Origin: Candidatus Omnitrophota bacterium
GTDB taxonomy: Bacteria; Omnitrophota; Gorgyraeia; Zapsychrales; Fredricksoniimonadaceae
Assembly: GCA_903908245.1 (NCBI GenBank)
Contig: CAIVRE010000007.1
Coordinates: 4,984-68,983 of the forward strand
DNA: 64,000 bases
Reading direction: 5' to 3'
The notes beneath the pieces are model-generated. The model saw only the letters and a program-made list of their open reading frames with translations. It was not told where the DNA came from and did no database searches. Both the position numbers and the translations under genes were made by a program. This document shows positions 1-64,000 of the stretch, piece by piece (within the stretch, counting starts at the first letter, position 1; the number at the start of each line of letters is the position of its first letter).

Positions 1-276
1 AACCTTCCCGGAGGCCCGGGCGTCAGGGTTGACACACATATTTATTCGGGGTATAAAATAAGCCCGTATTATGATTCAATGGTGGCAAAGCTCATTGTTC
101 ATGGCCGTGACCGGGCTGAGGCTATCAAGATCATGCGCCGGGCTTTGGATGAGTTCTATATTTCGCCGATCAAGACGACCATCCCGCTGCATGTGCAGAT
201 CATGAATCATCCGCTCTTCGTCAAGGGGCAGATCTCGACCCATTTTCTCGAGAAGATGGCAAAGAAGGAAGATTGA
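1..276 (+). CDS. accC: acetyl-CoA carboxylase biotin carboxylase subunit, C-terminal fragment (5' end outside window)
   Basis: Frame-1 ORF open from the window edge. Its translation (...[67 protein letters not shown]...) matches the conserved C-terminal domain of biotin carboxylases. Confidence 0.85.
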
Positions 277-288
277 GGGGTTTAGTTT

Positions 289-645
289 ATGAGACCTGAG
301 AATAAAGTGGATCTTGGCGTTATCGCGGTGCATACGAATGTCATTGCGGATATCTGTTCCGCGGCCATTGCGGATATTGAAGGCGTCGTGCTTGCGCATA
401 ATGAGCCGCTGGAAGGGCTGGCGAGTATTGTAGGGATGCGTTTGAATACGGCGGTGGACGTTCGGGTGGAGGCCAGCGGCCAGGTCAGCGTGGTGGTCAA
501 GGTCGTTTTGCGTTATGGCATGAACTTGTCCGAGATCTCCCGTCGTATCCAGGATGTGGTCATGACGGCTGTGGAGAAGATGGCCGATATTAATTTAAGG
601 GATGTGGACGTCAGTATTCAGGGGATCAACCGGGGGGTGGCGTGA
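289..645 (+). CDS. Asp23/Gls24 family envelope stress protein
   Basis: 118-aa product with the Asp23-type pattern (LGVIAVHTNVIADICSAAIADIEGVV...VSVVVKVVLRYGMNLSEI). Its stop overlaps the next start. Confidence 0.7.
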   Translation: MRPENKVDLGVIAVHTNVIADICSAAIADIEGVVLAHNEPLEGLASIVGMRLNTAVDVRVEASGQVSVVVKVVLRYGMNLSEISRRIQDVVMTAVEKMADINLRDVDVSIQGINRGVA

Positions 646-1250
646 TGCGTATCCTGATCAAGATCGCGATCTTTTTCTATGTTATTGTTATTACAGTTAC
701 GGGGATCGCCGGGCTTATTCTTTTGGCGCATTTTGTTGATTTGTCCGGTTATGAGAAGATCCTGGCGTATGTTTATAATGATCCAAAGGCTGGCACCATC
801 GCCGCTTTTACGGTAGCGGCCATTATGATCATCAGTTTTGTTTTGGCACGTATCATTTATGGCCGCCAGGAGCAGGAGCGTATTATCACGTTTGATAATC
901 CTCTCGGCCGCGTGACCATATCCCTGTCTGCGTTAGAGGATCTGATACGCCGCATGGTGGTCCGTTCGCCGCAGATCAAGGAGATACGGCCGGATATCGC
1001 GTCTTCCAAAAAAGGGCTCAAGGTGGATATCCGCCTGGTCCTTCGTTCAGATGTGAATATCGCGGAGCTTACCGCGGACCTTCAGGAGATGATCAAGCGC
1101 AAGATCCAGGATGTTATTGGTAAAGAGGAGCGTGTGACGGTGCGTGTTCATGTGATCAAGATCTCAACCGAGAATATCCTTCCCGGTAAAAAAGGAATGG
1201 AAGAGGACGAGATCGAGCCGCCGCTTCATTTCCACGGATATAGAGCATGA
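642..1250 (+). CDS. AmaP-like membrane anchor protein (Asp23 partner)
   Basis: N-terminal TM helix followed by a soluble domain. The gene is translationally coupled (ATGA) to the Asp23 gene upstream, and Asp23-AmaP is a conserved gene pair. Confidence 0.5.
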   Translation: MMRILIKIAIFFYVIVITVTGIAGLILLAHFVDLSGYEKILAYVYNDPKAGTIAAFTVAAIMIISFVLARIIYGRQEQERIITFDNPLGRVTISLSALEDLIRRMVVRSPQIKEIRPDIASSKKGLKVDIRLVLRSDVNIAELTADLQEMIKRKIQDVIGKEERVTVRVHVIKISTENILPGKKGMEEDEIEPPLHFHGYRA

Positions 1251-2272
1251 AGAAGATCGGCATCCTCACAGGCGGAGCGGATTGTCCCGGACTCAATGCG
1301 GTCATTCGGGCGGTGGTTTACAAGGGCATGCAGGAAGGTTATGTCATTACCGGGATCAAGAATGGATGGCAGGGCCTGATCGAGAATGATACGCGCGTGC
1401 TTGATACCCGCGCGGTGTCGGGTATCCTGGATCGCGGCGGTACTATCCTTGGCACGAGCCGCAGCGATCCGTTCGAGAATCCCGAGCATATTGAAAAGAT
1501 CGGTGAGAATTATAAGCGTAACGGGATGGATGCCCTTATCGCTATCGGTGGTGAGGTGACCCTGGGGATCGCGGCCGAGCTGCAGAAGAAAGGCATCATC
1601 AGGGTTGTCGGGATCCCCAAGTCCATTGACAATGCCCTTTCGGGGACGGATTACGCGTTTGGTTTTGATACGGCGGTACAGGTGGCGACAGAGCTGATCG
1701 ACCGTTTGCATACGACGGCGGAAGCCAATCATCGTATCATGGTCATTGAGGTCATGGGCCAGTTCACCGGCTGGATCGCGGTCGAGGCGGGCATGGCGGG
1801 CGGCGCGGATATTATCATTATTCCTGAAGTGAAGACGGACATCGACAAGGTCTGCGAGGCGATCAAGAACCGTCATCGGCGCGGAAAGTCTTTTAGCATT
1901 GTGGTGGTGTCCGAGGGTGCGCAGGTAGATATGCCCGGCATTTACCAGGAGAATAGTGAAAAGCGCCGGTTTGGAAGTATTGGCGAACGCCTTGCTAAAG
2001 CGATCGAAGACATGACCGGGTATGAGACGCGTGTAAGCTTGCTCGGATATATTCAGCGCGGCGGGGCGCCAACGGCATTTGATCGTATCCTGGCGACCAG
2101 GTTTGGCGTTAAGGCTGTTGAGCTGGTTGCCGAGGGAAAGTTTGGCAAGATGGTGAGCTATCAGAACAATCGTATCAGGTATTGTGATATTGATGAAGCG
2201 GTGAAGCAGCGTAAACGGGTTGAACCTGATCTGGTGCAGATCTCCAAGGTTTTTACGGCAGATCAGATCTAA
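1247..2272 (+). CDS. pfkA: 6-phosphofructokinase (ATP/PPi-dependent PFK family)
   Basis: MKKIGILTGGADCPGLNAVIRAVV...GGDGS-like and MGR motifs typical of PFK. 341 aa. Confidence 0.9.
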   Translation: MKKIGILTGGADCPGLNAVIRAVVYKGMQEGYVITGIKNGWQGLIENDTRVLDTRAVSGILDRGGTILGTSRSDPFENPEHIEKIGENYKRNGMDALIAIGGEVTLGIAAELQKKGIIRVVGIPKSIDNALSGTDYAFGFDTAVQVATELIDRLHTTAEANHRIMVIEVMGQFTGWIAVEAGMAGGADIIIIPEVKTDIDKVCEAIKNRHRRGKSFSIVVVSEGAQVDMPGIYQENSEKRRFGSIGERLAKAIEDMTGYETRVSLLGYIQRGGAPTAFDRILATRFGVKAVELVAEGKFGKMVSYQNNRIRYCDIDEAVKQRKRVEPDLVQISKVFTADQI

Positions 2273-2286
2273 AGGAGCGGGCGTCA

Positions 2287-2853
2287 GTGAAGCAGCGCAT
2301 TGAGGCGGTCCTTAACGAGTCCATTGAAGTCAAGAAAGCGGCCATTCAGCAATGCCTTCCCGCTATTGAACGGGCCGCCCAGCTGATCGAACGCGCTTTC
2401 CGGAATAATAATCGGGTTTTCTTCTGCGGCAACGGTGGTTCTGCGGCCGACAGCCAGCATATCGCGGCGGAGTTTATCGGGCGTTTTCAGAAAGAGCGCC
2501 GGGCTCTGCCGGCGATCGCGCTCACCACGGACACATCCATCCTTACCTGCCTTACCAATGATTACAGCTATGATATCGTTTTCTCCCGTCAGCTTGAGGC
2601 GCTTGGCTGCAAGGGGGATGTCATCGTTGGATTCTCGACCAGCGGCAAGTCGGCTAATGTGATCAAGGCATTTGAACGCGCGAAAGAAATGGGTATTGCT
2701 TCCATTGCTTTCGTCGGTCATGACGGAGGGCCAATGGGGAAGACGGCTGATATCGCGATCATTGTCCCTTCCAAGGTCACCGCGAGAATTCAGGAATGCC
2801 ATATCGCCATTGCGCATGCTGTTTGCGAAGTTGTTGAGAATGCTTTTGTTTAA
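2287..2853 (+). CDS. gmhA: D-sedoheptulose-7-phosphate isomerase (SIS domain)
   Basis: GTG start. Shows the SIS phosphosugar-binding motifs (FFCGNGGSAADSQHIAAEF...GFSTSGKSANV) and is ~190 aa like GmhA. Confidence 0.85.
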   Translation: MKQRIEAVLNESIEVKKAAIQQCLPAIERAAQLIERAFRNNNRVFFCGNGGSAADSQHIAAEFIGRFQKERRALPAIALTTDTSILTCLTNDYSYDIVFSRQLEALGCKGDVIVGFSTSGKSANVIKAFERAKEMGIASIAFVGHDGGPMGKTADIAIIVPSKVTARIQECHIAIAHAVCEVVENAFV

Positions 2854-2870
2854 AATGTTTTTGGGCTTCA

Positions 2871-2951
2871 GCATTTAGGCTAATGCTAGGAAGTCTCGTC
2901 CTTATCTCATAAAGTGGTAGGCCGAGCCTTCAATCGCATTAGCCTAAATGC
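2871..2951. promoter_or_regulatory. large stem-loop: 16-bp perfect inverted repeat (gcatttaggctaatgc / gcattagcctaaatgc) separated by ~49 nt, downstream of gmhA
   Basis: The reverse complement of 2871-2886 is found exactly at 2936-2951. Possible terminator or boundary of the low-GC insert that follows. Confidence 0.5.
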
Positions 2952-3028
2952 TTTCGCCCTCAGCGAGTAGGATCAAGAGATCAATAAGGCATGAAGCCTA
3001 TGACGTCCCGTGAACCTGTTAGGGTAGG

Positions 3029-3400
3029 ATGATGTATAAAAAGATCGTAATGATCACATTCTTTTCATTTTCTTTATTTGGAACATCCGTTTTTGCAGGC
3101 GGTCAAGATGGCCGTTTGAAAGAGTTGATCGATCAGCTAGATGGTAAGACATGCAAGTTTGAGATTCAGGGAAATACTTGCGTTAACCGCCCCCCTTTTG
3201 CCGCTTTCTTTCGTCGAAGTGATAAAGAACAATGTATCATTGATTCTGCCAGGGCATTGGGGATGATGGGTTCTCAAGCAAAAGGTGCGTTGCCGGCTTT
3301 AATTGAAGCACTAAAAAAGCATTTCAATGTTGATACGGGTGACGGGGTTATCCCGGTACATTCCGAGATTGAAGCGGCCATAAAGAAGATTAACGAATAG
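3029..3400 (+). CDS. small secreted protein with a PBS-lyase/HEAT-like repeat (low-GC gene)
   Basis: N-terminal signal peptide (MMYKKIVMITFFSFSLFGTSVFAGG) and a HEAT_PBS-like segment (ARALGMMGSQAKGALPALIEALKK). GC is about 42% against ~57% in the flanking genes. Confidence 0.5.
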   Translation: MMYKKIVMITFFSFSLFGTSVFAGGQDGRLKELIDQLDGKTCKFEIQGNTCVNRPPFAAFFRRSDKEQCIIDSARALGMMGSQAKGALPALIEALKKHFNVDTGDGVIPVHSEIEAAIKKINE

Positions 3401-3413
3401 TTTTAAGGAAGAT

Positions 3414-3899
3414 ATGCGATCAGTCAAGAAAGTTATTCCGGTCGTTGCGTTAAAGAAGCAGATCACTCATCTTCGCAAAGCGGGGAAGGTAATTGCGTTC
3501 ACCAATGGTTGCTTCGATATTCTGCATTACGGCCATGTCAGTTATTTGGAATCTGCCAAGAAAAATGATTCCCGTGTATTGATCGTAGGTTTGAACAGTG
3601 ACGTGTCGGTCCGTTCGCTCGAAAAGGGCGAAGGGCGGCCGATCGTGCCCCAGGCGGAGCGGGCGGCGGTGCTGGCGGGTTTGGCGGCAGTTGATTTTGT
3701 TGTTATTTTCAATGAGCCAACGCCTTATGAGCTTATTAAAAAACTTCGGCCGGATATTCTGCTTAAAGGGGCTGACTGGAAGGGTAAGGAAGTCGCGGGC
3801 GCGGATCTGGTCAAGCGGGTGGAGTTCGTTAAATACCAGCCGGGTTTGTCGACGACGAATGTTATTGAAAAGATAAGGAAGTTATGCGTAAAAGCGTAA
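3414..3899 (+). CDS. D-glycero-beta-D-manno-heptose 1-phosphate adenylyltransferase (RfaE domain II / HldC-type cytidylyltransferase)
   Basis: Cytidylyltransferase (H/T)xGH motif in AFTNGCFDILHYGHVSYLESAK. 161 aa, and the ADP-heptose pathway context with gmhA upstream. Confidence 0.85.
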   Translation: MRSVKKVIPVVALKKQITHLRKAGKVIAFTNGCFDILHYGHVSYLESAKKNDSRVLIVGLNSDVSVRSLEKGEGRPIVPQAERAAVLAGLAAVDFVVIFNEPTPYELIKKLRPDILLKGADWKGKEVAGADLVKRVEFVKYQPGLSTTNVIEKIRKLCVKA

Positions 3900-4309
3900 A
3901 GACCCCGGTCCGCGGTGTTGATCGGGTCATTGACGCCAATTTTAACCGGGCTAAAGAAGGTTTGCGGGTTTGCGAAGATACGGCACGGTTCATTATTGAT
4001 GATAAAGCGTTGACCGTGGGGTATAAGGATGTCCGGCATCAGTTGACGGACGCGGTTGAAGTCCTTGATTTGAAAGGGATCGTCCGGTCCAGGGATGTGG
4101 CGGGTGATGTCGGCCGGCCGACATCTTCTTCCGAATCGATACGGGGCAATGTTGCTGATATTTTCTATGCAAATACTCAGCGTGTTAAGGAATCGTTAAG
4201 AGTTCTTGAAGAGTTCGCCAAGTTGATTTCTCCGGCATTTGCGGAGAGGTTTAAAGTGCTGCGGTATAAGGTTTATGGTCTCGAAAAGAAAGTGCTTGAG
4301 CGGTTGTAA
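3884..4309 (+). CDS. hypothetical protein (141 aa) located between the heptose adenylyltransferase and thiE
   Basis: Clean ORF with a 16-nt overlap on the upstream gene. I do not recognise a family. It partly overlaps the likely thiE start region. Confidence 0.4.
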   Translation: MRKSVKTPVRGVDRVIDANFNRAKEGLRVCEDTARFIIDDKALTVGYKDVRHQLTDAVEVLDLKGIVRSRDVAGDVGRPTSSSESIRGNVADIFYANTQRVKESLRVLEEFAKLISPAFAERFKVLRYKVYGLEKKVLERL

Positions 4310-4925
4310 TTTGTACTTGATCCTCGACGCTGGCGTGTGCTCTTATGACCGTCTTTTTGAGGTTTTGAAAGCAGCCACTCTCAGCGGAGTTGACATTGTG
4401 CAACTGCGTGATAAAGTAGGTTTTGTTAAAGAGACATTAAGGTTCAGTAAAAAGTCGATCGCGTGGTTAAAAGGCCGTATTCCGTTCATTGTTAACGACA
4501 GGGTCGATATCGCCCGGATCTCAGGGGCGTGCGGTGTTCATTTAGGGCAGGATGATATTCCGCTGGCCGAGGCCCGCAGGTTATTGGGGGCTCGCGCGAT
4601 CATCGGAGTGTCCTGTCAGAATTTGACACATGTCCGCAGGGCGTTGCGTGATGGCGCGGACTATGTGGGGTTCGGCTCGGTCTATAGAACATTGACCAAG
4701 CCGGGCCGCTCGCCGATGGATCAGGGTGAGTTGAAGAAGGCGGTTCAGTTTTCCGAGCGGGAAGGGCTTCCTTTTTTTGCTATCGGCGGGATCACAAGGG
4801 GTAATTTGGGCCAGGTGAAAGACAATGATGTCCGGCGCGTGGCGGTGTGCCGTGATATCCTGTTGGCCGGAGACATACGCCGCTCCGTCGGAGAGTTTTG
4901 TGCGGCGCTCAATGTTAAACAGTAA
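4275..4925 (+). CDS. thiE: thiamine-phosphate synthase
   Basis: LYLILDAGV...VDIVQLRDK...GVSCQNL...GADYVGFGSVYRTLTK...FFAIGGI is the ThiE TIM-barrel signature. Start assigned to ATG 4275; TTG 4311 is an alternative. Confidence 0.8.
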   Translation: MVSKRKCLSGCNLYLILDAGVCSYDRLFEVLKAATLSGVDIVQLRDKVGFVKETLRFSKKSIAWLKGRIPFIVNDRVDIARISGACGVHLGQDDIPLAEARRLLGARAIIGVSCQNLTHVRRALRDGADYVGFGSVYRTLTKPGRSPMDQGELKKAVQFSEREGLPFFAIGGITRGNLGQVKDNDVRRVAVCRDILLAGDIRRSVGEFCAALNVKQ

Positions 4926-4936
4926 ACGGTGTTGAT

Positions 4937-5010
4937 GCGAGAGTAATTCAGTGGCAGAATGCCAGCTTCCCAAGCTAGCTACACGGGTTCGATTCCCGTC
5001 TCTCGCTCCA
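4937..5010 (+). tRNA. tRNA-Gly (anticodon CCC)
   Basis: Manual fold: acceptor stem GCGAGAG/CTCTCGC, D-stem ATTC/GAAT, anticodon loop TTCCCAA, T-arm ACGGG-TTCGATT-CCCGT, discriminator T, and an encoded CCA. Confidence 0.8.
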
Positions 5011-5019
5011 TATATTTAC

Positions 5020-5721
5020 ATGAACTTCAGGAAAAAGCGATTCCTTCAGTGGGTCGGGGTATTAATGCTGTGCGCGTGGCTTTCCGGCTGCGCCACGGTG
5101 CGCAAGCCTTCCGTGGACCTTCCTTCCCTTCCGGGGAAACCTGTTCAGACCAAGGGCGTGTACCATAAGGTTAACAAGGGCGAGACGCTTTGGCGCATCA
5201 GCAAGACATACAAGATCTCCGTCGAGGATATTATCCAGGCCAATCGCATCCCGAGTGCCGCGTCCATCGAAGAGAATCAGCTGCTCCTTATTCCCGGCGC
5301 CGATACGGTAAAAGATGTTATTCCCCCGCAGGCTCCCGGCGGGAAAGACACGGATTATTGGTGGCCGCTCAAGGGCAGGATCGTTTCATATTTTGAGGAC
5401 CGCAAAGGCGCGCATATTAATCTCGGCGTGGATATCAAAGGCGCCGAGAATGACGCGGTGAAAGCCGCGCGCGAAGGGCGGGTGGTTTTTGCCGATCATC
5501 TTGCGGGTTATGGCACGACGGTGATGATCGACCATGGCGACGGGTTTATTACTGTTTACGGGCACGGGGGCCGTCTTCTGGTCAAGCTCGGGGATTATGT
5601 CTTCAGGGGAGAGAAGATCGTTCAGCTTGGGGAAGATGCCCAAGGGGCGTTCATGCATTTTGAACTGCGCAAAGGGGTTGCACCGAAGAACCCTTTGCAT
5701 TATTTGCCGCGGGAGATGTGA
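5020..5721 (+). CDS. LysM domain / M23 family metallopeptidase lipoprotein (NlpD-like)
   Basis: Lipoprotein signal (LMLCAWLSGC), a LysM segment (YHKVNKGETLWRISKTYKISVEDIIQAN) and M23 motifs (GAHINLGVDI...HGDGFITVYGH). The ORF-track start at 4951 lies inside the tRNA, so I moved the start to ATG 5020. Confidence 0.85.
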   Translation: MNFRKKRFLQWVGVLMLCAWLSGCATVRKPSVDLPSLPGKPVQTKGVYHKVNKGETLWRISKTYKISVEDIIQANRIPSAASIEENQLLLIPGADTVKDVIPPQAPGGKDTDYWWPLKGRIVSYFEDRKGAHINLGVDIKGAENDAVKAAREGRVVFADHLAGYGTTVMIDHGDGFITVYGHGGRLLVKLGDYVFRGEKIVQLGEDAQGAFMHFELRKGVAPKNPLHYLPREM

Positions 5722-7346
5722 TGGACGGTAGTTTCTACGGAAGAAAAGATATCCTTGCGCTCATTAAGCGCCGCGTGGCGGACCTGAAAGAAGGTTATCG
5801 TCAGAACATGGCGTTCCTGGGCAGCCGGCATGTCGGTAAGAGTGCGGTCCTGCGTCAATTCCTTGCCAACCTTGATGACGGGACGGTGATACCGGTCTAT
5901 CTGGACCTTGAAGGCCGGGATATCCATTATTTCGCGTCCAAGTTCATCCGCAGCATCCTGTATCATTTTGCCCGCAGTCAAGGGTTGCAGCCGGCGGAGT
6001 CGCTTGCGGACTTGTTGACGGCTGTTGAGGCGATGATCCCCCAGACGGTGGTCTGCGTTCGTGAGATCACCGGGTTGATGGAGAAAAATCGCCTGAGTGA
6101 GGCGTATGAGCAGGTCCTTTCGTTGCCGGAGATGTTCAGTTATGAAACGGGCCACAATTGCCTCATCATCCTTGACGAGTTCCAGGTCCTCGAAGAGTTC
6201 GGTGTTCCTGATGTTTTTCGCCGTCTTGCGGACCGTATCACCACCCAGAAGAAGTCGCTTTATCTGGTGGCCAGTTCTTACGAGGAGCTCGGCCAGAGGA
6301 TCCTGGCGGAAAAACTCACGCTCCTGTTCGGGAATTTTGAGACCGTTCACGTCGATCCGTTCGACCTGCGCCAGAGCCAGGAATTCATTGCCGCCCGGAT
6401 GGGGGACGTGAATATCGGGGTGCAGCTCAAGAATTTCCTTGCGGATTTTACCGGTGGACGCCCGTTGTATCTTGATATTATTGCCCACGAGCTCCTGAAC
6501 CTGGCGTCGATCTATAAACAGCCGGAAGTTTACGCGCCTTTGGTAACACAGGCGGTTGAGAACATGGTTTTCAGCCGTTGGGGCGCGCTTAGCCGTCATT
6601 TTGAGCTGGTCATCGGCCGGGTCACGGCGGGCAAGGCGAACCGGCTTGTCGCGGACCTTTTGATGTCCATGGCCGAGGGTTGTAACCGGGTCAAGGATCT
6701 GGCCGGCGCGGTGGGGGCGGTGAAAGCGGCCGCGGTCAGCCAGAAGCTCAGTTATCTGGTGGAAGAGGATGTGGTCGAGAAGAACGGAAGTCATTATCAC
6801 ATCAAGGACAAGCTTTTTCGTTATTGGATCAAGTATGTTTTTCTCAAGCGTGTGCGTTCGATCGAGCTGGAAGCGGGCCGTTTGAAGAAGGATTTCAAGG
6901 AGGAAGTCGGGTGTGCCATCAATGATTTCCATGCCACTTGTGGCAAGGACCTTTCGTGCCGCGTAACGGAATTGCTGCATTGTTTTGATAATGACCATTT
7001 GAACTTAAAAGGCCGCAAATACCGGATGCCGGCGTTCCGGGATGTGAGGCCGTTGAAATTTGCCGAGCGTGGCGGGAGCCTTTGTGATGTCCTTCAGGCG
7101 GATACGGATGAAGGGATGTGGCTGCTGGTCTTGCGCAAGGACCCTTTGGCGGAGACGGATATCAATGGCGTCACGCAGGAACTTCGTTCTAGGGGCCTGA
7201 AACCCAAGCGTTGTGTTATTGTATCGCTTGCCGAACTTGATGACGGGGTGAGGCTTCGCGCGCTTGAGGAGCGGATGTGGGTCTGGAACGAGACGGAGCT
7301 GAATTCCCTGATGAACCTTTTTGACAAGCCGTATATCGTCTCATGA
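5718..7346 (+). CDS. ATP-binding protein, Arch_ATPase (PF01637-like) + DUF234-like C-terminus
   Basis: Walker A (FLGSRHVGKSAV) and Walker B (LIILDEF). 542 aa. ATGA overlap with the upstream gene. Confidence 0.75.
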   Translation: MMDGSFYGRKDILALIKRRVADLKEGYRQNMAFLGSRHVGKSAVLRQFLANLDDGTVIPVYLDLEGRDIHYFASKFIRSILYHFARSQGLQPAESLADLLTAVEAMIPQTVVCVREITGLMEKNRLSEAYEQVLSLPEMFSYETGHNCLIILDEFQVLEEFGVPDVFRRLADRITTQKKSLYLVASSYEELGQRILAEKLTLLFGNFETVHVDPFDLRQSQEFIAARMGDVNIGVQLKNFLADFTGGRPLYLDIIAHELLNLASIYKQPEVYAPLVTQAVENMVFSRWGALSRHFELVIGRVTAGKANRLVADLLMSMAEGCNRVKDLAGAVGAVKAAAVSQKLSYLVEEDVVEKNGSHYHIKDKLFRYWIKYVFLKRVRSIELEAGRLKKDFKEEVGCAINDFHATCGKDLSCRVTELLHCFDNDHLNLKGRKYRMPAFRDVRPLKFAERGGSLCDVLQADTDEGMWLLVLRKDPLAETDINGVTQELRSRGLKPKRCVIVSLAELDDGVRLRALEERMWVWNETELNSLMNLFDKPYIVS

Positions 7347-7822
7347 GGCTGATCGTCATCTCTGATACCCATTCGGAGGACCTTCCACCGCTGTTGATCG
7401 AGGATATCAAGAAATCCGACCTTGTTGTTCATGTGGGGGACTTCTGTGATATCGATGTTTTCCATCGTCTTAAGGCGTTAAAAGAGATCCGTGCGGTTTA
7501 CGGGAATATGGACGGGCTTGACTTGCGCGGGGTGCTGCCGCGTAAAGCCGTTTTTAAATGTGAAGATGTGATGATCGGCCTTTTTCATGGCGAGGGCGGT
7601 CCGGATAAGCTTCTTGAGAAAGTCAGGGTGGCATTCGGGAAAGAAAGAGTGGATGTGGTGGTTTTTGGCCATTCGCATGAGGCCTTTAATCAGGTGATCG
7701 ACGGGGTCCTGTATTTCAATCCGGGCAGCCCTACGGACACTTTTCGCGCGCCGTTCCGTTCTTACGGGGTCCTGGAAGTCCGCGGCAAGAATGTCAAGGG
7801 GATGATCGTCAAGATCAAGTAA
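7343..7822 (+). CDS. metallophosphoesterase, YfcE/MJ0936 family
   Basis: MRLIVISDTHSE...VVHVGDFCD...GNMD...VFGHSH are the calcineurin-like phosphoesterase motifs. ATGA overlap with the ATPase gene. Confidence 0.8.
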   Translation: MRLIVISDTHSEDLPPLLIEDIKKSDLVVHVGDFCDIDVFHRLKALKEIRAVYGNMDGLDLRGVLPRKAVFKCEDVMIGLFHGEGGPDKLLEKVRVAFGKERVDVVVFGHSHEAFNQVIDGVLYFNPGSPTDTFRAPFRSYGVLEVRGKNVKGMIVKIK

Positions 7823-7829
7823 GAGGGAT

Positions 7830-8321
7830 ATGGATATTCTTTGGGCACCCTGGCGTGAGAAATATATTAAGCAGTGCGGCTTCAAGAAGGATGGCTGTAT
7901 TTTTTGCCAGATCCTCAAGGCAAAGCAGGATGCGAAGCATTATATTTTCCTGCGTTCGGCGCATTCTTTCGCGGTTCTTAATATCTATCCTTTCAGCGGC
8001 GGGCATTTTCTGGTCATCCCCAACCGCCATGTGGGGGATATATCGGCCCTGACGGCGGACGAGCGTGCGGATATCATGGACCTTCTGGCCGACACCAAGG
8101 ACCTGATGGACCGGGCGTATAGACCGGAAGCGTTTAATGTCGGGATGAACCTTGGCAGCGCGGCGGGCGCGGGGATCCCGGAGCATTTGCATATCCATGT
8201 CGTGCCGCGCTGGAAGGGCGATGTGAATTTTATGCCGGCGATCTTCGGGACGAAAGTGATCCCGGTCGCGCTCGATAAGGTTTACAAGAGGTTGAAAGAT
8301 GCGCTCAAGGGCGGACATTGA
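7830..8321 (+). CDS. HIT family hydrolase
   Basis: Histidine triad in EHLHIHVVPR, and a C-x-x-C N-terminal region (GCIFCQIL) as in HIT proteins. Confidence 0.8.
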   Translation: MDILWAPWREKYIKQCGFKKDGCIFCQILKAKQDAKHYIFLRSAHSFAVLNIYPFSGGHFLVIPNRHVGDISALTADERADIMDLLADTKDLMDRAYRPEAFNVGMNLGSAAGAGIPEHLHIHVVPRWKGDVNFMPAIFGTKVIPVALDKVYKRLKDALKGGH

Positions 8322-9495
8322 AAAGTTCGAGAATGACGTTTTAGCGCCATACGCCATGCGTTCGGGCGAATCCTGGGGCCGGCAGTATAAAGAGGCCGAG
8401 CATTCCAGCCGCACCTGTTTTCAGCGCGACCGCGACCGTGTGGTGCATTCGGAGGCTTTTCGGAAACTCGAGTACAAGACGCAGGTTTTTGTTATTTTTG
8501 AGGGGGATTATTACCGCACCCGATTGACGCATACCATTGAAGTGGCCCAGCTGGCGCGTACCATCGGCCGGAATCTCGCGCTCAATGAGGACCTTATTGA
8601 AGCGGTCGCGCTCGCGCATGACCTGGGGCATTCCCCTTTCGGGCATGCCGGGGAGACCCTGCTCGACGAGCGGTTGAAGTCGGCAGGCCTCGAGGGGTTC
8701 AATCATAATCAGCGCAGTTTCGAGATCGTTTCAAAGTTTGAAAAGCGTTACCCTGATTTTGACGGGCTTAACCTGACGGTGGAAGTGCTGGTGGGCATCC
8801 TCAAGCACGAGACCCTTTTTGACCGCAAGGGCGAGATGAAGGTGGTCGAAGAGGCCGCATTCCGCGACAAATTGCGCAAGCGCGCGTGTTCTCTTGAGGC
8901 GCAGGTGGTCGACAAATCCGACTCGCTGGCGTATTTGAACCATGATGTGGACGACGGGTTGACGTCGGGGTGCATCACGGCGGAAGACCTTAACGCAAGC
9001 ATGCTTTGGAGGCGCGCGATGGAAAAGGTGCGCCGCCCGGGGGTGGAAACGGGCACGGACATGTTCAAGTACCAGGTCGTCAAGGAGCTCATTGACATGC
9101 AGGTGCGCGACCTCTTGACCGCCACGAATGAACGGGTGGAGAAGTTCCGGTTTTCTTCTTTTGACGATGTTGCCCGGTGCGAGGAAAAGCGCATTGTGGC
9201 GTTCTCCGACCAAATGAGCGCGGAGCGGGAGCATCTTCAGAGCATCCTTAACGAAAAGCTTTACCAGCACTGGCGTGTCGAGCGGATGACCTCCAAGGCC
9301 AAGCGTATCTTAAACGAGCTCTTTAATGTTTACATGGATAATCCGAAGCAGCTTCCGTACGAGATCTTTGACCGGACAAAGAAATATACCGACAAGCAAT
9401 TGCATGTGATCGTTTGCAATTATATCGCGGCAATGACCGACAGGGCGGCACTTGATGAATACCAGCGACTTTTCGAGCCTTACAAAAAAGTATAA
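8299..9495 (+). CDS. dgt: dGTP triphosphohydrolase-like HD-domain protein
   Basis: HD motif (THTIEVAQLARTIG...LAHDLGHSPFGH) and the overall dGTPase layout. 398 aa. Confidence 0.85.
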   Translation: MRSRADIEKFENDVLAPYAMRSGESWGRQYKEAEHSSRTCFQRDRDRVVHSEAFRKLEYKTQVFVIFEGDYYRTRLTHTIEVAQLARTIGRNLALNEDLIEAVALAHDLGHSPFGHAGETLLDERLKSAGLEGFNHNQRSFEIVSKFEKRYPDFDGLNLTVEVLVGILKHETLFDRKGEMKVVEEAAFRDKLRKRACSLEAQVVDKSDSLAYLNHDVDDGLTSGCITAEDLNASMLWRRAMEKVRRPGVETGTDMFKYQVVKELIDMQVRDLLTATNERVEKFRFSSFDDVARCEEKRIVAFSDQMSAEREHLQSILNEKLYQHWRVERMTSKAKRILNELFNVYMDNPKQLPYEIFDRTKKYTDKQLHVIVCNYIAAMTDRAALDEYQRLFEPYKKV

Positions 9496-10525
9496 ACAGA
9501 TCATTTCGGCGGTGCATATCGTTTACCGCCTGGTGAATTCCACGCCCAACCTCAAGGAGCTGTCCTTGAGGCTGACGCGCCTGCTGTGCCAGTTCGTCCA
9601 CGCCTCGTCGGCCAGCATCTACCTGCTCGCGCCGGACCATAAAAGATTGCATATGATCGCGGTGTTCAACAACAAGATCAATATCCTGCTGACCAGTCCC
9701 AAAGACCTGAAGAAGGCATCCGCGAAAGATCTGAGCGTGGCCCAGGGAAGTTCGATCTTTGAAGACCGGATGATGGGGATGCCCCTGGTCACGGATGAGT
9801 GTATCGGCGCGATCGTGATCCGGCGCAAGCCTGTCGAGCCGGCGTTCGATGATTATGACCGCGAGATGTTCACGATCTTCGCCGAACAGTCGGTGACGGC
9901 GATCCGTAATCTGCAATATGCCGAGCAGCAGCAGAAGATCCTTCTTGAGACGATGAAGCTGGTGCGTTCCCTGTTCGAGAAGCAGGGCGATTCTTACCGG
10001 GGCCACAGTTCGGTGTATTTCAAGATCGTGCGCGCGGTGGCGCAAAAATTCCGGATGGGCACGGAGAATATCAATAATCTTTATTATGCTAGTGTCCTGC
10101 ATAATGCCGGGGCAGTGGATGTCCCTTACCAGGTGCTGGCCAAGAAAAGCCAGCTTACGTCCAAGGAGTTCGAGATCATCCGCAATCTTCCCAAGAAGAG
10201 CGCCGAGCTGATCAAGCCGATCGAGTTCCTGAGGCCGGTCCTCCCGGTCATCCTGTACTTGCACGAGAAATATGACGGGACCGGATACCCGGCGGGATTA
10301 AAGAAGGACCAGATCCCCCTGGGCGCGCGGATCATGGCCGTGGTGGATGCGTTCGAGTCGATGGTGCAGGGGCGGCCGTACCGCAAGCGCCTGAATGTTG
10401 ACGAAGCGTTGCGGGAGGTCCGCAAGAATTCCGGCACCCAGTTCGATCCTGTCGTCGTGGATGTCTTTTTGAAGCTGGCGCTGCAAAAAAACTTCAGAAA
10501 TTACTTGTGCGCGGTTCGCGAATAA
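9452..10525 (+). CDS. GAF domain-containing HD-GYP phosphodiesterase (c-di-GMP specific)
   Basis: N-terminal GAF-like region, and a C-terminal HD (ASVLHNAGAV) with the ...HEKYDGTGYP motif diagnostic of HD-GYP. Confidence 0.85.
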   Translation: MMNTSDFSSLTKKYKQIISAVHIVYRLVNSTPNLKELSLRLTRLLCQFVHASSASIYLLAPDHKRLHMIAVFNNKINILLTSPKDLKKASAKDLSVAQGSSIFEDRMMGMPLVTDECIGAIVIRRKPVEPAFDDYDREMFTIFAEQSVTAIRNLQYAEQQQKILLETMKLVRSLFEKQGDSYRGHSSVYFKIVRAVAQKFRMGTENINNLYYASVLHNAGAVDVPYQVLAKKSQLTSKEFEIIRNLPKKSAELIKPIEFLRPVLPVILYLHEKYDGTGYPAGLKKDQIPLGARIMAVVDAFESMVQGRPYRKRLNVDEALREVRKNSGTQFDPVVVDVFLKLALQKNFRNYLCAVRE

Positions 10526-10588
10526 AACTATAATCATGGTAATCGCCGTTCCATTAATTGCATCCCTTTATCCCGGAATTGGTTCCAT

Positions 10589-11194
10589 ATGAATATCAAC
10601 TATAAAGAAGCGCAATTCGAATTTTTTCCCAACGCGGTCAGTGCACCCGATGAAACCAAGCGCCCGCATTTTATGGCCGCGCGGTTCAACCTGAGCATTG
10701 AAAACCTTGTTATTTTTTCGATCGTGAGTATAATGGTCGTCATCTTTACTTTCTCTCTCGGTGTTGAGAGGGGGAAGAGGATCGCATTACGGGACGGATC
10801 GAGCCTTACGCTTGATCCAAAGACGGCGGAAACGTCTGTGGCCCCGGCCGATCCTGTTGTAACGGCAAAGCCGGTGGTCAAGGTTCCCGTGGTAGCGGCA
10901 CAGTCGAAGAGCGTCGATCTGGCGGAAAAAGTTTCAACGACGGCACTCCAGCCTCAGGATGCCGTCAAGAAACCATCCGGCGGGTATACAGTCCAGGTGG
11001 CGTCGTACAAGAGTGAAAAGAGCGCGCAGAAAGAAGCCCAGGCGCTCCAGAAAAAAGGATTGAAAGCTTTTGTGCTGCCCAAAGGGCAGCATATCGTCTT
11101 GTGTGTGGGCAACTTTCAGAAAAAGGAAGACGCCAGTATTTACGGGAAAAAGTTAAAGGGCAATTATCAGGATTTCGTAGTCAGGAGATTATAA
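10589..11194 (+). CDS. SPOR domain-containing membrane protein
   Basis: N-terminal TM helix and a C-terminal SPOR-like fold (GGYTVQVASYKSEKSAQKEAQALQKKGLKAFVL...VLCVGNF). Confidence 0.75.
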   Translation: MNINYKEAQFEFFPNAVSAPDETKRPHFMAARFNLSIENLVIFSIVSIMVVIFTFSLGVERGKRIALRDGSSLTLDPKTAETSVAPADPVVTAKPVVKVPVVAAQSKSVDLAEKVSTTALQPQDAVKKPSGGYTVQVASYKSEKSAQKEAQALQKKGLKAFVLPKGQHIVLCVGNFQKKEDASIYGKKLKGNYQDFVVRRL

Positions 11195-11195
11195 G

Positions 11196-11471
11196 ATGTC
11201 GTTACACTCATCACTTCGGGTTGACAAAGCTGGCGCCGCGGCAAGGACTGTGCTGACGCGCGTTGAGCGTATCAAAGAGCTTATGAAAAAGGGGCAGTTC
11301 AAGGCGGACGGCGAGGTTACCAATTTGCCGAAGACCAAGGTGGTCCGCGTCAAGGCCGGGAAAAAGAAGGCCAAGGAAGAAGGCGCGGCCGGCGCCGCTG
11401 GTGCGGCCGGTGCGGCACCTGCCGGGGCAGCGGCCCCTGCGGCCGGGGCAAAAGCTCCCGCGAAGAAGTAG
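11196..11471 (+). CDS. small basic Lys/Ala-rich protein (histone H1-like low-complexity tail)
   Basis: 91 aa. The C-terminus is KAGKKKAKEEGAAGAAGAAGAAPAGAAAPAAGAKAPAKK, encoded by a GC-rich simple-sequence tract. Starts 2 nt after the SPOR gene. Confidence 0.45.
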   Translation: MSLHSSLRVDKAGAAARTVLTRVERIKELMKKGQFKADGEVTNLPKTKVVRVKAGKKKAKEEGAAGAAGAAGAAPAGAAAPAAGAKAPAKK

Positions 11472-11482
11472 GCGGCGCGCGT

Positions 11483-12265
11483 ATGCGTTGGCCCTGTCTT
11501 CTGGTCATGTTATTGTTCGTTCTACCCGAGCCTGCCTTTGCGCAGGCTCGTTTTCCTTATACGGCGCAGACCGTGTCCGACCGGGTGAATGTCCGGGCCG
11601 GACAGAACAATAATTTTGAGTCCCTGGCGATCCTTCCCAAAGGCGTGCTGCTTACGGTCCTGGACAAGAAATTCAAGTGGTGCAAGGTGTCTTTGCCGGC
11701 GGGTGCGAAGGCGTTCGTCAAGAGCGCGTATATTCGATTTTTGACGCCCGATCTTGGGGAAGTAACGGTTGACCGGCTTAATGTCCGTTCGGCGCCGAAT
11801 ACCGATGCGACAACGGTTGGCCAGTTGAAGCAGGGGCAGAAGGTCCTTGTTCAGAAGAATGCCGGCGAGTGGGTCTGGATCAAGCCGGCGGAAGGCGTTT
11901 ACGGATGGGTGAATGAATCGCTCCTTGTTTTCAGGAGTGACGGGGCTCAGCCGAGGCTGGATCCTGTCCCTAATGTTGTTCCATCGGTGAAGGTTTCTCA
12001 GGCGTCGGCGGCCCGGATGGCGCTTCTCAAGAAGAATGCCGATGGTTCGGTCGAATGTGCTGGAAGGCTCGTTGGCGCCGAGAATGCTCCGGCGGCGTAT
12101 AAGATCATCAATGGGGATGTGACCGTGTGTTATGCGGATGGCGTCAAATCCGTTCTGGATGGTTTTATCGGAAGTGAAGTCCGCTTGCAGGGGACAATGA
12201 AAGTTCTTCCTTCCGAAACGGATGCTGCGGTCATCTTACTCTCAAAGATCAGCCTGGCCCTCTAA
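11483..12265 (+). CDS. secreted protein with two bacterial SH3-like domains
   Basis: Signal peptide (LLVMLLFVLPEPAFAQA), and the SH3b-like segment VNVRAGQNNNFESLAILPKGVLLTVL...KWCKV occurs twice. Confidence 0.65.
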   Translation: MRWPCLLVMLLFVLPEPAFAQARFPYTAQTVSDRVNVRAGQNNNFESLAILPKGVLLTVLDKKFKWCKVSLPAGAKAFVKSAYIRFLTPDLGEVTVDRLNVRSAPNTDATTVGQLKQGQKVLVQKNAGEWVWIKPAEGVYGWVNESLLVFRSDGAQPRLDPVPNVVPSVKVSQASAARMALLKKNADGSVECAGRLVGAENAPAAYKIINGDVTVCYADGVKSVLDGFIGSEVRLQGTMKVLPSETDAAVILLSKISLAL

Positions 12266-12888
12266 TGCTTGAACCCGTCCTTGTCATTTTATTGATCGTT
12301 ATTCCAGCCATTGTCCTGCACGAGTTTGCTCATGGCTGGGTGGCGAACCGTTTGGGAGATCCGACGGCCGCGCGCATGGGGCGGTTGACACTCAATCCGG
12401 TCAAGCATATTGATCCTGTGGGGACGATCCTTGTCCCGGGGCTTTTGTATTTGGTGCATTTTCTGGGATGGAGCCGTTCGCTGCTGGTTTTCGGATGGGC
12501 CAAGCCGGTACCGGTGGATTTCAGTCGGCTTAACAATCCCAAGCGTGATATTATCTTTGTGGGCCTTGCCGGGCCGCTGATCAATTTTGCGTTGGCGTTC
12601 ATTTTTGTCCAGCTGTCGGTATTCGGGCATTTTTCCGCGTTAGGGGCCAAAATGCTGGTTTGGGCGGTCATGTTGAACCTGGGGCTGGCGTTCTTTAATT
12701 TGATACCGATCCCGCCGTTGGACGGGTCGCGGGTCGTCGCGGGATTGATCCCGGCGCGTTGGGAAAGAAGTTATTTTGCCCTGGAACCGTTCGGGTTTGT
12801 GGCGGTGATCATTTTATTGAATACGGGGATGCTGGATTTTCTCGATCCGTTGATCTATGGGACGGCTGTGTTGATGGGGTTGAAATGA
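12265..12888 (+). CDS. site-2 protease family M50 metalloprotease (small membrane form)
   Basis: HEFAHG (HExxH) in the first TM helix, a distal LDG motif, and multiple TM segments. 207 aa. Confidence 0.8.
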   Translation: MLEPVLVILLIVIPAIVLHEFAHGWVANRLGDPTAARMGRLTLNPVKHIDPVGTILVPGLLYLVHFLGWSRSLLVFGWAKPVPVDFSRLNNPKRDIIFVGLAGPLINFALAFIFVQLSVFGHFSALGAKMLVWAVMLNLGLAFFNLIPIPPLDGSRVVAGLIPARWERSYFALEPFGFVAVIILLNTGMLDFLDPLIYGTAVLMGLK

Positions 12889-13973
12889 AACAGATCACGG
12901 TAAAGCTGAAAGGGAATTCTTATCCGATCGTTGTCGGCGGCCATGTGCTGCCGCTTTTGCCGGAATTCCTTAGGAAGCTCGGGCTTGGGACCGATGCGGT
13001 GGTTATTACGAACCCGTTGGTGAACAGGCTCTATGGTAAAGCCCTGGCTGTTTCGATGTTGAAACAGAGGTTCTCGGTCAAGTTCTTTGAAGTGGAAGAT
13101 TCCGAGAGGGCCAAATCTGCGGAGGTGGCGTTCGATCTGATAGGGAAGATCGCGTCTTACGCGGCGGACAAGAAGCCGGTCATCATCGCGCTGGGCGGCG
13201 GGGTGGTGGGGGACTTGTCCGGGTTTGTGGCCGCGGTTTATAAACGCGGGGTGCCTTTTGTCCAGGTTCCGACGACGCTTCTGGCCCAGGTGGATTCATC
13301 CATCGGAGGGAAAGTCGCGGTCGATCTGCCGCAGGGCAAGAACCTTGCCGGGGTGTTTTATCAGCCGAGGCTGGTATTGGCGGATACTTCGTTATTGTCG
13401 ACCCTTCCCAGGCGTCAGGTCCGTAACGGCCTGGCGGAGGTCATTAAGTATGGCGTTATCAAGGACGAACAATTATTCACCTTCCTGGAGAAGAATTATA
13501 CCGGGATATTGGATGGTGATACGGCGGCACTGTCGCATGTGGTCCTGGCCAGCGCGGCCATTAAGGCGCGGGTGGTCGAGCTTGATGAAAAGGAAACAAA
13601 GGGCTTGCGCACGATCCTGAATTTCGGGCACACCATCGGCCATGCGGTGGAAGCCGCCGGAGGGTATAAAAAATACCATCATGGCGAGGCGGTGGCGCTC
13701 GGGATGCGGGTGGCGTGCGCGATCTCCTGCCGGATGAGATTGATGAAGCCTCTTGACGCGGAGCGGGTGGAAACGTTGTTGTCTGCCGTTGGGTTGCCTG
13801 AAGAGATCAAAGGTATTTCGCAGGACCGGATATTGAAGGCCATGCAGTTTGACAAGAAGTTTTTGGGGTCAAAGAACCGTTTTGTGCTTTGTGAGGCGCT
13901 GGGGCACGTGGTGGTGAAAGAGGCTGTTCCGTTAGCGGTGGTCGTCAAGGCATTGCGAATGATCGCTGGCTGA
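12885..13973 (+). CDS. aroB: 3-dehydroquinate synthase
   Basis: MKQITVKLKGNSYPIVVGG...ALGGGVVGDLSGF...GHTIGHAVE. ATGA overlap with the M50 gene. The ORF-track start at 12759 is an upstream read-through. Confidence 0.9.
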   Translation: MKQITVKLKGNSYPIVVGGHVLPLLPEFLRKLGLGTDAVVITNPLVNRLYGKALAVSMLKQRFSVKFFEVEDSERAKSAEVAFDLIGKIASYAADKKPVIIALGGGVVGDLSGFVAAVYKRGVPFVQVPTTLLAQVDSSIGGKVAVDLPQGKNLAGVFYQPRLVLADTSLLSTLPRRQVRNGLAEVIKYGVIKDEQLFTFLEKNYTGILDGDTAALSHVVLASAAIKARVVELDEKETKGLRTILNFGHTIGHAVEAAGGYKKYHHGEAVALGMRVACAISCRMRLMKPLDAERVETLLSAVGLPEEIKGISQDRILKAMQFDKKFLGSKNRFVLCEALGHVVVKEAVPLAVVVKALRMIAG

Positions 13974-13975
13974 TC

Positions 13976-14530
13976 CTAGCGTTTGATCGGCAGGATCTTT
14001 TTTGTTCCGTTCTCCATGATGGTCACGCTTTCAAAGGTGATCGCCGCAATAATATTCCCGTCGACAACTTGCCCTTCTTCGTAAACATTTCCGTTGATCA
14101 GCGCGACCATTTTTCCGCCCATATCCATAACGCCTTCCACCCGTGTTCTATCGGGGGCAGGGGGTTCGGCCGGAGGCCGGAGCGGCATGGCCGGCAGGGC
14201 GGTGTTCGCGGCCTGGGCTATGGACGGTGGCGGGACAGGCGCAGCGGTGGTTTGTGTTGGAACAGGCGTGATGGCCCGGGCTTTGATCGCGGGATGTTGT
14301 GTTGTTTCAAAACCCAGTTTTAAGATGACGGCGAAGATCACGATCACGGCGATCGTGAGTACGGTCGCCATCAGGATGGAGAGGGTGACCTTGGTGGTGT
14401 CAGGGGAGCGGCCTGTGGCAGGGTTTGTTGTGATGGTGCCCGCGGGATCTTCTTTGGGAGGAACGGCATCAGGCGCTGTGTTCGGCCCTTTGCTTTGGAC
14501 TTTTTTGAGTGCGTCGTGGATGATGCTCAT
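13976..14530 (-). CDS. GspB-like protein (putative partner of the ExeA/GspA-like ATPase)
   Basis: Minus strand, with an ATGA overlap with the ExeA-like gene. Has an N-proximal TM helix, a Pro/Ala/Thr-rich linker and a small C-terminal beta domain (GKMVALINGNVYEEGQVVDG...). The gene pairing mirrors exeAB. Confidence 0.45.
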   Translation of the reverse strand: MSIIHDALKKVQSKGPNTAPDAVPPKEDPAGTITTNPATGRSPDTTKVTLSILMATVLTIAVIVIFAVILKLGFETTQHPAIKARAITPVPTQTTAAPVPPPSIAQAANTALPAMPLRPPAEPPAPDRTRVEGVMDMGGKMVALINGNVYEEGQVVDGNIIAAITFESVTIMENGTKKILPIKR

Positions 14531-15327
14531 ATCAGGGCTTCTTTGGCAGCGGTTTTTATAATGGTTTCATTGATCGTCCAGGTCTCGTTCACGAATCCGG
14601 CCAGCAGCGCGTGTTCGCAGAGGACGTTGATGACCCGGGGCGTCCCTTTGGAAAAGTGGTGGACGGCAGCGGCTGCGTCATCCGTGAACAATAACTTTTT
14701 CGAAGCCCCGGCGATCTTGAGGCGGTGATCGATATAGTGATGGATATCGTCTTTTTCAAGCGGGTGGATATGGTAACGGACCCCAATGCGCGAGTTAAGC
14801 TGGCGCAGGGACGGCTTTTTCAGTTTTTCCAGCAGTTCGGGCTGGCCGACCAGGATGATCTGCAGTAATTTTTCTTTTTCTGTCTCAAGGTTGGAAAGCA
14901 GTCGGATCTGTTCGAGCTGATGGGTGTTGAGGTTCTGGGCTTCGTCAATGATGACGGCCACATTGTGCCCCTGGGCGGTCTGGTCGATCAGGAACTGGTT
15001 GAGCGCATTGATCAGGTCGAGCTTGTTGTTCTTGGCGGTGATCCCCAGGTCTTTGGTGATCAGTTGCAGGAGCTGTATTTGTGAGAAGTTCGGGTTAAGG
15101 ATAAAAGCGGTTTTGATGGAAAGGTCGATGGTATTGAGCAGGATACGGCAGAGGGTGGTCTTGCCTGTTCCGACTTCGCCTGTCAGGGCAATGATCCCTT
15201 TGCGGGTTTTGATCCCGTAAAGCAGGTGGGAATAGGCTTCTTTGTGCCGGGAACTTTCGAAATAGAACGCCGGGTCAGAGGTGATGTTAAAGGCATTTTC
15301 CTTGAAACCGTAGAATTCTTTGTACAT
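14527..15327 (-). CDS. ExeA/GspA-like AAA+ ATPase
   Basis: Walker A (LTGEVGTGKTTL) and Walker B (VIIDEAQNL). Its length and pattern are typical of the T2SS-associated GspA ATPase domain. Confidence 0.8.
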   Translation of the reverse strand: MYKEFYGFKENAFNITSDPAFYFESSRHKEAYSHLLYGIKTRKGIIALTGEVGTGKTTLCRILLNTIDLSIKTAFILNPNFSQIQLLQLITKDLGITAKNNKLDLINALNQFLIDQTAQGHNVAVIIDEAQNLNTHQLEQIRLLSNLETEKEKLLQIILVGQPELLEKLKKPSLRQLNSRIGVRYHIHPLEKDDIHHYIDHRLKIAGASKKLLFTDDAAAAVHHFSKGTPRVINVLCEHALLAGFVNETWTINETIIKTAAKEALI

Positions 15328-15417
15328 AGGGAAACATTATACCACATGACCTTTTTATTCCCCGGGAGTGAGGAATGTGAGAAATCAGTAAAATCGTCCT
15401 TTTTCATGGGGTTGCTA

Positions 15418-15426
15418 TGGTATACT
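15418..15426 (+). promoter_or_regulatory. putative extended -10 promoter element (TGgTATACT) for the PilZ gene pair
   Basis: TGnTATACT lies 21 nt upstream of the AAAGGA RBS and the ATG at 15447, in a divergent intergenic region. Confidence 0.35.
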
Positions 15427-15446
15427 GCATTTATTAAAGGATAATC

Positions 15447-15824
15447 ATGGAAATGACCCCCGGTTTTGACAACAGACGATTTCAGCGGGCGCCGTTCAAG
15501 CGGCCGGTGAAGAGCAAGACGTCCCATGTGGCGATATATGCCGGGAACCTGGCGCAGGATATCAGCCAGGGCGGCATGCGGATCAATTCCAATGAATTTG
15601 TGGCTGTCGGTTCCCATGTCATCCTGCAGATCCAGCTTGAAAGTCAGACCAGGGTCCTGGATTTCAATGCGAAAGTGGTCTGGGTCAAGGAATTGCCGTA
15701 TTCGGACGGGTTTCAGCTCGGACTGGAGTTTGCGGAAGAAGCTGTTTTTGAGAAATTGAAGGTTGCCCAATTCGTGGTCAAGCGTAAAGAGGAGGGGACG
15801 AGTGAGCCAGAAGGATTGTATTGA
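15447..15824 (+). CDS. PilZ domain protein (c-di-GMP receptor, single domain)
   Basis: RRFQRAPFKR (RxxxR) and DISQGGMRI (D/NxSxxG) are the PilZ c-di-GMP binding motifs. Confidence 0.75.
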   Translation: MEMTPGFDNRRFQRAPFKRPVKSKTSHVAIYAGNLAQDISQGGMRINSNEFVAVGSHVILQIQLESQTRVLDFNAKVVWVKELPYSDGFQLGLEFAEEAVFEKLKVAQFVVKRKEEGTSEPEGLY

Positions 15825-16179
15825 AAAACGGCGGCATCCGCGTATTGAACATGGTGTCCCTGTTAAGATCTGCGCTCCTTGTGCCGACCTTGTTACCGAG
15901 ACCAAGAACATCAGCCGTTCCGGGGTCTATTGCCGGGTCAGCAAGTATCTGGAGCCAATGACCAAGCTCAAGGTCACGCTCATGCTTCCGGTCAAGAAAG
16001 AGGGCCGGCTGCATACCAAAAAGATCATTTGCTCGGGCGTGGTGGTGCGTGTCGAGAATATCCCGTTTGAAGACGCGTTCAATGTCGCTGTCTTTTTTAA
16101 TGAGATCAAGCCCGGCGATGGCCGCGCCCTGGCGGATCATGTCCAGGGTGTCCTTGTTGAGAAATCCCGCGCTAATTGA
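15802..16179 (+). CDS. PilZ domain protein (second tandem copy)
   Basis: KRRHPRIEH (RxxxR) and NISRSGVY (NxSxxG). GTG start at 15802 sits 6 nt after a GAGGAGG RBS. The ORF track gives ATG 15763 as the alternative. Confidence 0.7.
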   Translation: MSQKDCIEKRRHPRIEHGVPVKICAPCADLVTETKNISRSGVYCRVSKYLEPMTKLKVTLMLPVKKEGRLHTKKIICSGVVVRVENIPFEDAFNVAVFFNEIKPGDGRALADHVQGVLVEKSRAN

Positions 16180-16388
16180 GAAAATTTTTAGAGGTTTGTT
16201 TTATGGACAGTTCCGCGATCAATCTTTCCGTGACCCCCTTGCAGGCATTGCTTGCCTTGGCGTTCCAGGCGTGGCTTGTTATTTTCCCTCTTATCCTGAT
16301 GCGTAAGATCAGCCGCCTGGAGGCTCTTGTTGAGGCGCATTTCGGCGGTAATGACGATGCTCCTTCCGAGGAGACGGAGAATGTCTAA
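16176..16388 (+). CDS. small hypothetical membrane protein
   Basis: 70-aa ORF with one hydrophobic helix that fills the gap between the PilZ and rluA-like genes. No recognisable family. Confidence 0.25.
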   Translation: MRKFLEVCFMDSSAINLSVTPLQALLALAFQAWLVIFPLILMRKISRLEALVEAHFGGNDDAPSEETENV

Positions 16389-17085
16389 GAGATTTATTTC
16401 CCGTCGCGCGATCAATATCCTTTATGAGGACGATCAGTATATCGCTTTCTTCAAGCCCGCGGGGCTGCTCGCTGTTCCGGCGGACAAGGGCAATGAACAG
16501 TCATTGACCGAGATCGTCAACGCCGAGTATGCCACGCGGCCGGATGTGCCGGAGGGCCTGAAATTGCATCCGTGCCATCGTATCGACCGGGATACGTCCG
16601 GTGTGATCATGTTCGCCAAAGGCCAGGTGGCCCGCGACCAGATGATGAACCTGTTCCGCGCCCATCTGGTGCAGAAGAAATACATTGCTTTTGTCCATGG
16701 GAAAGTATTGCATCCGCGCGGGGAAATGAAAAGCCGCCTGAAAGAAGATATTGCGTCGGGCGACCGTAACAGCATGTCGGTCACCCGCTATGCGCTTAAG
16801 CGGCAGTTCCGGAAGTTCGCCATGGTGGAAGTGACGCCGCTCACCGGGCGTACGAACCAGATCCGCATCCATTTCAAGGAAGTCGGTAATCCTCTGGTGG
16901 GCGAGAACAAGTTCGTTTATCGCAAGGACTTTGAGCTCAAGTTCAAACGGACCGCATTGCATGCTTCCGAGTTGTCTTTTGTCCATCCGTATACGAAAGA
17001 GAAGGTCAAGGTGGAAGCGGAGTTATCGGTCGATATGCAGAATTTCCTGGAAAAGGGGAATTCCCGCAATGTCGACAGTGATTAG
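16381..17085 (+). CDS. RluA family pseudouridine synthase
   Basis: HRIDRDTSGVIMFAK carries the catalytic Asp motif of RluA/TruA-type synthases. ATG at 16381. Confidence 0.85.
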   Translation: MSKRFISRRAINILYEDDQYIAFFKPAGLLAVPADKGNEQSLTEIVNAEYATRPDVPEGLKLHPCHRIDRDTSGVIMFAKGQVARDQMMNLFRAHLVQKKYIAFVHGKVLHPRGEMKSRLKEDIASGDRNSMSVTRYALKRQFRKFAMVEVTPLTGRTNQIRIHFKEVGNPLVGENKFVYRKDFELKFKRTALHASELSFVHPYTKEKVKVEAELSVDMQNFLEKGNSRNVDSD

Positions 17086-17145
17086 GCGTTGGGACGTTCA
17101 TCCGTTTTAAAACCCTTGGTGGAAAAATATGATGAGGATGTATCC

Positions 17146-17448
17146 ATGAGCCCAAAGTTGAGTGTTCAGGAAGCGTGCGAATTGTGCCATGCGATCGCCC
17201 GGTCCAAGGGGTTTTGGGACAAGGAGCGCAATGTCGGCGAGGCGTTGATGCTGGTTGTGACCGAACTGGCCGAGGCCATGGAAGCTCATCGCAAGCAGGA
17301 TGACGTGAATTTCAAGGAAGAGCTGGCGGATACCCTTATCCGTCTTTTTGACCTTTGCGGCGGGATGGGGATCGACATCGAATCAGAGATCATGAAAAAG
17401 TGTGAAAAGAACAAGAATCGCCCTTATAAGCATGGGAAGATCTGTTAG
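17146..17448 (+). CDS. MazG-like nucleotide pyrophosphohydrolase
   Basis: EALMLVVTELAEAMEA...ELADTLIRLFDL are the all-alpha NTP-PPase EExxE/D motifs. ATG at 17146; the ORF-track TTG at 17089 is an alternative. Confidence 0.75.
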   Translation: MSPKLSVQEACELCHAIARSKGFWDKERNVGEALMLVVTELAEAMEAHRKQDDVNFKEELADTLIRLFDLCGGMGIDIESEIMKKCEKNKNRPYKHGKIC

Positions 17449-17454
17449 GTTGTA

Positions 17455-19431
17455 ATGAATGCGTTTGCGCTCCAATCTTCTTTTAAACTCATCCCAGACC
17501 AGAAGCGCGCGGCCGACGAACTGACCGCCGGCATTGAGCGCGGCGATAAAGCGCAGGTGCTTCTGGGGGTTACCGGCAGCGGCAAGACCTTCACGCTGGC
17601 CAATGTGATCGCCCGGCTGAACCGTCCGACCCTGGTTATTTCGCACAATAAAACCCTGGCCGCGCAGCTTTACGGCGAGTTCAGGGAATTCTTCCCTGCG
17701 AATGCGGTGGAATATTTTGTCAGTTATTACGATTATTACCAGCCGGAAGCCTATATTCCCTCGACTGATGTTTATATTGAGAAAGACTCCTCCATCAATG
17801 ACAGGCTCGACCGCCTTCGCCTGGCCGCGACGACTTCGCTGATGTCCCGGCGGGATACGATCGTGGTAGCCAGCGTTTCATGCATTTACAACCTGGGTTC
17901 GCCGGAGGACTACCAGAACAGCCTGGTGTTCTTTAAGCGCGGGGAGTCCGCTGGCCGCGATGAGGTCCTGCGCCGCCTCCTGGATATTCAGTATGAACGC
18001 AATGATTATGAGTTTGCCCGCGGCAAGATCCGTGTGCGGGGGGATGTGGTGGAGATATTTCCGGCCTATCGTCAGGACGCTTTGCGGGTCGAGTTCTTCG
18101 GGGATGAGATCGAGCGCATCAAGATGATCGACCCGTTGTCCGGCGAGGCGTTGACCGAGCTTGAGCAGGCGGCCGTGTATCCGGCCAAGCATTTTGTTGT
18201 TTCCGAGCCAAGGATGGAAGAGGCGCTTAAAGAGATCGAGCGGGAACTTGAGGGCCGCTTAAAAGAACTTGAGGGCCGGGGGAAGTTGCTGGAAGCCCAG
18301 CGTCTGCGGTCACGGACACGTTATGACATGGAGATGATGCGGGAGGCCGGTTATTGTAACGGTATCGAGAATTATTCGCGGGTGCTCAGCGGCCGCCCGC
18401 CGGGGGCAAGGCCGCATTGCCTGATCGATTATTTCCCGAAAGACCTGCTGGTGGTCATTGACGAGTCGCATGTGACCATTCCCCAGATCCACGGGATGTA
18501 TGCCGGCGACCGTTCCCGCAAGGAGATGCTTGTTGAGCACGGGTTTCGCCTGCCGTCGTGCCTGGACAATCGTCCGCTGAAGTACGCCGAGTTCGAGCCG
18601 TTGGCGGGCCAGGTTGTCTATGTTTCGGCGACTCCCGATGAATTTGAGGTCAGGCGGGCCGGAGGAAAGCTTGTGGAGCAGGTCATCCGCCCTACGGGGA
18701 TCCCGGATCCGGTGATCGAGGTTCGTCCCACCGCGGGGCAGGTTGAGGACCTTTTGGCGGAGGTGCATTCCCGGGCGAAGAAGTCCGAGCGGGTGCTGGT
18801 GACAACGCTGACCAAGCGGATGTCGGAAGACCTGGCGGATTATTTGAATGACCGCGGGGTGAAGGTCAAGTATCTTCATTCGGATATCGAGACCATTGAG
18901 CGGACCAGGATCCTGCAGGACCTTCGGTTGAAGAAGTATGACTGCCTGGTCGGTGTGAATTTGTTGCGCGAGGGATTAGATCTGCCGGAAGTGTCTTTGG
19001 TTGCGATCTTTGATGCGGACAAACAGGGGTTTCTGCGTTCCCAGACCGCATTGATCCAGACCGCCGGACGGGCGGCCCGGAACAAGGACGGCATGGTCAT
19101 TATGTATGCGGATACGACAAGTCCTGCCATGCGGGCCATGGTGGCGGAATGTGACCGGCGCCGCAAGATCCAGTTGAAGTTCAATGCGGATAACGGCATT
19201 ACGCCGGCAACGATCATCAAAGCGATCAATGCGGGGATCGAGGTGTGGTCGGAGGCCGAGGAGCTGGTCCGGGAAGTGGCCGGCCAGGATAAAGAACAGT
19301 ATGAGTTCTCAAAGATGATCGATGAGCTGGAAAGGCAGATGGAACGGTCGGCCAGAAATCTGGAATTTGAGAAAGCCGCGAAGTTTCGGGACCGGATCGC
19401 GGAATTAAAGAAGATCGGGGATACCCAATGA
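17455..19431 (+). CDS. uvrB: excinuclease ABC subunit B
   Basis: GVTGSGKTFT Walker A, helicase motifs, the beta-hairpin region and the C-terminal UVR domain. 658 aa. Confidence 0.95.
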   Translation: MNAFALQSSFKLIPDQKRAADELTAGIERGDKAQVLLGVTGSGKTFTLANVIARLNRPTLVISHNKTLAAQLYGEFREFFPANAVEYFVSYYDYYQPEAYIPSTDVYIEKDSSINDRLDRLRLAATTSLMSRRDTIVVASVSCIYNLGSPEDYQNSLVFFKRGESAGRDEVLRRLLDIQYERNDYEFARGKIRVRGDVVEIFPAYRQDALRVEFFGDEIERIKMIDPLSGEALTELEQAAVYPAKHFVVSEPRMEEALKEIERELEGRLKELEGRGKLLEAQRLRSRTRYDMEMMREAGYCNGIENYSRVLSGRPPGARPHCLIDYFPKDLLVVIDESHVTIPQIHGMYAGDRSRKEMLVEHGFRLPSCLDNRPLKYAEFEPLAGQVVYVSATPDEFEVRRAGGKLVEQVIRPTGIPDPVIEVRPTAGQVEDLLAEVHSRAKKSERVLVTTLTKRMSEDLADYLNDRGVKVKYLHSDIETIERTRILQDLRLKKYDCLVGVNLLREGLDLPEVSLVAIFDADKQGFLRSQTALIQTAGRAARNKDGMVIMYADTTSPAMRAMVAECDRRRKIQLKFNADNGITPATIIKAINAGIEVWSEAEELVREVAGQDKEQYEFSKMIDELERQMERSARNLEFEKAAKFRDRIAELKKIGDTQ

Positions 19432-20105
19432 TAAATAAAATGATGCGGCCGGGGACACGTACCAAATCACAGTGGAAAATGCATGTGCTGATTTGGAACA
19501 TGTCCCCGTTAGTCTTGTTGGCGTTGTGTGGTTGCGCTGTCCTTGAAGCGACTGGCGAGGCCGTCGGGGTGGTGGGTAAGGCCGGATGGGCTGCGACCAA
19601 GGCGGTGGGCAGTGTGGTGTATACCGGCACGTCCATGGCCGGGCAGACCGCCAGCCAGACCAACAAGACCATGTCACGTTCTTCCGGGCGCCGTGATGAG
19701 GGGATATCGGTCAGCGGGGACAAGACAGTGGTCCCCCTGGAGCAGGAAGGCAAAAGTTATTATGTGCGCCTTAAGGTCAATAACAACATTTCAGGGCGGT
19801 TCCTGCTGGATACCGGTGCCAGTGCCGTACAGATATCCAAGGCCATGGCCAAACGGCTTAAGGTCTTGAAGAATAAAAGCCAGGCTATCCCTGTTACGCT
19901 GGCGGGTGGCGCGGTGGTGGCAGGGCGGATGGTCACGCTTGAGAAGGTCAAACTCGGCGGGATGACGGCGTATAATGTGAAAGCGATCATCCTTGACTAT
20001 GAGCAGAAACAGTCGTCGGATGGATTGCTCGGGATGTCGTTCCTCGAGAATTTTGTTTTTCAGATCGATACCCAGAAGAACGAGCTTACGCTCAGGCGGC
20101 GTTAA
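19428..20105 (+). CDS. retropepsin-like aspartic protease lipoprotein (clan AA, TIGR02281-like)
   Basis: Lipobox (LLALCGCA), the catalytic motif RFLLDTGAS, and a Pro/Gly/Ser-rich linker. Confidence 0.7.
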   Translation: MINKMMRPGTRTKSQWKMHVLIWNMSPLVLLALCGCAVLEATGEAVGVVGKAGWAATKAVGSVVYTGTSMAGQTASQTNKTMSRSSGRRDEGISVSGDKTVVPLEQEGKSYYVRLKVNNNISGRFLLDTGASAVQISKAMAKRLKVLKNKSQAIPVTLAGGAVVAGRMVTLEKVKLGGMTAYNVKAIILDYEQKQSSDGLLGMSFLENFVFQIDTQKNELTLRRR

Positions 20106-20113
20106 ATAACGGG

Positions 20114-21115
20114 ATGTGCATGAAAAAACATAAGGCGGTCGGTTTATTATCCGGCGGGTTAGACAGCGCTCTGGCGGCAAAGCTTCTTTTGGACCAGGGG
20201 ATCGAGGTCCATGCGGTCAATATCAGCATGCCCTGGGGGTGCGGCCGTCCGTCGAGGGTGATCAAACTCGCGGAGCAGCTGGGGATACCGTTCGTAAGCA
20301 TCCCGTTGGGGGATGATTATCTTCCTGTCCTGAAAACCCCCCGATATGGTTTTGGCGTAGCGCATAATCCGTGTGTGGATTGTCATATTTACATGCTCAA
20401 GAAGGCAGCTGAATATATGAGAGAGATCGGCGCGGCGTTCGTATTCACCGGTGAGGTGATCGGCCAGCGTCCGATGTCCCAGCGGCGCAAGTGCCTTGAC
20501 TGGGTTGAACAGGGTTCGGGCATCCCAGGGCGTGTGCTCAGGCCGTTATCCGCCCGATTGCTGGAGGTGACGATCCCGGAGAAGGAAGGGATCGTTGACC
20601 GTGCGAAGCTCCTGGACCTGGTGGGCCGTAACCGGCGGCGGCAATTGGATATGGCCGTGGAACTGGGGCTCACCGGTTTTTCCACGCCCGGCGGCGGGTG
20701 CCTGCTTACCGAGAAAGTGTTCGGCCGTCGTGTTAAAGATGTGCTCGCCAGGGGTTGTGATTCGATCAGGGAGACGGCTATTCTTGGCGCGGGGCGGTAT
20801 TTTCGCCTTAGCGATGATGCGTTCGTTCTTCTGGGTCGCGATCAGGAGGAGAATGACTTCTTGTTAAAGTATGCCATTGGCACCGATATTGTTTTTCGTA
20901 CGTATGATTTCCCGAGTCCGACGGTCGTTCTGCGCGGCAAGAATATCACTGAGGCACAAATGGCTTTATCGGCCGGTTTGCTGCAGTTCTTTTCAAAGTA
21001 TTGCGATGCTGTCCCTAAACTTGTTCCGTGCTGGACCAGCGCATCGCCTGATGCCGTTCGTCAGGTCCTGGCAGATATTCCTTCGGAACAGTTCCTTAAA
21101 GAGATCTGGATGTAA
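20114..21115 (+). CDS. PP-loop family ATP pyrophosphatase (ThiI/MnmA-like tRNA sulfurtransferase-related)
   Basis: SGGLDSALAA PP-loop near the N-terminus, with conserved Cys residues (NPCVDCH...GGGC). The exact subfamily was not resolved. Confidence 0.7.
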   Translation: MCMKKHKAVGLLSGGLDSALAAKLLLDQGIEVHAVNISMPWGCGRPSRVIKLAEQLGIPFVSIPLGDDYLPVLKTPRYGFGVAHNPCVDCHIYMLKKAAEYMREIGAAFVFTGEVIGQRPMSQRRKCLDWVEQGSGIPGRVLRPLSARLLEVTIPEKEGIVDRAKLLDLVGRNRRRQLDMAVELGLTGFSTPGGGCLLTEKVFGRRVKDVLARGCDSIRETAILGAGRYFRLSDDAFVLLGRDQEENDFLLKYAIGTDIVFRTYDFPSPTVVLRGKNITEAQMALSAGLLQFFSKYCDAVPKLVPCWTSASPDAVRQVLADIPSEQFLKEIWM

Positions 21116-21170
21116 TGTGTCCCGGTTTTTGCTTGCCTTTTCAACCCTGGCGCTTTAATCTGTTTTTTAT

Positions 21171-21920
21171 ATGATCTGTGCTATTGATATAGGGAATTCA
21201 ACGATCGGGTTCGCGTTCCTTAAGGACGGGAAGGTTGCTCATGTGGCCTGGATCGAGAATGAGCCACAGAGCGAGCTGGTACGCGTCAAGCTTGACAATT
21301 TCCTGGAGTCTGCGGCGGTACGTTATTCCATCAAGAGTGCGGTTGTCTGCAGTGTTGTTCCGGATACGCTAAAAGTCCTTTCCCGCAAGATCGTGAAGGC
21401 CTGGGGCGTCAAGCCGCTGGTGGTGGGGCGGGATATAAAGATCCCCATAAAGAACCGTTACAAGAGCCCGCGGCAGGTCGGTCGTGACCGGTTGCTTTGC
21501 GGGTTTGCTGTTCGGGAATTGTATGGCATGCCCGCGGTTGTTATTGATCTTGGAACGGCGATCACTTTCGACGGGATATCGCCGAAGGGCGATTATTTGG
21601 GCGGGGCGATCATCCCGGGCCTGCGGTTGTCGGCCGAGGCATTGTTCGAGAAGACGGCGTTGCTTCCGCGGGTGCATATCGCAGAGCCGAGAAAAGTGAT
21701 CGGCGCTTCAACAGAAGAAAGTATCCAGAGCGGTCTTTTTCATGGCTATGGTTCTTTGTGTGACGGAATGGTGCTCCGGTTGGCAGAGGAGATGAAATGT
21801 CATCCGAAAGTGGTGATGACCGGCGGTTATGCGTCTGTGATGCACCGGTTCATGAAACATCCTGTTGAGGCGGTTGACGAGCATCTGATCTTTAAAGGAA
21901 TGGGACTGCTGACCGGATAA
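21171..21920 (+). CDS. coaX: type III pantothenate kinase
   Basis: MICAIDIGNSTIGFAF...VVIDLGTAITFD...GG carries the ASKHA-fold CoaX motifs. Confidence 0.9.
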   Translation: MICAIDIGNSTIGFAFLKDGKVAHVAWIENEPQSELVRVKLDNFLESAAVRYSIKSAVVCSVVPDTLKVLSRKIVKAWGVKPLVVGRDIKIPIKNRYKSPRQVGRDRLLCGFAVRELYGMPAVVIDLGTAITFDGISPKGDYLGGAIIPGLRLSAEALFEKTALLPRVHIAEPRKVIGASTEESIQSGLFHGYGSLCDGMVLRLAEEMKCHPKVVMTGGYASVMHRFMKHPVEAVDEHLIFKGMGLLTG

Positions 21921-21921
21921 T

Positions 21922-23247
21922 ATGATAGATGCTCCCCAGATATTCTTTGGCATTCCGGCTTTTGGCGGGTTTTTGTCCGCAATATGCCTTTTTTTCGGAT
22001 GGCGGGCCGGAAAACGCCAGTGGCTGCTGAATAGTTTGCCGACAAGTAAAACAACCGGTGTGTTCATTGGCGTGGTCGAGCTTAAAGGCACAGCCGAAAC
22101 GGAAAGAGCGTTGACCAGTTATTTGGCCAGGTCACAATGTGTTTATTATCGTTGGGTTGTTGAGGAGCATTGGTCAAGGACGGTCACTGAAACCTATACG
22201 GATAGTAAAGGCCAGAGTCAGACGAGGACAAGAACGGAAAGCGGCCGGACCACGGTGGCGCAAGGCGGCGAGGAGCCTCCGTTTTATTTGAAAGATGACT
22301 GTGGCGTTATCCGTGTCCAGCCCGCCGGCGCCAGGATCGAGCCGAAGACGGTATTCGATCAAACCTGCGGTCAGGGGGACCCCTTGTATTATGGCCGCGG
22401 GCCGCAAGGCGCGGTTGCGGATTCAGATCATCGGCGTACTTTTACGGAATATGCGATCCCTCTTCATGAGCCATTGTATGTGATGGGACAGGCGCGCGAG
22501 CGCGACGATATTGTTGCCGCCGAGATAGCCGCGGATAAACGCGCGCCGATGTTCCTGATCTCGACGCGCACCGAGGGGCAGATCGCCGGAGGGTTCCAGA
22601 AGACATTCTGGTGGCTTACTGTTATCGGGTTCATTTGCGTGGCCGGCAGTTTTCTTGTGCGCGATATGATGTCGGGGGTTGATCCGGGGTCTGACCTGAT
22701 CTTCTTGATCTTATTCAGTCTCCTTTATTTCCTGATATGGTTCATGGGTTGTGGCTGGATCCTTTATAATAATCTTGTTGAGGTCCGGATGCGTGTCCGG
22801 CAAAGTTGGGCCAATGTGGATGTCCAGCTGAAACGGCGGTATGAATTGATCCCCAGTCTGGTCAATGCGGTCACTGGCCTTAAGGATTATGAGCGGAACG
22901 TGCAGACCGAATTGTCCATGCTGCGGGCTCAGCTATCGGCGACGCCTCCCGGACAGCCTGGCTTGGACTACGCCGGGTGTTTGCCCAAGATCAAGGCGGT
23001 GGTAGAGGCGTATCCTGAGCTTGGATCTAACGGGGCTTTCTTGAACTTACAAAAACAGTTGTCTGATACGGAAGACCGGATCGCGTTGGCGCGGTCTTAT
23101 TTTAATGATGTCGCTTCTTTTTATAATGCCCGGATCGAGAGCCTTCCGGATGTGTATATCGCTTTGTTGGCGGGAATGGAAGCGCAGACTTTGATGACCG
23201 CAGACGCTTTTGAACGGGCGCCGGTCACTGTACACTTGGCCTCTTAG
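21922..23247 (+). CDS. LemA family protein with ~260-aa N-terminal membrane/soluble extension
   Basis: The C-terminal 180 aa (SWANVDVQLKRRYELIPSLVNAV...ESLPDVYIALLAG) is a LemA domain. It is preceded by 3 TM helices and an ~200-aa unknown soluble region. Confidence 0.75.
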   Translation: MIDAPQIFFGIPAFGGFLSAICLFFGWRAGKRQWLLNSLPTSKTTGVFIGVVELKGTAETERALTSYLARSQCVYYRWVVEEHWSRTVTETYTDSKGQSQTRTRTESGRTTVAQGGEEPPFYLKDDCGVIRVQPAGARIEPKTVFDQTCGQGDPLYYGRGPQGAVADSDHRRTFTEYAIPLHEPLYVMGQARERDDIVAAEIAADKRAPMFLISTRTEGQIAGGFQKTFWWLTVIGFICVAGSFLVRDMMSGVDPGSDLIFLILFSLLYFLIWFMGCGWILYNNLVEVRMRVRQSWANVDVQLKRRYELIPSLVNAVTGLKDYERNVQTELSMLRAQLSATPPGQPGLDYAGCLPKIKAVVEAYPELGSNGAFLNLQKQLSDTEDRIALARSYFNDVASFYNARIESLPDVYIALLAGMEAQTLMTADAFERAPVTVHLAS

Positions 23248-23349
23248 AATGGGCAGTTTTAGAAAACCGCATTTTGGCGGTTTTTTTGTAATGGCCTGTT
23301 GGCACTCTAGACTAATGTTTGCCAGAATCGCCATAAACAAAAAAAATTC

Positions 23350-23377
23350 TTGACAATAACATCACTTTCTTGATAAT
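23350..23377 (+). promoter_or_regulatory. sigma70-type promoter upstream of groES (TTGACA -16 nt- GATAAT)
   Basis: Perfect -35 at 23350-23355 and a 5/6 -10 at 23372-23377, about 100 nt upstream of groES. Confidence 0.5.
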
Positions 23378-23476
23378 TAGCAGTCTTAGGAAATCATTGC
23401 CAAGCGTAAATTCGAGAATTGCGCAAGGCAAAATCGGATAAAAAGGTCAAGTTAAAGTCCAACAAGGAGGTAAGTA

Positions 23477-23767
23477 ATGAAGCTTCAACCACTCGCAGAC
23501 AGGATCATCATTCAGCCTCTTTCTGCCGAAGAAGTCACCAAGGGCGGTATTGTCCTTCCTGACACGGCAAAAGAGAAGCCCCAGGAAGGCAAAGTTGTTG
23601 CCGCGGGGAAAGGCAAAGTGCTCGATAACGGGCAGGTTCAGGCCCTTGAGGTCAAGGTGGGCGATATTGTGCTTTACGGCAAATATAGCGGCACCGAGAT
23701 CAAGGATAAGGACGGCACCGCGCTGTTGATCATTCGTGAGGAAGAAGTCCTGGCGATCGTCAAGTAA
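23477..23767 (+). CDS. groES: co-chaperonin GroES
   Basis: [15 protein letters not shown]...[22 protein letters not shown]. Preceded by the RBS AAGGAGG. Confidence 0.95.
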
Positions 23768-23798
23768 TATCGTTTGTGTTGATAAAATGTAGGGGTGA

Positions 23799-25502
<1,704 letters not shown>

Positions 25503-25505
<3 letters not shown>

Positions 25506-25531
25506 GAATTCTGCCATAGGCAGAATTCTTA
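25503..25531. promoter_or_regulatory. 29-bp perfect palindrome (TAAGAATTCTGCC-ata-GGCAGAATTCTTA) overlapping the groEL stop
   Basis: The arms are exact reverse complements. Confidence 0.4.
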
Positions 25532-25533
25532 AA

Positions 25534-25572
25534 AGCCCTGGGTTCTCGCAAGAGTTCCCAGGGCTTTTTATA
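25534..25572 (+). terminator. rho-independent terminator of groESL
   Basis: Stem AGCCCTGGG/CCCAGGGCT followed by TTTTTAT. Confidence 0.7.
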
Positions 25573-25600
25573 TTGACTTTTCTATATAATAATATATAAT
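25573..25600 (+). promoter_or_regulatory. sigma70-type promoter (TTGACT -16 nt- TATAAT) for the IMPDH-family/guaA genes
   Basis: -35 at 25573-25578 and a consensus -10 at 25595-25600. Confidence 0.45.
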
Positions 25601-25680
25601 ACAAGGCTATAATCACAATCCTAAAATGGTGAAAACTGTTAAAATTCTGTAAATAATTGAAAGTACGGAGGTTAGGTCGT

Positions 25681-26841
25681 ATGGCAGATTGGATCGGCAT
25701 AAACAGGCGGGCGCGCCGTTGTTACGGTTTTGATGAAGTTGCTCTTGTCCCTGGTGATAAAACCATTAATCCCAATGAAGTGGATGTTTCCTGGGCTATT
25801 GGGAAAATGAAGTTCGATATCCCGATCCTGGCGGCGTCTATGGACGGTGTTGTTAATGTAAAATTTGCGATCGAAATGGGCAAAATGGGCGGTATCGCCT
25901 CCATTAATCTGGACGGCGTTCAGACCCGTTATGAGAATCCCGATGAGATCCTCGATCAGATCGCTGAATCTTCACCGGAAGAAGCGACCAAGCTCATTCA
26001 GAGCCTTTATCTTAAGCCGGTGAAAGAGGCGCTGATCGCCAAGCGTATTGAAGAGATCAAGAAGCATAAAGTTCCCGCCATAGTGAGCTGTATCCCGCAA
26101 AACGCGAAGCGGTTCCATCAGATCGCGGAAGAGGCCGGATGTGACGTGTTCATCGTTCAGTCTACCGTTGCGACCGTCAAGCATGTTTCAAGTGAATATA
26201 AAGTTCTTGATATCGAGAAGTTCTGCAAAGAATCCAGGATCCCGATCATGGTTGGCAATACCGTTACTTATGATGTGACGCTTGAGCTGATGGAGATCGG
26301 TGCGTCTGCTATTCTGGTCGGTATCGGTCCCGGCGCGGCATGTACCAGCCGCGGCGTTCTGGGGATCGGCATTCCGCAGATCACGGCGACCGTTGATTGT
26401 GCGGCGGCGCGCGATCACTTCTTCAAGCGCAAGGGGAAGTATGTCCCAATCATTACCGATGGCGGGATGCGTATCGGCGGTGAGATCTGCAAGGCGATCG
26501 CTGCTGGCGGTGACGCGTGTATGGTCGGTTCCGCTTTTGCCAAGGCGTTCGAAGCGCCGGGCCGCGGATACCACTGGGGAATGGCCACCTCGAACGCGAA
26601 CCTTCCGCGTGGAACGCGCGTCAAGGTCGGGCAAGCCGGTACGCTCAAGGAGATCCTTCTCGGACCCGCCAAAGTCGATGATGGTTCACAGAATTTGGTC
26701 GGGGCTCTTAAGACTTCCATGGGGTCGCTGGGCGCGTCGAATATCAAAGAGATGCACGATGTGGAGATCATTATCGCCCATTCCTTCCAGAGCGAAGGCA
26801 AGGTCTTCCAGATGAACCAAAAAGTGGGCATGGGGAAATAA
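25681..26841 (+). CDS. IMP dehydrogenase family protein lacking the CBS subdomain (GuaB-related)
   Basis: IMPDH catalytic loop GIGPGAACTSRGVLGIGIPQITA plus the phosphate-binding GGxxxGxxxKA pattern. 386 aa, so no CBS pair. GGAGG RBS before ATG 25681. Confidence 0.8.
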   Translation: MADWIGINRRARRCYGFDEVALVPGDKTINPNEVDVSWAIGKMKFDIPILAASMDGVVNVKFAIEMGKMGGIASINLDGVQTRYENPDEILDQIAESSPEEATKLIQSLYLKPVKEALIAKRIEEIKKHKVPAIVSCIPQNAKRFHQIAEEAGCDVFIVQSTVATVKHVSSEYKVLDIEKFCKESRIPIMVGNTVTYDVTLELMEIGASAILVGIGPGAACTSRGVLGIGIPQITATVDCAAARDHFFKRKGKYVPIITDGGMRIGGEICKAIAAGGDACMVGSAFAKAFEAPGRGYHWGMATSNANLPRGTRVKVGQAGTLKEILLGPAKVDDGSQNLVGALKTSMGSLGASNIKEMHDVEIIIAHSFQSEGKVFQMNQKVGMGK

Positions 26842-26853
26842 AGGGAGATATCA

Positions 26854-28590
26854 ATGCCGAAAGTCAAGAAGCCTGTAAAACCGGTTGCGGTAAATATTGC
26901 CAAGCCCAAGTTCAAGGCCAAGCCGAAATATCAGCTGAAGCTCAGGAAGCTCGCTCCGTCGTATAACAGCGCGTACAGGGGAGAGAACCAGAAGGTCAGT
27001 CTGCTTAAGGGCAGTACCAAGACATTGAACATCAAGGTGAAGAAGCCCAGAAGCCGCGATATTATCCTTGTGCTTGATTTCGGGTCGCAGTATACCCAGT
27101 TGATCGCCCGCCGTATCCGTGAAAGCAAGGTTTTCAGCCAGATCGTTCCTTTTAATATCACTCCTGATAAGATCAGGGAGATGGGTGCGAAGGGCCTTGT
27201 CTTTTCCGGCGGCCCGATGAGCGTTTATGATAAAGGTGCTCCCCAGCCTAATAAAGATGTCCTGAAGATGGGCCTGCCGATCTTGGGTATTTGTTACGGG
27301 ATGCAGGTCATTACACATATGATGGGCGGCAAGGTCAATAAATGCAAGGACCGTGAGTATGGCCGTGCCGAGCTTTTTGTTGACAGCAATAAGGACCTTT
27401 TTTCCAATTTGCCTACCAACCTGACGTGCTGGATGAGCCATGGCGATGAGATCATGCAGGTCCCGCCTGGTTTCGAGAAGATCGCGCATACGCTTAATAA
27501 CAATTGTGCTGCGATCGCTAACCGTTCAAAAAAGATCTATGGCGTTCAATTCCATCCGGAAGTTGTTCATACCCAGCGGGGTTTGAATATCGTTCAGAAT
27601 TTCGTGATGGGGGTTTGCAGTTGCTTGCCGCGCTGGACGATGGACCGGTTCATTGAGTCTGCTGTCAAGCGTATCCAGGAGACTGTCGGCAAGAAGAAGG
27701 TCGTGTTGGGGCTTTCCGGCGGGGTTGATTCGTCGGTGGCGGCGATGCTTCTGCACAGGGCGATCGGGAATAACCTTTATTGTATCTTTGTTGATAACGG
27801 GCTGCTGCGTAAGAACGAAGGGCAGTCGGTTTACAAGAATTATAAAGTTAATTTTAAAATGAACGTGATGATGGTCGATGCGTCCAAGCGATTTATTTCC
27901 GAGCTAAAGGGCGTGACCGATCCGGAAGAGAAACGCAAGATCATCGGTCGTGTTTTTGTGGAGGTCTTCCAGGAGAACGCGAAAAAGATCAAGGGCGCGG
28001 AGTTCCTGGCCCAGGGTACGCTTTATCCGGATGTTATTGAATCTGTTTCTCCGATCGGCGGGCCATCCGCCGTGATCAAGAGCCATCATAATGTGGGCGG
28101 GTTGCCCAAGTCGTTGCACCTGGAGCTTATTGAGCCGTTGCGCGATCTTTTTAAAGATGAAGTCCGTGCGATCGGTAAAGTGATGGCCATGCCGGAAGTC
28201 CTGCTGAAGCGGCAGCCGTTCCCCGGGCCTGGCCTTGCGATCCGCATTCTGGGAGATATCACCGAAGACCGGCTTAATGTTTTGCGTGAAGCCGACGAGC
28301 GGGTGCTGGAAGAAGTGAAGCGCTCCAATCTTTACAATGAGATATGGCAGTCATTCGCGATCCTTTTGCCGATCAAGACCGTGGGTGTGATGGGAGATCA
28401 GCGCACGTACGAGAATGTGATCGCTATCCGCTGTGTTTCCAGTGTGGACGGAATGACCGCGGATTGGGTGCAGTTGCCGTATGAGCTGATGGGGAAGATG
28501 TCGAATCGTATCATTAATGAGGTCCGCGGTGTGAACCGTGTGGTGTACGATATCAGTTCCAAGCCGCCGGCGACCATTGAATGGGAATAA
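26854..28590 (+). CDS. guaA: GMP synthase (glutamine-hydrolysing) with ~60-aa Lys-rich N-terminal extension
   Basis: GATase-1 domain ([20 protein letters not shown]...GICYGMQ) and the PP-loop SGGVDSSV, ending in the conserved ATIEWE C-terminus. ATG at 26854 has a strong GGGAG RBS; no internal ATG occurs before the GATase domain. Confidence 0.9.
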
Positions 28591-28611
28591 AGATTGATAT
28601 TCGGTAACATT

Positions 28612-28688
28612 TGTAGGGGCGACCCGTTGGGTCGCCCTTCTGTTTATGTCCCCTGCGACGCGAGGGCGACCCAACGGGTCGCCCCTAC
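28612..28688. repeat. nested palindromic element: 26-bp inverted repeat (25/26) whose arms are each themselves hairpins (GGCGACCC-gtt-GGGTCGCC)
   Basis: The reverse complement of 28612-28637 matches 28664-28688 with one mismatch. Intergenic between guaA and dnaE. Confidence 0.6.
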
Positions 28689-28699
28689 GATAAAAGAAT

Positions 28700-31600
28700 A
28701 TGTCCTTCGTCCATTTACACCTTCATACGCAATTCAGCCTTCTCGACGGGGCATGCCGCATCAAGGACCTGATGAAGCGGGCGGCGGAGCTGCAGATGCC
28801 GGCGGTCGCCATGACCGATCACGGCAATATGTTCGGCGCGCTTGACTTTTATGAGGAGGCAAAGGCCCAGGGGATAAAGCCGATCATCGGTTGCGAGGCT
28901 TATGTGGCCGCCGGAGGGCGGTTTGAAAAGACTTCGGGCGAACAGCGCGGTACGCATCACCTCGTTCTGCTGGCGAAAGACGCCGAGGGTTATGCCAACC
29001 TGATGAAGCTGGTCTCTATCGGGTTTCTCGAGGGGTTTTATTACAAGCCGCGGATCGACAAGGATGTCCTGGCCCGGCATGCCAAAGGGCTTATTGGTTT
29101 GTCGGCCTGTCTGAAGGGGGAGGTGGCTTCCCGCCTGTCTGCCGGGAAGTATGACGAGGCGCTGCGCGCTGCGGATGATTACCGCACCATTTTTGCTCCC
29201 GGAGATTTTTATCTCGAAGCGATGGAACACGGGATCCCCGAACAGAAGGCCGTGAATGAAGGCCTGCTTAAGTTGTCGCGGGACCTTGCTTTGCCGCTTG
29301 TTGCCACGAATGATGTGCATTATATCCTGCCTGAACATGCCGAGGCGCACGATACGTTGCTTTGTATCCAGACCCAGACCACGCTCTCTGATCCAAAACG
29401 GATGCGCATGAACTCGGACCAGTTCTTTTTAAAGACTGCCGAGCAAATGGCGCGTAATTTTTCCTGGGCGCCCGAGGCAATTGCCAATACGCTGGTGATC
29501 GCAGATAAATGCGATCTTAAGCTGAAATTCGGTGAGTATCATTTGCCGGAATATTCCGTTCCGTCAGGTGAGACCGATAAAACATATTTGCGCGGTCTTT
29601 GCCTTAAAGGCGCCGGGGAGCGTTATGGCGATACCCTGCCGCCGGCTGTTGTTGAAAAACTGGATTTTGAGCTTAAGACCATCGAGGAGCTCGGGTTCGT
29701 CGGGTATTTCCTGATCGTCTGGGATTTCGTGAATTATGCCAAGAGCCAGGGAATTCCCGTCGGGCCAGGACGCGGGTCGGCGGCCGGAAGCCTGGTCAGT
29801 TATTTGCTGGGCATTACGGACCTGGATCCGATCAAGTATTCGCTTTTTTTTGAACGGTTCCTTAATCCCAGCCGCAAAAGCATGCCGGATATCGATATCG
29901 ATTTCTGTTTCGAGCGGCGCGGGGAAGTGGTGGATTATGTGACGCGCAAATACGGACGTGATAGTGTGGCGCAGATCATTACGTTCGGGACCATGCAGGC
30001 TAAAGCCGTGGTACGGGATGTGGGCCGGGCGTTCGGCATTCCTTATTCGGACGTGGATCGTATTGCCAAGCTGATCCCCGAGCGGCTTATCGATGAGGAA
30101 GGGAATCCAAAACATATTACGATCGATCTGGCCCTGGATAATGAGCCGCAGTTGCGCGAGATACTGGCCAGTGACGCTACGGCCTGTAAATTGATGGATG
30201 TGGCGAGGGTCCTTGAAGGCTTGAGCCGTCATGCGTCTGTTCATGCGGCCGGCGTTGTTATTTCCGACAAACCGTTGGTGGAATATTGCCCTCTTTACAA
30301 GGCGGACGAGCAGATCACCACCGCGTTCACGATGAAAGGGGTGGAGAAGATCGGCTTGCTCAAGATGGATTTTCTGGGGCTCAAGACGCTCACTCTTATT
30401 GCCGATGCTTTACGGATCATCAAAGAGACGGCGGGTGTGGATATCGACATCCGCAAGATCCCCCTGGATGACAAGAAGGCGTACGCGCTTTTAAGCCGGG
30501 GGGAGAGCGCGGGCGTATTCCAGGTGGAAAGCGACGGGATGCGCAGCCTGCTGATCCGCAGCAAGCCGACGGAGTTTGAAGACATTATCTCGCTCTTGGC
30601 TTTGTACCGCCCGGGGCCAATGGGCAGTGGCATGCTCGATGACTTTGTGAAACGCAAGCGTGGCGAGGAGGAGGTGAAATACCTTCATCCGAAGCTTGAG
30701 CCGGTACTCAAGAATAGTTACGGGGTGGCGATCTATCAGGAGCAGGTCATGCAGATGGCGTGTATCCTGGCGGGTTTTACAATGGCCGAGGCGGATAATC
30801 TGCGCCGGGCCATGTCCAAGAAAAAGGTCGAGGAGATGAGCAAAATGCGCGACCTGTTCGTGCGGGGCGCCAAAACAACCAATGATATCAACCCGGAGGA
30901 GGCCAATCGCCTGTTCGACCTCATCGATAAATTCGCCGGGTACGGGTTCAACCGTTCTCATTCGGCAGCATATGCGGTGGTCACCTATCAGACAGCGTAT
31001 TTAAAGGCGAATTATCCCACTCAGTTCATGTGTGCGCTTTTGACCAACGAAAAAGACAATACCGACAAGCTGGTGGAATATGTTGACGCGGCCGAGGGCA
31101 TGGGCATTGATGTGCGCCCGCCGGATATTAACGAGAGCCGTACGGTCTTTAGTGTGGCGGGCCAGCGGAAGATCCGTTATGGCCTGCTGGGCGTGAAGAA
31201 TGTGGGAGGGGCGGCGATCGAAACAATGACCCGTGAGCGTAATGAGAACGGCCCTTTTAAATCGATCTTTGATTTTTGTAAACGCGTTGATCTTCGGACG
31301 AATAACCGGAAGGTCATCGAGTCGCTGATCAAATCTGGTGCTTTTGATTCGACCGGGGCCAGGCGTTCGCAGATGCTGGCGGTGCTGGACCAGGCCTTGA
31401 ATCTGGGGACCAGCAAGCAAAAGGAACAGTCGGTCGGCCAATTCTCGTTCTTTTCAATGGGGGAGGACTCCGGAGGTTTTACCAGGGAAAACGAGATCCT
31501 CCCCGAGATACCGGAACTTGCTTTGCCACAACTGCTTGCATTCGAGAAAGAACTTCTCGGTTTTTATTTAAGTGGCCATCCTTTGGACCGGTACAAGGTT

Positions 31601-32152
31601 GAAATGCGTACTTTTACCAATGCCAATTCCCAGAAGTTGCCGGGAATGAAACAGGATAGCGGGGTGGTTCTGATCGGCATGATCATTGATGTGCGTGCCA
31701 CGGTCACGAAAAAGGATGGTCGTCGTATGGCGATCGTACGCCTGGAAGACCTTTATGGCAGGATCGAGGCGGTGGTGTTCCCGGATGCTTTTGAGCGGGT
31801 GGCGGGTAATATCAGGGACGGAGCGGTGGTGCTGATCAAAGGCAAGGTCAGCATCCGCGATTCAGGCGTGAACGTGATGGTCGATGATCTTCAGGATATC
31901 GGTGCTATTTATAATGCGGTCCGTACTATCCGTATTGATATGACCAAGACGGATCCTGCCCGGCTTAAGCTGATCAAGCAAAAATTGGAGCGGTTCCCTG
32001 GTAAAGTACCTGTCCACCTGCAGATCGACACGAAGAATTTCCGCAGTGTCGAGATCAAGGTGGGCAGTCAGCTGCATGTATCTCCCAGTGAAGTCCTGAT
32101 GGAAGAGATCAAGAGGATCGTTGGGGAAGAAGCGTTCAAATTCATTGTTTAA
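28700..32152 (+). CDS. dnaE: DNA polymerase III subunit alpha
   Basis: PHP domain start (MSFVHLHLHTQFSLLDGA), polymerase core motifs and the OB-fold C-terminus. 1150 aa. Confidence 0.95.
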   Translation: MSFVHLHLHTQFSLLDGACRIKDLMKRAAELQMPAVAMTDHGNMFGALDFYEEAKAQGIKPIIGCEAYVAAGGRFEKTSGEQRGTHHLVLLAKDAEGYANLMKLVSIGFLEGFYYKPRIDKDVLARHAKGLIGLSACLKGEVASRLSAGKYDEALRAADDYRTIFAPGDFYLEAMEHGIPEQKAVNEGLLKLSRDLALPLVATNDVHYILPEHAEAHDTLLCIQTQTTLSDPKRMRMNSDQFFLKTAEQMARNFSWAPEAIANTLVIADKCDLKLKFGEYHLPEYSVPSGETDKTYLRGLCLKGAGERYGDTLPPAVVEKLDFELKTIEELGFVGYFLIVWDFVNYAKSQGIPVGPGRGSAAGSLVSYLLGITDLDPIKYSLFFERFLNPSRKSMPDIDIDFCFERRGEVVDYVTRKYGRDSVAQIITFGTMQAKAVVRDVGRAFGIPYSDVDRIAKLIPERLIDEEGNPKHITIDLALDNEPQLREILASDATACKLMDVARVLEGLSRHASVHAAGVVISDKPLVEYCPLYKADEQITTAFTMKGVEKIGLLKMDFLGLKTLTLIADALRIIKETAGVDIDIRKIPLDDKKAYALLSRGESAGVFQVESDGMRSLLIRSKPTEFEDIISLLALYRPGPMGSGMLDDFVKRKRGEEEVKYLHPKLEPVLKNSYGVAIYQEQVMQMACILAGFTMAEADNLRRAMSKKKVEEMSKMRDLFVRGAKTTNDINPEEANRLFDLIDKFAGYGFNRSHSAAYAVVTYQTAYLKANYPTQFMCALLTNEKDNTDKLVEYVDAAEGMGIDVRPPDINESRTVFSVAGQRKIRYGLLGVKNVGGAAIETMTRERNENGPFKSIFDFCKRVDLRTNNRKVIESLIKSGAFDSTGARRSQMLAVLDQALNLGTSKQKEQSVGQFSFFSMGEDSGGFTRENEILPEIPELALPQLLAFEKELLGFYLSGHPLDRYKVEMRTFTNANSQKLPGMKQDSGVVLIGMIIDVRATVTKKDGRRMAIVRLEDLYGRIEAVVFPDAFERVAGNIRDGAVVLIKGKVSIRDSGVNVMVDDLQDIGAIYNAVRTIRIDMTKTDPARLKLIKQKLERFPGKVPVHLQIDTKNFRSVEIKVGSQLHVSPSEVLMEEIKRIVGEEAFKFIV

Positions 32153-32257
32153 GACCCGTCCAATAAATATTTCAATAAATCATTCTTTAAATAATCCTGT
32201 TTGTTAAGATTAATTTGGTAACTACTATCAAACAATCTTAATTAATGTTGATTTAAA

Positions 32258-35200
32258 ATGCCTCAGGGGTCTTTCATTAAAAACTTCGGGCAATCCGCGG
32301 CGAACTTTTTCTTTTTCACCGGGGCTTTCTTTCTGGTCGTTTTCGCGGCCTGGGGGGCGGGTATCACTGTTCCCCAGAATTCCCAGTTAAAACTCAATAC
32401 CGGCAAACTGAACCTCAAGCTTGATAATAATTCCGGTCACGTGAATAACGCCGGGGTCATTCAGATGACGACCGGCGAGATCAAGCTTAACGGCAACTGG
32501 ACAACGACTACTGCCTCAGGATACATTTTAGGCGGTTCGGGGACGGTTGAGTTCGCGGCGGACGCTGGCACCCAGTATATTGTGCCGGGGGCGAACAGCA
32601 ATGACACGTTCGGCGATGTGGTCCACAGTGGGTCGGCCGCGGTCGAGCTGGTCGCCCATCCGATCAAGATCGGCGGGAGTTTTAATAACAACGTCGGGAC
32701 ATTTAAAACTAACAATCTTAATATGACGGTGGGAAGGGATTGGAATAATCCGGCATTCCCGGCGTTCATTTCCGGGTCTGCCACTGTTAACCTGGATGGC
32801 GGGGACCAGGTGATCTCCGGGAGCACGACATTTAACAATCTTACCAAGGTCCTGACTGCGGCCGGAAATCATTCCCTGACTTTTCCTTCCGGCAAGGAAC
32901 AGAAGGTTTCGCGTCTTTTGACCCTGCGGGGGTTCGGCGGTACGGGGAAACTGTTCCTGGGGAGCAGTACCAATACCACACAGGCTTTTCTGACACTGCA
33001 GAATAGCGGGGTCCAGGATATTCATACGGTGCATGTCCGGGATAATAATGCCGGCAATGGGCTTGTGCTGGTGGCGCGCGGGGTGGATTCCAGCGACTTG
33101 GGGAATAATTTCCATTGGTTGTTCGGTGCTGTCACGGTCAAATGGGACGGATCCGAGGACAATGACTGGAACAATCCGTTCAACTGGGATGTTGGCCTGG
33201 TGCCGGGGGAGCTTGATACCGCGATCATTCGTGTCTTCGACGAGGATACAGGGTTGCCTATTGTGCGGGAGCCGGTATTGAGCGGGGGGATCTCGCCTGT
33301 CACGGGGCTTGCGATCACGAACCGTGTCGGGAATTTGATCATCCGTCCAGGGGCGACATTAAAACTGGATGGACGGGATATGACCATTGATGGCGGGTTT
33401 ACCAATGATGGTACGGTCATTCTTGACGGCATGGTCATGGTTGGCGGGGTCAGGACGGAAACGTTGACGGCCGGCAGCATGGTCGATAACGGGACGTTCA
33501 TGTATTACGGCCGGCCTGGCATGAAATCCACGATCGATCTGACCCAGAGCTTTCTGATCGGCGGGAATTATCTGACCACATTCAACAATCTGGTGATCAA
33601 TGAACAGGTTTCGGGTCCTTTTGAATCCGATACTTTTGTAACAGGCGTTCCGCTCACGATCAGTCATGCGATGACGCTTGATGCGGGTGCGTTCACGATC
33701 GGTCCCGGGTCCACGCTTTTTGTCCAGGGCAGTTTAACGGCGAATGGCGGCACTTTTACGATCAGTGAGGCTGTCAGTGTCACGGGTGATACGAATATTT
33801 CCGGGGCATCGGTGGTGATAGCCAGCAATACAGCCACGTTGACGGACCTTCGGGACCTGAATGTTTCCTCCGGCACGCTCAATGCCCTGCAGGGTAATAT
33901 CCGTGCGAACAGTGTGAATATATCCGGTGGTACACTCCTGGCTCCGGGGCCGGGACAAAGCTTTGCCATCTCCGCGGACTTTACGCATTTGCCGGCCGGG
34001 ATTTTTACGCACGACAATGGGACCGTTACTTTTGACGCTTTGTCTAATGCTGCGAACACCGATCAGGTTATTTCCGGGGATACATCTTTTTATGATTTCG
34101 TCAAGCAAGTCCCGGATGCGGCATTCGTCGGCCAGACGCAGAGGCTGACTTTGGCTGAAACTTCCACACAAACGGTGGGGAATTATCTGACATTGACGGG
34201 AGGGGTGGATCTGCTTCTGATCCGCAGTACGACCACGACCGGCGTGGCGGGGAATTTGAAACTTGTCACCAACGCGGGGCAGACCATTAGGAATGTCGAT
34301 GTGGAGAATAACGCCGCCACGGGCCTGACCCTGGTTGGCCGCGGCTTGTCCAGGAGGACAGGGAACAATACCCCGAACTGGGAATTCGGGTCGGCCACGA
34401 TCACCTGGGATGGTTCCGAGTCGACGGATTGGAATGAGCAGCGTAACTGGAACCTGGGCATTATCCCTCTTCCGAACGATAATGTGGTTGTGACCAACGG
34501 CGCGACCGTTGATTTCCAGCCGGTATTATCCAGTGATGTGACCGTGGGTGAGCTCACCCTGTTCGTGCCATCCGCGACTTTGCACCTTGCGGGGTTCAAC
34601 ATGACGGTTCACAATACGATCACGTCTTCCGGGACCCTTTCCAATGAGGGGGTTATTTTCCTGCGCGGCACAGAGCGTGTGAGCATTGATACTCCGGATA
34701 CGGATTCCGGGATGTTTGTTTACCAGGGAGATAATAACCCTGGTGTAAAACAGATCACGGTTTTGGGCCCGAATACTTTTTATAATCTGAAGATCAATGA
34801 CCTCAATGGCAATCCTTCCAATTTCACGCTTACGACCGATATGACCATTCATGGTTCTTTGACGGTCGATGGCGGAACGATGACTTCGAGTGGTTATAGC
34901 ATTGATCTGGGCGGGAGTTTTGTTCTGTCGAGCGGGACGTTCATGGCGCCGGGGACCGGAAAAACGTTGTTTGTCGGCGGGAATTTCACTCATACGGGGG
35001 GTGCCTTTATCCATAATGACGGGACCGTGGTGTTTGATGCCCCGGCCAGTGTTCCGTTGAACGACCAGGTTATTTCTGGGGACACGAGTTTCTTCGAGTT
35101 CATCAAGCAGGTCCCGGTGACGGCCGCGCCGCTGCAGCAGCTGACCTTTGCCGATGCTTCGCTCCAGTCGGTGCTTGGGAAGCTTGTCCTCCAGGGGGCA

Positions 35201-38200
35201 TCCCTGGCTAATCCTTTGCTTATCCGGTCAAGCCTTGCGGGAACGGCGGCTTATTTGAAACTTGAGGTCGGCGGGCGTCAGACCATTTCGGCGGTCGATG
35301 TCAAGGATTCAAATGCTTCCGGGGTTACCCTCGTGGCCCGGAATTCTCCGGACCATTTCGATATCCCTCCCAGTAATTTTTACAATAACACGAACTGGGT
35401 TTTCGGGGTCCCGGTCATAAGATGGGACGGTTCCGCGTCCACTGATTGGGGGGATCCGCTCAACTGGAACCTCGGGATTGTCCCGATCTCCGGGGATGCT
35501 GTGGTCATCCGGTCGATCGACCCTCTGAGCATTCCACCTGGTCAGCAGATCATGAATCAACCGCAACTGACCGCCTTGTCGGGGGCGGTCTCTCCAGGAA
35601 GTATGACGCTTGATTCCGGGACGACATTGACCCTTAACGGCTTCGGCCTTACGGTCCAGGACACGTTGACGAATAATGGCAATATCATTGCGCAGGGAGG
35701 GGAGCCTATTGCGATCCATTTTCCTGATACGCAGCACGGCACATTTACCTATACAGGCGTGCCCGGCGGAACGGTTGCGCTGAATAAATTCGACCCCGCC
35801 CATACGGCTATTGAGTATTATAACCTGGTCCTGACGGATAACGGAGTTGCCAATTTGTTCCAGAGCCAGGGCGATGTCCATGTTTTCGGCAATCTGACCG
35901 TGTCTTCCGGAAGCCTGGATGTATCGACCGGCAGCGATTCGTTAAAGATCGACGGGAACATGCTGATCGCTTCCGGCACGACCGTGAACGCTTTGAACGG
36001 CGCGATTGATCTGCAGGGCTCGGTCAGTATTAATGGCCGTCTTTCAGCGCCGATCACCAATCATTCGTTCACTGTCGGAGGCAGCTGGTCGCTTGACCCT
36101 GTGACCGGGATATTCGAGCACAATTCCGGGCGGGTGACGTTTGATACATCCAATGCCACGACACTGACGGGGAACACGGTGTTCTTCGACCTGGCGATCG
36201 AATCCAATAGCGGTAAAAAGGTATTTTTCCAGGCGGGGAGTACCCAGACCATCCTTGACTCGCTGGGTATGGTAGGCGGAGGGGCGGGCAAGATCATTCT
36301 GCGTTCGACCCAGGAAGGGACGCAATGGACCCTTCTGCTGAGTTATATCAATAATGCCGATGCAACGATCATCCCCAATACTCTTGTCCGGTTCGTGGAT
36401 GTCAAGGATTCGATCGCGACAGGCCCATTAGGGCTGGCCGTCAGGCCGACCTATATTACGGCGATCAATTCCATTGATCAGCCGTCGGTCCTTCCGAATC
36501 AGGGGTGGAAGTTCATGCAATTGACCTTGATCGCTCCGGTGGATGAGCGTGTGGTGGGGGTGAGGCCGGTCCTGATCGGCCAGGCTTTCCCGGAAGAGGC
36601 ATATACGGTGAAGGATAAAGGAGGGGTTGTGGTGGCGTCCGGGACGGCGGATAGCCACGGGTATTTCCGGACGGAATTGACCGCGGACCTGCCTCTGGGA
36701 GCAAATCAGTTAACGCCTTATTATTTGAGCGTCCCCGGCATTTCCAGTGACCTGACAATCGACGCGGCCCCTGTCCCTGCCCAGGTGCCGGTGATCACCA
36801 GTCCTTCGGTATCTGTCCGTTTGAGCGGTAACCGTCCGACGTTCACCGGGGTGGCCAAGCCCAATACTTTGGTGTATGTGGTCGCCAACAATTATACGAT
36901 CTCCAATAACAACACGATCGACATGCCGTTAACCCTTCCGCTGGAGAGTGCCGCGGGCGTCGGCATGTCGGATGCGGCAGGGAACTTTTCGATCCAGTTG
37001 ACAACAGCATTGAAGCGCGGACAGAATACGATCTCGGTGGTGGCGGACGGTGTTTCCAGTGCGATAAATACGTATTCCTTGAATGATATTTACGGGTATC
37101 TTTTTGATTCCGCGACGAACAATACCATTCGCGGGGCCAGGGTGTATCTGTATAAACTCGATGGTAACGGCCAGAGGATCCCGGTCGTCAGGGGGCTTGA
37201 TATTGCTCTTCTTGAAGCGGACCAGCCTAACCCGGTCCTGACCAATGACGCCGGTCTTTTTGAGATCCGGGTGATCAATTTTGACCCGACGGTCCGGTAT
37301 GTGCTTGATGTGCAGGAGCTTGGCTACACCTTTCCGACAGCGATCAAGGACAATAGCCTGCTTCCGGCTGGCCGCCTGATCATAACGGGATCGCGTGGAG
37401 AGGCTTTTTCATTGCTGACGGATTCTGTGCGGCTTGACCTGCCGGTTGATGCCAATCAGTTCCTGTTCAAGGTTACCAAAGATGCCAACAAGGCGGAAGC
37501 CAGGATCGGTGAGGTCGTGACCTATACCGTAACCATTGAGAACCTGTCGGATCAGAATACGGTCCTGGAGACCCGGCTGAATGATATTATTCCGCCCGGG
37601 TTCAAGTATATGAGCGGCCGTGTTCATTTTGTTGACGGAACGCCGATCGAGGCGTCCGGTGCCCGTCCGGTCGTCTTTAAGGTCGGGGCATTTACTGCAC
37701 GCCAGATCAAGGCCATGAAATATCAGCTGGTCATCGGCGCGGGTGTCGCTCCGGGTGATTATGAGAACACCGCGTTCATGAAATATGACAATGGTTCGCT
37801 GATCTCCAATCGTGCGCATCAGACCGTCAAGGTTGTCATGGATCCCTTATTTGATGCGGGGACCGTGTTCGGAAAGGTTTTCTGGGACCTTAACGAGAAC
37901 GGCCGTCAGGATGCGCCGGAATATGATTATGAAAATCGCCAGGAGATCATTGAAGGCCCGGTGCCCAACGTGCATATCGTGATGGAGGATGGCACCAGTA
38001 TCGCGGCGGATAAGAACGGGCAGTTCCATGTCCCGGCCCTGTTGCCCGGGCGGCATGTGATCATGGTCGATCAGCGCAGCCTGCCGAAGGGCGCTTTTCT
38101 GACGACGGATAAAGCCTTGGTCATCGATGTCACGGCCGGCATGGTGGTCAAGGCGAATTTCGGCGTGAATATGGGCAATGGCCAGATCGTCGGGGAAGAC

Positions 38201-41200
38201 GTGCGCTTCTTTGACAAGAACCTTAAGGTCGATCAGACCCCCGACCATCTGACGCCGTTGCTCAATGTGGATATGTTCGAGCGGGAGCTGTGGCTGCATC
38301 TGGACACCATTATCAAGCCGGTGGAATTGCGGATGTTCATGAATTACGCTCCGTTCATTTCCTCCTGGAAACTGGATATCGTTGACAAACAGACCAAGAA
38401 GCTTGTCAGGGAGTTCAACGGGACGCGTTATAATATCAATGATCCTGTTTTCTGGGATGGGCGCGACCTTTCCGGACGGTTTGTCCGTATTGATCGTAAT
38501 TATACATATTTACTGAAAGTCCAGGATAGCAAGGGCGTTTGGGATGAGACGAAAGAAAAAGATATCGCGTTACGTGTATTGACCGACATTGAATTTGAGG
38601 CCCTTTCCAAAAAGACGGAGGAAGAAAAGACAAAAGAGTCCGAGGCCCGTGACAAGGAATATCGCGCCTGGCAGTTGGCCCAGGGATCGGCGGATCATAC
38701 GAGCCAGCGCAATATTTTTGTCCGGGGTGAAACGCTGACCATTGACCCCGAGGAGACGGATATCCGTCAGGTCCGGGTGCTCAAGAATGGCGAGTTGTTT
38801 ATTGATCTTCCGGTGCCCGAACGGCAGGCATTGACCGCCCGCGGGCTTTTGAGCGGGGAGGCGGTCCAGTCCCGGCCGGTGCAGGTTATTCTTCCGGATG
38901 GAGATTATGAGCTGGAGGTTGTCAGTGCGGACACGGGCGAGGTCGCGGCCGTAGCCGCAGGGGGCGGCCGGGTCAGTCCTGTCAAGGGGACTTCCGCGCC
39001 GGACACCTCCTCGCTGGCATCTGCTTCAGGCGTGCCGGCGCTGGATGGGAACGCCTCTTCCAGGAATAACAAGGTGTCGCAGTACCGCCGGCCGATCAAG
39101 GTGGGCGATGATTATATGACCTTCGTGGCGATGGGAGACGGGAAGGTCGGCTATAACGTCGACCGGGGCAATATTGAGCCGGTCCAGTCGGTGGATAAAT
39201 TTCGGCCCGGGTTCTATCGTGAAGGGAAGATGGCTTATTATTTGAAGGGCAAGGTCAAGGGGAAATATCTTCTGACATCGAGCTTTGATACCGAGCGTAG
39301 ACAGAAGGAAATGTTCCGTTCGATCAAGCCGGACCAGTATTATCCGGTCTATGGAGATTCTTCGACCGTGAATTATGACGCCACCAATACGCAGGGGAAT
39401 CTTTATCTGATGCTTGAGTGGGACAAGTCGCAGGCGGTCTGGGGGAATTATGCGGTTGATTTCAATGATACCGAATTCGCCAAGTACAGCCGCACACTCT
39501 ACGGCGGAAAAGTGGATTATACCAGTGTTGCGAATAATCCCTACGGCGATGCCAAGACCCGCGTGGCGACGTTCCATGCCGAGGTCCGGCAGCGTTCGGC
39601 GCATAACGAGTTCCTGGGGACGGGCGGTTCTCTGTATTACCTGAAACATCAGGGAGTGGTCGTTGGAACGGCAAAGGTCCGACTGGAAGTGCGTGATGCG
39701 GTGACCGGCTTGGTCCGCAGCACGACCGAGATGAAGGATGGTGTTGATTACGATATTGATAACAGCCAGGGCCGCATCCTTTTTTGGCAGCCGGTGGCAA
39801 TGTCGGCGGATTCGGGCAGGATCATTTCGAATCAGCTGCTCAAGGGAGACCCGGTATATGTGGTGACGGATTACGAGTATGAGGTGAAGGACAAGATGCA
39901 GGAAGCGACCCAGGGCGTGCGCGTGGCGCAGGCGGTGGGCGAGAATGTGGTCGTGGGCGGCACCTATGTGACCGAGACCCAGGCGGGAGGGAATTATCAG
40001 TTAAAGGGCGAGGATATTACGGTCCATGTCGGGAAAGATACAAAGATCAAGGCGGAATACGCCGCCACGCAATCCCAGGACAGTTCCAGTTACGTCTCGA
40101 CCGACGGAGGTATTACGTTCAGTGACCTTGTGGTGGGCAATCTTTCCTCGGGAAAAGCCTACGGCATGAGCCAGGACAGCCGCCTCTTCGACCGGCTGGG
40201 GCTCAAGAGTTATTATAAATGGATCGAGAACAATTTTGCGACCGCGTCAACATCTTCCCAGCAGGGCAAGGCGATGTCGGGCCTGGGGATGACGTTCGAC
40301 CTGACGCCGGTCACACGCCTTACGGCGAGCTATGACGTGCAGAAGTTGATCCAGCAGGGCAATTTGCAGACCACCATGCAGGTTGGCGCGCAGGAAACGG
40401 CAACGACCGTGCTGCAGTTGGCCCACGATGCCCGCCGGCTGCGGATCACCAGTGAATACCGCCGTCAGGAAGTGACCAACAAGGACGATCGTTATGTGTC
40501 CGAAAGCAACCAGGTCCAGAATACATTTGCCTTGCAGGCTGAGTACGACCTTGATGAAAAGACGAAGCTGACATCCAAATATCAGGTTGATCCGACGGGG
40601 AAGGCCTCCAAGGCAGGGGAGATCACGACAGGGATCACCCGGCAGCTGACGGACAAGTTGTCGGCTACGGTGGCGGAGGCTTTTGGTACGGCCGGCAATT
40701 CTACCAAGATCGGCGCGACGCTTAATGTGACCCCGAAGATCGCGACGACCGTTGAGGAATCTTTTGGCACGGCGGGCAAGACCTCCAGGGTAGGGGCGGT
40801 TGCGAATATTACGCCGAATATGGCGTTGACGACGGATTATCAGACGGCGCAGGCGGCTGGCGGGGTTACGACCCAGACGCGGACAACGTCCCTTGTTGGC
40901 AAAGAGCAGATCGGTGCCAAGACCAATATCCAGACCAATTACAGCATGGTACAGGCCGACAACGGGCCGACAAAGACGGTCGTCGGGGTGAATGCCGACT
41001 CGGAGGTGAAGCTTGATGACGCGATATTGAAGGCCGGTGTCAAGGTCCAGGCGGATGACAAGACGGTGTCGGTCCTGAGCCAGGGGGCCGGGATCGATGC
41101 GTCCAAGACGGACAAGGCGGGGCATACGACGACAAGCTCCGTTAAGGTGGATGAAACGCCCGCAGCGGGCAAGACAACCACGGTCACGCTTGGGGATAAG

Positions 41201-42595
41201 GGGGCTCTTTCGCCGGGCCGGGACCTTGTGGTGGAGCGCTCCTTTGTTTTTGGCAGTACCGGCCAAGACCGGGGCGATACCTATAAAGTCGTCCAGGACA
41301 AGGATGGCAAGAAGCTGGAGACGGCTTATACGCGCAAGCTGTCCGACACCCAGGCCCAGCGTTCCGCTTCGAATATTTTCGGCCTGACGGGGGATGTGAA
41401 TGACCGGGTGGCGGCCAATGCGTCGCTGGAGCAGGGGATCGTTCAGGGCATTGACGGGTCGTTATATCATCGCACGGCTATTACCGGCGGGTTTGGTTAC
41501 GTGGAGAAGGATGAGGAGGGTAAGGAAAAGATCAAAAGTTCCACCAAGGCCGAGCTGCGTATCGATCGTGGTACGCAGGACAAGCAGCAGATCGTTCTTT
41601 ATCAGGATGCCCAGGGCAAGGTCAGTGATGAGATGACGCTTTCCGCCAAATTCCAGTATTCGCAGACCAAGGACCGGACGCTTAATAAAGTCGAGGCCCA
41701 GTACAAGGAGATCATGCTGGGTACGGCTTACCGTCCTATTATGGATGACAAGCTGAATCTTTTCGCGAAGTATACCTATAAAGAGAATCAGGGGCCGGCA
41801 GGGCAGGTCAATATCAGCGATATCGAGCAGACGAAAATGCAGGTCTTTTCCGCGGAAGGCGCGTATGATCTGACGGAAGACTGGCAGCTTGTCGAGAAAA
41901 TGGCTTTCCGTATAATGGAAGAAAAGGTGACGGGTTTCGAGTTCAGCAGGACGCATACCTGGCTGCTGGTGAATCGCGCGAATTACCGGTTGGGCCAGGA
42001 CTGGAAGATCGGGGCGGAGTATCGTATTCTCGCGGTGCAGGAAGCCCAGGACCGCAAGAGCGGATACCTGGTTGAGGCTGTGCGCAGCCTTAATGATAAT
42101 GTCGAGTTGGGAGTCGGGTATAATTTCACGGATTTTGTGGATGACCTGACCAATTTAAGCTATACGGTGCAGGGGCCGTATGTCAGGATGACCGGCAAGC
42201 TTTATGACCGTACTCCCGAGGAGCGCGCCCTGGCCCGTCAGAAGTGGCTGGACCATCGTATCGAATTGTATGCCTGGAAGATGGTTAATACCGAGTTTAC
42301 CCGCAAGGACAGCCCTGTGGTGTTGGAGATGAATGCGATGTACCGGGAGGCCCAGGCGGCCAACCAGCGCGGCCAGTACGAGCAGTCGCGCAAGCTCTAT
42401 AAAGATGTTATCCTGGCCACCCAGATCATGTTCGAGGAGGCGGCGAATTTTGTGCGCAAGCATATTTCGTTTGAAGAGAAACTTTTCAATGCGGCGCAAC
42501 GTGCCAAGGAATATTATGACAAAGGCGAACTTTGGGCGGCCAAGAAACTTTGGGAGAAAATTGTGGAAGAAGCCGAACGCTCTATGTTACAATAA
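32258..42595 (+). CDS. giant (3445 aa) cell-surface protein: signal-anchor, three diverged beta-helix-like modules, DUF11 domain, long beta-rich C-terminal region, helical tail
   Basis: Single uninterrupted ORF of 10.3 kb in the local coding frame. Contains a recurring motif NWxFGxxTIxWDGSxxTDWNxxxNWNLGIVP (x3), a DQVISGDTSF(Y/F)(D/E)F(V/I)KQVP motif in the second and third modules only (the first has the diverged GGDQVISGSTTFNNLTKVL), and a DUF11-like segment (IGEVVTYTVTIENLSDQNTV...). The C-terminal ~1100 aa has alternating polar/aromatic beta-strand texture. Confidence 0.8.
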   Translation: MPQGSFIKNFGQSAANFFFFTGAFFLVVFAAWGAGITVPQNSQLKLNTGKLNLKLDNNSGHVNNAGVIQMTTGEIKLNGNWTTTTASGYILGGSGTVEFAADAGTQYIVPGANSNDTFGDVVHSGSAAVELVAHPIKIGGSFNNNVGTFKTNNLNMTVGRDWNNPAFPAFISGSATVNLDGGDQVISGSTTFNNLTKVLTAAGNHSLTFPSGKEQKVSRLLTLRGFGGTGKLFLGSSTNTTQAFLTLQNSGVQDIHTVHVRDNNAGNGLVLVARGVDSSDLGNNFHWLFGAVTVKWDGSEDNDWNNPFNWDVGLVPGELDTAIIRVFDEDTGLPIVREPVLSGGISPVTGLAITNRVGNLIIRPGATLKLDGRDMTIDGGFTNDGTVILDGMVMVGGVRTETLTAGSMVDNGTFMYYGRPGMKSTIDLTQSFLIGGNYLTTFNNLVINEQVSGPFESDTFVTGVPLTISHAMTLDAGAFTIGPGSTLFVQGSLTANGGTFTISEAVSVTGDTNISGASVVIASNTATLTDLRDLNVSSGTLNALQGNIRANSVNISGGTLLAPGPGQSFAISADFTHLPAGIFTHDNGTVTFDALSNAANTDQVISGDTSFYDFVKQVPDAAFVGQTQRLTLAETSTQTVGNYLTLTGGVDLLLIRSTTTTGVAGNLKLVTNAGQTIRNVDVENNAATGLTLVGRGLSRRTGNNTPNWEFGSATITWDGSESTDWNEQRNWNLGIIPLPNDNVVVTNGATVDFQPVLSSDVTVGELTLFVPSATLHLAGFNMTVHNTITSSGTLSNEGVIFLRGTERVSIDTPDTDSGMFVYQGDNNPGVKQITVLGPNTFYNLKINDLNGNPSNFTLTTDMTIHGSLTVDGGTMTSSGYSIDLGGSFVLSSGTFMAPGTGKTLFVGGNFTHTGGAFIHNDGTVVFDAPASVPLNDQVISGDTSFFEFIKQVPVTAAPLQQLTFADASLQSVLGKLVLQGASLANPLLIRSSLAGTAAYLKLEVGGRQTISAVDVKDSNASGVTLVARNSPDHFDIPPSNFYNNTNWVFGVPVIRWDGSASTDWGDPLNWNLGIVPISGDAVVIRSIDPLSIPPGQQIMNQPQLTALSGAVSPGSMTLDSGTTLTLNGFGLTVQDTLTNNGNIIAQGGEPIAIHFPDTQHGTFTYTGVPGGTVALNKFDPAHTAIEYYNLVLTDNGVANLFQSQGDVHVFGNLTVSSGSLDVSTGSDSLKIDGNMLIASGTTVNALNGAIDLQGSVSINGRLSAPITNHSFTVGGSWSLDPVTGIFEHNSGRVTFDTSNATTLTGNTVFFDLAIESNSGKKVFFQAGSTQTILDSLGMVGGGAGKIILRSTQEGTQWTLLLSYINNADATIIPNTLVRFVDVKDSIATGPLGLAVRPTYITAINSIDQPSVLPNQGWKFMQLTLIAPVDERVVGVRPVLIGQAFPEEAYTVKDKGGVVVASGTADSHGYFRTELTADLPLGANQLTPYYLSVPGISSDLTIDAAPVPAQVPVITSPSVSVRLSGNRPTFTGVAKPNTLVYVVANNYTISNNNTIDMPLTLPLESAAGVGMSDAAGNFSIQLTTALKRGQNTISVVADGVSSAINTYSLNDIYGYLFDSATNNTIRGARVYLYKLDGNGQRIPVVRGLDIALLEADQPNPVLTNDAGLFEIRVINFDPTVRYVLDVQELGYTFPTAIKDNSLLPAGRLIITGSRGEAFSLLTDSVRLDLPVDANQFLFKVTKDANKAEARIGEVVTYTVTIENLSDQNTVLETRLNDIIPPGFKYMSGRVHFVDGTPIEASGARPVVFKVGAFTARQIKAMKYQLVIGAGVAPGDYENTAFMKYDNGSLISNRAHQTVKVVMDPLFDAGTVFGKVFWDLNENGRQDAPEYDYENRQEIIEGPVPNVHIVMEDGTSIAADKNGQFHVPALLPGRHVIMVDQRSLPKGAFLTTDKALVIDVTAGMVVKANFGVNMGNGQIVGEDVRFFDKNLKVDQTPDHLTPLLNVDMFERELWLHLDTIIKPVELRMFMNYAPFISSWKLDIVDKQTKKLVREFNGTRYNINDPVFWDGRDLSGRFVRIDRNYTYLLKVQDSKGVWDETKEKDIALRVLTDIEFEALSKKTEEEKTKESEARDKEYRAWQLAQGSADHTSQRNIFVRGETLTIDPEETDIRQVRVLKNGELFIDLPVPERQALTARGLLSGEAVQSRPVQVILPDGDYELEVVSADTGEVAAVAAGGGRVSPVKGTSAPDTSSLASASGVPALDGNASSRNNKVSQYRRPIKVGDDYMTFVAMGDGKVGYNVDRGNIEPVQSVDKFRPGFYREGKMAYYLKGKVKGKYLLTSSFDTERRQKEMFRSIKPDQYYPVYGDSSTVNYDATNTQGNLYLMLEWDKSQAVWGNYAVDFNDTEFAKYSRTLYGGKVDYTSVANNPYGDAKTRVATFHAEVRQRSAHNEFLGTGGSLYYLKHQGVVVGTAKVRLEVRDAVTGLVRSTTEMKDGVDYDIDNSQGRILFWQPVAMSADSGRIISNQLLKGDPVYVVTDYEYEVKDKMQEATQGVRVAQAVGENVVVGGTYVTETQAGGNYQLKGEDITVHVGKDTKIKAEYAATQSQDSSSYVSTDGGITFSDLVVGNLSSGKAYGMSQDSRLFDRLGLKSYYKWIENNFATASTSSQQGKAMSGLGMTFDLTPVTRLTASYDVQKLIQQGNLQTTMQVGAQETATTVLQLAHDARRLRITSEYRRQEVTNKDDRYVSESNQVQNTFALQAEYDLDEKTKLTSKYQVDPTGKASKAGEITTGITRQLTDKLSATVAEAFGTAGNSTKIGATLNVTPKIATTVEESFGTAGKTSRVGAVANITPNMALTTDYQTAQAAGGVTTQTRTTSLVGKEQIGAKTNIQTNYSMVQADNGPTKTVVGVNADSEVKLDDAILKAGVKVQADDKTVSVLSQGAGIDASKTDKAGHTTTSSVKVDETPAAGKTTTVTLGDKGALSPGRDLVVERSFVFGSTGQDRGDTYKVVQDKDGKKLETAYTRKLSDTQAQRSASNIFGLTGDVNDRVAANASLEQGIVQGIDGSLYHRTAITGGFGYVEKDEEGKEKIKSSTKAELRIDRGTQDKQQIVLYQDAQGKVSDEMTLSAKFQYSQTKDRTLNKVEAQYKEIMLGTAYRPIMDDKLNLFAKYTYKENQGPAGQVNISDIEQTKMQVFSAEGAYDLTEDWQLVEKMAFRIMEEKVTGFEFSRTHTWLLVNRANYRLGQDWKIGAEYRILAVQEAQDRKSGYLVEAVRSLNDNVELGVGYNFTDFVDDLTNLSYTVQGPYVRMTGKLYDRTPEERALARQKWLDHRIELYAWKMVNTEFTRKDSPVVLEMNAMYREAQAANQRGQYEQSRKLYKDVILATQIMFEEAANFVRKHISFEEKLFNAAQRAKEYYDKGELWAAKKLWEKIVEEAERSMLQ
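32800..36200 (+). repeat. three tandem diverged ~1.0-1.26 kb coding modules inside the giant gene
   Basis: Module landmarks are at ~32804/34061/35061 (DQVISG...) and ~33111/34372/35391 (NWxFG...WDGS...DWN...NWNLG). Copies 2 and 3 are ~80% identical at nucleotide level in these blocks. Confidence 0.7.
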
Positions 42596-42654
42596 TCACA
42601 ATTAATCAATATAAATCAATTAATATAAGGTCCACGACGACGTTTATCTCCTTG

Positions 42655-45600
42655 ATGAAGAAGCCTGCCTATATACTACTTTTTCTGTTGTCTGCTTGTT
42701 TCCTCCCTTTAAAGGGCATTTATGCCCAACCCCCTGCTGAAGGGGAGCCTTCCGTGCTGGCTGATGGGCAACCGTCTGTCCTCAAAGAAGATAAAGCCCA
42801 GTCGAATTATGTTTACGACCTTAAAGTCCTGATTCAGAAGTCGCGTGAGAATATCAAGAATGTGAATGAAAAGATCAAGGACCAGGCTGTCAAGAAGCGC
42901 AATCAGCAGCGGGAAGAGAAGGCGCGCGAGTATTTCCTTCAGGCCCAGAAGCTGGCCGATGAGGGCCGGCTGGAAGAATCCCGTCAGTTGTATGCGAAAG
43001 CCATCAGCATTACCGAACATCCGGAGATGAAATACTTTATTAAGGAAAGCGAGCATCGCGCCAAGCTTCAGAAAGCCGCGCTTTCCAAGGAAGAAAGCGA
43101 ACAGCAGCGCCGGACCGAAGAGGATGAGAAGACGGCGTTCGAGCGTGTTGAGAACATGTATCAGGGGGCGGTGTCCCTTTACAAGCAGCAGCGTTTTAAG
43201 GAAGCCAAGGAGGAGTTTCAGACGGTTGAAGAAGTTTTCCCTGATTACAAGGCGGTCCGCAGTTATCTGCAGATCATCGAACAGGATATTGTCCAGGCGG
43301 AACGGCAGGGCATCAAAGATCAGCAGAAAGAGATCGAGTCGCAGCAGAAGGAAAGCGAGATCGCCCGTCTTCGTGAGAAGGAGTTATGGCGTAAAGAGAT
43401 CGACCGCAAGGAAGAAGACCGCAAGCGGCAGGTCCAGAAGCAGGCGCAGGGTGTTTACGATGAGGCGATCAAGCTTTATCAGGACCGCAAGTACATGGCG
43501 GCCAAGGAGAAGTTCCAGGAAGTGGAGTGGGTCATTCCGGATTTCAAGTCTACGCGTTCGTATTTGCAGCGTATCGAACGGGATCTGGAAGTGGATAAGG
43601 AGCGCGTTACGCAGGAGCGTCAACAGACTGTCGGGAAGCAGCGCTGGGAGGAGACTCTTTCCCAGAAGAAGGCCGAGGAGGAGCGCAAGAAAGCCGAGAG
43701 CATGCGCGAGCGCCAGAAGCTTGAGGGAAAGAAGGACCAGGCCGAGTTCGTGTATCAGTCGGCGATCGCCCTTTTTAACAAGGATCAATACCCGGTGGCC
43801 CGTGAGCGGTTCGATGAAGTCGAGAATATTTATCCGGATTACCGTTCGACCCGGGATTATCTTAAACGTATTGATGAAATGATGAAATCCCAGATAGCGC
43901 GGGATGAAGGGTTGCGCAGGACAGCGACCGAGCAAAAGGTCTTTGAAGAAGAAAGCGCCAAGCGCAAGGAAGAAAAAGAGAGGTTCAAGAAGTTGACGGA
44001 CGAAGCGGATTCTATTTATGCCGAGGCGTTCGAACTTTATAAGATGGGCCGGCTGATCGAAGCCAAGGAGAAATTCCTGGATGTTGACAAGCGTGTCCCG
44101 GATTATAAATCCACGCGCAGTTATTTGAGCCGCATTGATGCGGATATCGAGGCGATGGTGGCGGCAAACCGCAAGGAAGGGAACCTGGCCGCCCAGCAAG
44201 AACAGCTGACGCGCCTGAAAGAACTGCGGGATAAAGCGGATATGGCGTATAACGAAGCGGTCCTGGCGTATGATAACAAGAACTATACCGACGCCAAAGC
44301 AAAATTCCTGGAAGTTGAAAGCATATATCCGAATTATAAAAAAGCCGGGACTTATTTGTCCCGTATCGATGATGATATCGCTTCGCGTCAGAAAGAGGAA
44401 GAGCGCAGGGAAAAGGAGAAGCAGGTCGAAGGGGTTTATGCGCAGGCGTTGGTCGCTTATCAGAATGAGGAGTTTGAAGAATCCAAGGCCAAGTTCATCG
44501 AAGTGGTGTCGCTGGTCCCTGATTATAAGCAGACATCGTTTTATCTGGAGCGCATTGATGATGATGTGATCCGTCACAAACAGAAAGCCCTGGATGACGC
44601 GCAGGAGCGCCAGGCAGAGACACTTTATAATCAGGCCGTTGCCTTATATCAGGCGGGCCAGTATTCCGAGGCCAAGGATAAATTCCTTCAACTTGAGTCT
44701 GTGTATTCAAATTACAAGGATGCTGTCAAGGTTTTCGCCAATATCGATGCGGATATCCAGCGCAAAGCGCTCGAGGATGAGCAGAAAGCAAAGGCCGCCC
44801 GTGCGGAAGTATTGTATCAGCAGTCGCTGGCTTTGTATCAGGCGCAGGATTATACAGCGGCCAAGGAGAAGTTCATCCTGACGGAAGTGGTTTACCCTGA
44901 TTATAAGGATACTCCGAAGTATCTTTTGTCGATCAATAGTGATATTAAGAAGAAGGCGGAAGATCTGGAGCAGAGAAGAAAGGCCGATGAGGCCGAACCT
45001 TTATATGTTCAGGCCCTGGCGCTTTATAAAGAGCAGGATTTTGAGGCCGCAAAGAAGAAGTTCCTCCAGGTTCAGATGGCTTGTCCAGGATACAAGGAAA
45101 CAGAGCGTTATCTTGCCCGGGTCGATGAGGATATCCGTCTTTTGCAGTCCAGGCTGGCCAAGGAAGACCGGTTGAGCAAGGCCGAGGGTTTGTATGCGCA
45201 GGCGATGAGCCTTTATTCGGAGACAAAATTCGAGGAAGCCAAGGGCAAGTTCCAGGAGGTCGCCGCCCTGGAAAGCAACTATCGTAATGTGAGGGCTTAT
45301 CTGGCCCGTATTGATAGTGATATACGCAATGAACAGGCGCGTTTGGCCCGGATCGAGCAGGAACAGCTGGCCGAGCCTTATTACGCGGAGGCTGTTGCGC
45401 TTTATCATGACGGGAAGTTCGAGGAGTCTAAACCGAAGTTCGAGAAAGTGATCAGGATCCTTCCGGATTACAAGAAGGCCAGGTTTTATTTTACGCGCAT
45501 TGATAATGATATCCGTTCCCAGAAGCAGGAAGAGGTCCGTCAGCGTCAGGAGCAGGCGGAAGCGGCGTATCGTGAAGCCGCGTTCCTTTCACGCAACGGG

Positions 45601-48600
45601 GATGACACCAAGGCGTATCAGAAATACAGTGAAGTTGAAACGATCTATCCTGATTTTAAAGCGACGCGAAAAGCGTTGAAAGATTTAAAGGAAGGGTTGA
45701 TCCAGAAAAGCATAGTTCTTCCCAAAAAAGTGTTGGCTGTCGCGCCTGTCGTTACGTCTGAGCCTGTCAGGACGGGTGAAGAGGAGGTCCTTGCGCTTTA
45801 TAAAGAAGGGGTCAGCCTTTATAAAGATAAAAAGTACGCGCAGGCCAAGGACAAGTTCGAAGGGGTTGAGCGGCTTCGTTCAGGGTACCGTTCCACAGAA
45901 AGATATTTGAAGAATATCGCGGTGGAGTTGCCTGGTCCCGGTGAAGGGGCCAAGCCCAAGGAGGTTTTGGCCCAAACGCCGGTCCTTTCCGGAAATTCGC
46001 GTCAGATTTACGATCAGGAGGTCACGGCGGCCGAGCCGCTTTATAAGGCTGCGCTTGAGCTGTACAGATCGGCCCGATACGAGGAGGCGCGTGTCAAGTT
46101 CCATGAGGTTGAAGCGGTATCCCGGGATTATAAATCGACGCGTGAATATTTATTGTTGATCGCGAAGGTGAAGGGCGGTCCGAGCCCGGTGGTGGATCAG
46201 CAACTGGTCCAGGAGTCAAGGACCGTTGCGGACCTTTCGCAGAAGTCCGGGCTTTTATACAGCCAGATCCGCGCGTTGGCGGATGATAAAGATCTTGCTG
46301 CTGCGGCAAAAACATTTTCCAAGATCGACAAGATCGTCGAAAGCCTGGAACAAGAGAAAAAAAGGCTGGCGCGGACGATCGAGCGCGGAGAAAAAGAGGC
46401 GCGTGAGCGGGCTGGACGTATCAAGGCGGTTGAGAAAGAAGAGGCCCGTTCTGTCGAAAAAAGCGCGGCGGTTCATCAGCAGGACTTAAAGCAGAAGCAG
46501 GTAGAGAAGAAGGATGAGGAGGAGCGTGCGCGTCAGGCGGTTGCGATGAAGGAGCAGCAGGACTTAAAGCGCAAGGAACGGGCCCGGTTGGCTCAGGTGC
46601 AAGAAATGGAAAGGGAAAACGCTCTTAAAGCCGAAGTTTTGTATCGGCAGGGGCTGGGTAAGCTTAATGACAAGAATTATGCACTGGCCAAAGAGCGCTT
46701 TATGGATGCGCAGAAGGTGCTGCCCGGATATAAGGATACGGATCAGTTGCTCGTCAGGATCGATAAGGTCGAGGGTGAGCAGAAATTGCTTGAGCAGGAG
46801 AATGTTGACCACGGCAAGATCGCAACGATCGCGGAGAAAGCGAATGCCGTTAATCTTGAAGCCTTGGCGCTTTCTACCGCCAAGAATTTTACTGATCTTC
46901 AGAAAAAGTTCGATGAATTGAGTTCCTTATTAAAAGATATCCAGGCGATCAAGGCGCAGATGCTGGCGCGTCGTGAAGGGTTCCGTGTGGAGTGGGAGAC
47001 CAAGCTTGCCGCTTCCCGGGCAAGGTCTGCGGTTCCCAGGCCGATCAAGGATGCGAAGGCCATGGTTGAGGGGCGTACTGCGCGCCAGCAGGCTGAGGGT
47101 TTTTATAAGGAAGGGGAAGTATTCTATCATGCCGGGCAATACGCGGAAGCGCGTGTAAAGTTCCGGGATGCTTTTTCCGCGGACCCGACATTTAAAGCGG
47201 CGTATACTTTTTCGTTGAGGGTTGACCGCATTCTGGAGCGCCGGGATTTCGAAGAGCAACAGGACCGGGGGAACAGGGAGCGCCGTCATTTTGAGGACAA
47301 GCAGGAAGGAAAAGAACATCCGGCTTCGGTCGATGATCTGCAGATGCCGGATCCGGCCCGGGCGAAGGAGGTCTTTGGGGAAGGCATTGCGCTTTATAAG
47401 GCGAAGAGTTACAAGGAAGCGCGGATCAAGTTCGAAGAGCTTATGAAGGTCGGGGATGATTCCCAGCGGTCGAAAGCCAGGCGTTATCTCGGCTTGATCG
47501 AGTCCGGGATCGAAAAGGCCCGGCAGGAAATGGAGAAGGAAAGAACCAGGGAAGAAGCGCGTTATCTTGAGGCCAAACGCATGGAGATCCGCATGGCCTG
47601 GGAAAAAGATAAAGGGTTACAGGCTCAGCAGCTGGCGGATTCTTCTGCTTCAAACCAGCGAGGTCAGGAGGTCGCTGTTGAGCGGCAGGTGCTTTTAAGG
47701 TCTATTGAACAGGAGAATGACGCGCAACGGAAGAAGATGCTGGCGGAAAAGCTTCGCCAGAAGGATATTGCAGAGAGGCAGACTTTAACGGAATGGGGTA
47801 AGGTCAGGAAGATCGCGGCGCATCAGGATGTCAAGATGGATGTAAAAGCGCCGGCCATGCCCGATAAGGTTGATGCGGGCAAGCTTTTGTTGGTTCCGGC
47901 GAAAAAAGTGGAACCGGTGCCCAGGAAAGAGAAATCTGTGCCCGTTGATGAGGGGAAATCGCCTGTGCAGGAAGTGAAGGTTGCGGTGGCAGTGGCGGCG
48001 ACGGATGTGAAGACCGAGGCCAGGTCCCGGGAGAAGCTTGCGGCCAGTAGTATGAAGAAAAAGCCGTTGCTGGTCACGGCGACGGATAGCCGTGAAGATG
48101 CTAAATTCCAGCGGCTGATCACACGGGAGAAAGCCCTTGAGGCAAGGGAAACAGAGCGCAAGCGGCTGATCATGGAGCAGGAGCACCGCTCCAGGGAGCT
48201 TGAGAAAATGCGGCTTGAGGAAAAGAAGCAGCGTGCGCTGGACAATCAGAATCGTCGAGAGCAGAGAGGGGGCAAGGCCGTGGTTGTGTCTGTTCCCGGG
48301 AAGCCCGAAGTGGGTGTTCAGGTTCCCGTTGCGGCGGTTCCGGTTGTTTTGGCGCCACCTCTTAAGGGAGCAGGATCTTTTGATGTGTATAAGGTTGCGG
48401 CCAATGAAGAAAAACGCCGTCTTGAAGAACAGCGGTCCGCGATCGTGCATGATTTTGAGGTCGGCGTTGAGCGTTTGTATGTGGAAGCCCAGGACCTTTA
48501 CACGAAACATGCGTATGAAGAATCAAAGGCTGATTTTGATCAGATCAATGAACTGAGCAAAGGTTATAAGAGAACAGAGCAGTATTTGACGCTGATCAAT

Positions 48601-48738
48601 AAAGAATTGGCAAAAGCTTCGTATAAACAAAAGACAGTTGCTGTTCCTTTCCCGGGTTCTTCCGCGATAAAGGCTGATGGCCGTCAACAGGCAGTTTCCC
48701 AAATGCTTGACCAGGCTGAGTCGGGTGCCGTGAAGTAA
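42655..48738 (+). CDS. 2027-aa predicted lipoprotein composed of ~20 tandem helical repeats (unrecognised repeat family) plus a highly charged coiled-coil C-terminal half
   Basis: ATG 42655 gives the signal peptide MKKPAYILLFLLSACFLPLKG (possible lipobox LSAC). A 62-100-aa unit recurs: '(A)E.LY.QA..LYK...Y.EAK.KF.EVE..(Y/F)PDYK.TR.YL.RID.DI' followed by a K/E/R/Q-rich linker. The ORF-track start at 42532 overlaps the giant gene. Confidence 0.8.
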   Translation: MKKPAYILLFLLSACFLPLKGIYAQPPAEGEPSVLADGQPSVLKEDKAQSNYVYDLKVLIQKSRENIKNVNEKIKDQAVKKRNQQREEKAREYFLQAQKLADEGRLEESRQLYAKAISITEHPEMKYFIKESEHRAKLQKAALSKEESEQQRRTEEDEKTAFERVENMYQGAVSLYKQQRFKEAKEEFQTVEEVFPDYKAVRSYLQIIEQDIVQAERQGIKDQQKEIESQQKESEIARLREKELWRKEIDRKEEDRKRQVQKQAQGVYDEAIKLYQDRKYMAAKEKFQEVEWVIPDFKSTRSYLQRIERDLEVDKERVTQERQQTVGKQRWEETLSQKKAEEERKKAESMRERQKLEGKKDQAEFVYQSAIALFNKDQYPVARERFDEVENIYPDYRSTRDYLKRIDEMMKSQIARDEGLRRTATEQKVFEEESAKRKEEKERFKKLTDEADSIYAEAFELYKMGRLIEAKEKFLDVDKRVPDYKSTRSYLSRIDADIEAMVAANRKEGNLAAQQEQLTRLKELRDKADMAYNEAVLAYDNKNYTDAKAKFLEVESIYPNYKKAGTYLSRIDDDIASRQKEEERREKEKQVEGVYAQALVAYQNEEFEESKAKFIEVVSLVPDYKQTSFYLERIDDDVIRHKQKALDDAQERQAETLYNQAVALYQAGQYSEAKDKFLQLESVYSNYKDAVKVFANIDADIQRKALEDEQKAKAARAEVLYQQSLALYQAQDYTAAKEKFILTEVVYPDYKDTPKYLLSINSDIKKKAEDLEQRRKADEAEPLYVQALALYKEQDFEAAKKKFLQVQMACPGYKETERYLARVDEDIRLLQSRLAKEDRLSKAEGLYAQAMSLYSETKFEEAKGKFQEVAALESNYRNVRAYLARIDSDIRNEQARLARIEQEQLAEPYYAEAVALYHDGKFEESKPKFEKVIRILPDYKKARFYFTRIDNDIRSQKQEEVRQRQEQAEAAYREAAFLSRNGDDTKAYQKYSEVETIYPDFKATRKALKDLKEGLIQKSIVLPKKVLAVAPVVTSEPVRTGEEEVLALYKEGVSLYKDKKYAQAKDKFEGVERLRSGYRSTERYLKNIAVELPGPGEGAKPKEVLAQTPVLSGNSRQIYDQEVTAAEPLYKAALELYRSARYEEARVKFHEVEAVSRDYKSTREYLLLIAKVKGGPSPVVDQQLVQESRTVADLSQKSGLLYSQIRALADDKDLAAAAKTFSKIDKIVESLEQEKKRLARTIERGEKEARERAGRIKAVEKEEARSVEKSAAVHQQDLKQKQVEKKDEEERARQAVAMKEQQDLKRKERARLAQVQEMERENALKAEVLYRQGLGKLNDKNYALAKERFMDAQKVLPGYKDTDQLLVRIDKVEGEQKLLEQENVDHGKIATIAEKANAVNLEALALSTAKNFTDLQKKFDELSSLLKDIQAIKAQMLARREGFRVEWETKLAASRARSAVPRPIKDAKAMVEGRTARQQAEGFYKEGEVFYHAGQYAEARVKFRDAFSADPTFKAAYTFSLRVDRILERRDFEEQQDRGNRERRHFEDKQEGKEHPASVDDLQMPDPARAKEVFGEGIALYKAKSYKEARIKFEELMKVGDDSQRSKARRYLGLIESGIEKARQEMEKERTREEARYLEAKRMEIRMAWEKDKGLQAQQLADSSASNQRGQEVAVERQVLLRSIEQENDAQRKKMLAEKLRQKDIAERQTLTEWGKVRKIAAHQDVKMDVKAPAMPDKVDAGKLLLVPAKKVEPVPRKEKSVPVDEGKSPVQEVKVAVAVAATDVKTEARSREKLAASSMKKKPLLVTATDSREDAKFQRLITREKALEARETERKRLIMEQEHRSRELEKMRLEEKKQRALDNQNRREQRGGKAVVVSVPGKPEVGVQVPVAAVPVVLAPPLKGAGSFDVYKVAANEEKRRLEEQRSAIVHDFEVGVERLYVEAQDLYTKHAYEESKADFDQINELSKGYKRTEQYLTLINKELAKASYKQKTVAVPFPGSSAIKADGRQQAVSQMLDQAESGAVK
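42950..47520 (+). repeat. tandem array of ~19 coding repeats (period 190-300 nt), with one more degenerate copy at ~48440-48610
   Basis: Repeated ...PDYK(S/A/Q/D)T(R/S)xYLxRIDxDI... blocks seen, e.g. at ~43240, 43540, 43840, 44100, 44330, 44520, 44710, 44890, 45080, 45270, 45460, 45650. Confidence 0.7.
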
Positions 48739-48749
48739 GGGGAAAAATA

Positions 48750-49253
48750 ATGCGGGATGTCTTCAAGTTTGTTTTCTGGAGCTCGATTATTATTTTTTCC
48801 GGTGCCTCATTCCTGCATACGGATGTCGGTACCCGGTTCATAGGAAGGTTTTTTCGTTATTCCGGCCTGGCAAAAACGGAAAAGAAGGCTTCCAGTAATC
48901 GTGTTGGTTCCCAGGCTGTCCGGGTGAAGGCATCAGAGTTAAGTGCTGCGGCTAATGAAAAGCTCGAAGCTCTTGGGGATATTCCTTCTCAAGATACAGG
49001 TATTCAATCAGCACGCATGAACAAGGCCGCGGAGGAAATATTTCACAATAAACTTGAGGCGCTTCGGGACAAGCAGGAAAGGTTTCGTGACCGGCAAAAA
49101 GGCGTTTCTGTTGAAAGGGAAGACAACCAGGCTATCGGCGATAAAATAGAAGCTGTAAGGCAGAAGCTTGAGATAGCGCAAGAACAGGCGCAGGCACAGA
49201 GGGAGCGGGCAATGGCCCAAAAAGCCCTGATGGAGGAAAAAGCGGCCCGTTAA
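48750..49253 (+). CDS. hypothetical membrane-anchored coiled-coil protein
   Basis: N-terminal TM helix (FKFVFWSSIIIFSGASFL) then a Q/E/R/A-rich helical region. Starts 12 nt after the repeat-protein stop. Confidence 0.45.
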   Translation: MRDVFKFVFWSSIIIFSGASFLHTDVGTRFIGRFFRYSGLAKTEKKASSNRVGSQAVRVKASELSAAANEKLEALGDIPSQDTGIQSARMNKAAEEIFHNKLEALRDKQERFRDRQKGVSVEREDNQAIGDKIEAVRQKLEIAQEQAQAQRERAMAQKALMEEKAAR

Positions 49254-49274
49254 TCGTATTGTGGGAACTTCGAA

Positions 49275-50798
49275 TTGCCACGACAGCCCATCAGGCTGAC
49301 GGACAGTTCAAAGTTTCTGAATCTTTCGGTGAAAAATTCAGAAAGAAAGCCAAAGGGGAATGCGGTGAAAGCATTAAAAGTGGGTTTGATCGTTTTTGTT
49401 ATTTTCTTGTTTATTGTTCTTGCCGGTGGTTGGATATTTTTAAGTACGCTGGATATCAACCGTTATATCCCTCAAGTGGCTGATGCTGTTGCCAAGGCCA
49501 CTGGCCGTCAGCTTAAGATCGGACACGCCGGGCTCGGGTTTTCTCTTAATAAAGGGGCGGTCCTGGAATTGAATAATGTCAGCTTGTCGGATGACCCGCG
49601 TTTTTCGGGTAAGTCTTTTGTAACGGCCAGCCGGATCGTTCTTTCTCTTGACCTGCGGTCGGCGTTGGTTGAAAAGAGTATTGTTATTTCAGATGTAACT
49701 ATTATAGCTCCCGAGGTAACAGTTATTCGGGCCAAAGACGGCAGTATTAATGCCGCGACCATTGGCGCGCCGGCGTCTTTGCCCGCGTCCTCTTCTGCAA
49801 AGTCTGCGGCTGTTCCATCAGCCATGGCAACAGCCCCGTTGCCGTCATTGCTGGTCAAAAAATTCCAGGTCAATGGCGGGATCATCCATTATTACGACCG
49901 CCTTTTTGATCCGCCGATAATGCTGGATATCGAGAAGGTTTCGCTCGATATTAGGAATTTTGCGTTGAATGCCCCTTTTGATGTTGTATTAAGCGCAGCG
50001 GTATTTTCCGCTGAGCCGAATCTTTCCGTATCTGGCCGTGCCGGTGTCGATATCGTCAGGCTTATGGCGAGGTTGACGGATGTAAAGGCTTCGCTCGTGT
50101 TTGATAAGATGTTGCCCGCACGGTTGAACGAGGCTCTGCCTATGATCAAGCCTGCCGGATTCAGGCAAGCGAAAGGTTCGCTCAATGTTCAGGTGAAAAA
50201 GGCAGTGCTTGATGTTAAAGGTGTGCAGGAATTTGATGCCGAAGCGGTGGTGGACGCCACGGATGCGGTCCTGGAGGGTGTTAACATCTTTGCGGCCGGA
50301 TTAAATAGTATTCCGATGTTCCCTGATCTGGCCAACACAGTGCTTGCAGACCTCCCGCCTGAAACACAAGAAGATATCAGGCGAGGGGTCACGACTGTTG
50401 ATCGCCTGGAGGTGTTGATGTCGGCAGGTCCGGATATGTTAACGGTGAAAAAGGCGGAAATGTCAACACGGGACCTGGCTGTTTCCTGTGATGGCGTGGT
50501 CAGGCTGGCGGGAGATCTGGGGATATCCGCAAAACTTTTTATTGCGCCGAAACTTTCACAAGTGCTGGTGAACAAAGTTCCGGATCTCGGCGGGTTGATG
50601 AAGGAGGATGGCCGTGTTTATATTCCTTTTTCGGTCAGTGGTCCGATGATCAAGCCAAAGGTCATGCCGGATCTTGATTATCTGACAAGGAAATTGTTGC
50701 TTGGACGGGGAAAGCAGGAGCTTGAAAAGGTGCTGGGGGACCCTGCCGTTGGAAAAGCGGTCGGGGAACTCTTTAATACTATTTTTAAGGGTAAATAG
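49275..50798 (+). CDS. AsmA-like family protein (outer-membrane assembly / lipid-transport-like)
   Basis: N-terminal signal-anchor (KALKVGLIVFVIFLFIVLAGGWIF) followed by an extended beta-rich periplasmic domain with AsmA N-terminal-like texture (DINRYIPQVADAVAKATGRQLKIGHAGLGFSL). Start is uncertain: TTG 49275 or GTG 49365. Confidence 0.6.
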   Translation: MPRQPIRLTDSSKFLNLSVKNSERKPKGNAVKALKVGLIVFVIFLFIVLAGGWIFLSTLDINRYIPQVADAVAKATGRQLKIGHAGLGFSLNKGAVLELNNVSLSDDPRFSGKSFVTASRIVLSLDLRSALVEKSIVISDVTIIAPEVTVIRAKDGSINAATIGAPASLPASSSAKSAAVPSAMATAPLPSLLVKKFQVNGGIIHYYDRLFDPPIMLDIEKVSLDIRNFALNAPFDVVLSAAVFSAEPNLSVSGRAGVDIVRLMARLTDVKASLVFDKMLPARLNEALPMIKPAGFRQAKGSLNVQVKKAVLDVKGVQEFDAEAVVDATDAVLEGVNIFAAGLNSIPMFPDLANTVLADLPPETQEDIRRGVTTVDRLEVLMSAGPDMLTVKKAEMSTRDLAVSCDGVVRLAGDLGISAKLFIAPKLSQVLVNKVPDLGGLMKEDGRVYIPFSVSGPMIKPKVMPDLDYLTRKLLLGRGKQELEKVLGDPAVGKAVGELFNTIFKGK

Positions 50799-50825
50799 CT
50801 GTTTTTGTCCGTTTTGTTTTTTTTC

Positions 50826-50854
50826 TTGTCATTGACGGAGAAAGTGGATATACT
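50826..50854 (+). promoter_or_regulatory. putative sigma70 promoter (TTGTCA -17 nt- TATACT) upstream of the third PilZ gene
   Basis: Hexamers at 50826-50831 and 50849-50854, preceded by a T-rich tract after the AsmA-like stop. Confidence 0.4.
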
Positions 50855-50884
50855 AACTCGAATTTCCGTTGGAAAGGTTTTGGA

Positions 50885-51289
50885 ATGATAAAAGATCAAG
50901 GGTTGCGCAGGCATTCTCGGGTTCGCGATGATATTCCCGTCCGCTGGTATGTTGATCAGCTTAGCCTTGAAGGAAAAGGCATTTTAAGGAATATCAGTAT
51001 TTCCGGGGCGATGCTGGAAACAAAGGCCATGATCGCTGTTGAGAACGCCCCTCTTGTTATGCTTAAAGCGCTTGAATCTGGCGAAAGCATATTCGTGCCT
51101 CCGTTGGCCAGAATGGTCTGGGGTAGGATGGCGAGGGCGGGAGGCGGGTATTTTTTTTACGGGCTGGAATTCAAGGATCCTTCCAGCGCATATTTGAATG
51201 CTCTTGCATCGCGCGTGGAAGCCAAATCGAAAAGCGCGCAGTTTGGTTTAGGTTCCGGGATAGCGGATACATCCTGGGATACTCGTTAA
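50885..51289 (+). CDS. PilZ domain protein (third single-domain c-di-GMP receptor in window)
   Basis: RRHSRVRDD (RxxxR) and NISISGAML (NxSxxG). Confidence 0.7.
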   Translation: MIKDQGLRRHSRVRDDIPVRWYVDQLSLEGKGILRNISISGAMLETKAMIAVENAPLVMLKALESGESIFVPPLARMVWGRMARAGGGYFFYGLEFKDPSSAYLNALASRVEAKSKSAQFGLGSGIADTSWDTR

Positions 51290-51322
51290 TGGCGGTATAT
51301 TAAGGAAGATCAAAGGGGCGGT

Positions 51323-52048
51323 ATGTCAGAGAATATGATCAGGAACAATAAATTCAGGATTATTTTGTGGGGTTTGGCTGCGTTGTTATCGATCGTTAGT
51401 TTTCTGATATTTGTTTTCAATTACCGCATCCTGGAAGAGACGGTGGTCTCTTCTGAAAAGACCGCGGTGGTCCAGTCGAAGAATTACCGTTATGTGGCCA
51501 ATGAATATAAAGTGACCAAAGTGGCGCTGGATGATGCGAATCAGAAGCTGGTGGACCTTACCAAGGAACTGGAGCAGGCCAATAATGATCTTACGTTGAC
51601 ACGCAGTGAGCTTTCTTCTGTTCAGCAGGTCAATGACCAGCTGAAGGTCAGTATTGCGGTTCTTGAACGGTATAAAGTCCGGGCAGCCCAGAAGGGTGAG
51701 GGCCTGGAGTCGATGATCTCCGCGTTCAAGAAGAAGAACAAGAAAATGGACCTTGAACTTCAAACCGTGCGCAAAGAACTTGCGGTTTTTGCGCCGGATA
51801 TTTCCGATGAGAGCGAGGGCCGCGCGAAGGTCCAGATGTTCAAACAGCATATTCGCATGGTCAAGAAGAATATCAGTATCATTCGTCAGGCCGCGTATGA
51901 AGCTCGCGTGGCTGCACAGCAGGAGCATGACAGGCTGGAAGCGGCGTATGGTAATGGCGGGTTCATGGTCAAGAATGGCCAGGACAAATCGGTGACGACA
52001 TACGGTCAGAAGCGGCTGGACCTGGATGTCCGTTTTATAAATAAATAG
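51323..52048 (+). CDS. hypothetical membrane-anchored coiled-coil protein
   Basis: TM helix (FRIILWGLAALLSIVSFLIFVF) then heptad-rich sequence. 241 aa. Confidence 0.5.
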   Translation: MSENMIRNNKFRIILWGLAALLSIVSFLIFVFNYRILEETVVSSEKTAVVQSKNYRYVANEYKVTKVALDDANQKLVDLTKELEQANNDLTLTRSELSSVQQVNDQLKVSIAVLERYKVRAAQKGEGLESMISAFKKKNKKMDLELQTVRKELAVFAPDISDESEGRAKVQMFKQHIRMVKKNISIIRQAAYEARVAAQQEHDRLEAAYGNGGFMVKNGQDKSVTTYGQKRLDLDVRFINK

Positions 52049-52072
52049 ATCAGCGGGCAGGCCGGTATCTTT

Positions 52073-52124
52073 AATCCCTATTCTTCAGATCCCGACCGGG
52101 CTCTGTGAATAGGGATTCATTTTG
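52073..52124 (+). terminator. putative terminator hairpin (AATCCCTATTC ... GAATAGGGATT) followed by a T-rich tract
   Basis: 11-bp perfect stem with an inner CCCG/CGGG hairpin in the loop, then CATTTTG. Confidence 0.4.
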
Positions 52125-52148
52125 AAAAGGATTGTTCATAAGGGTTGA

Positions 52149-52370
52149 ATGACGCTGAATATCAGGGTTTTCCCGGGAGCGAGAAAAGATCTTTTCAAGG
52201 ATGAAGGCGGCCTGGTTAAAGTCTACCTCACGGCCCCTCCGCTTGACGGACGCGCCAATGAAGCGCTGGTCAAATTCCTCGGCCGTCATTTTGATGTGCG
52301 GATTTCTTCAATAGAGATAATAAAGGGATTGAAATCAAGAAATAAAGTCATTAATATAAAGGATTTATAG
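52149..52370 (+). CDS. DUF167 (YggU/UPF0235) family protein
   Basis: LNIRVFPGARKDLFKDEGGLVKVYLTAPPLDGRANEALVKFLGRHFDV is the canonical DUF167 pattern. Confidence 0.75.
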   Translation: MTLNIRVFPGARKDLFKDEGGLVKVYLTAPPLDGRANEALVKFLGRHFDVRISSIEIIKGLKSRNKVINIKDL

Positions 52371-52395
52371 GCTGGGGTTTGTAATAAAAAGGGAG

Positions 52396-52851
52396 ATGTG
52401 TATGTTGGAAGAGAGGATCAATAAAGACTATATCGAGGCCATGAAGGCGAGGGATCAGGTACGGTCCGCGGCATTGAGTTATTTGCGTGCGATGATCAAG
52501 CAGGTCAAGGTGGACAGCCGCCTTGAATCCCTGGATGATGCCGGCGTCATTGTGGTCATAAAAAAGCAGATCAAGCAGCGTCAGGATTCTATCGAGCAGT
52601 TTGAGAAAGGCGCCCGGGCAGACCTGGCGGCCAAGGAGAAATTCGAGATCGATCTGATGAAGGCGTACCTGCCACAGGAAATGAGCGAGGCGGAATTAAA
52701 GTCCGTTGTTGCGTTGGCGGTTGTTGAGTCGGGGGCTGTTTCCGTGAAGGATATGGGGAATGTGATCAAGCTGGTCCGTGAAAAAGTGGTAGGCCGCGCG
52801 GACGGAAAGCTGGTGAGTGATCTGGTCAGGGAGAAGTTATCCGCACTTTAG
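52396..52851 (+). CDS. GatB/YqeY domain-containing protein
   Basis: INKDYIEAMKARDQVRSAALSYLRAMIKQ...SVKDMGNVIKLV is YqeY-like. Confidence 0.8.
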   Translation: MCMLEERINKDYIEAMKARDQVRSAALSYLRAMIKQVKVDSRLESLDDAGVIVVIKKQIKQRQDSIEQFEKGARADLAAKEKFEIDLMKAYLPQEMSEAELKSVVALAVVESGAVSVKDMGNVIKLVREKVVGRADGKLVSDLVREKLSAL

Positions 52852-52859
52852 GCCCCCGC

Positions 52860-53657
52860 ATGTTAAAGGATATCCGGTTTTGGGCGGGGTCTGCTTTTGC
52901 AGTGGCGGTCATTTTCCTGGCGTGCTGGCTGCCGGGGAAGTTTGTGGTCCCGGTGCTGATGTACCATAGTATTGGCATTGCCGGGACAGAGCGTGATCGC
53001 GCCAATACGGTCAGCCCAGGATCGTTCGACCGCCAGATGCGTTTCATTAAAGAGAGCGGGTATCGGGTATTAACGGTAGATGAGTACGTGGAGATCACGC
53101 GTTCCGGGGGCAGGTTCCCGCCCAAGAGCGTGGTCATTACTTTTGACGACGGGCTTCTGGATAATTTTACCAATGCCTATCCTGTATTGATCAAATACGG
53201 GATCCCGTCCGCAATGTTCGTGCCGTCTGCGTATGTGGGCCAGGTTAACAGCGGGTGGGGTCAGCCGCAGATGAGCTGGGATCAGCTTCGCGCCATAAGC
53301 GCGCATGGAGTTACCGTCGGGAGCCATACGTCGACGCACCGGTATCTTCCGGAAATAAGCCCTGATGCGGCGCGTGGGCAGATCGTTGACAGTAAGGCTG
53401 TGTTGGAGGGCAAGCTTGGCCGCAGGGTTGATTATTTTGCGTATCCTTCAGGCGGTTTTAGCGAAGGGATCAAGGCCATGGTCCGTGAGGCAGGGTATAA
53501 AGCGGCTTTTACCACGAACCGCGGGGAAGATCGTTCGAACCGGGACCTTTATGAATTAAAGCGGATCCGGCCCAAAGATACGGATGGCAGCATTGTTTTA
53601 TGGATGAAGTTATCCGGGTATTATAATTTGATACGTGATGCCCAGAATCCTTATTAA
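52860..53657 (+). CDS. polysaccharide deacetylase (NodB homology domain, CE4)
   Basis: VVITFDDGLLDNFTNAYPVLIKYGIPSAMFV carries the TFDDG motif, and the HTSTH His-box lies downstream. Confidence 0.85.
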   Translation: MLKDIRFWAGSAFAVAVIFLACWLPGKFVVPVLMYHSIGIAGTERDRANTVSPGSFDRQMRFIKESGYRVLTVDEYVEITRSGGRFPPKSVVITFDDGLLDNFTNAYPVLIKYGIPSAMFVPSAYVGQVNSGWGQPQMSWDQLRAISAHGVTVGSHTSTHRYLPEISPDAARGQIVDSKAVLEGKLGRRVDYFAYPSGGFSEGIKAMVREAGYKAAFTTNRGEDRSNRDLYELKRIRPKDTDGSIVLWMKLSGYYNLIRDAQNPY

Positions 53658-53684
53658 GTTTTAATATTTGAAAAGGAAGCCGCA

Positions 53685-56600
53685 ATGACAGGGAAAGAAC
53701 AATACGTTTTGCAGGATGACGGCAGTTTTGTTATCAGGGATTATCATCAGACGAAACCGTTCTCCAATTTCTTTCCCGGGATCGCGGGTGTATGGGGCAC
53801 GCCGATGTGGGTGTTCACGGCCAATCGCGGCCAGGGTATCGCCAGTTTTGGCATTGAATCTAAAGATAAGGCGATCCTGGAGTTTCAGCCTGCGAATAAG
53901 GCCTATCAATTGACCGCCACGCATGGGTTCCGGACTTTTTTGAAAGTGGAAAAGAAAGGCAAAAATTTCTTTTACGAGCCTTTTCGTTCACCGGAAATCC
54001 AGGCATACAAGGTCGCGCAGCGTATGATCATTTCCTCGCATGATCTCACGATCGAAGAGGTCAATACGACGCTTGGCCTTAAGGTTGCGGTGAATTATTT
54101 TACGATCCCCGAGGAGCCATTTGCCGGATTGGTCCGCCGGGTGAAAGTCGAGAGCATTTCAAAGGCGCGGGTTGCGGTCCAGATGATCGATGGGCTTCCG
54201 GCCATCATTCCTTTCGGCCAGAACGACTGGGTCATGAAGAACATGTGCCGTACGATCGAAGCCTGGTACAAGGTCCGTAATTTGAACAAGCATGCTCCCT
54301 ATTTCCAGCTGGATGTGGAGTCCGCGGATACTCCGCAGACGAAGCATATCAAAGAGGGGAATTTTTATTTTTCTTTTGATCCTGCCGCGCGGCCGGGTTC
54401 ATTGCTTGACCCGGTGGTGGAACCATCTCTGGTCTTTGGCCAGGCCTCAGACCTGATCTTTCCGGCCAGATTCATCGCCGAGAAGGACTTCTGTTTGCCT
54501 TCCGTTCAACAGACCGATAATCGTACGCCGAGCGCGATGACGTTGGTCAAGTTCACCCTAGGGCCTGGTGCGGCCAAAGAGATCGTGAGCGTGACGGGTT
54601 TTGCCCGCAGCCTGGCAGAGCTTAACGGGAATGTCCGGAAGGTTACAGCCAAAGGGTTCATTGCGGCCAAAGCGCAGCGCAACCGGCTTATCGTGGAAGA
54701 GATCAAGTCAAAGTCTTTTACGCAGAGCGCGTATCCCCGGTTCAACGCTTATGCCGGCCAGACTTTCCTGGATAATGTCATGCGCGGGGGGCTTCCTATT
54801 TCACTGAAAACGAGTGAAGGCCCGGCGGTATTCAATGTTTACAGCCGCAAGCATGGGGATCCCGAGCGCGATTATAATTCGTTCCGCCTTTCTCCGACAT
54901 TCCTTTCCCAGGGTAACGGGAATTACCGTGATGTTAACCAGAACCGCCGTAATGATGTGTGGTTCAACAGCGACCTTAAAGAGAGCGCTGTTGTGAATTT
55001 CTTTAGCCTGTCCCAGGCGGATGGGTATAATCCGCTGGTGGTCTGCGGAATGGCGTTCACGGCGGATGACGGACAGAAACTTGAGGAACTTTTAACCCGT
55101 GCGGTCAAGCGTGGTGATACAGTTGCGCTTAGGGCCTTTCTCAAGAAGGGCTTTATGCCCGGAGATCTTTTTATATTCCTTGCGGAACATGGCATTGGGC
55201 TCAAGGGTTCGCCCAGGGACTTTCTGACCGCCTTGCTTGGAGTTTGTCAAAAATTCGAGACCGCGCAGCACGGAGAAGGGTTCTGGGTCGATCACTGGAC
55301 GTACAATATTGACCTGGTGGAAAGCTATCTTTCCCTTTATCCGGAGGACCTGCGCCGGCTGTTCCTGGAGAACCAGGAGTTTTCTTTTTATCATAATACG
55401 GTGTATGTCCGTCCGCGTGATGAGCGTTATGTGCTGACCTCCCGCGGTGTGCGCCAGTATGATTCGCTGCATGAGGGGAAAGAAGACAAAGACCGCGGAC
55501 ACCGGTTGCGTATCCGCCATGGCCAGGGGGATGTTTACCGGACGAGTCTGCTTGTCAAGATGTTGTGCCTTATTGTTAATAAAGCGGCAACTCTTGATCC
55601 GAGCGGGATCGGGATGGACATGGAAGCGAACAAGCCCGGCTGGTACGATTCGCTGAATGGCCTGCCGGGGCTTCTGGGGTCTTCGATCGCCGAGACATTT
55701 GAGCTCAAGCGTTATGCCCTTTTTGCGCTGGATGCTTTTGACCGGCTTGCCTTGAACGGGAGCGAGGCTGTTTCCGTCTTTGAGGAATTGGCGTTGTTCC
55801 TTGAAGAATTAAAGGCGATCCTGGGTCAGGACCGTACGGATATTGATTACTGGAAGAAAGCCAATACGATCAAGGAAGAATATCGCGCAAAGATCCGTGA
55901 AGGCATCAGCGGTGTTGAAAAAGGGCTGACGGTTTGCGATGTCCGCAGTTTTCTTGAAGCGGTGGTGAGTAAAGTCGATGCCGGGATCAGGAAAGCCCGC
56001 CGTGTGGACGGGTTATTCCCGACGTATCTTTATCATAAGGTTATCAGGCATGAGCCTGTTGATGGCGTGTCGGTGGGAAAAGAAGGGCCGCATGTCCGTC
56101 CGATCTCTTTCGAGCGCCATGATATGCCTCTTTTTCTGGAGGGTTTTGTGCATGCCCTGCGTTGTGACCCGGACCCGGGCAGGGCGCTGGTACTGCATCA
56201 AAGGGTTAAGAAGAGCGCCCTTTACGACAAAGAGCTGGAAATGTACAAGCTCAATGCGGATATTACGGGCGAGACCCAGGAGATCGGGCGGACCCGCGTA
56301 TTTCCCCGGGGTTGGCTGGAGAATGAGTCGGTCTGGCTGCATATGGAATATAAGTATCTTCTCGAGCTGTTGCGCCGCGGGTTGTATGAAGAATTTTATA
56401 AGGCAATGGATACCTGCTGCGTTGCGTTCATGCCGCCGGAGCGTTATGGCCGCAGTATCCTTGAGAATTCATCGTTCATTGTTTCCAGCGCGCATTCAGA
56501 CAGGTCTCTTCATGGCCAGGGGTATGTGGCACGCCTGTCCGGAAGTACGGCAGAATTCGTCCATATGTGGATGTATATGAACGCGGGGGCTGCTCCGTTT

Positions 56601-56951
56601 GGCATGAATTCGGATAATGAGATCGAACTTGCGTTGCGTCCAGCGCTTCCGGGAAGGTTTTTCACCAAAGAGGCTTCATCCGCCAAAGTTGTCTTGGATG
56701 GCAAGATTCTTGAGCTTTCTTTCCCGGCAGGGATTTACGCGTTTATGTTCATGGGCCGGACCCTGGTGGTCTATCATAATCCAAAGCGCAAGGATACGTT
56801 CGGTGTCGGGAAGGCGCAGTCGGTGAAAGTGGTTATCCGGTATTCGGCCAGGAAGAGAACGGTCACACTTAACGGCGCGGTCATTCCATCACCTTTGGCC
56901 GGCCATGTGCGCGAAGGCAAGGTCGCCCGCATCGATATTTATATGGAGTAG
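53685..56951 (+). CDS. large (1088 aa) uncharacterised protein, possibly (alpha/alpha)6-barrel glycoside hydrolase/phosphorylase-like
   Basis: Long clean ORF adjacent to a CE4 deacetylase, with Trp/Asp-rich blocks (EGFWVDHWTYNIDLVESYL; NKPGWYDSLNGLPG). No family confidently recognised. Confidence 0.7.
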   Translation: MTGKEQYVLQDDGSFVIRDYHQTKPFSNFFPGIAGVWGTPMWVFTANRGQGIASFGIESKDKAILEFQPANKAYQLTATHGFRTFLKVEKKGKNFFYEPFRSPEIQAYKVAQRMIISSHDLTIEEVNTTLGLKVAVNYFTIPEEPFAGLVRRVKVESISKARVAVQMIDGLPAIIPFGQNDWVMKNMCRTIEAWYKVRNLNKHAPYFQLDVESADTPQTKHIKEGNFYFSFDPAARPGSLLDPVVEPSLVFGQASDLIFPARFIAEKDFCLPSVQQTDNRTPSAMTLVKFTLGPGAAKEIVSVTGFARSLAELNGNVRKVTAKGFIAAKAQRNRLIVEEIKSKSFTQSAYPRFNAYAGQTFLDNVMRGGLPISLKTSEGPAVFNVYSRKHGDPERDYNSFRLSPTFLSQGNGNYRDVNQNRRNDVWFNSDLKESAVVNFFSLSQADGYNPLVVCGMAFTADDGQKLEELLTRAVKRGDTVALRAFLKKGFMPGDLFIFLAEHGIGLKGSPRDFLTALLGVCQKFETAQHGEGFWVDHWTYNIDLVESYLSLYPEDLRRLFLENQEFSFYHNTVYVRPRDERYVLTSRGVRQYDSLHEGKEDKDRGHRLRIRHGQGDVYRTSLLVKMLCLIVNKAATLDPSGIGMDMEANKPGWYDSLNGLPGLLGSSIAETFELKRYALFALDAFDRLALNGSEAVSVFEELALFLEELKAILGQDRTDIDYWKKANTIKEEYRAKIREGISGVEKGLTVCDVRSFLEAVVSKVDAGIRKARRVDGLFPTYLYHKVIRHEPVDGVSVGKEGPHVRPISFERHDMPLFLEGFVHALRCDPDPGRALVLHQRVKKSALYDKELEMYKLNADITGETQEIGRTRVFPRGWLENESVWLHMEYKYLLELLRRGLYEEFYKAMDTCCVAFMPPERYGRSILENSSFIVSSAHSDRSLHGQGYVARLSGSTAEFVHMWMYMNAGAAPFGMNSDNEIELALRPALPGRFFTKEASSAKVVLDGKILELSFPAGIYAFMFMGRTLVVYHNPKRKDTFGVGKAQSVKVVIRYSARKRTVTLNGAVIPSPLAGHVREGKVARIDIYME

Positions 56952-56954
56952 TCA

Positions 56955-58043
56955 ATGGCGCATCGCACACCCCTGTATCAGCATCATGTTTCATTAGGAG
57001 CTAAGGTCGTTGAGTTCGGCGGTTGGGATATGCCTTTACAATATCCTGACGGCATTCTTAAGGAGCATGAGGCTAATCGCAAGGGCTGTTCTGTTTTTGA
57101 CTGTTCGCATATGGGGGAGTTTATTATTGATGGTGCGGCTGATGTCACAGGCCTGGACCGCATTGTGACCCAGTCGCTCAATGATCAGCCGGTGGGAAGC
57201 TGTCGTTATGGGTTTGCGTTAAACGAGCGTGGTGGAACGATCGACGATCTTATTGTTTACCGCCTGGCGGACAAGAAGTGGATGGTGGTCGTTAATGCCG
57301 CGAACATTGAGAAAGATGCCGCCCATTTTCGCGCGAATTTAAAGGGTCTTTCCGTTTTTAGCGATGTGTCTTTTTCCACTGCGAAGCTTGATGTCCAGGG
57401 CCCGTTGTCCCGGGAGGTATTAATGCCTTTGGTCAAGGGGATCGAAAGGCTGACGCATTATACTTTCGGCGAGTTTGATGTTCTGGGGGAGAAAGTGATC
57501 GTGAGCCGTACGGGTTATACCGGCGAGCTTGGATACGAGATCTATTATCCCTGGTCCAGGGCGTCCCGTCTGTGGGAAGCGGTCCTGTCAGACAGGCGTG
57601 TCAAACCCACAGGGCTTGGCGTGCGGGATGTTCTTCGGGTGGAGGTGTGTTATCCTCTTTATGGCCATGAGCTCAGCGAGGATATTTCTCCTGTGCAGGC
57701 GGGCCTTAGGCGATTTGTTGACGGAACGAAAGATTTTCTTGGCCGTGCGGCGTTGATGGAGGAAGAAAAGGGCGGGCCGGTGCAGAAATTGGTTTGTTTT
57801 CTTTCCAAAAGCCGGCGTGCGCCGCGTCAGGGGCATTTTCTTTATACCGCGGATGATGTCCAGTCGGGCGTTATCGCGAGCGGGACATTTTCGCCTGCGC
57901 TTGGGGTGGGCATCGGGATGGGATTTTTAAAAAAAGAGTTTACGAGCAATGCCAAAGAGATTATATTTGGTGATACAAAATTCAGGGAGCGTGCGGAGCT
58001 TGGTTCCCGCCCCTTTTATAAAGAAGGAACATTGAAAAATTAG
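56955..58043 (+). CDS. gcvT: glycine cleavage system aminomethyltransferase T
   Basis: PLYQHHVSLGAKVVEFGGWDMPLQY...FDCSHMGEF...RTGYTGELGYEIY. Confidence 0.9.
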   Translation: MAHRTPLYQHHVSLGAKVVEFGGWDMPLQYPDGILKEHEANRKGCSVFDCSHMGEFIIDGAADVTGLDRIVTQSLNDQPVGSCRYGFALNERGGTIDDLIVYRLADKKWMVVVNAANIEKDAAHFRANLKGLSVFSDVSFSTAKLDVQGPLSREVLMPLVKGIERLTHYTFGEFDVLGEKVIVSRTGYTGELGYEIYYPWSRASRLWEAVLSDRRVKPTGLGVRDVLRVEVCYPLYGHELSEDISPVQAGLRRFVDGTKDFLGRAALMEEEKGGPVQKLVCFLSKSRRAPRQGHFLYTADDVQSGVIASGTFSPALGVGIGMGFLKKEFTSNAKEIIFGDTKFRERAELGSRPFYKEGTLKN

Positions 58044-58055
58044 TTAGAGGACTCC

Positions 58056-58472
58056 ATGGAAATCATTGAACATTTTCTTTATACCAAAGAGCATGAGTGG
58101 GTCAGTATTGAAGACAATACGGGCACTGTCGGGATCACGGATTATGCCCAGCAGGCTCTGGGGGATATCACCTATGTCGAGCTTCCGGGAGTGGATAAGG
58201 ATGTCGAGCAGTTCGAGCAGCTTCTTTCGGTGGAGTCGGTCAAGTCTGCCAGTGATATTTTTTCGCCGGTTTCCGGCAAGGTGATCGAAGTCAATGAGGA
58301 CCTGGTGGATGATCCGTCCATTCTTAACCGTTATTGTTATGACAAGGGCTGGATCGTCAGGATCGAGATCTCCGACGCGGATGAGACATCCAATCTTTTG
58401 ACAGCCGATGAGTACCGCAATTACCTCGCAAGCCTGGACCGCAATGATAACGGGGAATCCCTCGAAGAGTGA
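58056..58472 (+). CDS. gcvH: glycine cleavage system H protein
   Basis: YTKEHEWV...ITDYAQQALGDITYVELP...ESVKSASDIFSPVSG contains the lipoyl-Lys motif. Confidence 0.9.
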   Translation: MEIIEHFLYTKEHEWVSIEDNTGTVGITDYAQQALGDITYVELPGVDKDVEQFEQLLSVESVKSASDIFSPVSGKVIEVNEDLVDDPSILNRYCYDKGWIVRIEISDADETSNLLTADEYRNYLASLDRNDNGESLEE

Positions 58473-58500
58473 TCGCTGTTTAATGTAAGATCGCCGGAAT

Positions 58501-59841
58501 ATGAATCCTTATATTGCCAATACTCCCGAAGATGTCCGCCTTATGCTCGAGGCTGTCGGTGCGCGCTCTATCGACGACTTGTTCGTCGATATCCAGCCCC
58601 GCCATGCGCCGCGATCATTTGATCTGCCGGAAGGCCTTTCCGAATATGAAGTGGTCCGTCATCTCAATGACCTGTCGCTGAAGAATATGGTTGGCCCCGT
58701 GCCTTTTATCGGCGGAGGGTATTACGACCATTATGTCCCGGCCGCCTGTCAGGCCTTGATCGCCCGGGGGGAATTTTATACGGCGTATACTCCGTATCAG
58801 CCGGAATGCGCGCAGGGGACCCTTCAGGCGCTTTTTGAGTTCCAGAGCTGTATCTGCGCGCTGACGGGGATGGATGTGGCGAATGCCTCGCTTTACGAAG
58901 GGGGTACGGCCCTTTACGAGGCGATGATGATGGCGCTGCGGATCACCGGGCGCAACAGGGTCGTTATCGATAGCGGCGTCAGCCCGATCTACCGCAAGAT
59001 CTTAAAGTCGTATACGCACAGTCTGAACATCGAGTTCATTGAAACACCGGTCCTGCATGGCCAGGGGGATCGTTCGGCCATTAATAAGGTCCTTGATGGT
59101 GCGACAGCCGCGGTCATCCTGCAGAATCCGAATTTCTTCGGTGCCATTGATGATCATGCGGATATTGCCGCCAAGGCCCATGCCTGCGGGGCGCTTCTTA
59201 TTGAAAGTGTTTATCCTGTTTCGCTGGGATTGCTCAAGACCCCGGCGGAGATGGGGGCGGATATCGTGACCGGTGAAGGCCAGTCGCTGGGGCTGCCGCT
59301 TAATTTCGGCGGCCCGTATCTTGGTTTTATTGCCGCCAGGAAAAAATATATCCGCCAGATGCCCGGGCGTATCGTCGGAGAGACGGTCGACGCGCAAGGC
59401 CGTCGTTGTTTTGTCAATACGCTCCAGGCGCGGGAGCAGCATATCCGCCGCGAAAAAGCCACGTCGAATATCTGCACCAATGTCGCGCTTTGTGCTACCC
59501 AGGCGGCTATTTTTATGTCGCTGGTAGGGAAAGAGGGCTTGAAGGACCTGGCTCAACTTAATTGCGATAAAGCGGAGTTCCTCAAAAGCCGGCTTGCGAT
59601 GATCAAGGGCGTCGAGGTCAAGCGTTCTTCGCCGACTTTCAATGAATTTACGGTGTGCCTGTCGAGGAGCGCCAATGATGTGGTCGAGCGGATGATGATG
59701 CGCGGCTTCGCCGCCGGGTTCCCCCTCGGGCGTTATTATGACGGGATGGACAATTATCTTCTGATCGCTGTAACGGAAAAGCGTACCCGGGCCGAGCTTG
59801 ATGGCTATGCAAAGGCCCTTGAAGAGGTATTGCGCGCATGA
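58501..59841 (+). CDS. gcvPA: glycine dehydrogenase (decarboxylating) subunit 1
   Basis: MNPYIANTPEDVRLMLEAVG...GGGYYDHYVP...TAYTPYQPE is the P-protein N-terminal half. Confidence 0.9.
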   Translation: MNPYIANTPEDVRLMLEAVGARSIDDLFVDIQPRHAPRSFDLPEGLSEYEVVRHLNDLSLKNMVGPVPFIGGGYYDHYVPAACQALIARGEFYTAYTPYQPECAQGTLQALFEFQSCICALTGMDVANASLYEGGTALYEAMMMALRITGRNRVVIDSGVSPIYRKILKSYTHSLNIEFIETPVLHGQGDRSAINKVLDGATAAVILQNPNFFGAIDDHADIAAKAHACGALLIESVYPVSLGLLKTPAEMGADIVTGEGQSLGLPLNFGGPYLGFIAARKKYIRQMPGRIVGETVDAQGRRCFVNTLQAREQHIRREKATSNICTNVALCATQAAIFMSLVGKEGLKDLAQLNCDKAEFLKSRLAMIKGVEVKRSSPTFNEFTVCLSRSANDVVERMMMRGFAAGFPLGRYYDGMDNYLLIAVTEKRTRAELDGYAKALEEVLRA

Positions 59842-61304
59842 ACCTTATTTTTGAACAGTCAGTTGCGGGGCGCCGGGGGGTTAAGCTGCCGGTATCAGAT
59901 GTGCCGGTGAAGGCTGTTCTGCCTTCCAGGTATTTACGCGCCTGTGCGGCTCAATGGCCCGAGGTTTCCGAGCTGGATGTCGTGCGGCACTTTACCCGTT
60001 TGTCCCAGCGGAATTTTTCGGTTGATGCCAATTTTTATCCGCTCGGTTCATGCACCATGAAATATAACCCGAAATTCACCGAGAAGGTGGCGGGCATGAG
60101 CGGCTTTGCGGACCTTCATCCGTTGCTGCCTCAGCTGAAAGGCGGCGAGAAATATGCCCAGGGCGCGCTGGAGGTCCTTTATGAATGTGAGCGCTGGCTG
60201 TGCGCGATCACCGGGATGAAAGCGTATACCATGCAGCCGCTGGCGGGTGCTCACGGCGAGCTGACAGGCATTATGCTGATGGCGGCGTATCATAAGGCCA
60301 AAGGCAATACGAAAAAGAAGTTTGTTATCGTCCCGGATTCTGCCCATGGCACTAATCCTGCCAGCGCCGCGGTGGCCGGTTATTCCATTATTTCTGTTCC
60401 GTCGGATAAGCGGGGCGTGATGGACCTTGAGAAACTTAAGGGTGTGCTGACGGATGAAGTGGCGGGGCTGATGATGACCTGTCCTGATACCCATGGGGTC
60501 TTTAATCCGCAGATCGACGAGATCGCGCGCCTGATCCATTCGGTTGACGGGATCATGTATTATGACGGAGCCAATCTCAACGCCATTCTCGGGCGTGCCC
60601 GCCCGGGGGACCTGGGGTTTGATGTGGTGCATTTGAATCTGCACAAGACATTTGCTACCCCTCATGGCGGCGGCGGTCCCGGGTCCGGTCCGGTGGGAGT
60701 CAGCGGGAAACTTGAACCGTTTCTGCCGGTATCGCGCGTGATGAAACGTTCTGACGGCGTCTTTGCCCTGAATTATGACTATCCGGATTCCATCGGATAT
60801 ATCGCGTCTTTTTACGGCGCTTTCGGGATCATCCTCAGGGCTTATGCCTATATGTTGATCCTCGGGCGGGAAGGCCTCAAGCAGACGGCCGACCATGCTG
60901 TGTTGAACGCGAATTACCTGCTGCATAAATTGAAGCCTTATTACCAGGTCGCTTTTGACCGGGTGTGTATGCACGAATGCCTTTTTTCCGCCTCCCGGCA
61001 GCTGGAGCGTGGTGTTCACGCGATCGATATCGCCAAGTTCCTTATCGACAGGAATATCCATCCGCCGACAGTCTATTTTCCGCTGACGGTCAAGGAGGCG
61101 ATCATGATCGAGCCGACCGAGACGGAAAGCAGGGCTACGCTTGACGAGTTCGCCGCGGCCATGATCGAGGCGGCCGCCCTGGTCAAGTCTTCACCGGATG
61201 TTTTTCATTCTTTTCCGGCCACGATGCCTATTTCCCGTCCGGATGAGGTCAAGGCCGCGCGTGAAATGAAGGTGAATTTCTTTGCCCGCCCCGATGCGCG
61301 TTGA
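59838..61304 (+). CDS. gcvPB: glycine dehydrogenase (decarboxylating) subunit 2
   Basis: LGSCTMKYNP...HLNLHKTFATPHGGGGPG has the PLP-lysine motif NLHKTF. ATGA overlap with gcvPA. Confidence 0.9.
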   Translation: MNLIFEQSVAGRRGVKLPVSDVPVKAVLPSRYLRACAAQWPEVSELDVVRHFTRLSQRNFSVDANFYPLGSCTMKYNPKFTEKVAGMSGFADLHPLLPQLKGGEKYAQGALEVLYECERWLCAITGMKAYTMQPLAGAHGELTGIMLMAAYHKAKGNTKKKFVIVPDSAHGTNPASAAVAGYSIISVPSDKRGVMDLEKLKGVLTDEVAGLMMTCPDTHGVFNPQIDEIARLIHSVDGIMYYDGANLNAILGRARPGDLGFDVVHLNLHKTFATPHGGGGPGSGPVGVSGKLEPFLPVSRVMKRSDGVFALNYDYPDSIGYIASFYGAFGIILRAYAYMLILGREGLKQTADHAVLNANYLLHKLKPYYQVAFDRVCMHECLFSASRQLERGVHAIDIAKFLIDRNIHPPTVYFPLTVKEAIMIEPTETESRATLDEFAAAMIEAAALVKSSPDVFHSFPATMPISRPDEVKAAREMKVNFFARPDAR

Positions 61305-61932
61305 CCTTTCCGGTTTTATCGATCCCCGCATGAATCTGGATTATGATGACCAGTTGCTCCGCAGCGCCGAGGCGGGCGCAGGAGAGGTGCTGCGTTTCTG
61401 GGAGTCTCCTTCTTATTTTGTTGTATTGGGCCGGACCTGCAAGGAGCAGGAAGATGTGGCCGGTGAGGCTTGCCGGCGTGACAATATCCCTGTCCTTCGC
61501 CGCAGTTCCGGTGGCGGGACGGTCCTGCAGGGGCCGGGGTGTCTGAATTTTGCCGTGGTGCTTGTAAAAAATAATAATGCCGCGCTCGCTTCGATCACGG
61601 GGTCATATGGGCATATCCTTGGAAAAGTGGTCCGGGCCATGAAAGGTCTTGGAGTTGAGGCGGTTTTTCGCCCGGTTTGCGACCTGGCCCTCGCTTCGAC
61701 TGACCGGAAATTCTCCGGTAATGCCCAGCGCCGGGGCAGGAACTGTATCCTTCATCATGGCACGATCCTTTATGGGTTCGATCTTGATCGTATCGGCCAG
61801 TATCTGAAGATGCCGAATAAAATGCCTGGCTATCGTAATGCCCGGTCGCATGACCTTTTTGTCGCCAATATTCCCGCCCGTCCTGAAGAGATCCGCCGCG
61901 CTATTACGGCAAGTTTTCTTTGCGGATCGTAG
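61282..61932 (+). CDS. lipoate-protein ligase / octanoyltransferase family protein (BPL_LplA_LipB domain)
   Basis: RRSSGGGTVLQGPGCLNF...KFSGNAQRR (Lys in KFSGNAQ) is LplA/LipB-like. It lies directly downstream of gcvH/P. Exact start uncertain (61282/61294/61330). Confidence 0.7.
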   Translation: MPAPMRVDLSGFIDPRMNLDYDDQLLRSAEAGAGEVLRFWESPSYFVVLGRTCKEQEDVAGEACRRDNIPVLRRSSGGGTVLQGPGCLNFAVVLVKNNNAALASITGSYGHILGKVVRAMKGLGVEAVFRPVCDLALASTDRKFSGNAQRRGRNCILHHGTILYGFDLDRIGQYLKMPNKMPGYRNARSHDLFVANIPARPEEIRRAITASFLCGS

Positions 61933-61992
61933 TGACGATCCATGGATCGCTCTGGCTGATTTTTTATTTTCTTTTCGCATCAAAGTGCTACA

Positions 61993-63297
61993 ATGACGCC
62001 ACTTATGCGAAAAATCTTTTATTTTCTTCTGGTTTTTCTTCTTGCAGCGGTTTGTCCCGGAATGACCGCAGATAAGCCGCCGGTTCCGGTGCCTGCCGTC
62101 CAATCGTCATCTGGACTGACTGTAAGATCGTCCGCAAAGCGGACGGTGCGTGACGAATGCCTCGCCTATTTCGAAGAACTTTATCAGAAGATGGATGAGA
62201 ATTATTATTTTGATCTTCGCCGGGCGGATTATGACCGGTTCATTAAAGCATTTGACGAGAAGATCTATCCCAGTCTTCTCCTGGAAGGGAAAAGCAATGA
62301 TTATGTCCGCTGGCGCAGCACCGCGTATCTGGTGGATTTCCTGAAACAGCCGGATGATGTTTTTTCCCGTTTCTTGCCGCCGAAGCCTGCCGAAAAGTTC
62401 GCCCAGGAAGTTTATGGCCAGAAGATCGACCTGGGGATCGAAGGCCGGATGGAGCCTTCGGGTTTTGTGGTCAGCTTTATCGAGCCGCGTTCGGATGCCT
62501 ATGCGCTGGGCTTGCGCGAGAATGACCTTATTGTGCAGATCGATGGCGAGGACGTTTTGAAACTGGGGCAAGACAAGGTCAGGGCCAGGCTGATCCCGCT
62601 GGCGGGTTCAAAGGTGACACTGGACTATATTGACGGGATCGTGCGCAAGCCTCATGTGATCGCGCCGGTGAGCAAGGAGTATTACAAGCAGACCGTTTTT
62701 CTTAAGGCAACAGGGGTGCCGGACATTTATTGTCTGGATATCCAGAAGTTCAATCGCACAACGAATGAGGATGCCGGACGGTTCCTTCCATTGATAGCGG
62801 CGAAGAATCCGCGGGGGATTGTGATCGACCTGCGCAATAATCCCGGCGGTCCGCCGTTAGCGGCCTTGATGATCGCGGCGTTCTTTTTGCCGAACGAAGA
62901 ACTGTTCGCGTATTTTGAGGGCCGGCACAAGCCCCGTTCCGAGCTGGTGATCCCGCGCCTGCCGGACCAGTTCCATTATAACTGGCCGATGGTGATCCTT
63001 GTCAATAGCGGGACGGGCAGTGCGTCCGAGCTTTTTTCAGGTGTTATGCAGGCGCGCAAGCGGGCTGTCGTGATCGGGCGTGATACGGCGGGGCAGGTCC
63101 TTTTGAAAAGCATTTTTGATATGTCCGACGGTTCGAGCCTGGCGATGGTGGTAGCCCGCGGGCATTTTCCGGATGGCCGGGCATTTCCGTTCGACGGGGT
63201 CAAGCCCAACGAGTATGTGCCCGATGAGATCCCGGCGGACCAGATGATCGGGAATGCCGCTAAATACCTTTTATTGAAAGCCGAAGGGCGGTTGTGA
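61993..63297 (+). CDS. S41 family C-terminal processing peptidase
   Basis: Signal peptide, a PDZ-like region and the S41 catalytic block (IVIDLRNNPGG...VILVNSGTGSASELFSG). Confidence 0.85.
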   Translation: MTPLMRKIFYFLLVFLLAAVCPGMTADKPPVPVPAVQSSSGLTVRSSAKRTVRDECLAYFEELYQKMDENYYFDLRRADYDRFIKAFDEKIYPSLLLEGKSNDYVRWRSTAYLVDFLKQPDDVFSRFLPPKPAEKFAQEVYGQKIDLGIEGRMEPSGFVVSFIEPRSDAYALGLRENDLIVQIDGEDVLKLGQDKVRARLIPLAGSKVTLDYIDGIVRKPHVIAPVSKEYYKQTVFLKATGVPDIYCLDIQKFNRTTNEDAGRFLPLIAAKNPRGIVIDLRNNPGGPPLAALMIAAFFLPNEELFAYFEGRHKPRSELVIPRLPDQFHYNWPMVILVNSGTGSASELFSGVMQARKRAVVIGRDTAGQVLLKSIFDMSDGSSLAMVVARGHFPDGRAFPFDGVKPNEYVPDEIPADQMIGNAAKYLLLKAEGRL

Positions 63298-63301
63298 ACG
63301 C

Positions 63302-63652
63302 ATGATACTGTTAAAGATCTTTATGCTGCAACTTGTTGCCGTGGCAGTGATTTTATTCGTGCTGTGGAAAATGCTCAGGCGGGAGCTGGTCGAGGCGGCA
63401 TTGCAGGCGCTTGAAGCAGCCGCGCCGCGCAGCGATGTGGCCGAGGTTTCGGCCGTTTCGGCCGCGGCGCTTTCTTCCGTCGATGAAGCAAGGTTAATGG
63501 CGCTGTTAAAGCAAAAGTTCCCGTCTGCGGCCATTGGCCTGGCGGTGAACGCACAGATCCGTAGCGGGCTGGTCATTAAAGCAGGCGAGTTGTTATTGGA
63601 TTACAGTTTTTTAACAAGGATGAAAAGTCTCTTTGGTCAACAGGATACGTGA
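63302..63652 (+). CDS. hypothetical small membrane protein
   Basis: 116 aa, with an N-terminal hydrophobic helix then an Ala-rich helical region. Positioned 4 nt after the S41 stop. Confidence 0.35.
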   Translation: MILLKIFMLQLVAVAVILFVLWKMLRRELVEAALQALEAAAPRSDVAEVSAVSAAALSSVDEARLMALLKQKFPSAAIGLAVNAQIRSGLVIKAGELLLDYSFLTRMKSLFGQQDT

Positions 63653-63653
63653 A

Positions 63654-64000
63654 ATGAAAATATTGGCCATTATCCCGGCGTACAATGAGTCGGGCAATAT
63701 TGAGCGGGTGGTGCGGGAGGTGCTGGCGCTGCCTTTGTCTGTGGTCCCCCTGGTGATCGATGATGGGTCGGCGGATGATACAGCGGTGTGTGCCAGGCGG
63801 GCGGGAGCCCGGGTGATCGTGCTTCCTTTTAATCTGGGGATCGGGGGAGCGGTGCAGGCCGGTTATCGCTATGCTGACGTCAATGGTTTTGATATCGCGA
63901 TCCAGGTCGACGGTGACGGCCAGCATGATGTATCATACCTGGCGGCCATTATCAGGCCTCTGACGGAGGCTCGGGCCGACATGGTCATCGGCAGCCGTTT
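63654..64000 (+). CDS. family 2 glycosyltransferase (DPM1-like), N-terminal fragment (3' end outside window)
   Basis: MKILAIIPAYNESGNIERVV...PLVIDDGSADDT...VLPFNLGIGGAVQAGY has the GT-A DxD/DDGS signature. Confidence 0.75.
   Translation, partial: MKILAIIPAYNESGNIERVVREVLALPLSVVPLVIDDGSADDTAVCARRAGARVIVLPFNLGIGGAVQAGYRYADVNGFDIAIQVDGDGQHDVSYLAAIIRPLTEARADMVIGSR

Follow-up and report, generated by a model that had tools for sequence, protein, structure and literature searches.

A domain-minimal GspA/ExeA-GspB/ExeB-type gene pair, probably encoding secretin-assembly factors, beside two PilZ genes in an uncultured Omnitrophota bacterium

Analysis of a 64,000-nt stretch of DNA from an uncultured Omnitrophota bacterium (hereafter, the window) suggests that positions 13976-15327 of its minus strand form a two-gene, translationally coupled operon that probably encodes secretin-assembly factors of the GspA/ExeA-GspB/ExeB class in a domain-minimal form. 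The class itself is known, and its ATPase and adaptor (ExeA/ExeB or GspA/GspB) take part, in other bacteria, in building the secretin pores of the outer membrane; the pair described here is a stripped-down version from an uncultured host. Most likely, it assembles or stabilises a secretin whose gene lies outside the window, probably the secretin of a type IVa pilus (T4aP). The operon comprises an ExeA-like ATPase gene (14527-15327, minus strand, 266 aa) and a GspB-like gene (13976-14530, minus strand, 184 aa), and a 119-bp divergent intergenic region (15328-15446) separates it from two plus-strand genes for single-domain PilZ proteins of 125 aa each, PilZ1 (15447-15824) and PilZ2 (15802-16179, GTG start), whose reading frames overlap by 23 nt. 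All four open reading frames (ORFs) were confirmed at these coordinates, in the arrangement given by a preliminary description of the locus, and public gene calls made independently for identical contigs list the same genes.

The 266-aa protein is, judging from its sequence, a soluble AAA+ ATPase of the ExeA/GspA type, equivalent to the cytoplasmic domain of ExeA alone. It matched Pfam AAA_22 (E 9e-27), with Walker A (GEVGTGKTT) at residues 50-58 and Walker B (IIDEAQ) at residues 126-131, and its residues 1-263 aligned with residues 1-264 of the 547-aa Aeromonas caviae ExeA at 41% identity (E 9e-70), which upholds the initial ExeA/GspA-like assignment; the two proteins are alike in these Walker motifs and in the N-terminal motif MYxxFxGxxExxF. 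A GspA-type protein of Ideonella, whose gene is followed by an annotated GspB, was 43% identical. The window ATPase ends where A. caviae ExeA runs on for ~280 residues into its TM, GspA_C39-like (340-436) and PG_binding_1 (453-506) parts, and no TM or hydrophobic segment, periplasmic domain or peptidoglycan-binding domain was found in the 266 aa. The guess that a peptidoglycan-binding domain would be missing was therefore correct, and the protein is not of the archetypal Aeromonas/Vibrio GspA form, in which a TM segment precedes periplasmic C39-like and peptidoglycan-binding domains. Since a GspA archetype without a periplasmic region has been described (PMC9239104), the missing part rules out the archetypal form only.

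The 184-aa protein is, by its architecture, a GspB/ExeB-like bitopic inner-membrane adaptor. Its cytoplasmic N-terminal peptide, MSIIHDALKKVQ (codons 1-12; 14495-14530, minus strand), is followed by a single, hydrophobic TM helix (codons 45-77; 14300-14398, minus strand), modelled as a helix by AlphaFold2 at a pLDDT of ~94-96, by a periplasmic Pro/Ala-rich linker (residues ~78-126) that varies across the family alignment, and by a C-terminal HR-type domain of six beta strands (codons 127-184; 13979-14152, minus strand; AlphaFold2 pLDDT ~94-97). Aeromonas ExeB is laid out in the same way, its MSxxxxALKK/RR N-terminus being joined by one TM helix and a Pro-rich linker to a C-terminal HR domain. 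The best four Foldseek matches of the C-terminal domain in the PDB were 3oss_C (GspC-HR), 4wfw (Dickeya GspB/OutB), 3jc8 (PilP) and 2lc4 (PilP), with 4wfw matched at a Foldseek probability of 1.00 and an rmsd of 1.9 A over 54 columns at 26% identity. HR domains are a class of secretin N0 binders present in GspB, GspC and PilP. Indeed, those of OutB and ExeB bind the secretin N0 domain (PMC9239104, PMC4098917), as does every HR domain characterised (PMC9239104). An hhalign comparison with Aeromonas ExeB and Ideonella GspB gave a probability of 87.9% (E 3e-6). The T2SSB/GspB HMM check proposed in the preliminary description failed at the Pfam threshold: nothing scored above it for the 184-aa protein, T2SSB (PF16537) gave no match at E<=1, and pairwise BLAST against ExeB gave no significant match, the window HR domain being too diverged from that of Aeromonas ExeB for the T2SSB threshold. 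Below threshold, family members matched T2SSB (14/33, best 2.4e-6), CdsD_C (20/33) and T2SSC (4/33). It is by its ExeB/GspB-type N-terminal motif, TM helix, Pro-rich linker and HR fold that the partner proved to be GspB-like, as first proposed.

The N-terminal peptide is invariant: M-S-I-I-x-[DE]-A-L-K-K-x-Q stands at the N-terminus in 78/78 partner genes of a set of 80 related loci, nearly all from Omnitrophota. Aeromonas ExeB (MSTLLKALRRAD), Ideonella GspB (MSYILDALRRAD), a Legionella MshN-like protein (MSLLNEMLKDL) and a Sel1-repeat partner from Scalindua (MSIIDDALKKTQ) carry motifs of this type. In the last two, the motif-bearing N-terminus is retained where the periplasmic module consists of Sel1/TPR repeats. 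We infer that the peptide is a putative docking site for the ATPase.

The two genes are closely joined. The ATG of the GspB-like gene overlaps the ATPase stop codon as ATGA, a 4-nt overlap indicating that their translation is likely to be coupled. A homologous partner gene directly follows the ATPase gene in all 78 informative loci, with overlaps of -4 in 31 and -17 in 20, and the gene order is that of Aeromonas exeA/exeB, where the T2SSB-positive ExeB comes next and the genes abut or overlap. A predicted extended -10 promoter, TGgTATAAT (15336-15344, minus strand), ends 8 nt before the ATPase ATG. Since no Shine-Dalgarno sequence was found in this 8-nt gap, the exeA-like operon mRNA is probably leaderless or nearly so. 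An extended -10 element lies 4-9 nt before the ATPase ATG (the spacing set in the search pattern) in 57/78 loci, with either PilZ or RecO upstream. On the other strand, the predicted element TGgTATACT (15418-15426, plus strand) lies 20 nt 5' of the PilZ1 ATG, and a TGnTATAAT-like box was seen by eye, uncounted, at this place in most of 35 related intergenic regions. The ATPase/adaptor operon and the PilZ unit thus each appear to have an extended -10 promoter of their own.

Among known systems, the pair is also close to GspA/GspB of the Alteromonas/Pseudoalteromonas archetype, which likewise combines a GspA lacking the periplasmic, peptidoglycan-binding part with an HR-bearing GspB; however, GspB of that archetype is notably longer and sometimes carries DUF3391, whereas the 184-aa protein stops right after its HR domain (PMC9239104). 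In the same survey, GspB was found in Gamma- and Betaproteobacteria only (PMC9239104), and the present host belongs to another phylum. Unlike Aeromonas exeA/exeB, the window pair sits in a conserved housekeeping block and comes from an organism that is not known to have a T2SS. We also considered MshM/MshN, in which a similarly short, soluble ExeA-like ATPase (303 aa and 40% identical in Legionella, where it is encoded after the secretin gene mshL in an MSHA-type cluster) stands beside a bitopic partner with the related N-terminus given above, and which work with the type IV pilus secretin MshL. The length of the ATPase fits this type, but the MshN-type partner has TPR repeats in place of the HR domain, and the Legionella genes lie inside a pilus cluster, between mshL and mshE, whereas there are no pilus genes in the window; the assignment was therefore rejected. 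The Scalindua relative (L058), unlike the window pair, is of the MshM/MshN type.

To our knowledge, a mechanism for such pairs has been worked out experimentally only in Aeromonas, and the peptidoglycan-binding domain is central to it: multimerisation of ExeA is triggered by peptidoglycan. Since neither window protein has a peptidoglycan-binding module, this process cannot run in the same way here. We propose instead that the ATPase would grip the 12-residue cytoplasmic N-terminus of the adaptor, that the flexible, proline-rich linker would cross the periplasm, and that the HR domain would dock on the N0 domain of a secretin whose gene lies in another part of the genome. Driven by ATP, the adaptor would then oligomerise or be remodelled, helping the secretin to assemble, to cross the wall or to keep its connection to the inner membrane. 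The best candidate for that secretin would be PilQ of a type IVa pilus, with Tad RcpA or a GspD as alternatives. T4aP systems occur in most Omnitrophota, and T4aP and Tad systems are both common in the phylum (PMC10066038); hence, secretins are common there. Pfam scans of long ORFs and phmmer searches (with the Gsp/Hof proteins of E. coli as queries and every window ORF of 50 aa or more as a target) found no secretin, T2SS or T4P gene in the window, in keeping with the original remark that the pair is present without other T2SS genes, and such genes were also absent from 76/80 related flanks, the exceptions being L058, L071, L072 and L075, with T4P/T2SS genes no more than 8 kb from the pair. 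The secretin target is therefore a candidate only.

A parallel, compared by description, is offered by PA5037 (PA14_66580) of Pseudomonas aeruginosa, an ExeA-type ATPase gene likewise beside aroB with a SPOR domain in the vicinity. It comes after pilMNOPQ-aroK-aroB and is linked to the T4aP, its mutant showing reduced twitching and fewer pili (PMC6321873). PA5037 differs in that a single polypeptide includes both the ATPase and a SPOR domain (PMC9712689), with a GspB-like partner unreported, whereas in the window SPOR belongs to a different protein, encoded 3 kb away, and the partner is of the HR type. However, PilQ multimers were unchanged on loss of PA5037 (PMC6321873), so that "secretin assembly" may describe the function too narrowly.

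The neighbours of the pair in the window are aroB, M50, SH3b, SPOR, PilZ, rluA, mazG and uvrB, and across the phylum a conserved block runs from HD-GYP through SPOR, a 91-aa protein, SH3b, M50 and aroB to the convergent gspB-like and exeA-like genes. The preliminary description had drawn attention to M23, SPOR and SH3b proteins nearby; all are present (SPOR, 10589-11194; SH3b, 11483-12265; LysM+M23, 4951-5721), although "nearby" is generous for the M23 gene, ~8 kb away, and the link is one of synteny only. On the other side, directly 3' of PilZ2, a public gene call places a conserved small membrane protein of 61 aa (16203-16388, plus strand), which has homologues in most PilZ-pair loci and accompanies both the PilZ pair and the rluA-mazG-uvrB block.

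The PilZ proteins themselves are very probably genuine c-di-GMP receptors. Both exceeded the 22.5-bit gathering cut-off of Pfam PilZ (PF07238), PilZ1 with 53.0 bits (E 4.5e-14) and PilZ2 with 28.8 bits (E 1.6e-6), and both carry the canonical RxxxR and (D/N)xSxxG motifs, as RRFQR (residues 10-14) and DISQGG (38-43) in PilZ1 and as RRHPR (10-14) and NISRSG (36-41) in PilZ2. Among 37 PilZ1 and 41 PilZ2 homologues, both Arg residues, the motif Ser and the last Gly were each conserved in at least 90% of either set, and the first residue of (D/N)xSxxG was Asp in at least 60% of the PilZ1 and Asn in at least 90% of the PilZ2 homologues. Although the mechanical PilZ2 ORF begins at 15763, the real start is the GTG at 15802, just preceded by AAGAGGAGGGG; from there, the 125-aa product is 100% identical to a public protein (P0121). 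Considering that PilZ1 and PilZ2 are 20% identical, they are old paralogues at most and not the result of a recent tandem duplication.

From this neighbourhood, the preliminary description had proposed c-di-GMP input into an envelope-assembly step, a suggestion for which we found nothing beyond adjacency. Control of the pair by c-di-GMP is possible, and in its strongest form the PilZ proteins would bind c-di-GMP and directly regulate the ATPase/adaptor, through the ATPase or the cytoplasmic peptide of the adaptor, to gate secretin or pilus assembly. In addition to the retained binding motifs, the divergent adjacency of PilZ and ATPase, seen in 36/70 informative loci, spans the full 57-83% range of ATPase identity found across the 80 related loci. 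A GAF/HD-GYP gene belongs to the same conserved block and directly adjoins the GspB-like gene in L071 and L075; in L071, the region 3-7 kb upstream of the ATPase also encodes a GGDEF cyclase, a stand-alone MshEN protein and an MshEN-domain T2SSE ATPase, a GGDEF/EAL gene flanks the unrelated gspAB pair of Ideonella, and c-di-GMP control of T2SS/T4P ATPases provides a precedent (PMC4624772, PMC4624765). However, the adjacency is lost in 34/70 loci: the PilZ pair is displaced in 6, in most of which it stays with the small-protein/rluA/mazG/uvrB block and away from the ATPase, and in another 28 it is missing from the flank and RecO occupies its position (several, e.g., L014, with RecO and a nuclease upstream). 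The gene aroB, with no conceivable functional link, adjoins the pair more often (50/73), and thus, by the measure of gene order, PilZ adjacency is at the background level of synteny conservation in the phylum. The promoters predicted for the two units are separate, and the exeA-like one persists where PilZ is gone. In Scalindua, a gammaproteobacterial MAG, Aeromonas and Legionella, the pair has no PilZ gene nearby, and the literature mentioning both PilZ and ExeA yielded no precedent for their interaction. We consider direct gating rather unlikely and take the PilZ pair to be, presumably, uncoupled from the ATPase/adaptor.

The conserved block also raises the question of whether the pair has a general cell-wall or division role, like DamX or PA5037, working with the SPOR, SH3b and M50 neighbours and not on a secretin. 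Besides the conservation of HD-GYP-SPOR-91-aa-SH3b-M50-aroB-pair across the phylum, Proteobacteria too link aroB with a SPOR protein and an ExeA-like ATPase (E. coli has hofMNOPQ-aroK-aroB-damX), PA5037, with its ExeA-like annotation, is both a SPOR protein and a homologue of DamX (PMC9712689, PMC6321873), and conservation of the ATPase comes close to that of UvrB (median identities across the phylum of 64% for the ATPase, 70% for UvrB and 55% for AroB). Such near-housekeeping conservation, with a fixed place among housekeeping genes, might indicate a broader function in the envelope. Yet the secretin N0 domain is the partner of all characterised HR domains (PMC9239104), the PA5037 mutant grows normally and is defective in pili (PMC6321873), the SPOR/SH3b/M50 link is one of synteny in a phylum whose housekeeping gene order is broadly conserved, and the neighbours differ outside Omnitrophota; a role apart from any secretin is very improbable.

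Still less credit can be given to a role in polysaccharide or PEP-CTERM protein export with XrtA/PEP-CTERM (exopolysaccharide, EPS) systems, although the NCBIfam family that the ATPase matches best is not one of secretion but the PEP-CTERM/EPS-associated TIGR03015 (XrtA/PEP-CTERM system-associated ATPase; full-length, E 1.4e-84), which counts against secretin assembly, and although the ATPase is 39% identical to the annotated PEP-CTERM ATPase of D. vulgaris pDV1 and 36% to a Rhodovulum plasmid "exeA" within an EPS cluster: its 283.7 bits fall short of the curated cut-off (324.5), it shares equal or greater identity with bona fide ExeA and GspA, and TIGR03015 systems differ in partner and neighbourhood, their EPS-context partners being TIGR03016 outer-membrane or Wzz-like chain-length proteins without the MS..AL motif and HR domain, whereas the partner is GspB-type in 78/78 related loci and Pfam scans of the long window ORFs found no exosortase, glycosyltransferase, Wza or tyrosine-kinase genes, so that the neighbourhood is not an exosortase/EPS locus.

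Secretin assembly or stabilisation by a minimal ATPase-adaptor pair is thus the reading we prefer. A bolder extension of it, which we regard as improbable, is that the N-terminal peptide MS(I/L)(I/L)x(D/E)AL(K/R)(K/R) would be a general docking handle by which soluble ExeA-type ATPases take up interchangeable periplasmic adaptors, with an HR domain in GspB-like proteins, TPR repeats in MshN and Sel1 repeats in Scalindua, and that in Omnitrophota the pair would be a near-essential core module, free of peptidoglycan-binding domains, for the secretin of a type IVa or Tad pilus, which the PilZ pair and the HD-GYP protein of the conserved block would place, as a module, under the control of c-di-GMP. 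If this were true, the module would serve the pilus secretin on which predatory or parasitic Omnitrophota nanobacteria depend.

The ExeA-like ATPase is encoded by a 266-aa ORF on the reverse strand (14527-15327; Pfam AAA_22, E 9e-27), with the 184-aa GspB-like gene lying downstream of it on the same strand (13976-14530), its ATG overlapping the ATPase stop codon as ATGA. Across a divergent intergenic region of 119 bp are two forward-strand PilZ genes of 125 aa each, PilZ1 (15447-15824; Pfam PilZ, E 4.5e-14) and PilZ2 (Pfam PilZ, E 1.6e-6). PilZ2 starts at the GTG at 15802, which is preceded by a strong ribosome-binding site, the mechanical ORF start at 15763 not being the real one, and PilZ1 and PilZ2 overlap by 23 nt. 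All four genes named in the preliminary description were found in the layout it gave, and public gene calls on identical contigs contain the same genes. The SPOR (10589-11194), SH3b (11483-12265), and LysM+M23 (mechanical ORF, 4951-5721) genes it had listed as neighbors were likewise present, and its statement that the window holds no other T2SS genes was upheld: no secretin, T2SS, or T4P genes were found in the 64-kb window. Searches with E. coli GspD and HofQ also found no secretin in any flank of the related loci. The remaining window consists of housekeeping DNA and two giant forward-strand ORFs, one of 3445 aa with a single DUF11 match (32258-42595) and one of 2068 aa with TPR repeats (42532-48738), which agree with reports of very long surface proteins in Omnitrophota and are followed by an AsmA/YhdP-like protein (49275-50798). 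The DNA was assigned to Candidatus Omnitrophota. The LysM+M23 ORF shares its 5' end with a tRNA gene (4937-5007, forward strand; Rfam, 60.3 bits), so the peptidase start must be further downstream; the public call for this protein is 233 aa. The convergent aroB (forward) and GspB-like (reverse) genes have stop codons only 2 nt apart (13973-13976), and since this gap leaves no room for a terminator, their transcripts must overlap or read through.

Over residues 1-263, the ATPase aligns with the first 264 residues of ExeA from Aeromonas caviae (41% identity, E 9e-70), including the family's N-terminal MYxxFxGxxExxF motif. A. caviae ExeA is 547 aa and extends into GspA_C39-like and PG_binding_1 domains, before which the window protein stops. 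Since the match runs end to end but covers only the N-terminal part of ExeA, the protein corresponds to ExeA's cytoplasmic ATPase domain alone, in agreement with the earlier remark that it has no peptidoglycan-binding domain. Its Walker A (GEVGTGKTT) and Walker B (IIDEAQ) motifs are intact, and no hydrophobic segment was found in its 266 residues. The gene that follows exeA in A. caviae encodes a T2SSB-positive ExeB. Other relatives are about as close as ExeA, namely a GspA-type protein of Ideonella that is paired with an annotated GspB (43% identity), the ATPase in the MshM position of a Legionella MSHA-type cluster (40%), and a PEP-CTERM ATPase of D. vulgaris (39%); the sole strong NCBIfam match was TIGR03015, at 283.7 bits, below its cut-off of 324.5. 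GspA of E. coli K-12 proved a poor comparator, having only the P-loop in common with the ATPase (E 0.053). Transposon- or IS-associated ATPases of the ExeA family (Streptomyces, Mycobacterium, and Geobacillus; ~33% identity) were rejected as an identity because the GspB-type partner is invariable and the chromosomal position stable.

The partner had been called GspB-like, a designation for which Pfam gave no match above threshold in the 184-aa protein; single scans of 33 family members matched T2SSB (14/33), CdsD_C (20/33), and T2SSC (4/33), all under the gathering scores. The designation is carried instead by motif, fold, and profile-profile comparison. In an alignment of the 33 homologues, an invariant N-terminus (MSIIHDALKKVQ) is followed by a hydrophobic helix, a Pro/Ala-rich linker of variable length and sequence, and a conserved C-terminal stretch of ~55 residues. 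AlphaFold2 predicted that residues 45-77 form a TM helix and that the C-terminal domain has six strands (pLDDT ~95), and the best four Foldseek PDB matches of this domain were all of the homology region (HR) class, whose members bind secretin N0 domains (PMC9239104): E. coli GspC-HR complexed with GspD (3oss_C), Dickeya GspB/OutB (4wfw; rmsd 1.9 A over 54 columns, 26% identity), and, as matches three and four, two PilP structures. Foldseek probabilities were 0.98-1.00, with E-values that are weak (0.02) because the HR domain is small. When the partner family was compared by profile with Aeromonas ExeB and Ideonella GspB, the HR domains aligned with 87.9% probability (E 3e-6). The N-terminal motif is also common to true GspB, Aeromonas ExeB starting with MSTLLKALRRAD and Ideonella GspB with MSYILDALRRAD, the same motif as in the window partner. 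Searching PDB sequences with the adaptor family profile returned low-complexity and TM noise only, so the fold search was required to reveal the HR relationship; against a database of 5.8 billion proteins, the partner profile recovered only Omnitrophota-type proteins, all without names, and no named GspB. E. coli K-12 GspB, which has neither the N-terminal motif nor the HR domain, was again a poor comparator.

A scan of one genome per species yielded 80 loci carrying an ATPase 57-83% identical to that of the window, nearly all from Omnitrophota MAGs, with some labelled otherwise. By the partner-family profile, the gene immediately after the ATPase is a partner homologue in each of the 78 loci with sequence there, and in all 78 it begins M-S-I-I-x-[DE]-A-L-K-K-x-Q; start and stop overlap by 4 nt in 31 loci and by 17 nt in 20. 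Median identity of the ATPase in 20 loci was 64%, compared with 70% for UvrB and 55% for AroB, indicating strong constraint at the sequence level. The same N-terminal motif occurs on partners with other periplasmic modules, Sel1 repeats in Scalindua and TPRs in Legionella, where the TPR protein occupies the MshN position. In exopolysaccharide loci, the gene downstream of the ExeA-family ATPase encodes an outer-membrane barrel or a Wzz-like protein and the motif is absent. The ATPase, we infer, engages the partner through this N-terminal peptide. The Candidatus Scalindua locus (L058, 7932-16002) encodes a 366-aa ExeA-like ATPase and its Sel1-repeat partner. These are followed by a GAF histidine kinase, a GspF-like platform protein, and a pair of pilin-like genes, which gives this planctomycete an MSHA-like arrangement. 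Copies in four MAGs labelled Gammaproteobacteria (L064, L068, L072, and L077) are 57-58% identical to the window ATPase, as against 41% for Aeromonas ExeA, and one labelled Elusimicrobia (L007) is 75% identical with the gene order of Omnitrophota, which suggests horizontal transfer, mis-binning, or mislabelling.

The preliminary description also took the tandem PilZ genes to suggest c-di-GMP input into an envelope-assembly step. Both PilZ proteins, which are 20% identical to each other, have RxxxR and (D/N)xSxxG, kept across 37 and 41 homologues, and judging by these motifs both are very probably c-di-GMP receptors. Upstream sequence was sufficient in 70 loci. In 36 of these the PilZ pair and the ATPase are divergent neighbors; in 6, inserted genes spanning 1.6-4.8 kb separate them (in most of these the PilZ pair remains with a small-protein/rluA/mazG/uvrB block); and in 28 the flank has no PilZ pair, several of these loci (e.g., L014) having recO and a nuclease gene there. 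The control gene aroB is convergent beside the partner gene in 50/73 loci, so the adjacency of the PilZ pair does not rise above background conservation of gene order. Each unit also appears, from the sequence, to have its own promoter: a perfect extended -10 box (TGgTATAAT) ends 8 nt before the ATPase ATG (15325-15344, reverse strand), and another (TGgTATACT) lies 20 nt upstream of PilZ1. No Shine-Dalgarno was found between the ATPase box and its ATG, and the search pattern placed an equivalent box 4-9 nt before the ATG in 57/78 loci irrespective of the upstream neighbor, which suggests a leaderless ATPase mRNA; loci outside these 57 have a -10 box ~20 nt upstream and an SD. A search of the divergent intergenic region for a shared regulatory element turned up just the two separate boxes, a generic promoter/terminator scan gave background levels, and an Rfam search of the window and eight related loci detected no riboswitch of any kind, those for c-di-GMP included. 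Gating of the ATPase/adaptor module by c-di-GMP through the PilZ pair is unlikely in our estimation. In its favor, a GAF/HD-GYP gene belongs to the same, phylum-wide conserved block, this HD-GYP gene directly adjoins the partner gene in L071 and L075, and a GGDEF/EAL gene borders gspAB in Ideonella. In L071, GGDEF, MshEN, and T2SSE-MshEN genes also occur, at a distance of 3-7 kb on the upstream side of the ATPase. These points lend a c-di-GMP link some weak support, as a hypothesis still live and not established.

In the Omnitrophota lineage of L071 (981-4564 and 9454-10938) and L075, where the HD-GYP gene flanks the pair on one side, the upstream genes encode a HAMP-GAF-GGDEF cyclase, a stand-alone MshEN protein, and an MshEN-bearing T2SSE ATPase, all of which make up a compact c-di-GMP/pilus-ATPase neighborhood. 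The window's GAF + HD-GYP protein (9452-10525, forward strand; HD_5, E 1.9e-39) keeps the GYP motif (HEKYDGTGYPAGL), but its metal-binding dyad reads HN (LHNAGAV) in place of HD. The protein may therefore act as a receptor or as a c-di-GMP phosphodiesterase that has degenerated. In 11 of 36 sequences (35 related loci and the window), the stretch from the promoter to the PilZ1-homologue start carries a conserved GCCACGG element (L013, L015, L022, L028, L033, L035, L038, L063, L070, L076, and L080; the window does not). In 7/11, pairing with a CCGTGGC immediately ahead of the ATG is possible and would enclose the ribosome-binding site. The element matched no Rfam family; it may form a hairpin controlling translation or be bound by a protein or ligand.

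A general role of the pair in the wall or in division, together with its SPOR, SH3b, and M50 neighbors, we regard as improbable. A PEP-CTERM/exopolysaccharide role, such as the D. vulgaris relative might suggest, is very improbable, with partner type and neighborhood both speaking against it.

In the secretin-assembly mechanism that we consider most likely, the soluble ATPase would bind the cytoplasmic N-terminal peptide of the adaptor, whose HR domain, by homology with OutB, ExeB, GspC, and PilP, would cross the periplasm to meet a secretin, encoded elsewhere, at its N0 domain; ATP turnover would then drive assembly or stabilization of the secretin and its inner-membrane connection. PilQ is the best candidate secretin; most Omnitrophota have T4aP genes, and many have Tad/RcpA (PMC10066038). 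A peptidoglycan-binding domain is central to the mechanism of Aeromonas ExeA, whereas neither the window ATPase nor the adaptor, which ends directly after the HR domain, has such a module; the peptidoglycan-dependent step must therefore be absent here or supplied in trans. GspA without a periplasmic region is already known from Alteromonas and Pseudoalteromonas (PMC9239104), and MshM is similarly short. A proteobacterial precedent is P. aeruginosa PA5037, likened here through the literature rather than by alignment: this ExeA-like ATPase carries a SPOR domain, its gene comes after pilMNOPQ-aroK-aroB, and normal piliation and twitching depend on it, although PilQ multimers form in its absence (PMC6321873, PMC9712689). 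There, aroB lies beside ExeA-like and SPOR sequences, as in the window (10589-13973), whereas the E. coli hofMNOPQ-aroK-aroB-damX(SPOR) region (L083, 3513000-3524000) has no such ATPase; linkage of aroB to pilus-secretin accessory genes may be ancient.

In published surveys, GspB is confined to Gamma- and Betaproteobacteria, and our literature search found no paper pairing Omnitrophota with ExeA, GspA, GspB, or MshM. The GspA/GspB (ExeA/ExeB) secretin-assembly module is now extended to this phylum. Also new are the extent of this unannotated family (9,776 clusters at 50% identity with E<=1e-3 and 1,815 with E<=1e-10, the members almost all labelled 'hypothetical') and the sharply conserved N-terminal motif across adaptors with differing periplasmic modules. 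Since this form has no peptidoglycan-binding domain, the core activity may be that of an ATPase acting on the adaptor's conserved N-terminal peptide. In Omnitrophota, pili are thought to mediate host attachment, and the strongly conserved pair is a candidate accessory factor of these pili.

Follow-up and report, generated by a model that had tools for sequence, protein, structure and literature searches.

The question raised by this locus is whether a gene for a giant protein and the five smaller genes that follow it constitute a genuine functional unit and, if so, which kind of envelope apparatus they might specify. In the window, i.e., the 64,000-nucleotide stretch of Candidatus Omnitrophota DNA analyzed here, all six genes lie on the + strand with intergenic gaps of 11–111 nt. 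The first (32258..42595) codes for a predicted giant outer-membrane protein of 3445 aa, which by a composition count of the ORF has no Cys at all. It is succeeded, with an ATG start 59 nt past its stop, by the gene for a 2027-aa helical partner (42655..48738) and then by genes for a 167-aa bitopic membrane protein with a transmembrane (TM) segment and a coiled coil (48750..49253), a 477-aa AsmA-like protein with an N-terminal TM anchor (49365..50798), a 134-aa single-domain PilZ protein (50885..51289) and cc241, a second bitopic protein of 241 aa that also combines a TM segment with a coiled coil (51323..52048). For the AsmA-like gene the GTG at 49365 is the likely start, the alternatives being the TTG at 49275 chosen by the ORF lister and position 49380 in the public call. 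Thus, the six co-directional, closely spaced genes described in the earlier note, including the adjoining ORFs of 3445 and 2027 aa, were all recovered in our reading of the ORFs. Homologs were found for each of the six proteins, which indicates that the six ORFs are real genes, and an ENA metagenome contig encoding a 100% identical AsmA protein has matching calls for the 167-aa gene and the genes downstream of it. The flanking genes are housekeeping genes, pointing to a core chromosomal locus.

The order giant protein, partner, small TM protein and AsmA-like protein, in which a DsbH-like gene may stand between the partner and the small TM protein, recurs with differing flanks in more than 20 Omnitrophota contigs (the window and loci L001, L011–L014, L016–L018, L020–L022, L024, L025, L027, L028, L031/32, L034, L036 and L041). 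In every locus with upstream DNA a barrel with its tail is encoded immediately 5′ of the partner, giant homologs of 3354–3384 aa occupy the equivalent position in relatives, and PilZ and cc241 follow the core in several clades. Within the window's own clade the entire neighborhood is syntenic, including yqeY, a deacetylase and the gcv genes; this would also be expected if the genes had simply stayed neighbors by descent, in a small genome that rearranges slowly. We consider such an absence of any functional unit highly improbable: the core order outlives the change of both flanks in the L001, L014 and L017 types, the intergenic distances are short or, as with the 4-nt overlap of the giant and partner genes in L014, the reading frames overlap, and a helical tail of the giant protein co-occurs with the partner (see below). 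Co-location in over 20 independent contigs from clades with differing flanks clearly upholds the conserved envelope gene cluster that had been proposed for this DNA, and it contradicts the notion that these genes are never neighbors elsewhere. We take the six genes to be a conserved unit, a predicted operon of the Omnitrophota envelope. Two distributions count against our best reading of it, the trans-envelope assembly set out below: the clusters of the large L014-type clade lack PilZ and cc241, and in the L002/3 and L005 types, which pair the giant protein and the partner, the ~10 kb of DNA retrieved downstream contains no gene for an AsmA-like protein.

The giant protein can be divided into a signal, a passenger, a stalk, a linker, a barrel and a tail. 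A hydrophobic N-terminal segment (32258..32365, + strand; approximately aa 1–36), read directly as MPQGSFIKNFGQSAANFFFFTGAFFLVVFAAWGAG, is the putative export signal and would direct the chain out of the cytoplasm. The passenger that follows (32366..36547, + strand) comprises four diverged beta-rich modules of ~340–420 aa each, which are 25–43% identical to each other when the segment is compared against itself with BLAST; a WDGSxxxDWxxxxNW motif stands at the start of three of the four (aa 296, 717 and 1056). It matched no model in Pfam or NCBIfam, and it is 33–38% identical between Omnitrophota clades. The Ig-like stalk (36548..38929, + strand; aa 1431–2224) contains a DUF11/CLIPPER domain at aa 1738–1843 (nt 37469–37786), recognized by Pfam DUF11 (E = 2.7e-7) and also by TIGR01451, and is homologous to the DUF11, SdrD_B and CarboxypepD_reg regions of distant family members. 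Immediately ahead of the first barrel strand lies a Ser/Ala/Gly-rich linker (38930..39112, + strand; aa 2225–2285), whose residues in the AlphaFold2 (AF2) model (model residues 1–33, the model starting at aa 2250) have a pLDDT below 50; one might speculate that it threads through the barrel lumen.

The C-terminal ~1100 aa had been singled out in the earlier note as a possible beta-barrel, and AF2 indeed predicts one. The domain (39113..42205, + strand; aa 2286–3316) has ~56 predicted strands by AF2 and DSSP, ~7 of which fall in a small inserted domain (aa 2434–2509). It was modeled as an unbroken beta-meander over model residues 37–1067 with a pLDDT of 75.6 and a pTM of 0.69; in this single AF2 model the hairpin-repeat middle (aa 2825–3049) has a pLDDT below 50. 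In covariation analysis, neither a mutual-information (MI) hint at 135–1062 nor DCA gave a clear indication of whether such a barrel closes. On this model, the domain may be a membrane barrel of about 46–50 strands, possibly beyond any solved barrel (>36). Its structural matches are generic outer-membrane barrels only, among them SlpA (8agd) and OmpM1 (8bym), and we found neither a Pfam model nor a specific PDB relative for the family.

Despite its absence from Pfam, the family is large: a word-indexed search gave 1329 matches at E<=1e-5, while an exhaustive HMMER search recovered 2944 representatives of clusters at 50% identity, with lengths of 850–7612 aa, of which 1038 matched at E<=1e-30. 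They range across Omnitrophota, Planctomycetota, Chlamydiota and Nitrospirota-like and Desulfobacterota-like MAGs. The homology, mapped by BLAST, covers aa ~2280–3315 of the giant protein, a beta domain of ~1000 aa that is C-terminal in all members found and preceded by a variable passenger. In homologs these passengers reach ~6,700 aa and include propeller, metallophosphatase, beta-helix and Ig domains, which are typical of displayed proteins. Distant homologs end in a canonical aromatic beta-signal (…TGK[FY]); in the window protein the corresponding position reads TGKLY and is followed by the tail.

Taken together, this architecture parallels that of the classical (type Va) autotransporters, such as Ag43 and the chlamydial Pmp proteins, where a Sec signal at the N-terminus, a large and variable passenger rich in beta structure and a C-terminal barrel likewise make up a single chain; in distant members of the present family the barrel also closes with the aromatic beta-signal. 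By this analogy the giant protein would be exposed on the cell surface, and its architecture suggests a role in adhesion. It differs from the autotransporters in the size of the barrel (12 strands and ~280 aa there, about 46–50 predicted strands and ~1030 aa here) and in that the Omnitrophota giant copies have an additional periplasmic tail and a dedicated partner. Identity with a T5aSS barrel can be rejected: PF03797 gave no match, and the barrel predicted here has about four times the size.

The opposite topology deserves consideration, since some distant members carry an OmpA domain (PF00691, peptidoglycan-binding) between the stalk domains and the barrel, so that part of the N-terminal region may be periplasmic. 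The giant N-terminal region could then belong to a periplasmic skeleton that, along with the partner and the inner-membrane coiled-coil proteins, tethers the outer membrane to peptidoglycan and the inner membrane and is no adhesin at all. The precedents are SlpA of Deinococcus and OmpM of Negativicutes, where a large barrel is likewise joined to an elongated alpha-helical periplasmic element, and the 30-strand SlpA complex (8agd) is among the nearest large barrels in Foldseek comparisons. The conserved locus in a housekeeping neighborhood and the passenger, whose identity between clades is unlike that of fast-evolving adhesins, fit this picture too. However, in SlpA and OmpM an N-terminal SLH domain and the coiled coil are part of the barrel's own chain, whereas here there is a short C-terminal tail and a separate 2027-aa protein, and the profile scan found no peptidoglycan-binding domain in the window giant protein and no SLH or peptidoglycan-binding domain at the window locus. 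Moreover, 2250 beta-rich residues would be hard to fit in the periplasm of an ultra-small cell, and enzyme and propeller domains in homologous passengers of up to ~6,700 aa are also at odds with a tether. The OmpA domain can itself be reconciled with a topology like that of autotransporters, provided that the chain passes through the lumen at a point upstream of this domain. We hence regard a purely periplasmic tether as quite unlikely.

A barrel of this size might instead serve other cargo. A preprint (bioRxiv 10.64898/2026.03.07.710327) names SprA, with 36 strands, as the largest barrel known. The pairing of SprA/Sov with the TPR lipoprotein SprE/PorW in type 9 secretion resembles the present arrangement in joining a very large single-chain barrel to a TPR protein on the periplasmic side. 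If the predicted barrel exceeds SprA, its lumen could pass folded proteins; together with the TPR partner encoded in the adjoining gene, this would accommodate a gated translocon in which the passenger acts as a cap or receptor. Yet the barrel resembles SprA no more closely than it does other large barrels, and we found neither a specific relationship to SprA nor T9SS genes (PorK/L/M/N, PorV) for the locus. Genes for a motor, a ring or cargo recognition are absent from the cluster, and throughout the family the barrel shares its chain with a variable N-terminal region, as is characteristic of a self-anchor. A translocon for foreign cargo thus appears very unlikely.

What sets the Omnitrophota proteins apart is the tail of ~130 aa (42206..42592, + strand; aa 3317–3445), which AF2 models as four helices with a pLDDT around 90. 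It was found in the Omnitrophota giant copies examined, whereas distant relatives stop at the beta-signal. It is 35–87% identical in every partner-bearing locus and is missing from L006 and L007, both of which are without the partner. Two hhalign matches relate the tail to the repeat unit of the partner (probability 62–68%, E ~5e-5); the tail may thus be built from that unit, though the similarity is modest.

The partner itself consists of a conserved N-terminal domain followed by about 18 units (main array at nt 43144–47547, last unit at 48466–48627, + strand). Regular-expression and HMM searches define the unit as a TPR hairpin plus a long charged helix, 63–99 aa in length with a core period of 63 aa, and the gene has no tandem repeat at the DNA level. 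The repeat had been held to be assignable to no known family, a claim that does not survive the match to Pfam TPR_2 (E = 1.1e-32; 109.9 bits against a cut-off of 27), even if a unit of 63–99 aa is still unusual. For aa 1–700, AF2 gave a pLDDT of 81.8 and a pTM of 0.32, with helices of 37–76 aa alternating with helices of 14 aa. A contiguous superhelix of 34-aa TPRs can be ruled out by the 63–99 aa period, the isolated hairpins and Foldseek TM values of <=0.1 against TPR superhelices. The description of the partner as a lipoprotein holds only to the extent that the window protein has an LLSAC sequence: a lipobox-like Cys is present in just 4 of 40 homologs, and the nearest relatives carry ordinary signal-peptidase-I sites (AxA/Q-type). 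As the lipobox cysteine is not conserved, the partner is probably a Sec-exported, soluble periplasmic protein. Likewise, the suggestion that it could measure the periplasm fared poorly, since lineages differ four-fold in the length of this protein (537–2027 aa), which argues against a fixed ruler and also counts against the trans-envelope assembly. In combining a periplasmic coiled coil with TPRs it recalls CpoB/YbgF, and JGI gives several of its homologs that name; yet the partner shows only a weak, partial match to the YbgF model (23.7 bits, the cut-off being 90), has 8 times the length of CpoB/YbgF and is not encoded in a tol-pal context.

The two genes that complete the core both code for predicted membrane proteins. 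The 167-aa protein is 44% identical to its 148-aa ortholog in L011, and in other clades its position is taken by an analogous gene for a TM and coiled-coil protein of 152–215 aa; its membrane topology is ambiguous. As anticipated in the earlier note, the next protein is AsmA-like: it has an N-terminal TM segment and exceeds the cut-offs of Pfam AsmA (46.2 bits against 29.8) and DUF748 (50.2 against 50), with the AsmA, DUF748 and YhdP matches limited to aa 32–239 of the longer ORF starting at 49275. It aligns with the L001 ortholog at 41% identity with conservation of the TM segment. We found 18 homologs, and all those bearing a source name are from Omnitrophota; precomputed Pfam hits on the homologs agree with the assignment. 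It is hence predicted to be a lipid-bridge-type protein. Among AsmA-like proteins, TamB, YhdP and YdbH connect the two membranes, delivering phospholipid, assisting in the assembly of large barrels, or both. As in TamB–TamA, YdbH–YnbE and YhdP, an inner-membrane-anchored AsmA-family protein is here encoded beside an outer-membrane protein, but it is short (403–631 aa) and without DUF490, and the proteins encoded around it are a TPR/long-helix protein and one with a giant barrel. A TAM proper was rejected, as an Omp85/POTRA partner and DUF490 are absent from the block and from the window ORFs scanned (most ORFs of at least 120 aa on the coding strand).

An alternative is that the partner, the AsmA-like protein and both TM coiled-coil proteins act only transiently, as BamD/TamB-like factors for folding and inserting the unusually large barrel and exporting the passenger, and do not stay on in a permanent structure. 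The TAM complex (TamA–TamB) helps large or complex barrels and autotransporters, and an AsmA-like gene is found here beside that of a giant barrel; furthermore, BamD and YbgF models are matched weakly and in part by the TPRs of the partner (e.g., 47 bits against a cut-off of 81), and a thioredoxin-domain protein is inserted into the cluster in many clades. Against this, the family has ~2,900 members and the two non-Omnitrophota contexts examined do without these partners; the partner co-varies with the extra tail and not with the barrel itself; a stoichiometric-looking scaffold of 2027 aa would be an odd chaperone; and neither an Omp85/POTRA protein nor a DUF490 domain was found in the window ORFs scanned. 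On balance, a dedicated biogenesis module strikes us as unlikely.

The last two genes bring in a potential regulatory component. As the earlier note had it, the PilZ protein is a single-domain version: Pfam PilZ (PF07238) is matched at 31 bits against a cut-off of 22.5, and both motifs are intact (RxxxR as RRHSR and NxSxxG as NISISG). RxxxR and [DN]xSxxG are retained in all orthologs read (window, L011, L012 and L001), and L013 has an uncalled copy detectable with tblastn. The protein is thus a predicted c-di-GMP receptor. Its gene is preceded by a gap of 86 nt in the window and of 41–128 nt in relatives. Within the 86-nt gap a consensus scan marks a promoter-like site, TTGTCA-17-TATACT (50826..50854, + strand), while the number of such sites was not above that in shuffles, so that a pilZ–cc241 sub-operon is weakly suggested. 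The protein cc241 is 80%, 72% and 50% identical to its orthologs in L011, L013 and L001, respectively, and has a conserved C-terminal stretch of ~45 aa; among the four accessory proteins it is, in the loci compared, the best conserved after the partner. It matched no family or PDB entry. The positive-inside rule suggests that its N-terminus is inside and its coiled coil periplasmic. The predicted cytoplasmic part is then only about 12 residues, which raises the question of where PilZ would act and counts against the trans-envelope assembly. As the cluster of a large clade is without PilZ, and as the gene has its own upstream gap of ~90–130 nt, c-di-GMP control would be optional at best. In the literature searched we found no mention of an AsmA-like protein together with PilZ.

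The presence of TPRs, an outer-membrane barrel and a PilZ receptor in one locus is otherwise reminiscent of the BcsC, PgaA, AlgK/AlgE/Alg44 and PelB/PelC loci, and the polysaccharide deacetylase and GH149-like genes 0.8–1.6 kb downstream of 52048, the end of the block, would go well with a synthase-dependent exopolysaccharide exporter of the BcsC/BcsA kind. However, neither a glycosyltransferase nor a synthase is seen in the window cluster, in the gene calls for eight related loci or in the tblastn-mapped layouts, which in most further loci leave no gene-sized gap unexplained. The deacetylase and GH149-like genes are unlinked to the cluster in the L001 and L014-type loci, the PilZ domain is soluble and stands alone, the predicted barrel has far more than 16–18 strands, and the partner is not superhelical, its TPR hairpins being isolated between long helices. 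With no synthase in the cluster, this interpretation is largely refuted and extremely unlikely. The LapA/LapD/LapG system likewise features a giant cell-surface protein and a c-di-GMP-sensing component in its locus, as proposed here. LapA is a T1SS substrate held in the TolC-like LapE and controlled by LapD, with a degenerate GGDEF–EAL, and the LapG protease. An RTX/LapA/Bap adhesin locus was rejected: the giant protein has no RTX or Bap domain, and none of the window ORFs scanned (most of those of at least 120 aa on the coding strand) is an ABC/MFP/TolC, LapD or LapG gene. The absence of such domains and genes from the scan agrees with the view that the locus matches none of the RTX, LapA/LapG, T5SS and T1SS types.

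Hence, we tentatively favor a trans-envelope assembly serving as the anchor of a surface protein, a reading whose chances we put just short of even. In this assembly the giant protein would leave the cytoplasm by Sec and its C-terminal ~1030 residues would insert as an outer-membrane barrel, with the passenger and Ig-like stalk displayed on the surface in the manner of the autotransporters, where they would provide attachment for bacteria presumed to live on other cells. The conserved N-terminal domain of the partner would dock on the barrel's periplasmic tail, from where the partner might run below the outer membrane as an elongated helical scaffold. A connection from this complex to the inner membrane could be provided by the small TM coiled-coil protein together with the AsmA-like protein; PilZ and cc241 would be an accessory pair that may render the assembly c-di-GMP-responsive in some clades. 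A bolder version is conceivable, if doubtful: the barrel would represent a new class of outer-membrane proteins, with a strand count above that of any solved barrel, and the docking platform of a trans-envelope machine, in which the partner filament plugs into the tail, the AsmA-like bridge uses the complex as its outer-membrane receptor and PilZ switches it via c-di-GMP, the whole being a surface-attachment organelle of host-dependent nanobacteria.

If the barrel prediction holds, then a large outer-membrane family with ~2,900 representatives is modeled by no domain database, and its barrel would exceed the record-holder SprA, raising the question of how BAM could assemble such a structure. 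The locus also bears on the question of what AsmA-like bridges dock to at the outer membrane: a conserved operon in which one is coupled to a particular outer-membrane protein, along with a scaffold in the periplasm, offers a concrete candidate that can be tested. The Omnitrophota are uncultured, ultra-small and probably host-dependent bacteria; for these, a conserved core surface apparatus is a candidate for the means by which they attach to other cells.

A reading of the open reading frames bore out, coordinates included, the six + strand genes that the earlier note had proposed as a candidate envelope/adhesion block: those for the giant protein (32258-42595; 3445 aa), its partner (42655-48738; 2027 aa, from an ATG 59 nt past the preceding stop), a 167-aa protein (48750-49253), an AsmA-like protein whose ORF ends at 50798, a PilZ protein (50885-51289; 134 aa) and a 241-aa protein (51323-52048). 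Its AsmA-like and PilZ assignments also stand: the former protein matches Pfam AsmA with 46.2 bits (cut-off 29.8), as well as DUF748 and YhdP, and the latter matches Pfam PilZ with 31 bits (cut-off 22.5). When an orthologue is aligned with it, the AsmA-like start falls at the GTG at 49365 (MKALK...); it is at 49380 in a public ENA contig encoding a 100% identical protein, where the neighboring gene calls agree with the window from the 167-aa gene onward.

The window has a GC content of 50-57%, with nearly all genes on the + strand, and the block is flanked by housekeeping genes: groEL, guaB, guaA and dnaE on the 5′ side, and a DUF167 gene, yqeY, a polysaccharide deacetylase, a 1088-aa GH149-like gene, gcvT/H/P, lipB and an S41 protease on the 3′ side. 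The 73-aa DUF167/YggU-like ORF (~52149-52370, +) lies inside an apparent 347-nt gap past the block, being below the size of a 100-aa ORF listing, and is PF02594 in the public calls of the related loci L012, L013 and L044. The 1088-aa protein (53685-56951, +) has no Pfam match and only weakly resembles the NCBIfam GH149 beta-1,3-glucan phosphorylase (136 bits; cut-off 1150). In the window's clade, its gene and that of the polysaccharide deacetylase are syntenic. Further 5′ are cell-wall-related genes for a LysM and M23 peptidase, a SPOR-domain and an SH3_3-domain protein (4951-5721, 10589-11194 and 11483-12265, +), and a 441-aa protein combining GIDE (E3-ligase-like membrane) and LemA domains (21922-23247, +).

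The best named homologues are all proteins of Candidatus Omnitrophota/Omnitrophica MAGs. Three close-relative loci (L011-L013), reached via AsmA-like homologues of 46-53% identity, show the order giant (3367-3384 aa), TPR protein (1955-1986 aa), optional small protein, AsmA-like, PilZ (in L013 present, though uncalled in the public annotation) and 241-aa protein, followed by the same 3′ housekeeping genes as in the window. A further locus, L001, has the block as in the window, with a barrel region 56% identical, and flanks that differ on both sides (RecO upstream, YgjP downstream). Its giant is not a barrel-only version: tblastn places a passenger and stalk upstream (L001 3806-9880, +), where public calls set several ORFs on the opposite strand; hence, either these calls are in error or the gene contains a frameshift, and the deposited 1140-aa protein P0004 is a truncated call. 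Profile searching of genome contigs with the AsmA alignment, in a collection without the window genome, recovered three loci, one of them L001 again, and a scan of metagenomes that started from the partner protein added 29 more.

When every window protein was mapped onto all loci by tblastn, the stalk, barrel and 130-aa tail were found directly preceding the partner in every locus with upstream DNA. In most other clades, the partner is followed first by a DsbH-like thioredoxin protein of ~680 aa, next by a small coiled-coil protein with a TM segment and then by the AsmA-like protein. The DsbH-like protein (PF03190; L014 12939-14990) occupies this position in ~20 other loci, separating the partner from the small TM protein; the window giant is devoid of cysteine. 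PilZ and the 241-aa protein end the cluster in the window clade, L001, L017, L025 and L028; in L015 the latter was detected and PilZ was not. The L014-type clade ends instead in a 139-141-aa gene that is probably an unrelated neighbor; its 141-aa version, which takes the place of PilZ, is itself no PilZ and shows a weak IscU-like match. Two further locus types (L002/3 and L005) display only the giant and a short partner (537-600 aa). The order thus recurs across loci, and homologues of these genes are indeed co-located in other genomes; the earlier note had named the opposite, homologues that never lie together, as grounds for refuting its reading. We conclude that a four-gene core is a conserved unit, with PilZ and the 241-aa protein as its accessory pair; that the genes are adjacent merely by inheritance appears very improbable.

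The passenger of the giant protein (aa 37-1430) comprises four diverged modules of ~340-420 aa each, as delineated by segment-against-self BLAST, three of which open with the motif WDGSxxxDWxxxxNW. It is followed by an Ig-like stalk, with a DUF11/CLIPPER domain at aa 1738-1843. Homologues of the giant were sought with its C-terminal 1150 aa. BLAST against 120 homologues defines a common module running from aa ~1420-1735 to aa 3315, the exact end point of most non-Omnitrophota homologues, which terminate in ...F.R(L/I)TGK(F/Y), a C-terminal signal canonical for outer-membrane proteins. An AlphaFold2 model of aa 2250-3445, made from a 79-sequence alignment (mean pLDDT 75.6, pTM 0.69), predicts ~56 strands in an unbroken series from aa 2286 to 3316, ~7 of them within a small inserted domain (aa 2434-2509), and then a tail of four long helices. 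According to a 2026 preprint (bioRxiv 10.64898/2026.03.07.710327), the largest known barrel is SprA, with 36 strands; the single closed barrel and exact strand number of the giant are predictions of the model, whose confidence is low in the repeated hairpins of the barrel middle (aa 2825-3049). These similar, Thr/Gly/Ala/Val-rich hairpins (window 40730-41404) differ in length between homologues, and the strand number may differ between members of the family.

Foldseek of the barrel model retrieves TonB-dependent receptors, LptD, SprA and SlpA (E 1e-9 to 1e-6), with TM-scores of only 0.1-0.2, and a family profile search found no solved relative by sequence. Covariation (MI-APC, 234 homologues) ranks the pair 135-1062, joining a strand near the N-terminus to the last strand, tenth in a list full of hub columns; reduced-alphabet mean-field DCA is dominated by gap-block artefacts. 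One might also picture the barrel as the pore of a translocon, an interpretation that we consider improbable.

Beyond the window, an exhaustive HMMER search for the barrel family across 1.84 billion representatives returned 2944 proteins at E<=1e-3, of which 1038 reach E<=1e-30. Members range from 850 to 7612 aa, with the domain C-terminal in every case, and include true barrel-only proteins with signal peptides (P0012 and P0026). Four distant homologues (P0077, P0095, P0107 and P0112) display the order Big_1, DUF11, SdrD_B, OmpA, Glucodextran_B and barrel, with an OmpA-family peptidoglycan-binding domain placed after the Ig-like stalk domains and ahead of the barrel. This placement bears on the side of the membrane on which the stalk lies, and prompts an alternative reading, a tether within the periplasm that would leave the N-terminal region of the giant unexposed, which we regard as quite unlikely. 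Just upstream of another homologue, P0011, is a diversity-generating retroelement cassette (L002 8175-9934, L003 7341-9193), in which bAvd and a reverse transcriptase follow an FGE-sulfatase/C-type-lectin-fold protein; in L003, the reverse transcriptase gene overlaps the start of P0011.

Of the two features that the earlier note gave the partner, the unassignable repeat is mistaken, as the repeat matches Pfam TPR_2 (E 1.1e-32), and the lipoprotein is doubtful: the window protein has LLSAC, but the Cys is present in only 4 of 40 homologues. Given the rarity of this lipobox Cys and the ordinary AxA/Q-type cleavage sites of its nearest relatives, where the window has IYA/Q, the partner is more likely to be exported by Sec into the periplasm as a soluble protein. 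A repeat-derived HMM detects 18 clear units, with a core period of 63 aa and spacings of 77-99 aa near the N-terminus; the gene has no DNA-level tandem repeat, indicating that the array is ancient rather than an assembly artefact. In the AlphaFold2 model of aa 1-700 (pLDDT 81.8, with a pTM as low as 0.32), helices 37-76 aa long take turns with helices of 14 aa; the end of one long helix pairs with a short one to make each predicted TPR hairpin, and the next long helix begins immediately after it. Foldseek yields local matches to TPR proteins (E about 1e-5, TM <= 0.1). On this modeled architecture and these low TM-scores, the partner forms an extended string of helical nodes rather than a TPR solenoid.

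The 40 homologues detected for it, several bearing the JGI label "TolA-binding protein", are from Omnitrophota wherever a source is named, barring P0142 ("Elusimicrobia bacterium"), which probably stems from a mis-binned contig; lengths in the search table are 457-1202 aa, the shortest being partial sequences. The 130-aa tail of the giant is present in every examined Omnitrophota copy and wherever the partner occurs, and profile-profile alignment of 13 tails with the partner unit gives two matches (probability 62-68%, E about 5e-5). We infer that the tail associates with the conserved N-terminal domain of the partner.

The AsmA-like family (TamB, YhdP, YdbH) comprises inner-membrane-anchored, periplasm-spanning lipid bridges. 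The block's version has a conserved N-terminal TM segment and only 18 detected homologues, the two with a source name both being from Omnitrophota. The 167-aa protein combines a TM segment and a coiled coil, is poorly conserved and shows no clear topology from its charge distribution. In the 241-aa protein, 50-80% identical among the clades encoding it (window clade, L001), positive charges precede the TM segment, which makes a periplasmic location probable for its coiled coil and for the ~45 conserved residues at its C-terminus. The PilZ protein retains RRHSR (RxxxR) and NISISG ([D/N]xSxxG). The gap before its gene, which measures 86 nt in the window and 41-128 nt in its relatives, contains a promoter-like site, of a kind no commoner than in shuffled sequences. 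The sole other c-di-GMP-related gene among the scanned window genes codes for a GAF and HD_5 (HD-GYP-type) protein (9452-10525, +) that keeps the GYP motif and has HN as its catalytic HD dyad, and that may thus represent either a sensor or a c-di-GMP phosphodiesterase in degenerate form. Alternative readings of the block are a transient biogenesis module, which we regard as unlikely, and polysaccharide export, to which we give hardly any credence, there being no synthase in the cluster.

Tentatively, at somewhat less than an even chance, we favor the block being a trans-envelope assembly anchored on the giant outer-membrane protein. PDB sequence searches with the barrel, passenger, PilZ, AsmA-like and 241-aa proteins found nothing specific, and an NCBIfam scan nothing beyond sub-threshold TPR, coiled-coil and LIC_11026 matches. 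The literature searched contained no description of the cluster, its Omnitrophota papers treating only ORFs >20 kb, and no paper in which AsmA-like proteins are named alongside PilZ; nor did it describe the barrel family and the size predicted for it, the pairing of tail and partner, or the AsmA-like linkage. Every part is of a known kind, namely a passenger-bearing outer-membrane barrel, TPR, AsmA-like and PilZ; together, they might conceivably, if doubtfully, constitute a new trans-envelope machine built on a barrel of record size.

Follow-up and report, generated by a model that had tools for sequence, protein, structure and literature searches.

A 3445-residue Omnitrophota envelope protein with a predicted C-terminal outer-membrane beta-barrel-type region

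The window, a 64,000-nucleotide stretch of DNA from an uncultivated Omnitrophota bacterium, encodes a real giant multi-module envelope protein of 3445 amino acids (aa). Its C-terminal part, aa 2265-3316, is supported by structural modelling as a predicted outer-membrane beta-barrel-type region, and belongs to a widespread family that is described by no domain library. We consider it probable that the protein is exported by Sec and embedded in the outer membrane as an oversized autotransporter-like surface protein, a self-anchored fibril.

The open reading frame (ORF) is complete, running from an ATG start to a stop codon (32258..42595; this and all features below lie on the plus strand) without an internal stop. 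Homology search placed the nearest relatives of the protein among Omnitrophota MAGs, and four other Omnitrophota assemblies (L001, L005, L006 and L007) carry intact, co-linear orthologues, 3205-3454 aa long and bordered by the genes that flank the ORF in the window. Identity to these orthologues is 80-95% in the barrel part versus 45-65% in the N-terminal part. The protein contains no cysteine, where about 28 would be expected from the neighbouring genes, and no paralogue was found elsewhere within the window. An initial annotation of the window had called giant ORFs of this kind a hallmark of a few uncultivated lineages. The ORF is intact and the lineage is indeed uncultivated, but it resembles the giant ORFs of Omnitrophota only loosely: these are up to 85,804 aa long (10.64898/2026.06.07.730766) and have another architecture, and a length anywhere from 900 to 7612 aa is ordinary for the barrel family.

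The N-terminus is signal-peptide-like (aa 1-34, 32258..32359; cleavage site inferred), with the hydrophobic core FFFFTGAFFLVVFAAWGAG, and is the sole alpha-TM-like hydrophobic stretch of the protein; an AWG[AS]GI motif at the N-terminus is kept among orthologues. It is followed by repeat units that are G/T/N-rich and of beta-solenoid type by prediction. Internal BLASTP recovered repeats far above chance, aligning aa 602-798 with 936-1147 (E = 4e-39), aa 201-391 with 956-1147 (E = 3e-30) and aa 205-399 with 628-806 (E = 8e-24), and a fourth, partial repeat (aa 1284-1419 with 915-1049, E = 1.4e-6). Three modules had been proposed; the repeats were confirmed, but there are four units, three of them led by a WDGS motif. 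Unit 1 (aa 35-295, 32360..33142; AF2 pLDDT 80-94 at aa ~119-289) comprises a beta-solenoid-like stretch and a DQVISG...NWxFG subdomain and lacks the WDGS leader. Unit 2 (aa 296-716, 33143..34405) has the leader WDGSEDNDWNNPFNWDVGLVP and unit 3 (aa 717-1055, 34406..35422) the leader WDGSESTDWNEQRNWNLGIIP, both delimited by internal BLASTP, AF2 and motif scan. Unit 4 (aa 1056-1420, 35423..36517), delimited by internal BLASTP and motif scan, has the leader WDGSASTDWGDPLNWNLGIVP and a diverged terminal subdomain (aa ~1284-1419). The WDGS..W..NW..G..P motif occurs three times, as the initial annotation had noted, at aa 296, 717 and 1056 and not at the positions given there (~285, 705 and 1045), which were about 11 aa too low. 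Its nucleotide positions for the three DQVISG copies (aa 183, 602 and 936; nt 32804, 34061 and 35063) were exact, and KQVP is missing from the first copy, as it had reported.

Across whole modules, the repeat units share 37-43% amino-acid identity and 48-54% nucleotide identity. High nucleotide identity is confined to 56 nt of the conserved motif (78.6%) and a further 105 nt at 73%, and only 44-46% of the identical residues between repeats share a codon. The relatively recent internal duplication that had been read from ~80% nucleotide identity is unsupported because that figure, true for the motif, covers those 56 nt only. The low codon sharing also speaks against it, as does the presence of the same three WDGS-type motifs at matching positions in all four orthologues, at identities down to about 41%. 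We therefore rejected recent duplication and gene conversion; on sequence comparison, the repeats are ancient.

These data also bear on whether the long ORF could be an assembly or annotation artefact of collapsed, expanded or chimeric repeats, an idea for which one could cite the internal repeats themselves and the fact that the L001 orthologue is fragmented in public gene calls. Mis-assembly of the repeats is unlikely because their nucleotide identity is so low, and the five independent assemblies with co-linear intact ORFs and equal motif positions speak against an assembly artefact, leaving this explanation with a probability close to nil.

In the AF2 model of the N-terminal region, strands of 3-5 residues recur once per 6-7 residues (DSSP), a solenoid-like pattern found at pLDDT 80-95 in three segments. 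When this model was compared with the PDB using Foldseek, all 50 listed matches were repeat folds, nearly all of them beta-solenoids from adhesins, autotransporter passengers or tailspikes, and none was significant (E ≥ 0.29); Ag43, EspC, Pet, Hbp, Hap, MpAFP and tailspikes were among the matches listed, together with three LRR ectodomains. The strand pattern and the kind of match agree with the beta-helix-like modules of the initial annotation, although the non-significant E values leave a beta-helix-like fold weakly supported. Homologues of the modules (n = 19) include CPR-bacterial proteins; the TPS domain PF05860 is carried by 6 and PF12951 by 1 (P0131). The WxG..W..NW..P motif was found again in module homologues, P0131, the sole PF12951 carrier, being without it. 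A 200-aa single-module homology query returned no match, probably reflecting a word-index limit.

The leader motifs had been likened to those preceding PATR-type beta-helices, and a classical type Va autotransporter with such repeats would be close to that idea. It would have the same layout, with a repetitive passenger at the N-terminus and a beta domain at the C-terminus, and could draw on the recurrence of the WxG..W..NW..P motif in module homologues and on the one homologue with PF12951. However, the only homologue bearing PF12951 lacks the motif, and the Pfam and NCBIfam scans returned no match at E ≤ 0.1 to PF12951, TIGR02601 or PF03797 (Autotransporter) in the 3445-aa protein. The Pfam scan found no TPS domain (PF05860) in it either, and on these results PATR, autotransporter and TPS membership were all rejected. 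The beta region is also ~1050 aa long, compared with ~250-300 aa for a 12-strand domain. We regard a classical PATR-type autotransporter as very improbable.

The repeat units are separated from the beta region by a stalk (aa 1421-2264, 36518..39049) made up of Ig-like and beta-sandwich domains, with a low-complexity linker of ~45 aa at its end. Pfam gave a weak Big_6 match in the stalk, and relatives that are co-linear over it carry Big_6, CarboxypepD_reg, DUF11, SdrD_B, Glucodextran_B and FlgD-like domains. The DUF11 domain of the initial annotation was upheld as a DUF11/CLIPPER domain at aa 1738-1843 (37469..37786), matching PF01345 (E = 2.7e-7, 31.4 bits against a gathering cut-off of 24.6) and TIGR01451 (E = 9.7e-9, 35.1 bits against 24). 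Over its N-terminal half it aligns with PDB 9IFR, with the lysine of VTK and the aspartate of LND aligned. By construct numbering this lysine would be the isopeptide Lys-715, a numbering that puts the aspartate at 749 (748 as published); the alignment ends before the asparagine of the Lys-Asp-Asn isopeptide triad. At the sequence level no PDB entry matched significantly, whether the query was the entire protein, its stalk or a profile of either alignment; FlgD (E = 0.069) and chitoporin (E = 0.11) scored best. DUF11/CLIPPER domains build fibrillar-adhesin stalks (PMC12617251), and the CLIPPER adhesin B9T28_05395 of Acinetobacter silvestris (PDB 9IFR) shares this stalk domain with the 3445-aa protein. 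The CLIPPER paper describes an OmpA-like anchoring domain, and its text nowhere mentions the outer membrane (PMC12617251); in the window protein, by contrast, the adhesin-like part is without an OmpA-like domain and is fused to the giant barrel.

The beta-hairpin region of outer-membrane barrel type (aa 2265-3316, 39050..42205) was delimited by AF2, Foldseek and family alignment. The AF2 model (pLDDT 72.8, pTM 0.67) has ~43-50 strands of 10-16 residues arranged as hairpins with short turns, in line with the porin-like character that the initial annotation had given the C-terminal third. A strong dyad hydrophobic pattern is present in 27 of the 50 strands in the family alignment; in the centre of the region pLDDT falls below 50 over ~230 aa, and several strands of this part are rich in T and S and only weakly hydrophobic. 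Foldseek matches, with probability up to 1.0, included TonB-dependent receptors, LptD, SprA and SlpA (8agd), and all matches except ApoB100 were large outer-membrane barrels. TM-scores were ≤ 0.28 against solved barrels of 22-36 strands, and 0.10-0.14 for SprA (6h3j). No curated barrel-family model in Pfam or NCBIfam matched the region. Conservation within the family peaks at aa 2454-2530 (39617..39847; TGGSLYYLKH...DYDID..GRILF), a small insert between strands 8 and 9 that contains short strands (DSSP of the AF2 model), and alignments A1 and A2 have near-invariant columns at T191-L198, R215, D233, Y234, G241 and R242. The beta region had been thought to end at GVGYNFTDF (aa 3285-3293), but it ends one strand further on, at GPYVRMTGKLY (aa 3306-3316, 42173..42205). 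This last strand matches the beta-signal, ...GPFIRITGKF-COOH, of tail-less relatives; in the window protein it is internal, with 129 aa after it, which is atypical for a beta-signal.

Those residues form the tail (aa 3317-3445, 42206..42592), four TPR-like helices modelled by AF2 at pLDDT ~90; the helical tail of the initial annotation is thus present, at 129 and not ~140 aa. It was found in the inspected Omnitrophota- and Scalindua-named relatives and was absent from the inspected proteobacterial and Planctomycetes-named ones; the tail of P0008 gave a weak TPR_2 match. Directly 3' of the barrel gene, 59 nt away and with no terminator-like site between them, is a gene for a 2027-aa TPR-repeat protein (42655..48738; Pfam TPR_2, E = 1.7e-32), a partner candidate that bears a lipobox (LLSAC) as well as a signal peptide and gave BamD/YbgF-type matches below threshold. 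No sigma-70-like promoter on the plus strand and no terminator-like site was found at either gene boundary. The TPR lipoprotein gene occupies this place at six loci, the window and L001, L004, L005, L006 and L007. Further downstream lie a syntenic 167-aa protein without a family match (48750..49253; homologues in L005 and L006) and a 507-aa AsmA-like protein (49275..50798; Pfam AsmA, DUF748 and YhdP N-terminal). The AsmA-like gene keeps its position at five loci (the window, L001, L005, L006 and L007) and is absent at L002, L003, L004 and L009-L011; it is kept in the close clade only, and we discarded it as a general feature of the family. The cluster contains no ATPase or known secretion-system component.

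A search with aa 2265-3316 defined a family of 2953 clusters (50% identity) at E ≤ 1e-3, and 1036 at E ≤ 1e-30, for which Pfam and NCBIfam have no model. A word-index homology search with the beta region gave 650 matches with full-length co-linear alignments. The family's records are named Omnitrophota, Ca. Scalindua, Planctomycetes, Thermodesulfovibrionia, Deltaproteobacteria and Gammaproteobacteria. The barrel region is always C-terminal in these proteins, which are 900-7612 aa long, and as much as ~6700 aa can precede it. Among 128 newly listed representatives, the C-terminal residue is Y, F or W in 75, with ends of the type ...GPFIRITGKF/Y, and the WxG..W..NW..P motif occurs 0-8 times per protein. 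Passengers of relatives consist of PQQ propellers, PKD domains, DUF11 arrays or Big_9, and SdrD_B, Big_1 and Invasin_D3 domains are also carried. The homologue P0119 from Kangiella passed the Pfam threshold for Porin_4 (46.5 bits against 27, E = 5.6e-12) and nearly did so for OMP_b-brl. Both fused and split versions of the passenger-barrel arrangement occur: in Kangiella-type genomes the barrel is a separate gene, the start of which overlaps the end of an upstream adhesin-like gene. The product of that upstream gene has DUF11 repeats and an OmpA-like domain at its end, the same design (DUF11 array, C-terminal OmpA-like domain) as the CLIPPER adhesin. In P0083-type relatives the Ig domains are separated from the barrel by an OmpA-like peptidoglycan-binding domain, so at least the barrel-adjacent segment is periplasmic in these proteins.

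In the fibril arrangement that we favour, the beta region would serve as the anchor by inserting into the outer membrane; the modules of the N-terminal part and the stalk would exit through or beside the barrel lumen to the cell surface and there form an adhesive fibril. The helical tail would be periplasmic, and may be a docking site for the TPR lipoprotein whose gene lies just downstream, as gene adjacency and a motif resemblance suggest (the similarity of the tail to that protein is not significant). The neighbouring AsmA-like protein may aid barrel assembly.

The strands of outer-membrane barrels usually begin and finish on the periplasmic side, a topology that would also suit a periplasm-facing scaffold or tether. 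The barrel would then sit in the outer membrane with the whole N-terminal region in the periplasm; in the manner of SlpA and OmpM, the protein with its tail and the TPR lipoprotein would tie the outer membrane to the inner membrane or to peptidoglycan. The OmpA-like domain of P0083-type relatives would fit an N-terminal region lying entirely in the periplasm just as well, and the OmpA-like ends of Kangiella-type partners, the periplasm-associated TPR and AsmA-like neighbours, and the presence of SlpA among the Foldseek matches point the same way. However, the modules are akin to TPS-domain exoproteins and to surface proteins of CPR bacteria, which have no outer membrane, and DUF11/CLIPPER, SdrD_B, Big_1 and Invasin_D3 are typical surface-adhesin domains (PMC12617251). 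The N-terminal part also evolves much faster than the barrel and varies in motif copy number, as expected of exposed variable passengers, and N-terminal regions of up to ~6700 aa would be hard to fit into the periplasm. We judge a periplasmic tether unlikely.

The predicted strand number would imply a very wide lumen, and the barrel might instead be a giant translocon or channel serving mainly as a conduit for other cargo, comparable to SprA of type 9 secretion, with gating or substrate-binding N-terminal domains and with the TPR and AsmA-like proteins as machine parts. SprA is among the Foldseek matches, the operon partners are conserved, and the overlapping Kangiella genes resemble a pair of cargo and transporter. 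Nevertheless, candidate cargo and barrel are on one polypeptide in most relatives examined, the cluster lacks the ATPase or secretion-system component noted above, and the SprA TM-score is very low; we consider a translocon quite improbable.

A bolder form of the self-anchored fibril is that aa 2265-3316 make one closed barrel of more than 40 strands, beyond the 36-strand SprA, and define a new surface-display route. The adhesin, fused or encoded by an overlapping upstream gene as in Kangiella, would thread the lumen and be retained by a periplasmic element, the OmpA-like domain in proteobacterial relatives and the TPR-like tail with the TPR lipoprotein in Omnitrophota. We put this forward tentatively, as a possibility raised by the models that is rather less likely to be right than wrong.

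Type Va autotransporters (Ag43, pertactin, Hap) resemble the proposed protein in their Sec signal, repetitive beta-solenoid-type passenger, C-terminal outer-membrane beta domain, cysteine-free polypeptide and terminal aromatic beta-signal (the last in relatives of the window protein), and in combining a constant C-terminal domain with passengers highly variable in length and content; for the window protein, the passenger translocation that this likeness implies is putative. They differ in having 12 strands in ~280 aa, whereas the window protein has ~43-50 predicted strands in ~1050 aa, no PF03797 or PATR match, an Ig-like stalk after the solenoid modules and a helical tail after the beta-signal. 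Inverse autotransporters (intimin/invasin, type Ve) also have Ig-like passenger domains, with Big_1 and Invasin_D3 in relatives of the window protein, and a periplasmic peptidoglycan-binding domain (LysM in intimin, OmpA-like in some relatives), but their domain order is reversed, the passenger being N-terminal in the window protein, and its barrel is several times larger. SlpA/OmpM tethers are alike in ending in a large barrel, of 30 strands in SlpA, and in placing before it a long stretch that spans the periplasm and bears a peptidoglycan-binding domain, OmpA-like in relatives of the window protein; the window protein, in contrast, has no SLH domain or coiled-coil stalk, and its N-terminal region consists of highly variable adhesin-type beta domains.

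With 36 strands, SprA, the type 9 secretion translocon, was described in 2026 as the largest known beta-barrel (10.64898/2026.03.07.710327). Like the one predicted for the window protein, its outer-membrane beta structure is very large, formed by a single chain and part of a protein longer than 2000 aa, but SprA has no sequence relationship to the window protein and comes from another phylum and gene context, and the window barrel is C-terminal and fused to adhesin-like domains. According to its text, a 2021 paper predicted an outer-membrane barrel exceeding any solved (10.1101/2021.02.17.431615); the likeness is by size alone, that text giving neither sequences nor a description. Omnitrophota giant proteins (10.1101/2023.11.21.568195; 10.64898/2026.06.07.730766) share the phylum and a proposed role in cell contact, but the window protein, at 3.4 kaa, has another architecture. 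A 2026 survey found very long proteins to be mostly alpha-helical membrane proteins, multi-enzyme or tandem-repeat arrays, with no genuine beta-barrel giants (10.64898/2026.06.07.730766).

If the closed-barrel proposal is true, the family, with its ~3000 clusters at 50% identity, would hold the largest single-chain outer-membrane barrels known and represent an undescribed means by which very long adhesins are anchored or exported. Two questions then arise for the biogenesis of outer-membrane proteins: how BAM would fold more than 40 strands into one barrel, and how a beta-signal would be recognized with 129 residues after it. A homologue in the 2.45-Mb genome assembly of Kangiella sp. TOML190 would make the family experimentally tractable if that strain is cultured. 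For Omnitrophota, the protein is a candidate cell-contact fibril, and an adhesive fibril would fit the host- or prey-attached lifestyle proposed for them.

The giant gene is a single uninterrupted open reading frame (ORF) in the window (32258-42595, + strand), encoding 3445 aa. BLASTP of fragments of the window protein against itself revealed strong internal repeats (E down to 4e-39, 28-47% identity), among them a weaker match of aa 1284-1419 to aa 915-1049 that marks a fourth unit. The initial annotation had described three modules; the repeats stand but their number is four, and its anatomy of the protein was otherwise largely right, the finding being real and the motif and module positions correct within ~11 residues. 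Units 2, 3 and 4 are each led by the motif W-D-G-S-x4-W-x4-N-W-x-x-G-x-x-P, at aa 296, 717 and 1056, and DQVISG is found at aa 183, 602 and 936 (nt 32804, 34061 and 35063). Read from the sequence, the N-terminal 1420 aa thus contain four units, each a solenoid-like stretch plus a 'DQVISG...NWxFG' subdomain.

A nucleotide identity of ~80% between module starts had been taken to imply relatively recent internal duplication. At the nucleotide level, the units match over two short stretches only, 56 nt at 78.6% and 105 nt at 73%; the 56-nt stretch encodes the conserved DQVISGDTSF..F.KQVP motif, where 9 of 15 differences over 60 nt fall at third codon positions. Codon-aligned, the units have 37-43% amino-acid and 48-54% nucleotide identity and use the same codon at only 44-46% of identical residues, and the three WDGS motifs hold the same positions in orthologues down to ~41% identity. 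Low codon sharing and retained motif positions indicate that the duplication is older than the clade, and therefore neither recent nor an assembly artefact. An intact, co-linear orthologous ORF of 3205-3454 aa is present at each of four loci in other assemblies (L001, L005, L006 and L007), and it is very improbable that the giant ORF is itself an artefact. Directly upstream of it, in an AT-rich 105-nt spacer, a perfect 8-bp inverted repeat at 32204-32241 (TTAAGATT / AATCTTAA, arms 22 nt apart) sits within longer imperfect palindromes and is a potential operator or other regulatory site.

The model of aa 40-1239 (pLDDT 69, pTM 0.43) has confident segments at aa ~119-289, 459-649 and 829-1029, with 3-5-residue strands every 6-7 residues. 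The 50 Foldseek matches listed from the PDB are all repeat folds, nearly all beta-solenoids (three are LRR ectodomains), and include Ag43, the MpAFP antifreeze solenoid, autotransporter passengers, tailspikes and pectate-lyase-like enzymes; none of the 50 is significant (E >= 0.29). Only 19 module homologues were found, in contexts comprising a TPS domain, PATR repeats, FecR, DUF2341 and CPR-bacterial proteins. The suggested PATR-type identity of the modules did not find support, and it is very improbable that the protein is a classical type Va/PATR autotransporter. Domain scans confirmed the DUF11 domain noted earlier. DUF11, now named CLIPPER, is a CnaA-like domain of fibrillar-adhesin stalks in which an isopeptide bond is often present (PMC12617251). 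The window copy aligns with PDB 9IFR over its N-terminal half only, an alignment that takes in a Lys, presumably the isopeptide Lys, and the Asp of an LND motif. The window protein has no cysteines (~28 expected) and one alpha-TM-like hydrophobic segment, which is N-terminal.

For aa 2265-3445, an AF2 model built from an alignment of 56 sequences (pLDDT 72.8, pTM 0.67) has ~50 strands of 10-16 residues with short turns between them, followed by four helices. It is confident at aa ~2385-2795 and ~3050-3445 but not at aa ~2818-3045, part of which is missing from most relatives, so that the conserved core would comprise ~43 strands. When the family is aligned, a clear hydrophobic/polar dyad is seen in 27 of 50 strands, and the central strands include several rich in T/S. 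With the exception of two ApoB100 beta-belt entries, Foldseek matches in the PDB were all large outer-membrane barrels (TonB-dependent receptors, LptD, SprA and SlpA), with E-values reaching 2e-9 and TM-scores of at most 0.28, which supports the fold class and indicates that no solved barrel is of equal size or shape. A pTM of 0.67 despite 22% disordered residues suggests that both confident halves are parts of a single body, and we hypothesize a single closed barrel of >40 strands. SprA, with 36 strands, was still called the largest known beta-barrel in 2026 (10.64898/2026.03.07.710327), and a 2021 report predicts a superfamily of 'at least 40 strands' without describing it (10.1101/2021.02.17.431615, section 6).

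In the window protein, this C-terminal region is matched by no model in Pfam or NCBIfam. A homology search with aa 2290-3445 returned 650 matches, whose record names include Omnitrophota, Ca. Scalindua, Thermodesulfovibrionia, Deltaproteobacteria, Planctomycetes, Kangiella and Sedimenticola. When 1.84 billion cluster representatives were searched exhaustively with phmmer, 2953 proteins matched the region at E <= 1e-3, of which 1036 reach E <= 1e-30; their lengths are 900-7612 aa, among which 3445 aa is unremarkable. The match is C-terminal among the full-length matches listed, and a Kangiella homologue passes the Porin_4 cut-off over its last ~160 aa. Tailless relatives stop exactly at ...GIGYNFTDFSDDL....GPFIRITGKF, and the final residue is Y, F or W in 75 of 128 representatives, an aromatic ending being the classical beta-signal of outer-membrane proteins. 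The equivalent strand in the window protein is GPYVRMTGKLY (aa 3306-3316), which makes GVGYNFTDF, previously read as the end of the beta region, the penultimate strand. The 129-aa tail that follows is present in inspected Omnitrophota- and Scalindua-named relatives and absent from other inspected relatives. The most conserved stretch of the family, aa 2454-2530 (39617-39847; TGGSLYYLKH ... DYxID..GRIxF), is not a barrel strand but a short insertion separating strands 8 and 9, and is a candidate plug, lectin-like or assembly element.

In relatives, the barrel region usually follows a signal peptide, at most one N-terminal module and a set of Ig-like domains (Big_6, CarboxypepD_reg, DUF11, SdrD_B, FlgD-like or Glucodextran_B-like); four modules are what chiefly sets the window protein apart. 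The WxG..W..NW..P motif is absent from 119 of 128 newly listed representatives, the other 9 having 1, 2, 3 or 8 copies (8 in the 4913-aa protein P0155). Some passengers are of another make altogether, as in one Planctomycetes relative with PQQ beta-propellers and PKD. At its locus (L011, MAG contig JACQZI010000008.1, 4458-13138), a 1852-aa PQQ-propeller/PKD ORF overlaps the downstream barrel ORF and stops halfway into a DUF11 domain, and the barrel ORF has no signal peptide; most likely this is one fused gene of ~2900 aa broken by a frameshift or sequencing error. In two Kangiella-type genomes (a 2.45-Mb assembly exists for the genus), the adhesin-like part and the barrel are separate genes (L002, 1329-13726; L009, 1-10031). 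The upstream gene encodes a DUF11-rich protein of >2000 aa (15 DUF11 repeats in L002) with a C-terminal OmpA-like domain, its stop codon overlaps the barrel start codon (ATGA), and the 1240-aa barrel protein has its own signal peptide. Fused relatives of the P0083 type likewise have an OmpA-like domain directly before the barrel. Such fused and split versions of one arrangement, classical evidence of functional coupling, link the adhesin-like part to the barrel. A translocon role for the barrel protein is less likely, and we regard it as improbable. The main rival explanation keeps the N-terminal region in the periplasm and makes the window protein an envelope tether; the OmpA-like domain adjoining the barrel in relatives is compatible with a tether and equally so with a surface fibril, and we consider the tether rather unlikely. 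If the passenger threads the lumen, the OmpA-like domain of relatives would be a periplasmic retention element.

The giant gene lies among ordinary bacterial housekeeping genes, with uvrB, groEL, guaB, guaA and dnaE upstream and glycine cleavage system genes downstream. Across the window (1-64000), all long genes examined lie on the + strand and each 2-kb bin has a positive GC skew, a pattern that fits a leading-strand segment without replication origin or terminus. A 1088-aa protein (53685-56951, +) has no Pfam match and a partial GH149 beta-1,3-glucan phosphorylase match in NCBIfam that is far sub-threshold (E = 1e-39, 136 bits vs a cut-off of 1150). In a scan of one genome per species, the closest relatives were Omnitrophota MAGs, with best-segment identities of 85% (L005), 81% (L006), 75% (L007) and 37% (L008). 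Compared with its orthologues, the window protein is 45-65% identical in aa 1-1700 and 80-95% identical in aa 2300-3445, which suggests a constrained membrane part and a fast-evolving N-terminal part. The intact 3205-aa orthologue of L001 (GCA_964438075.1, CAYTIW010000013.1, 3806-13423) is broken up in the public gene calls, which annotate only the last 1140 aa, from an internal Met, and place opposite-strand shadow ORFs over the rest; full-length family members are thus under-reported in databases. The L007 record (DYOU01000006.1) is titled 'Candidatus Elulimicrobium sp.', a genus under the Patescibacteria group in NCBI taxonomy, yet its locus shares synteny with loci from Omnitrophota-labelled MAGs and is 75% identical to them in the best segment, so the label looks inconsistent.

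Directly 3' of the giant gene is a gene for a 2027-aa protein (42655-48738, +) made up almost entirely of ~70-aa TPR-like repeats (consensus Y..A..LY....Y.EAK.KF.EV....PDYK.T..YL.RID.DI), with a signal peptide and LLSAC lipobox and sub-threshold matches to BamD and YbgF models; the listed TTG start at 42532 is probably wrong, ATG at 42655 fitting better. In five further loci, too, a TPR gene comes directly after the barrel gene; the protein is ~2000 aa in L001, L005, L006 and L007, and in the more distant L004 a 600-aa homologue is encoded directly downstream. dnaE is upstream of the orthologue in L005-L007. Next in the window are genes for a 167-aa protein without family match (48750-49253, +) and a short AsmA/YhdP/DUF748-type protein of 507 aa (49275-50798, +), both Cys-poor. 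L001 and L005-L007 keep the AsmA-like gene in synteny and also have, further downstream, a gene for a 241-aa coiled-coil protein; a ~170-aa homologue of the 167-aa protein was detected only in L005 and L006, where its gene separates those for the TPR and AsmA-like proteins. The AsmA-like protein may serve the barrel protein as a dedicated assembly or lipid-bridge factor.

We propose that the window protein is probably a self-anchored surface fibril akin to an oversized autotransporter. It would be exported by Sec, its C-terminal region would enter the outer membrane, presumably via BAM, the solenoid modules and Ig-like stalk would be displayed outside as an adhesin, and the helical tail would be kept in the periplasm beside the BamD/YbgF-like TPR lipoprotein. 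The analysis establishes the architecture, the family, its pattern of conservation, the fused and split versions and the synteny; from these, membrane insertion, topology, adhesion, docking of the tail onto the TPR lipoprotein and a part played by the AsmA-like protein are deduced. That a single barrel of >40 strands also serves as the conduit for the adhesin is a tentative suggestion. Barrel-anchored surface proteins as a kind are already known, and the C-terminal family is the part of interest. It is widespread, has no domain model and, on the predicted structures, consists of very large outer-membrane barrels, which are coupled to adhesin-like passengers that vary greatly; its Omnitrophota version is distinguished by a helical tail after the beta-signal and by a conserved TPR lipoprotein as candidate partner.
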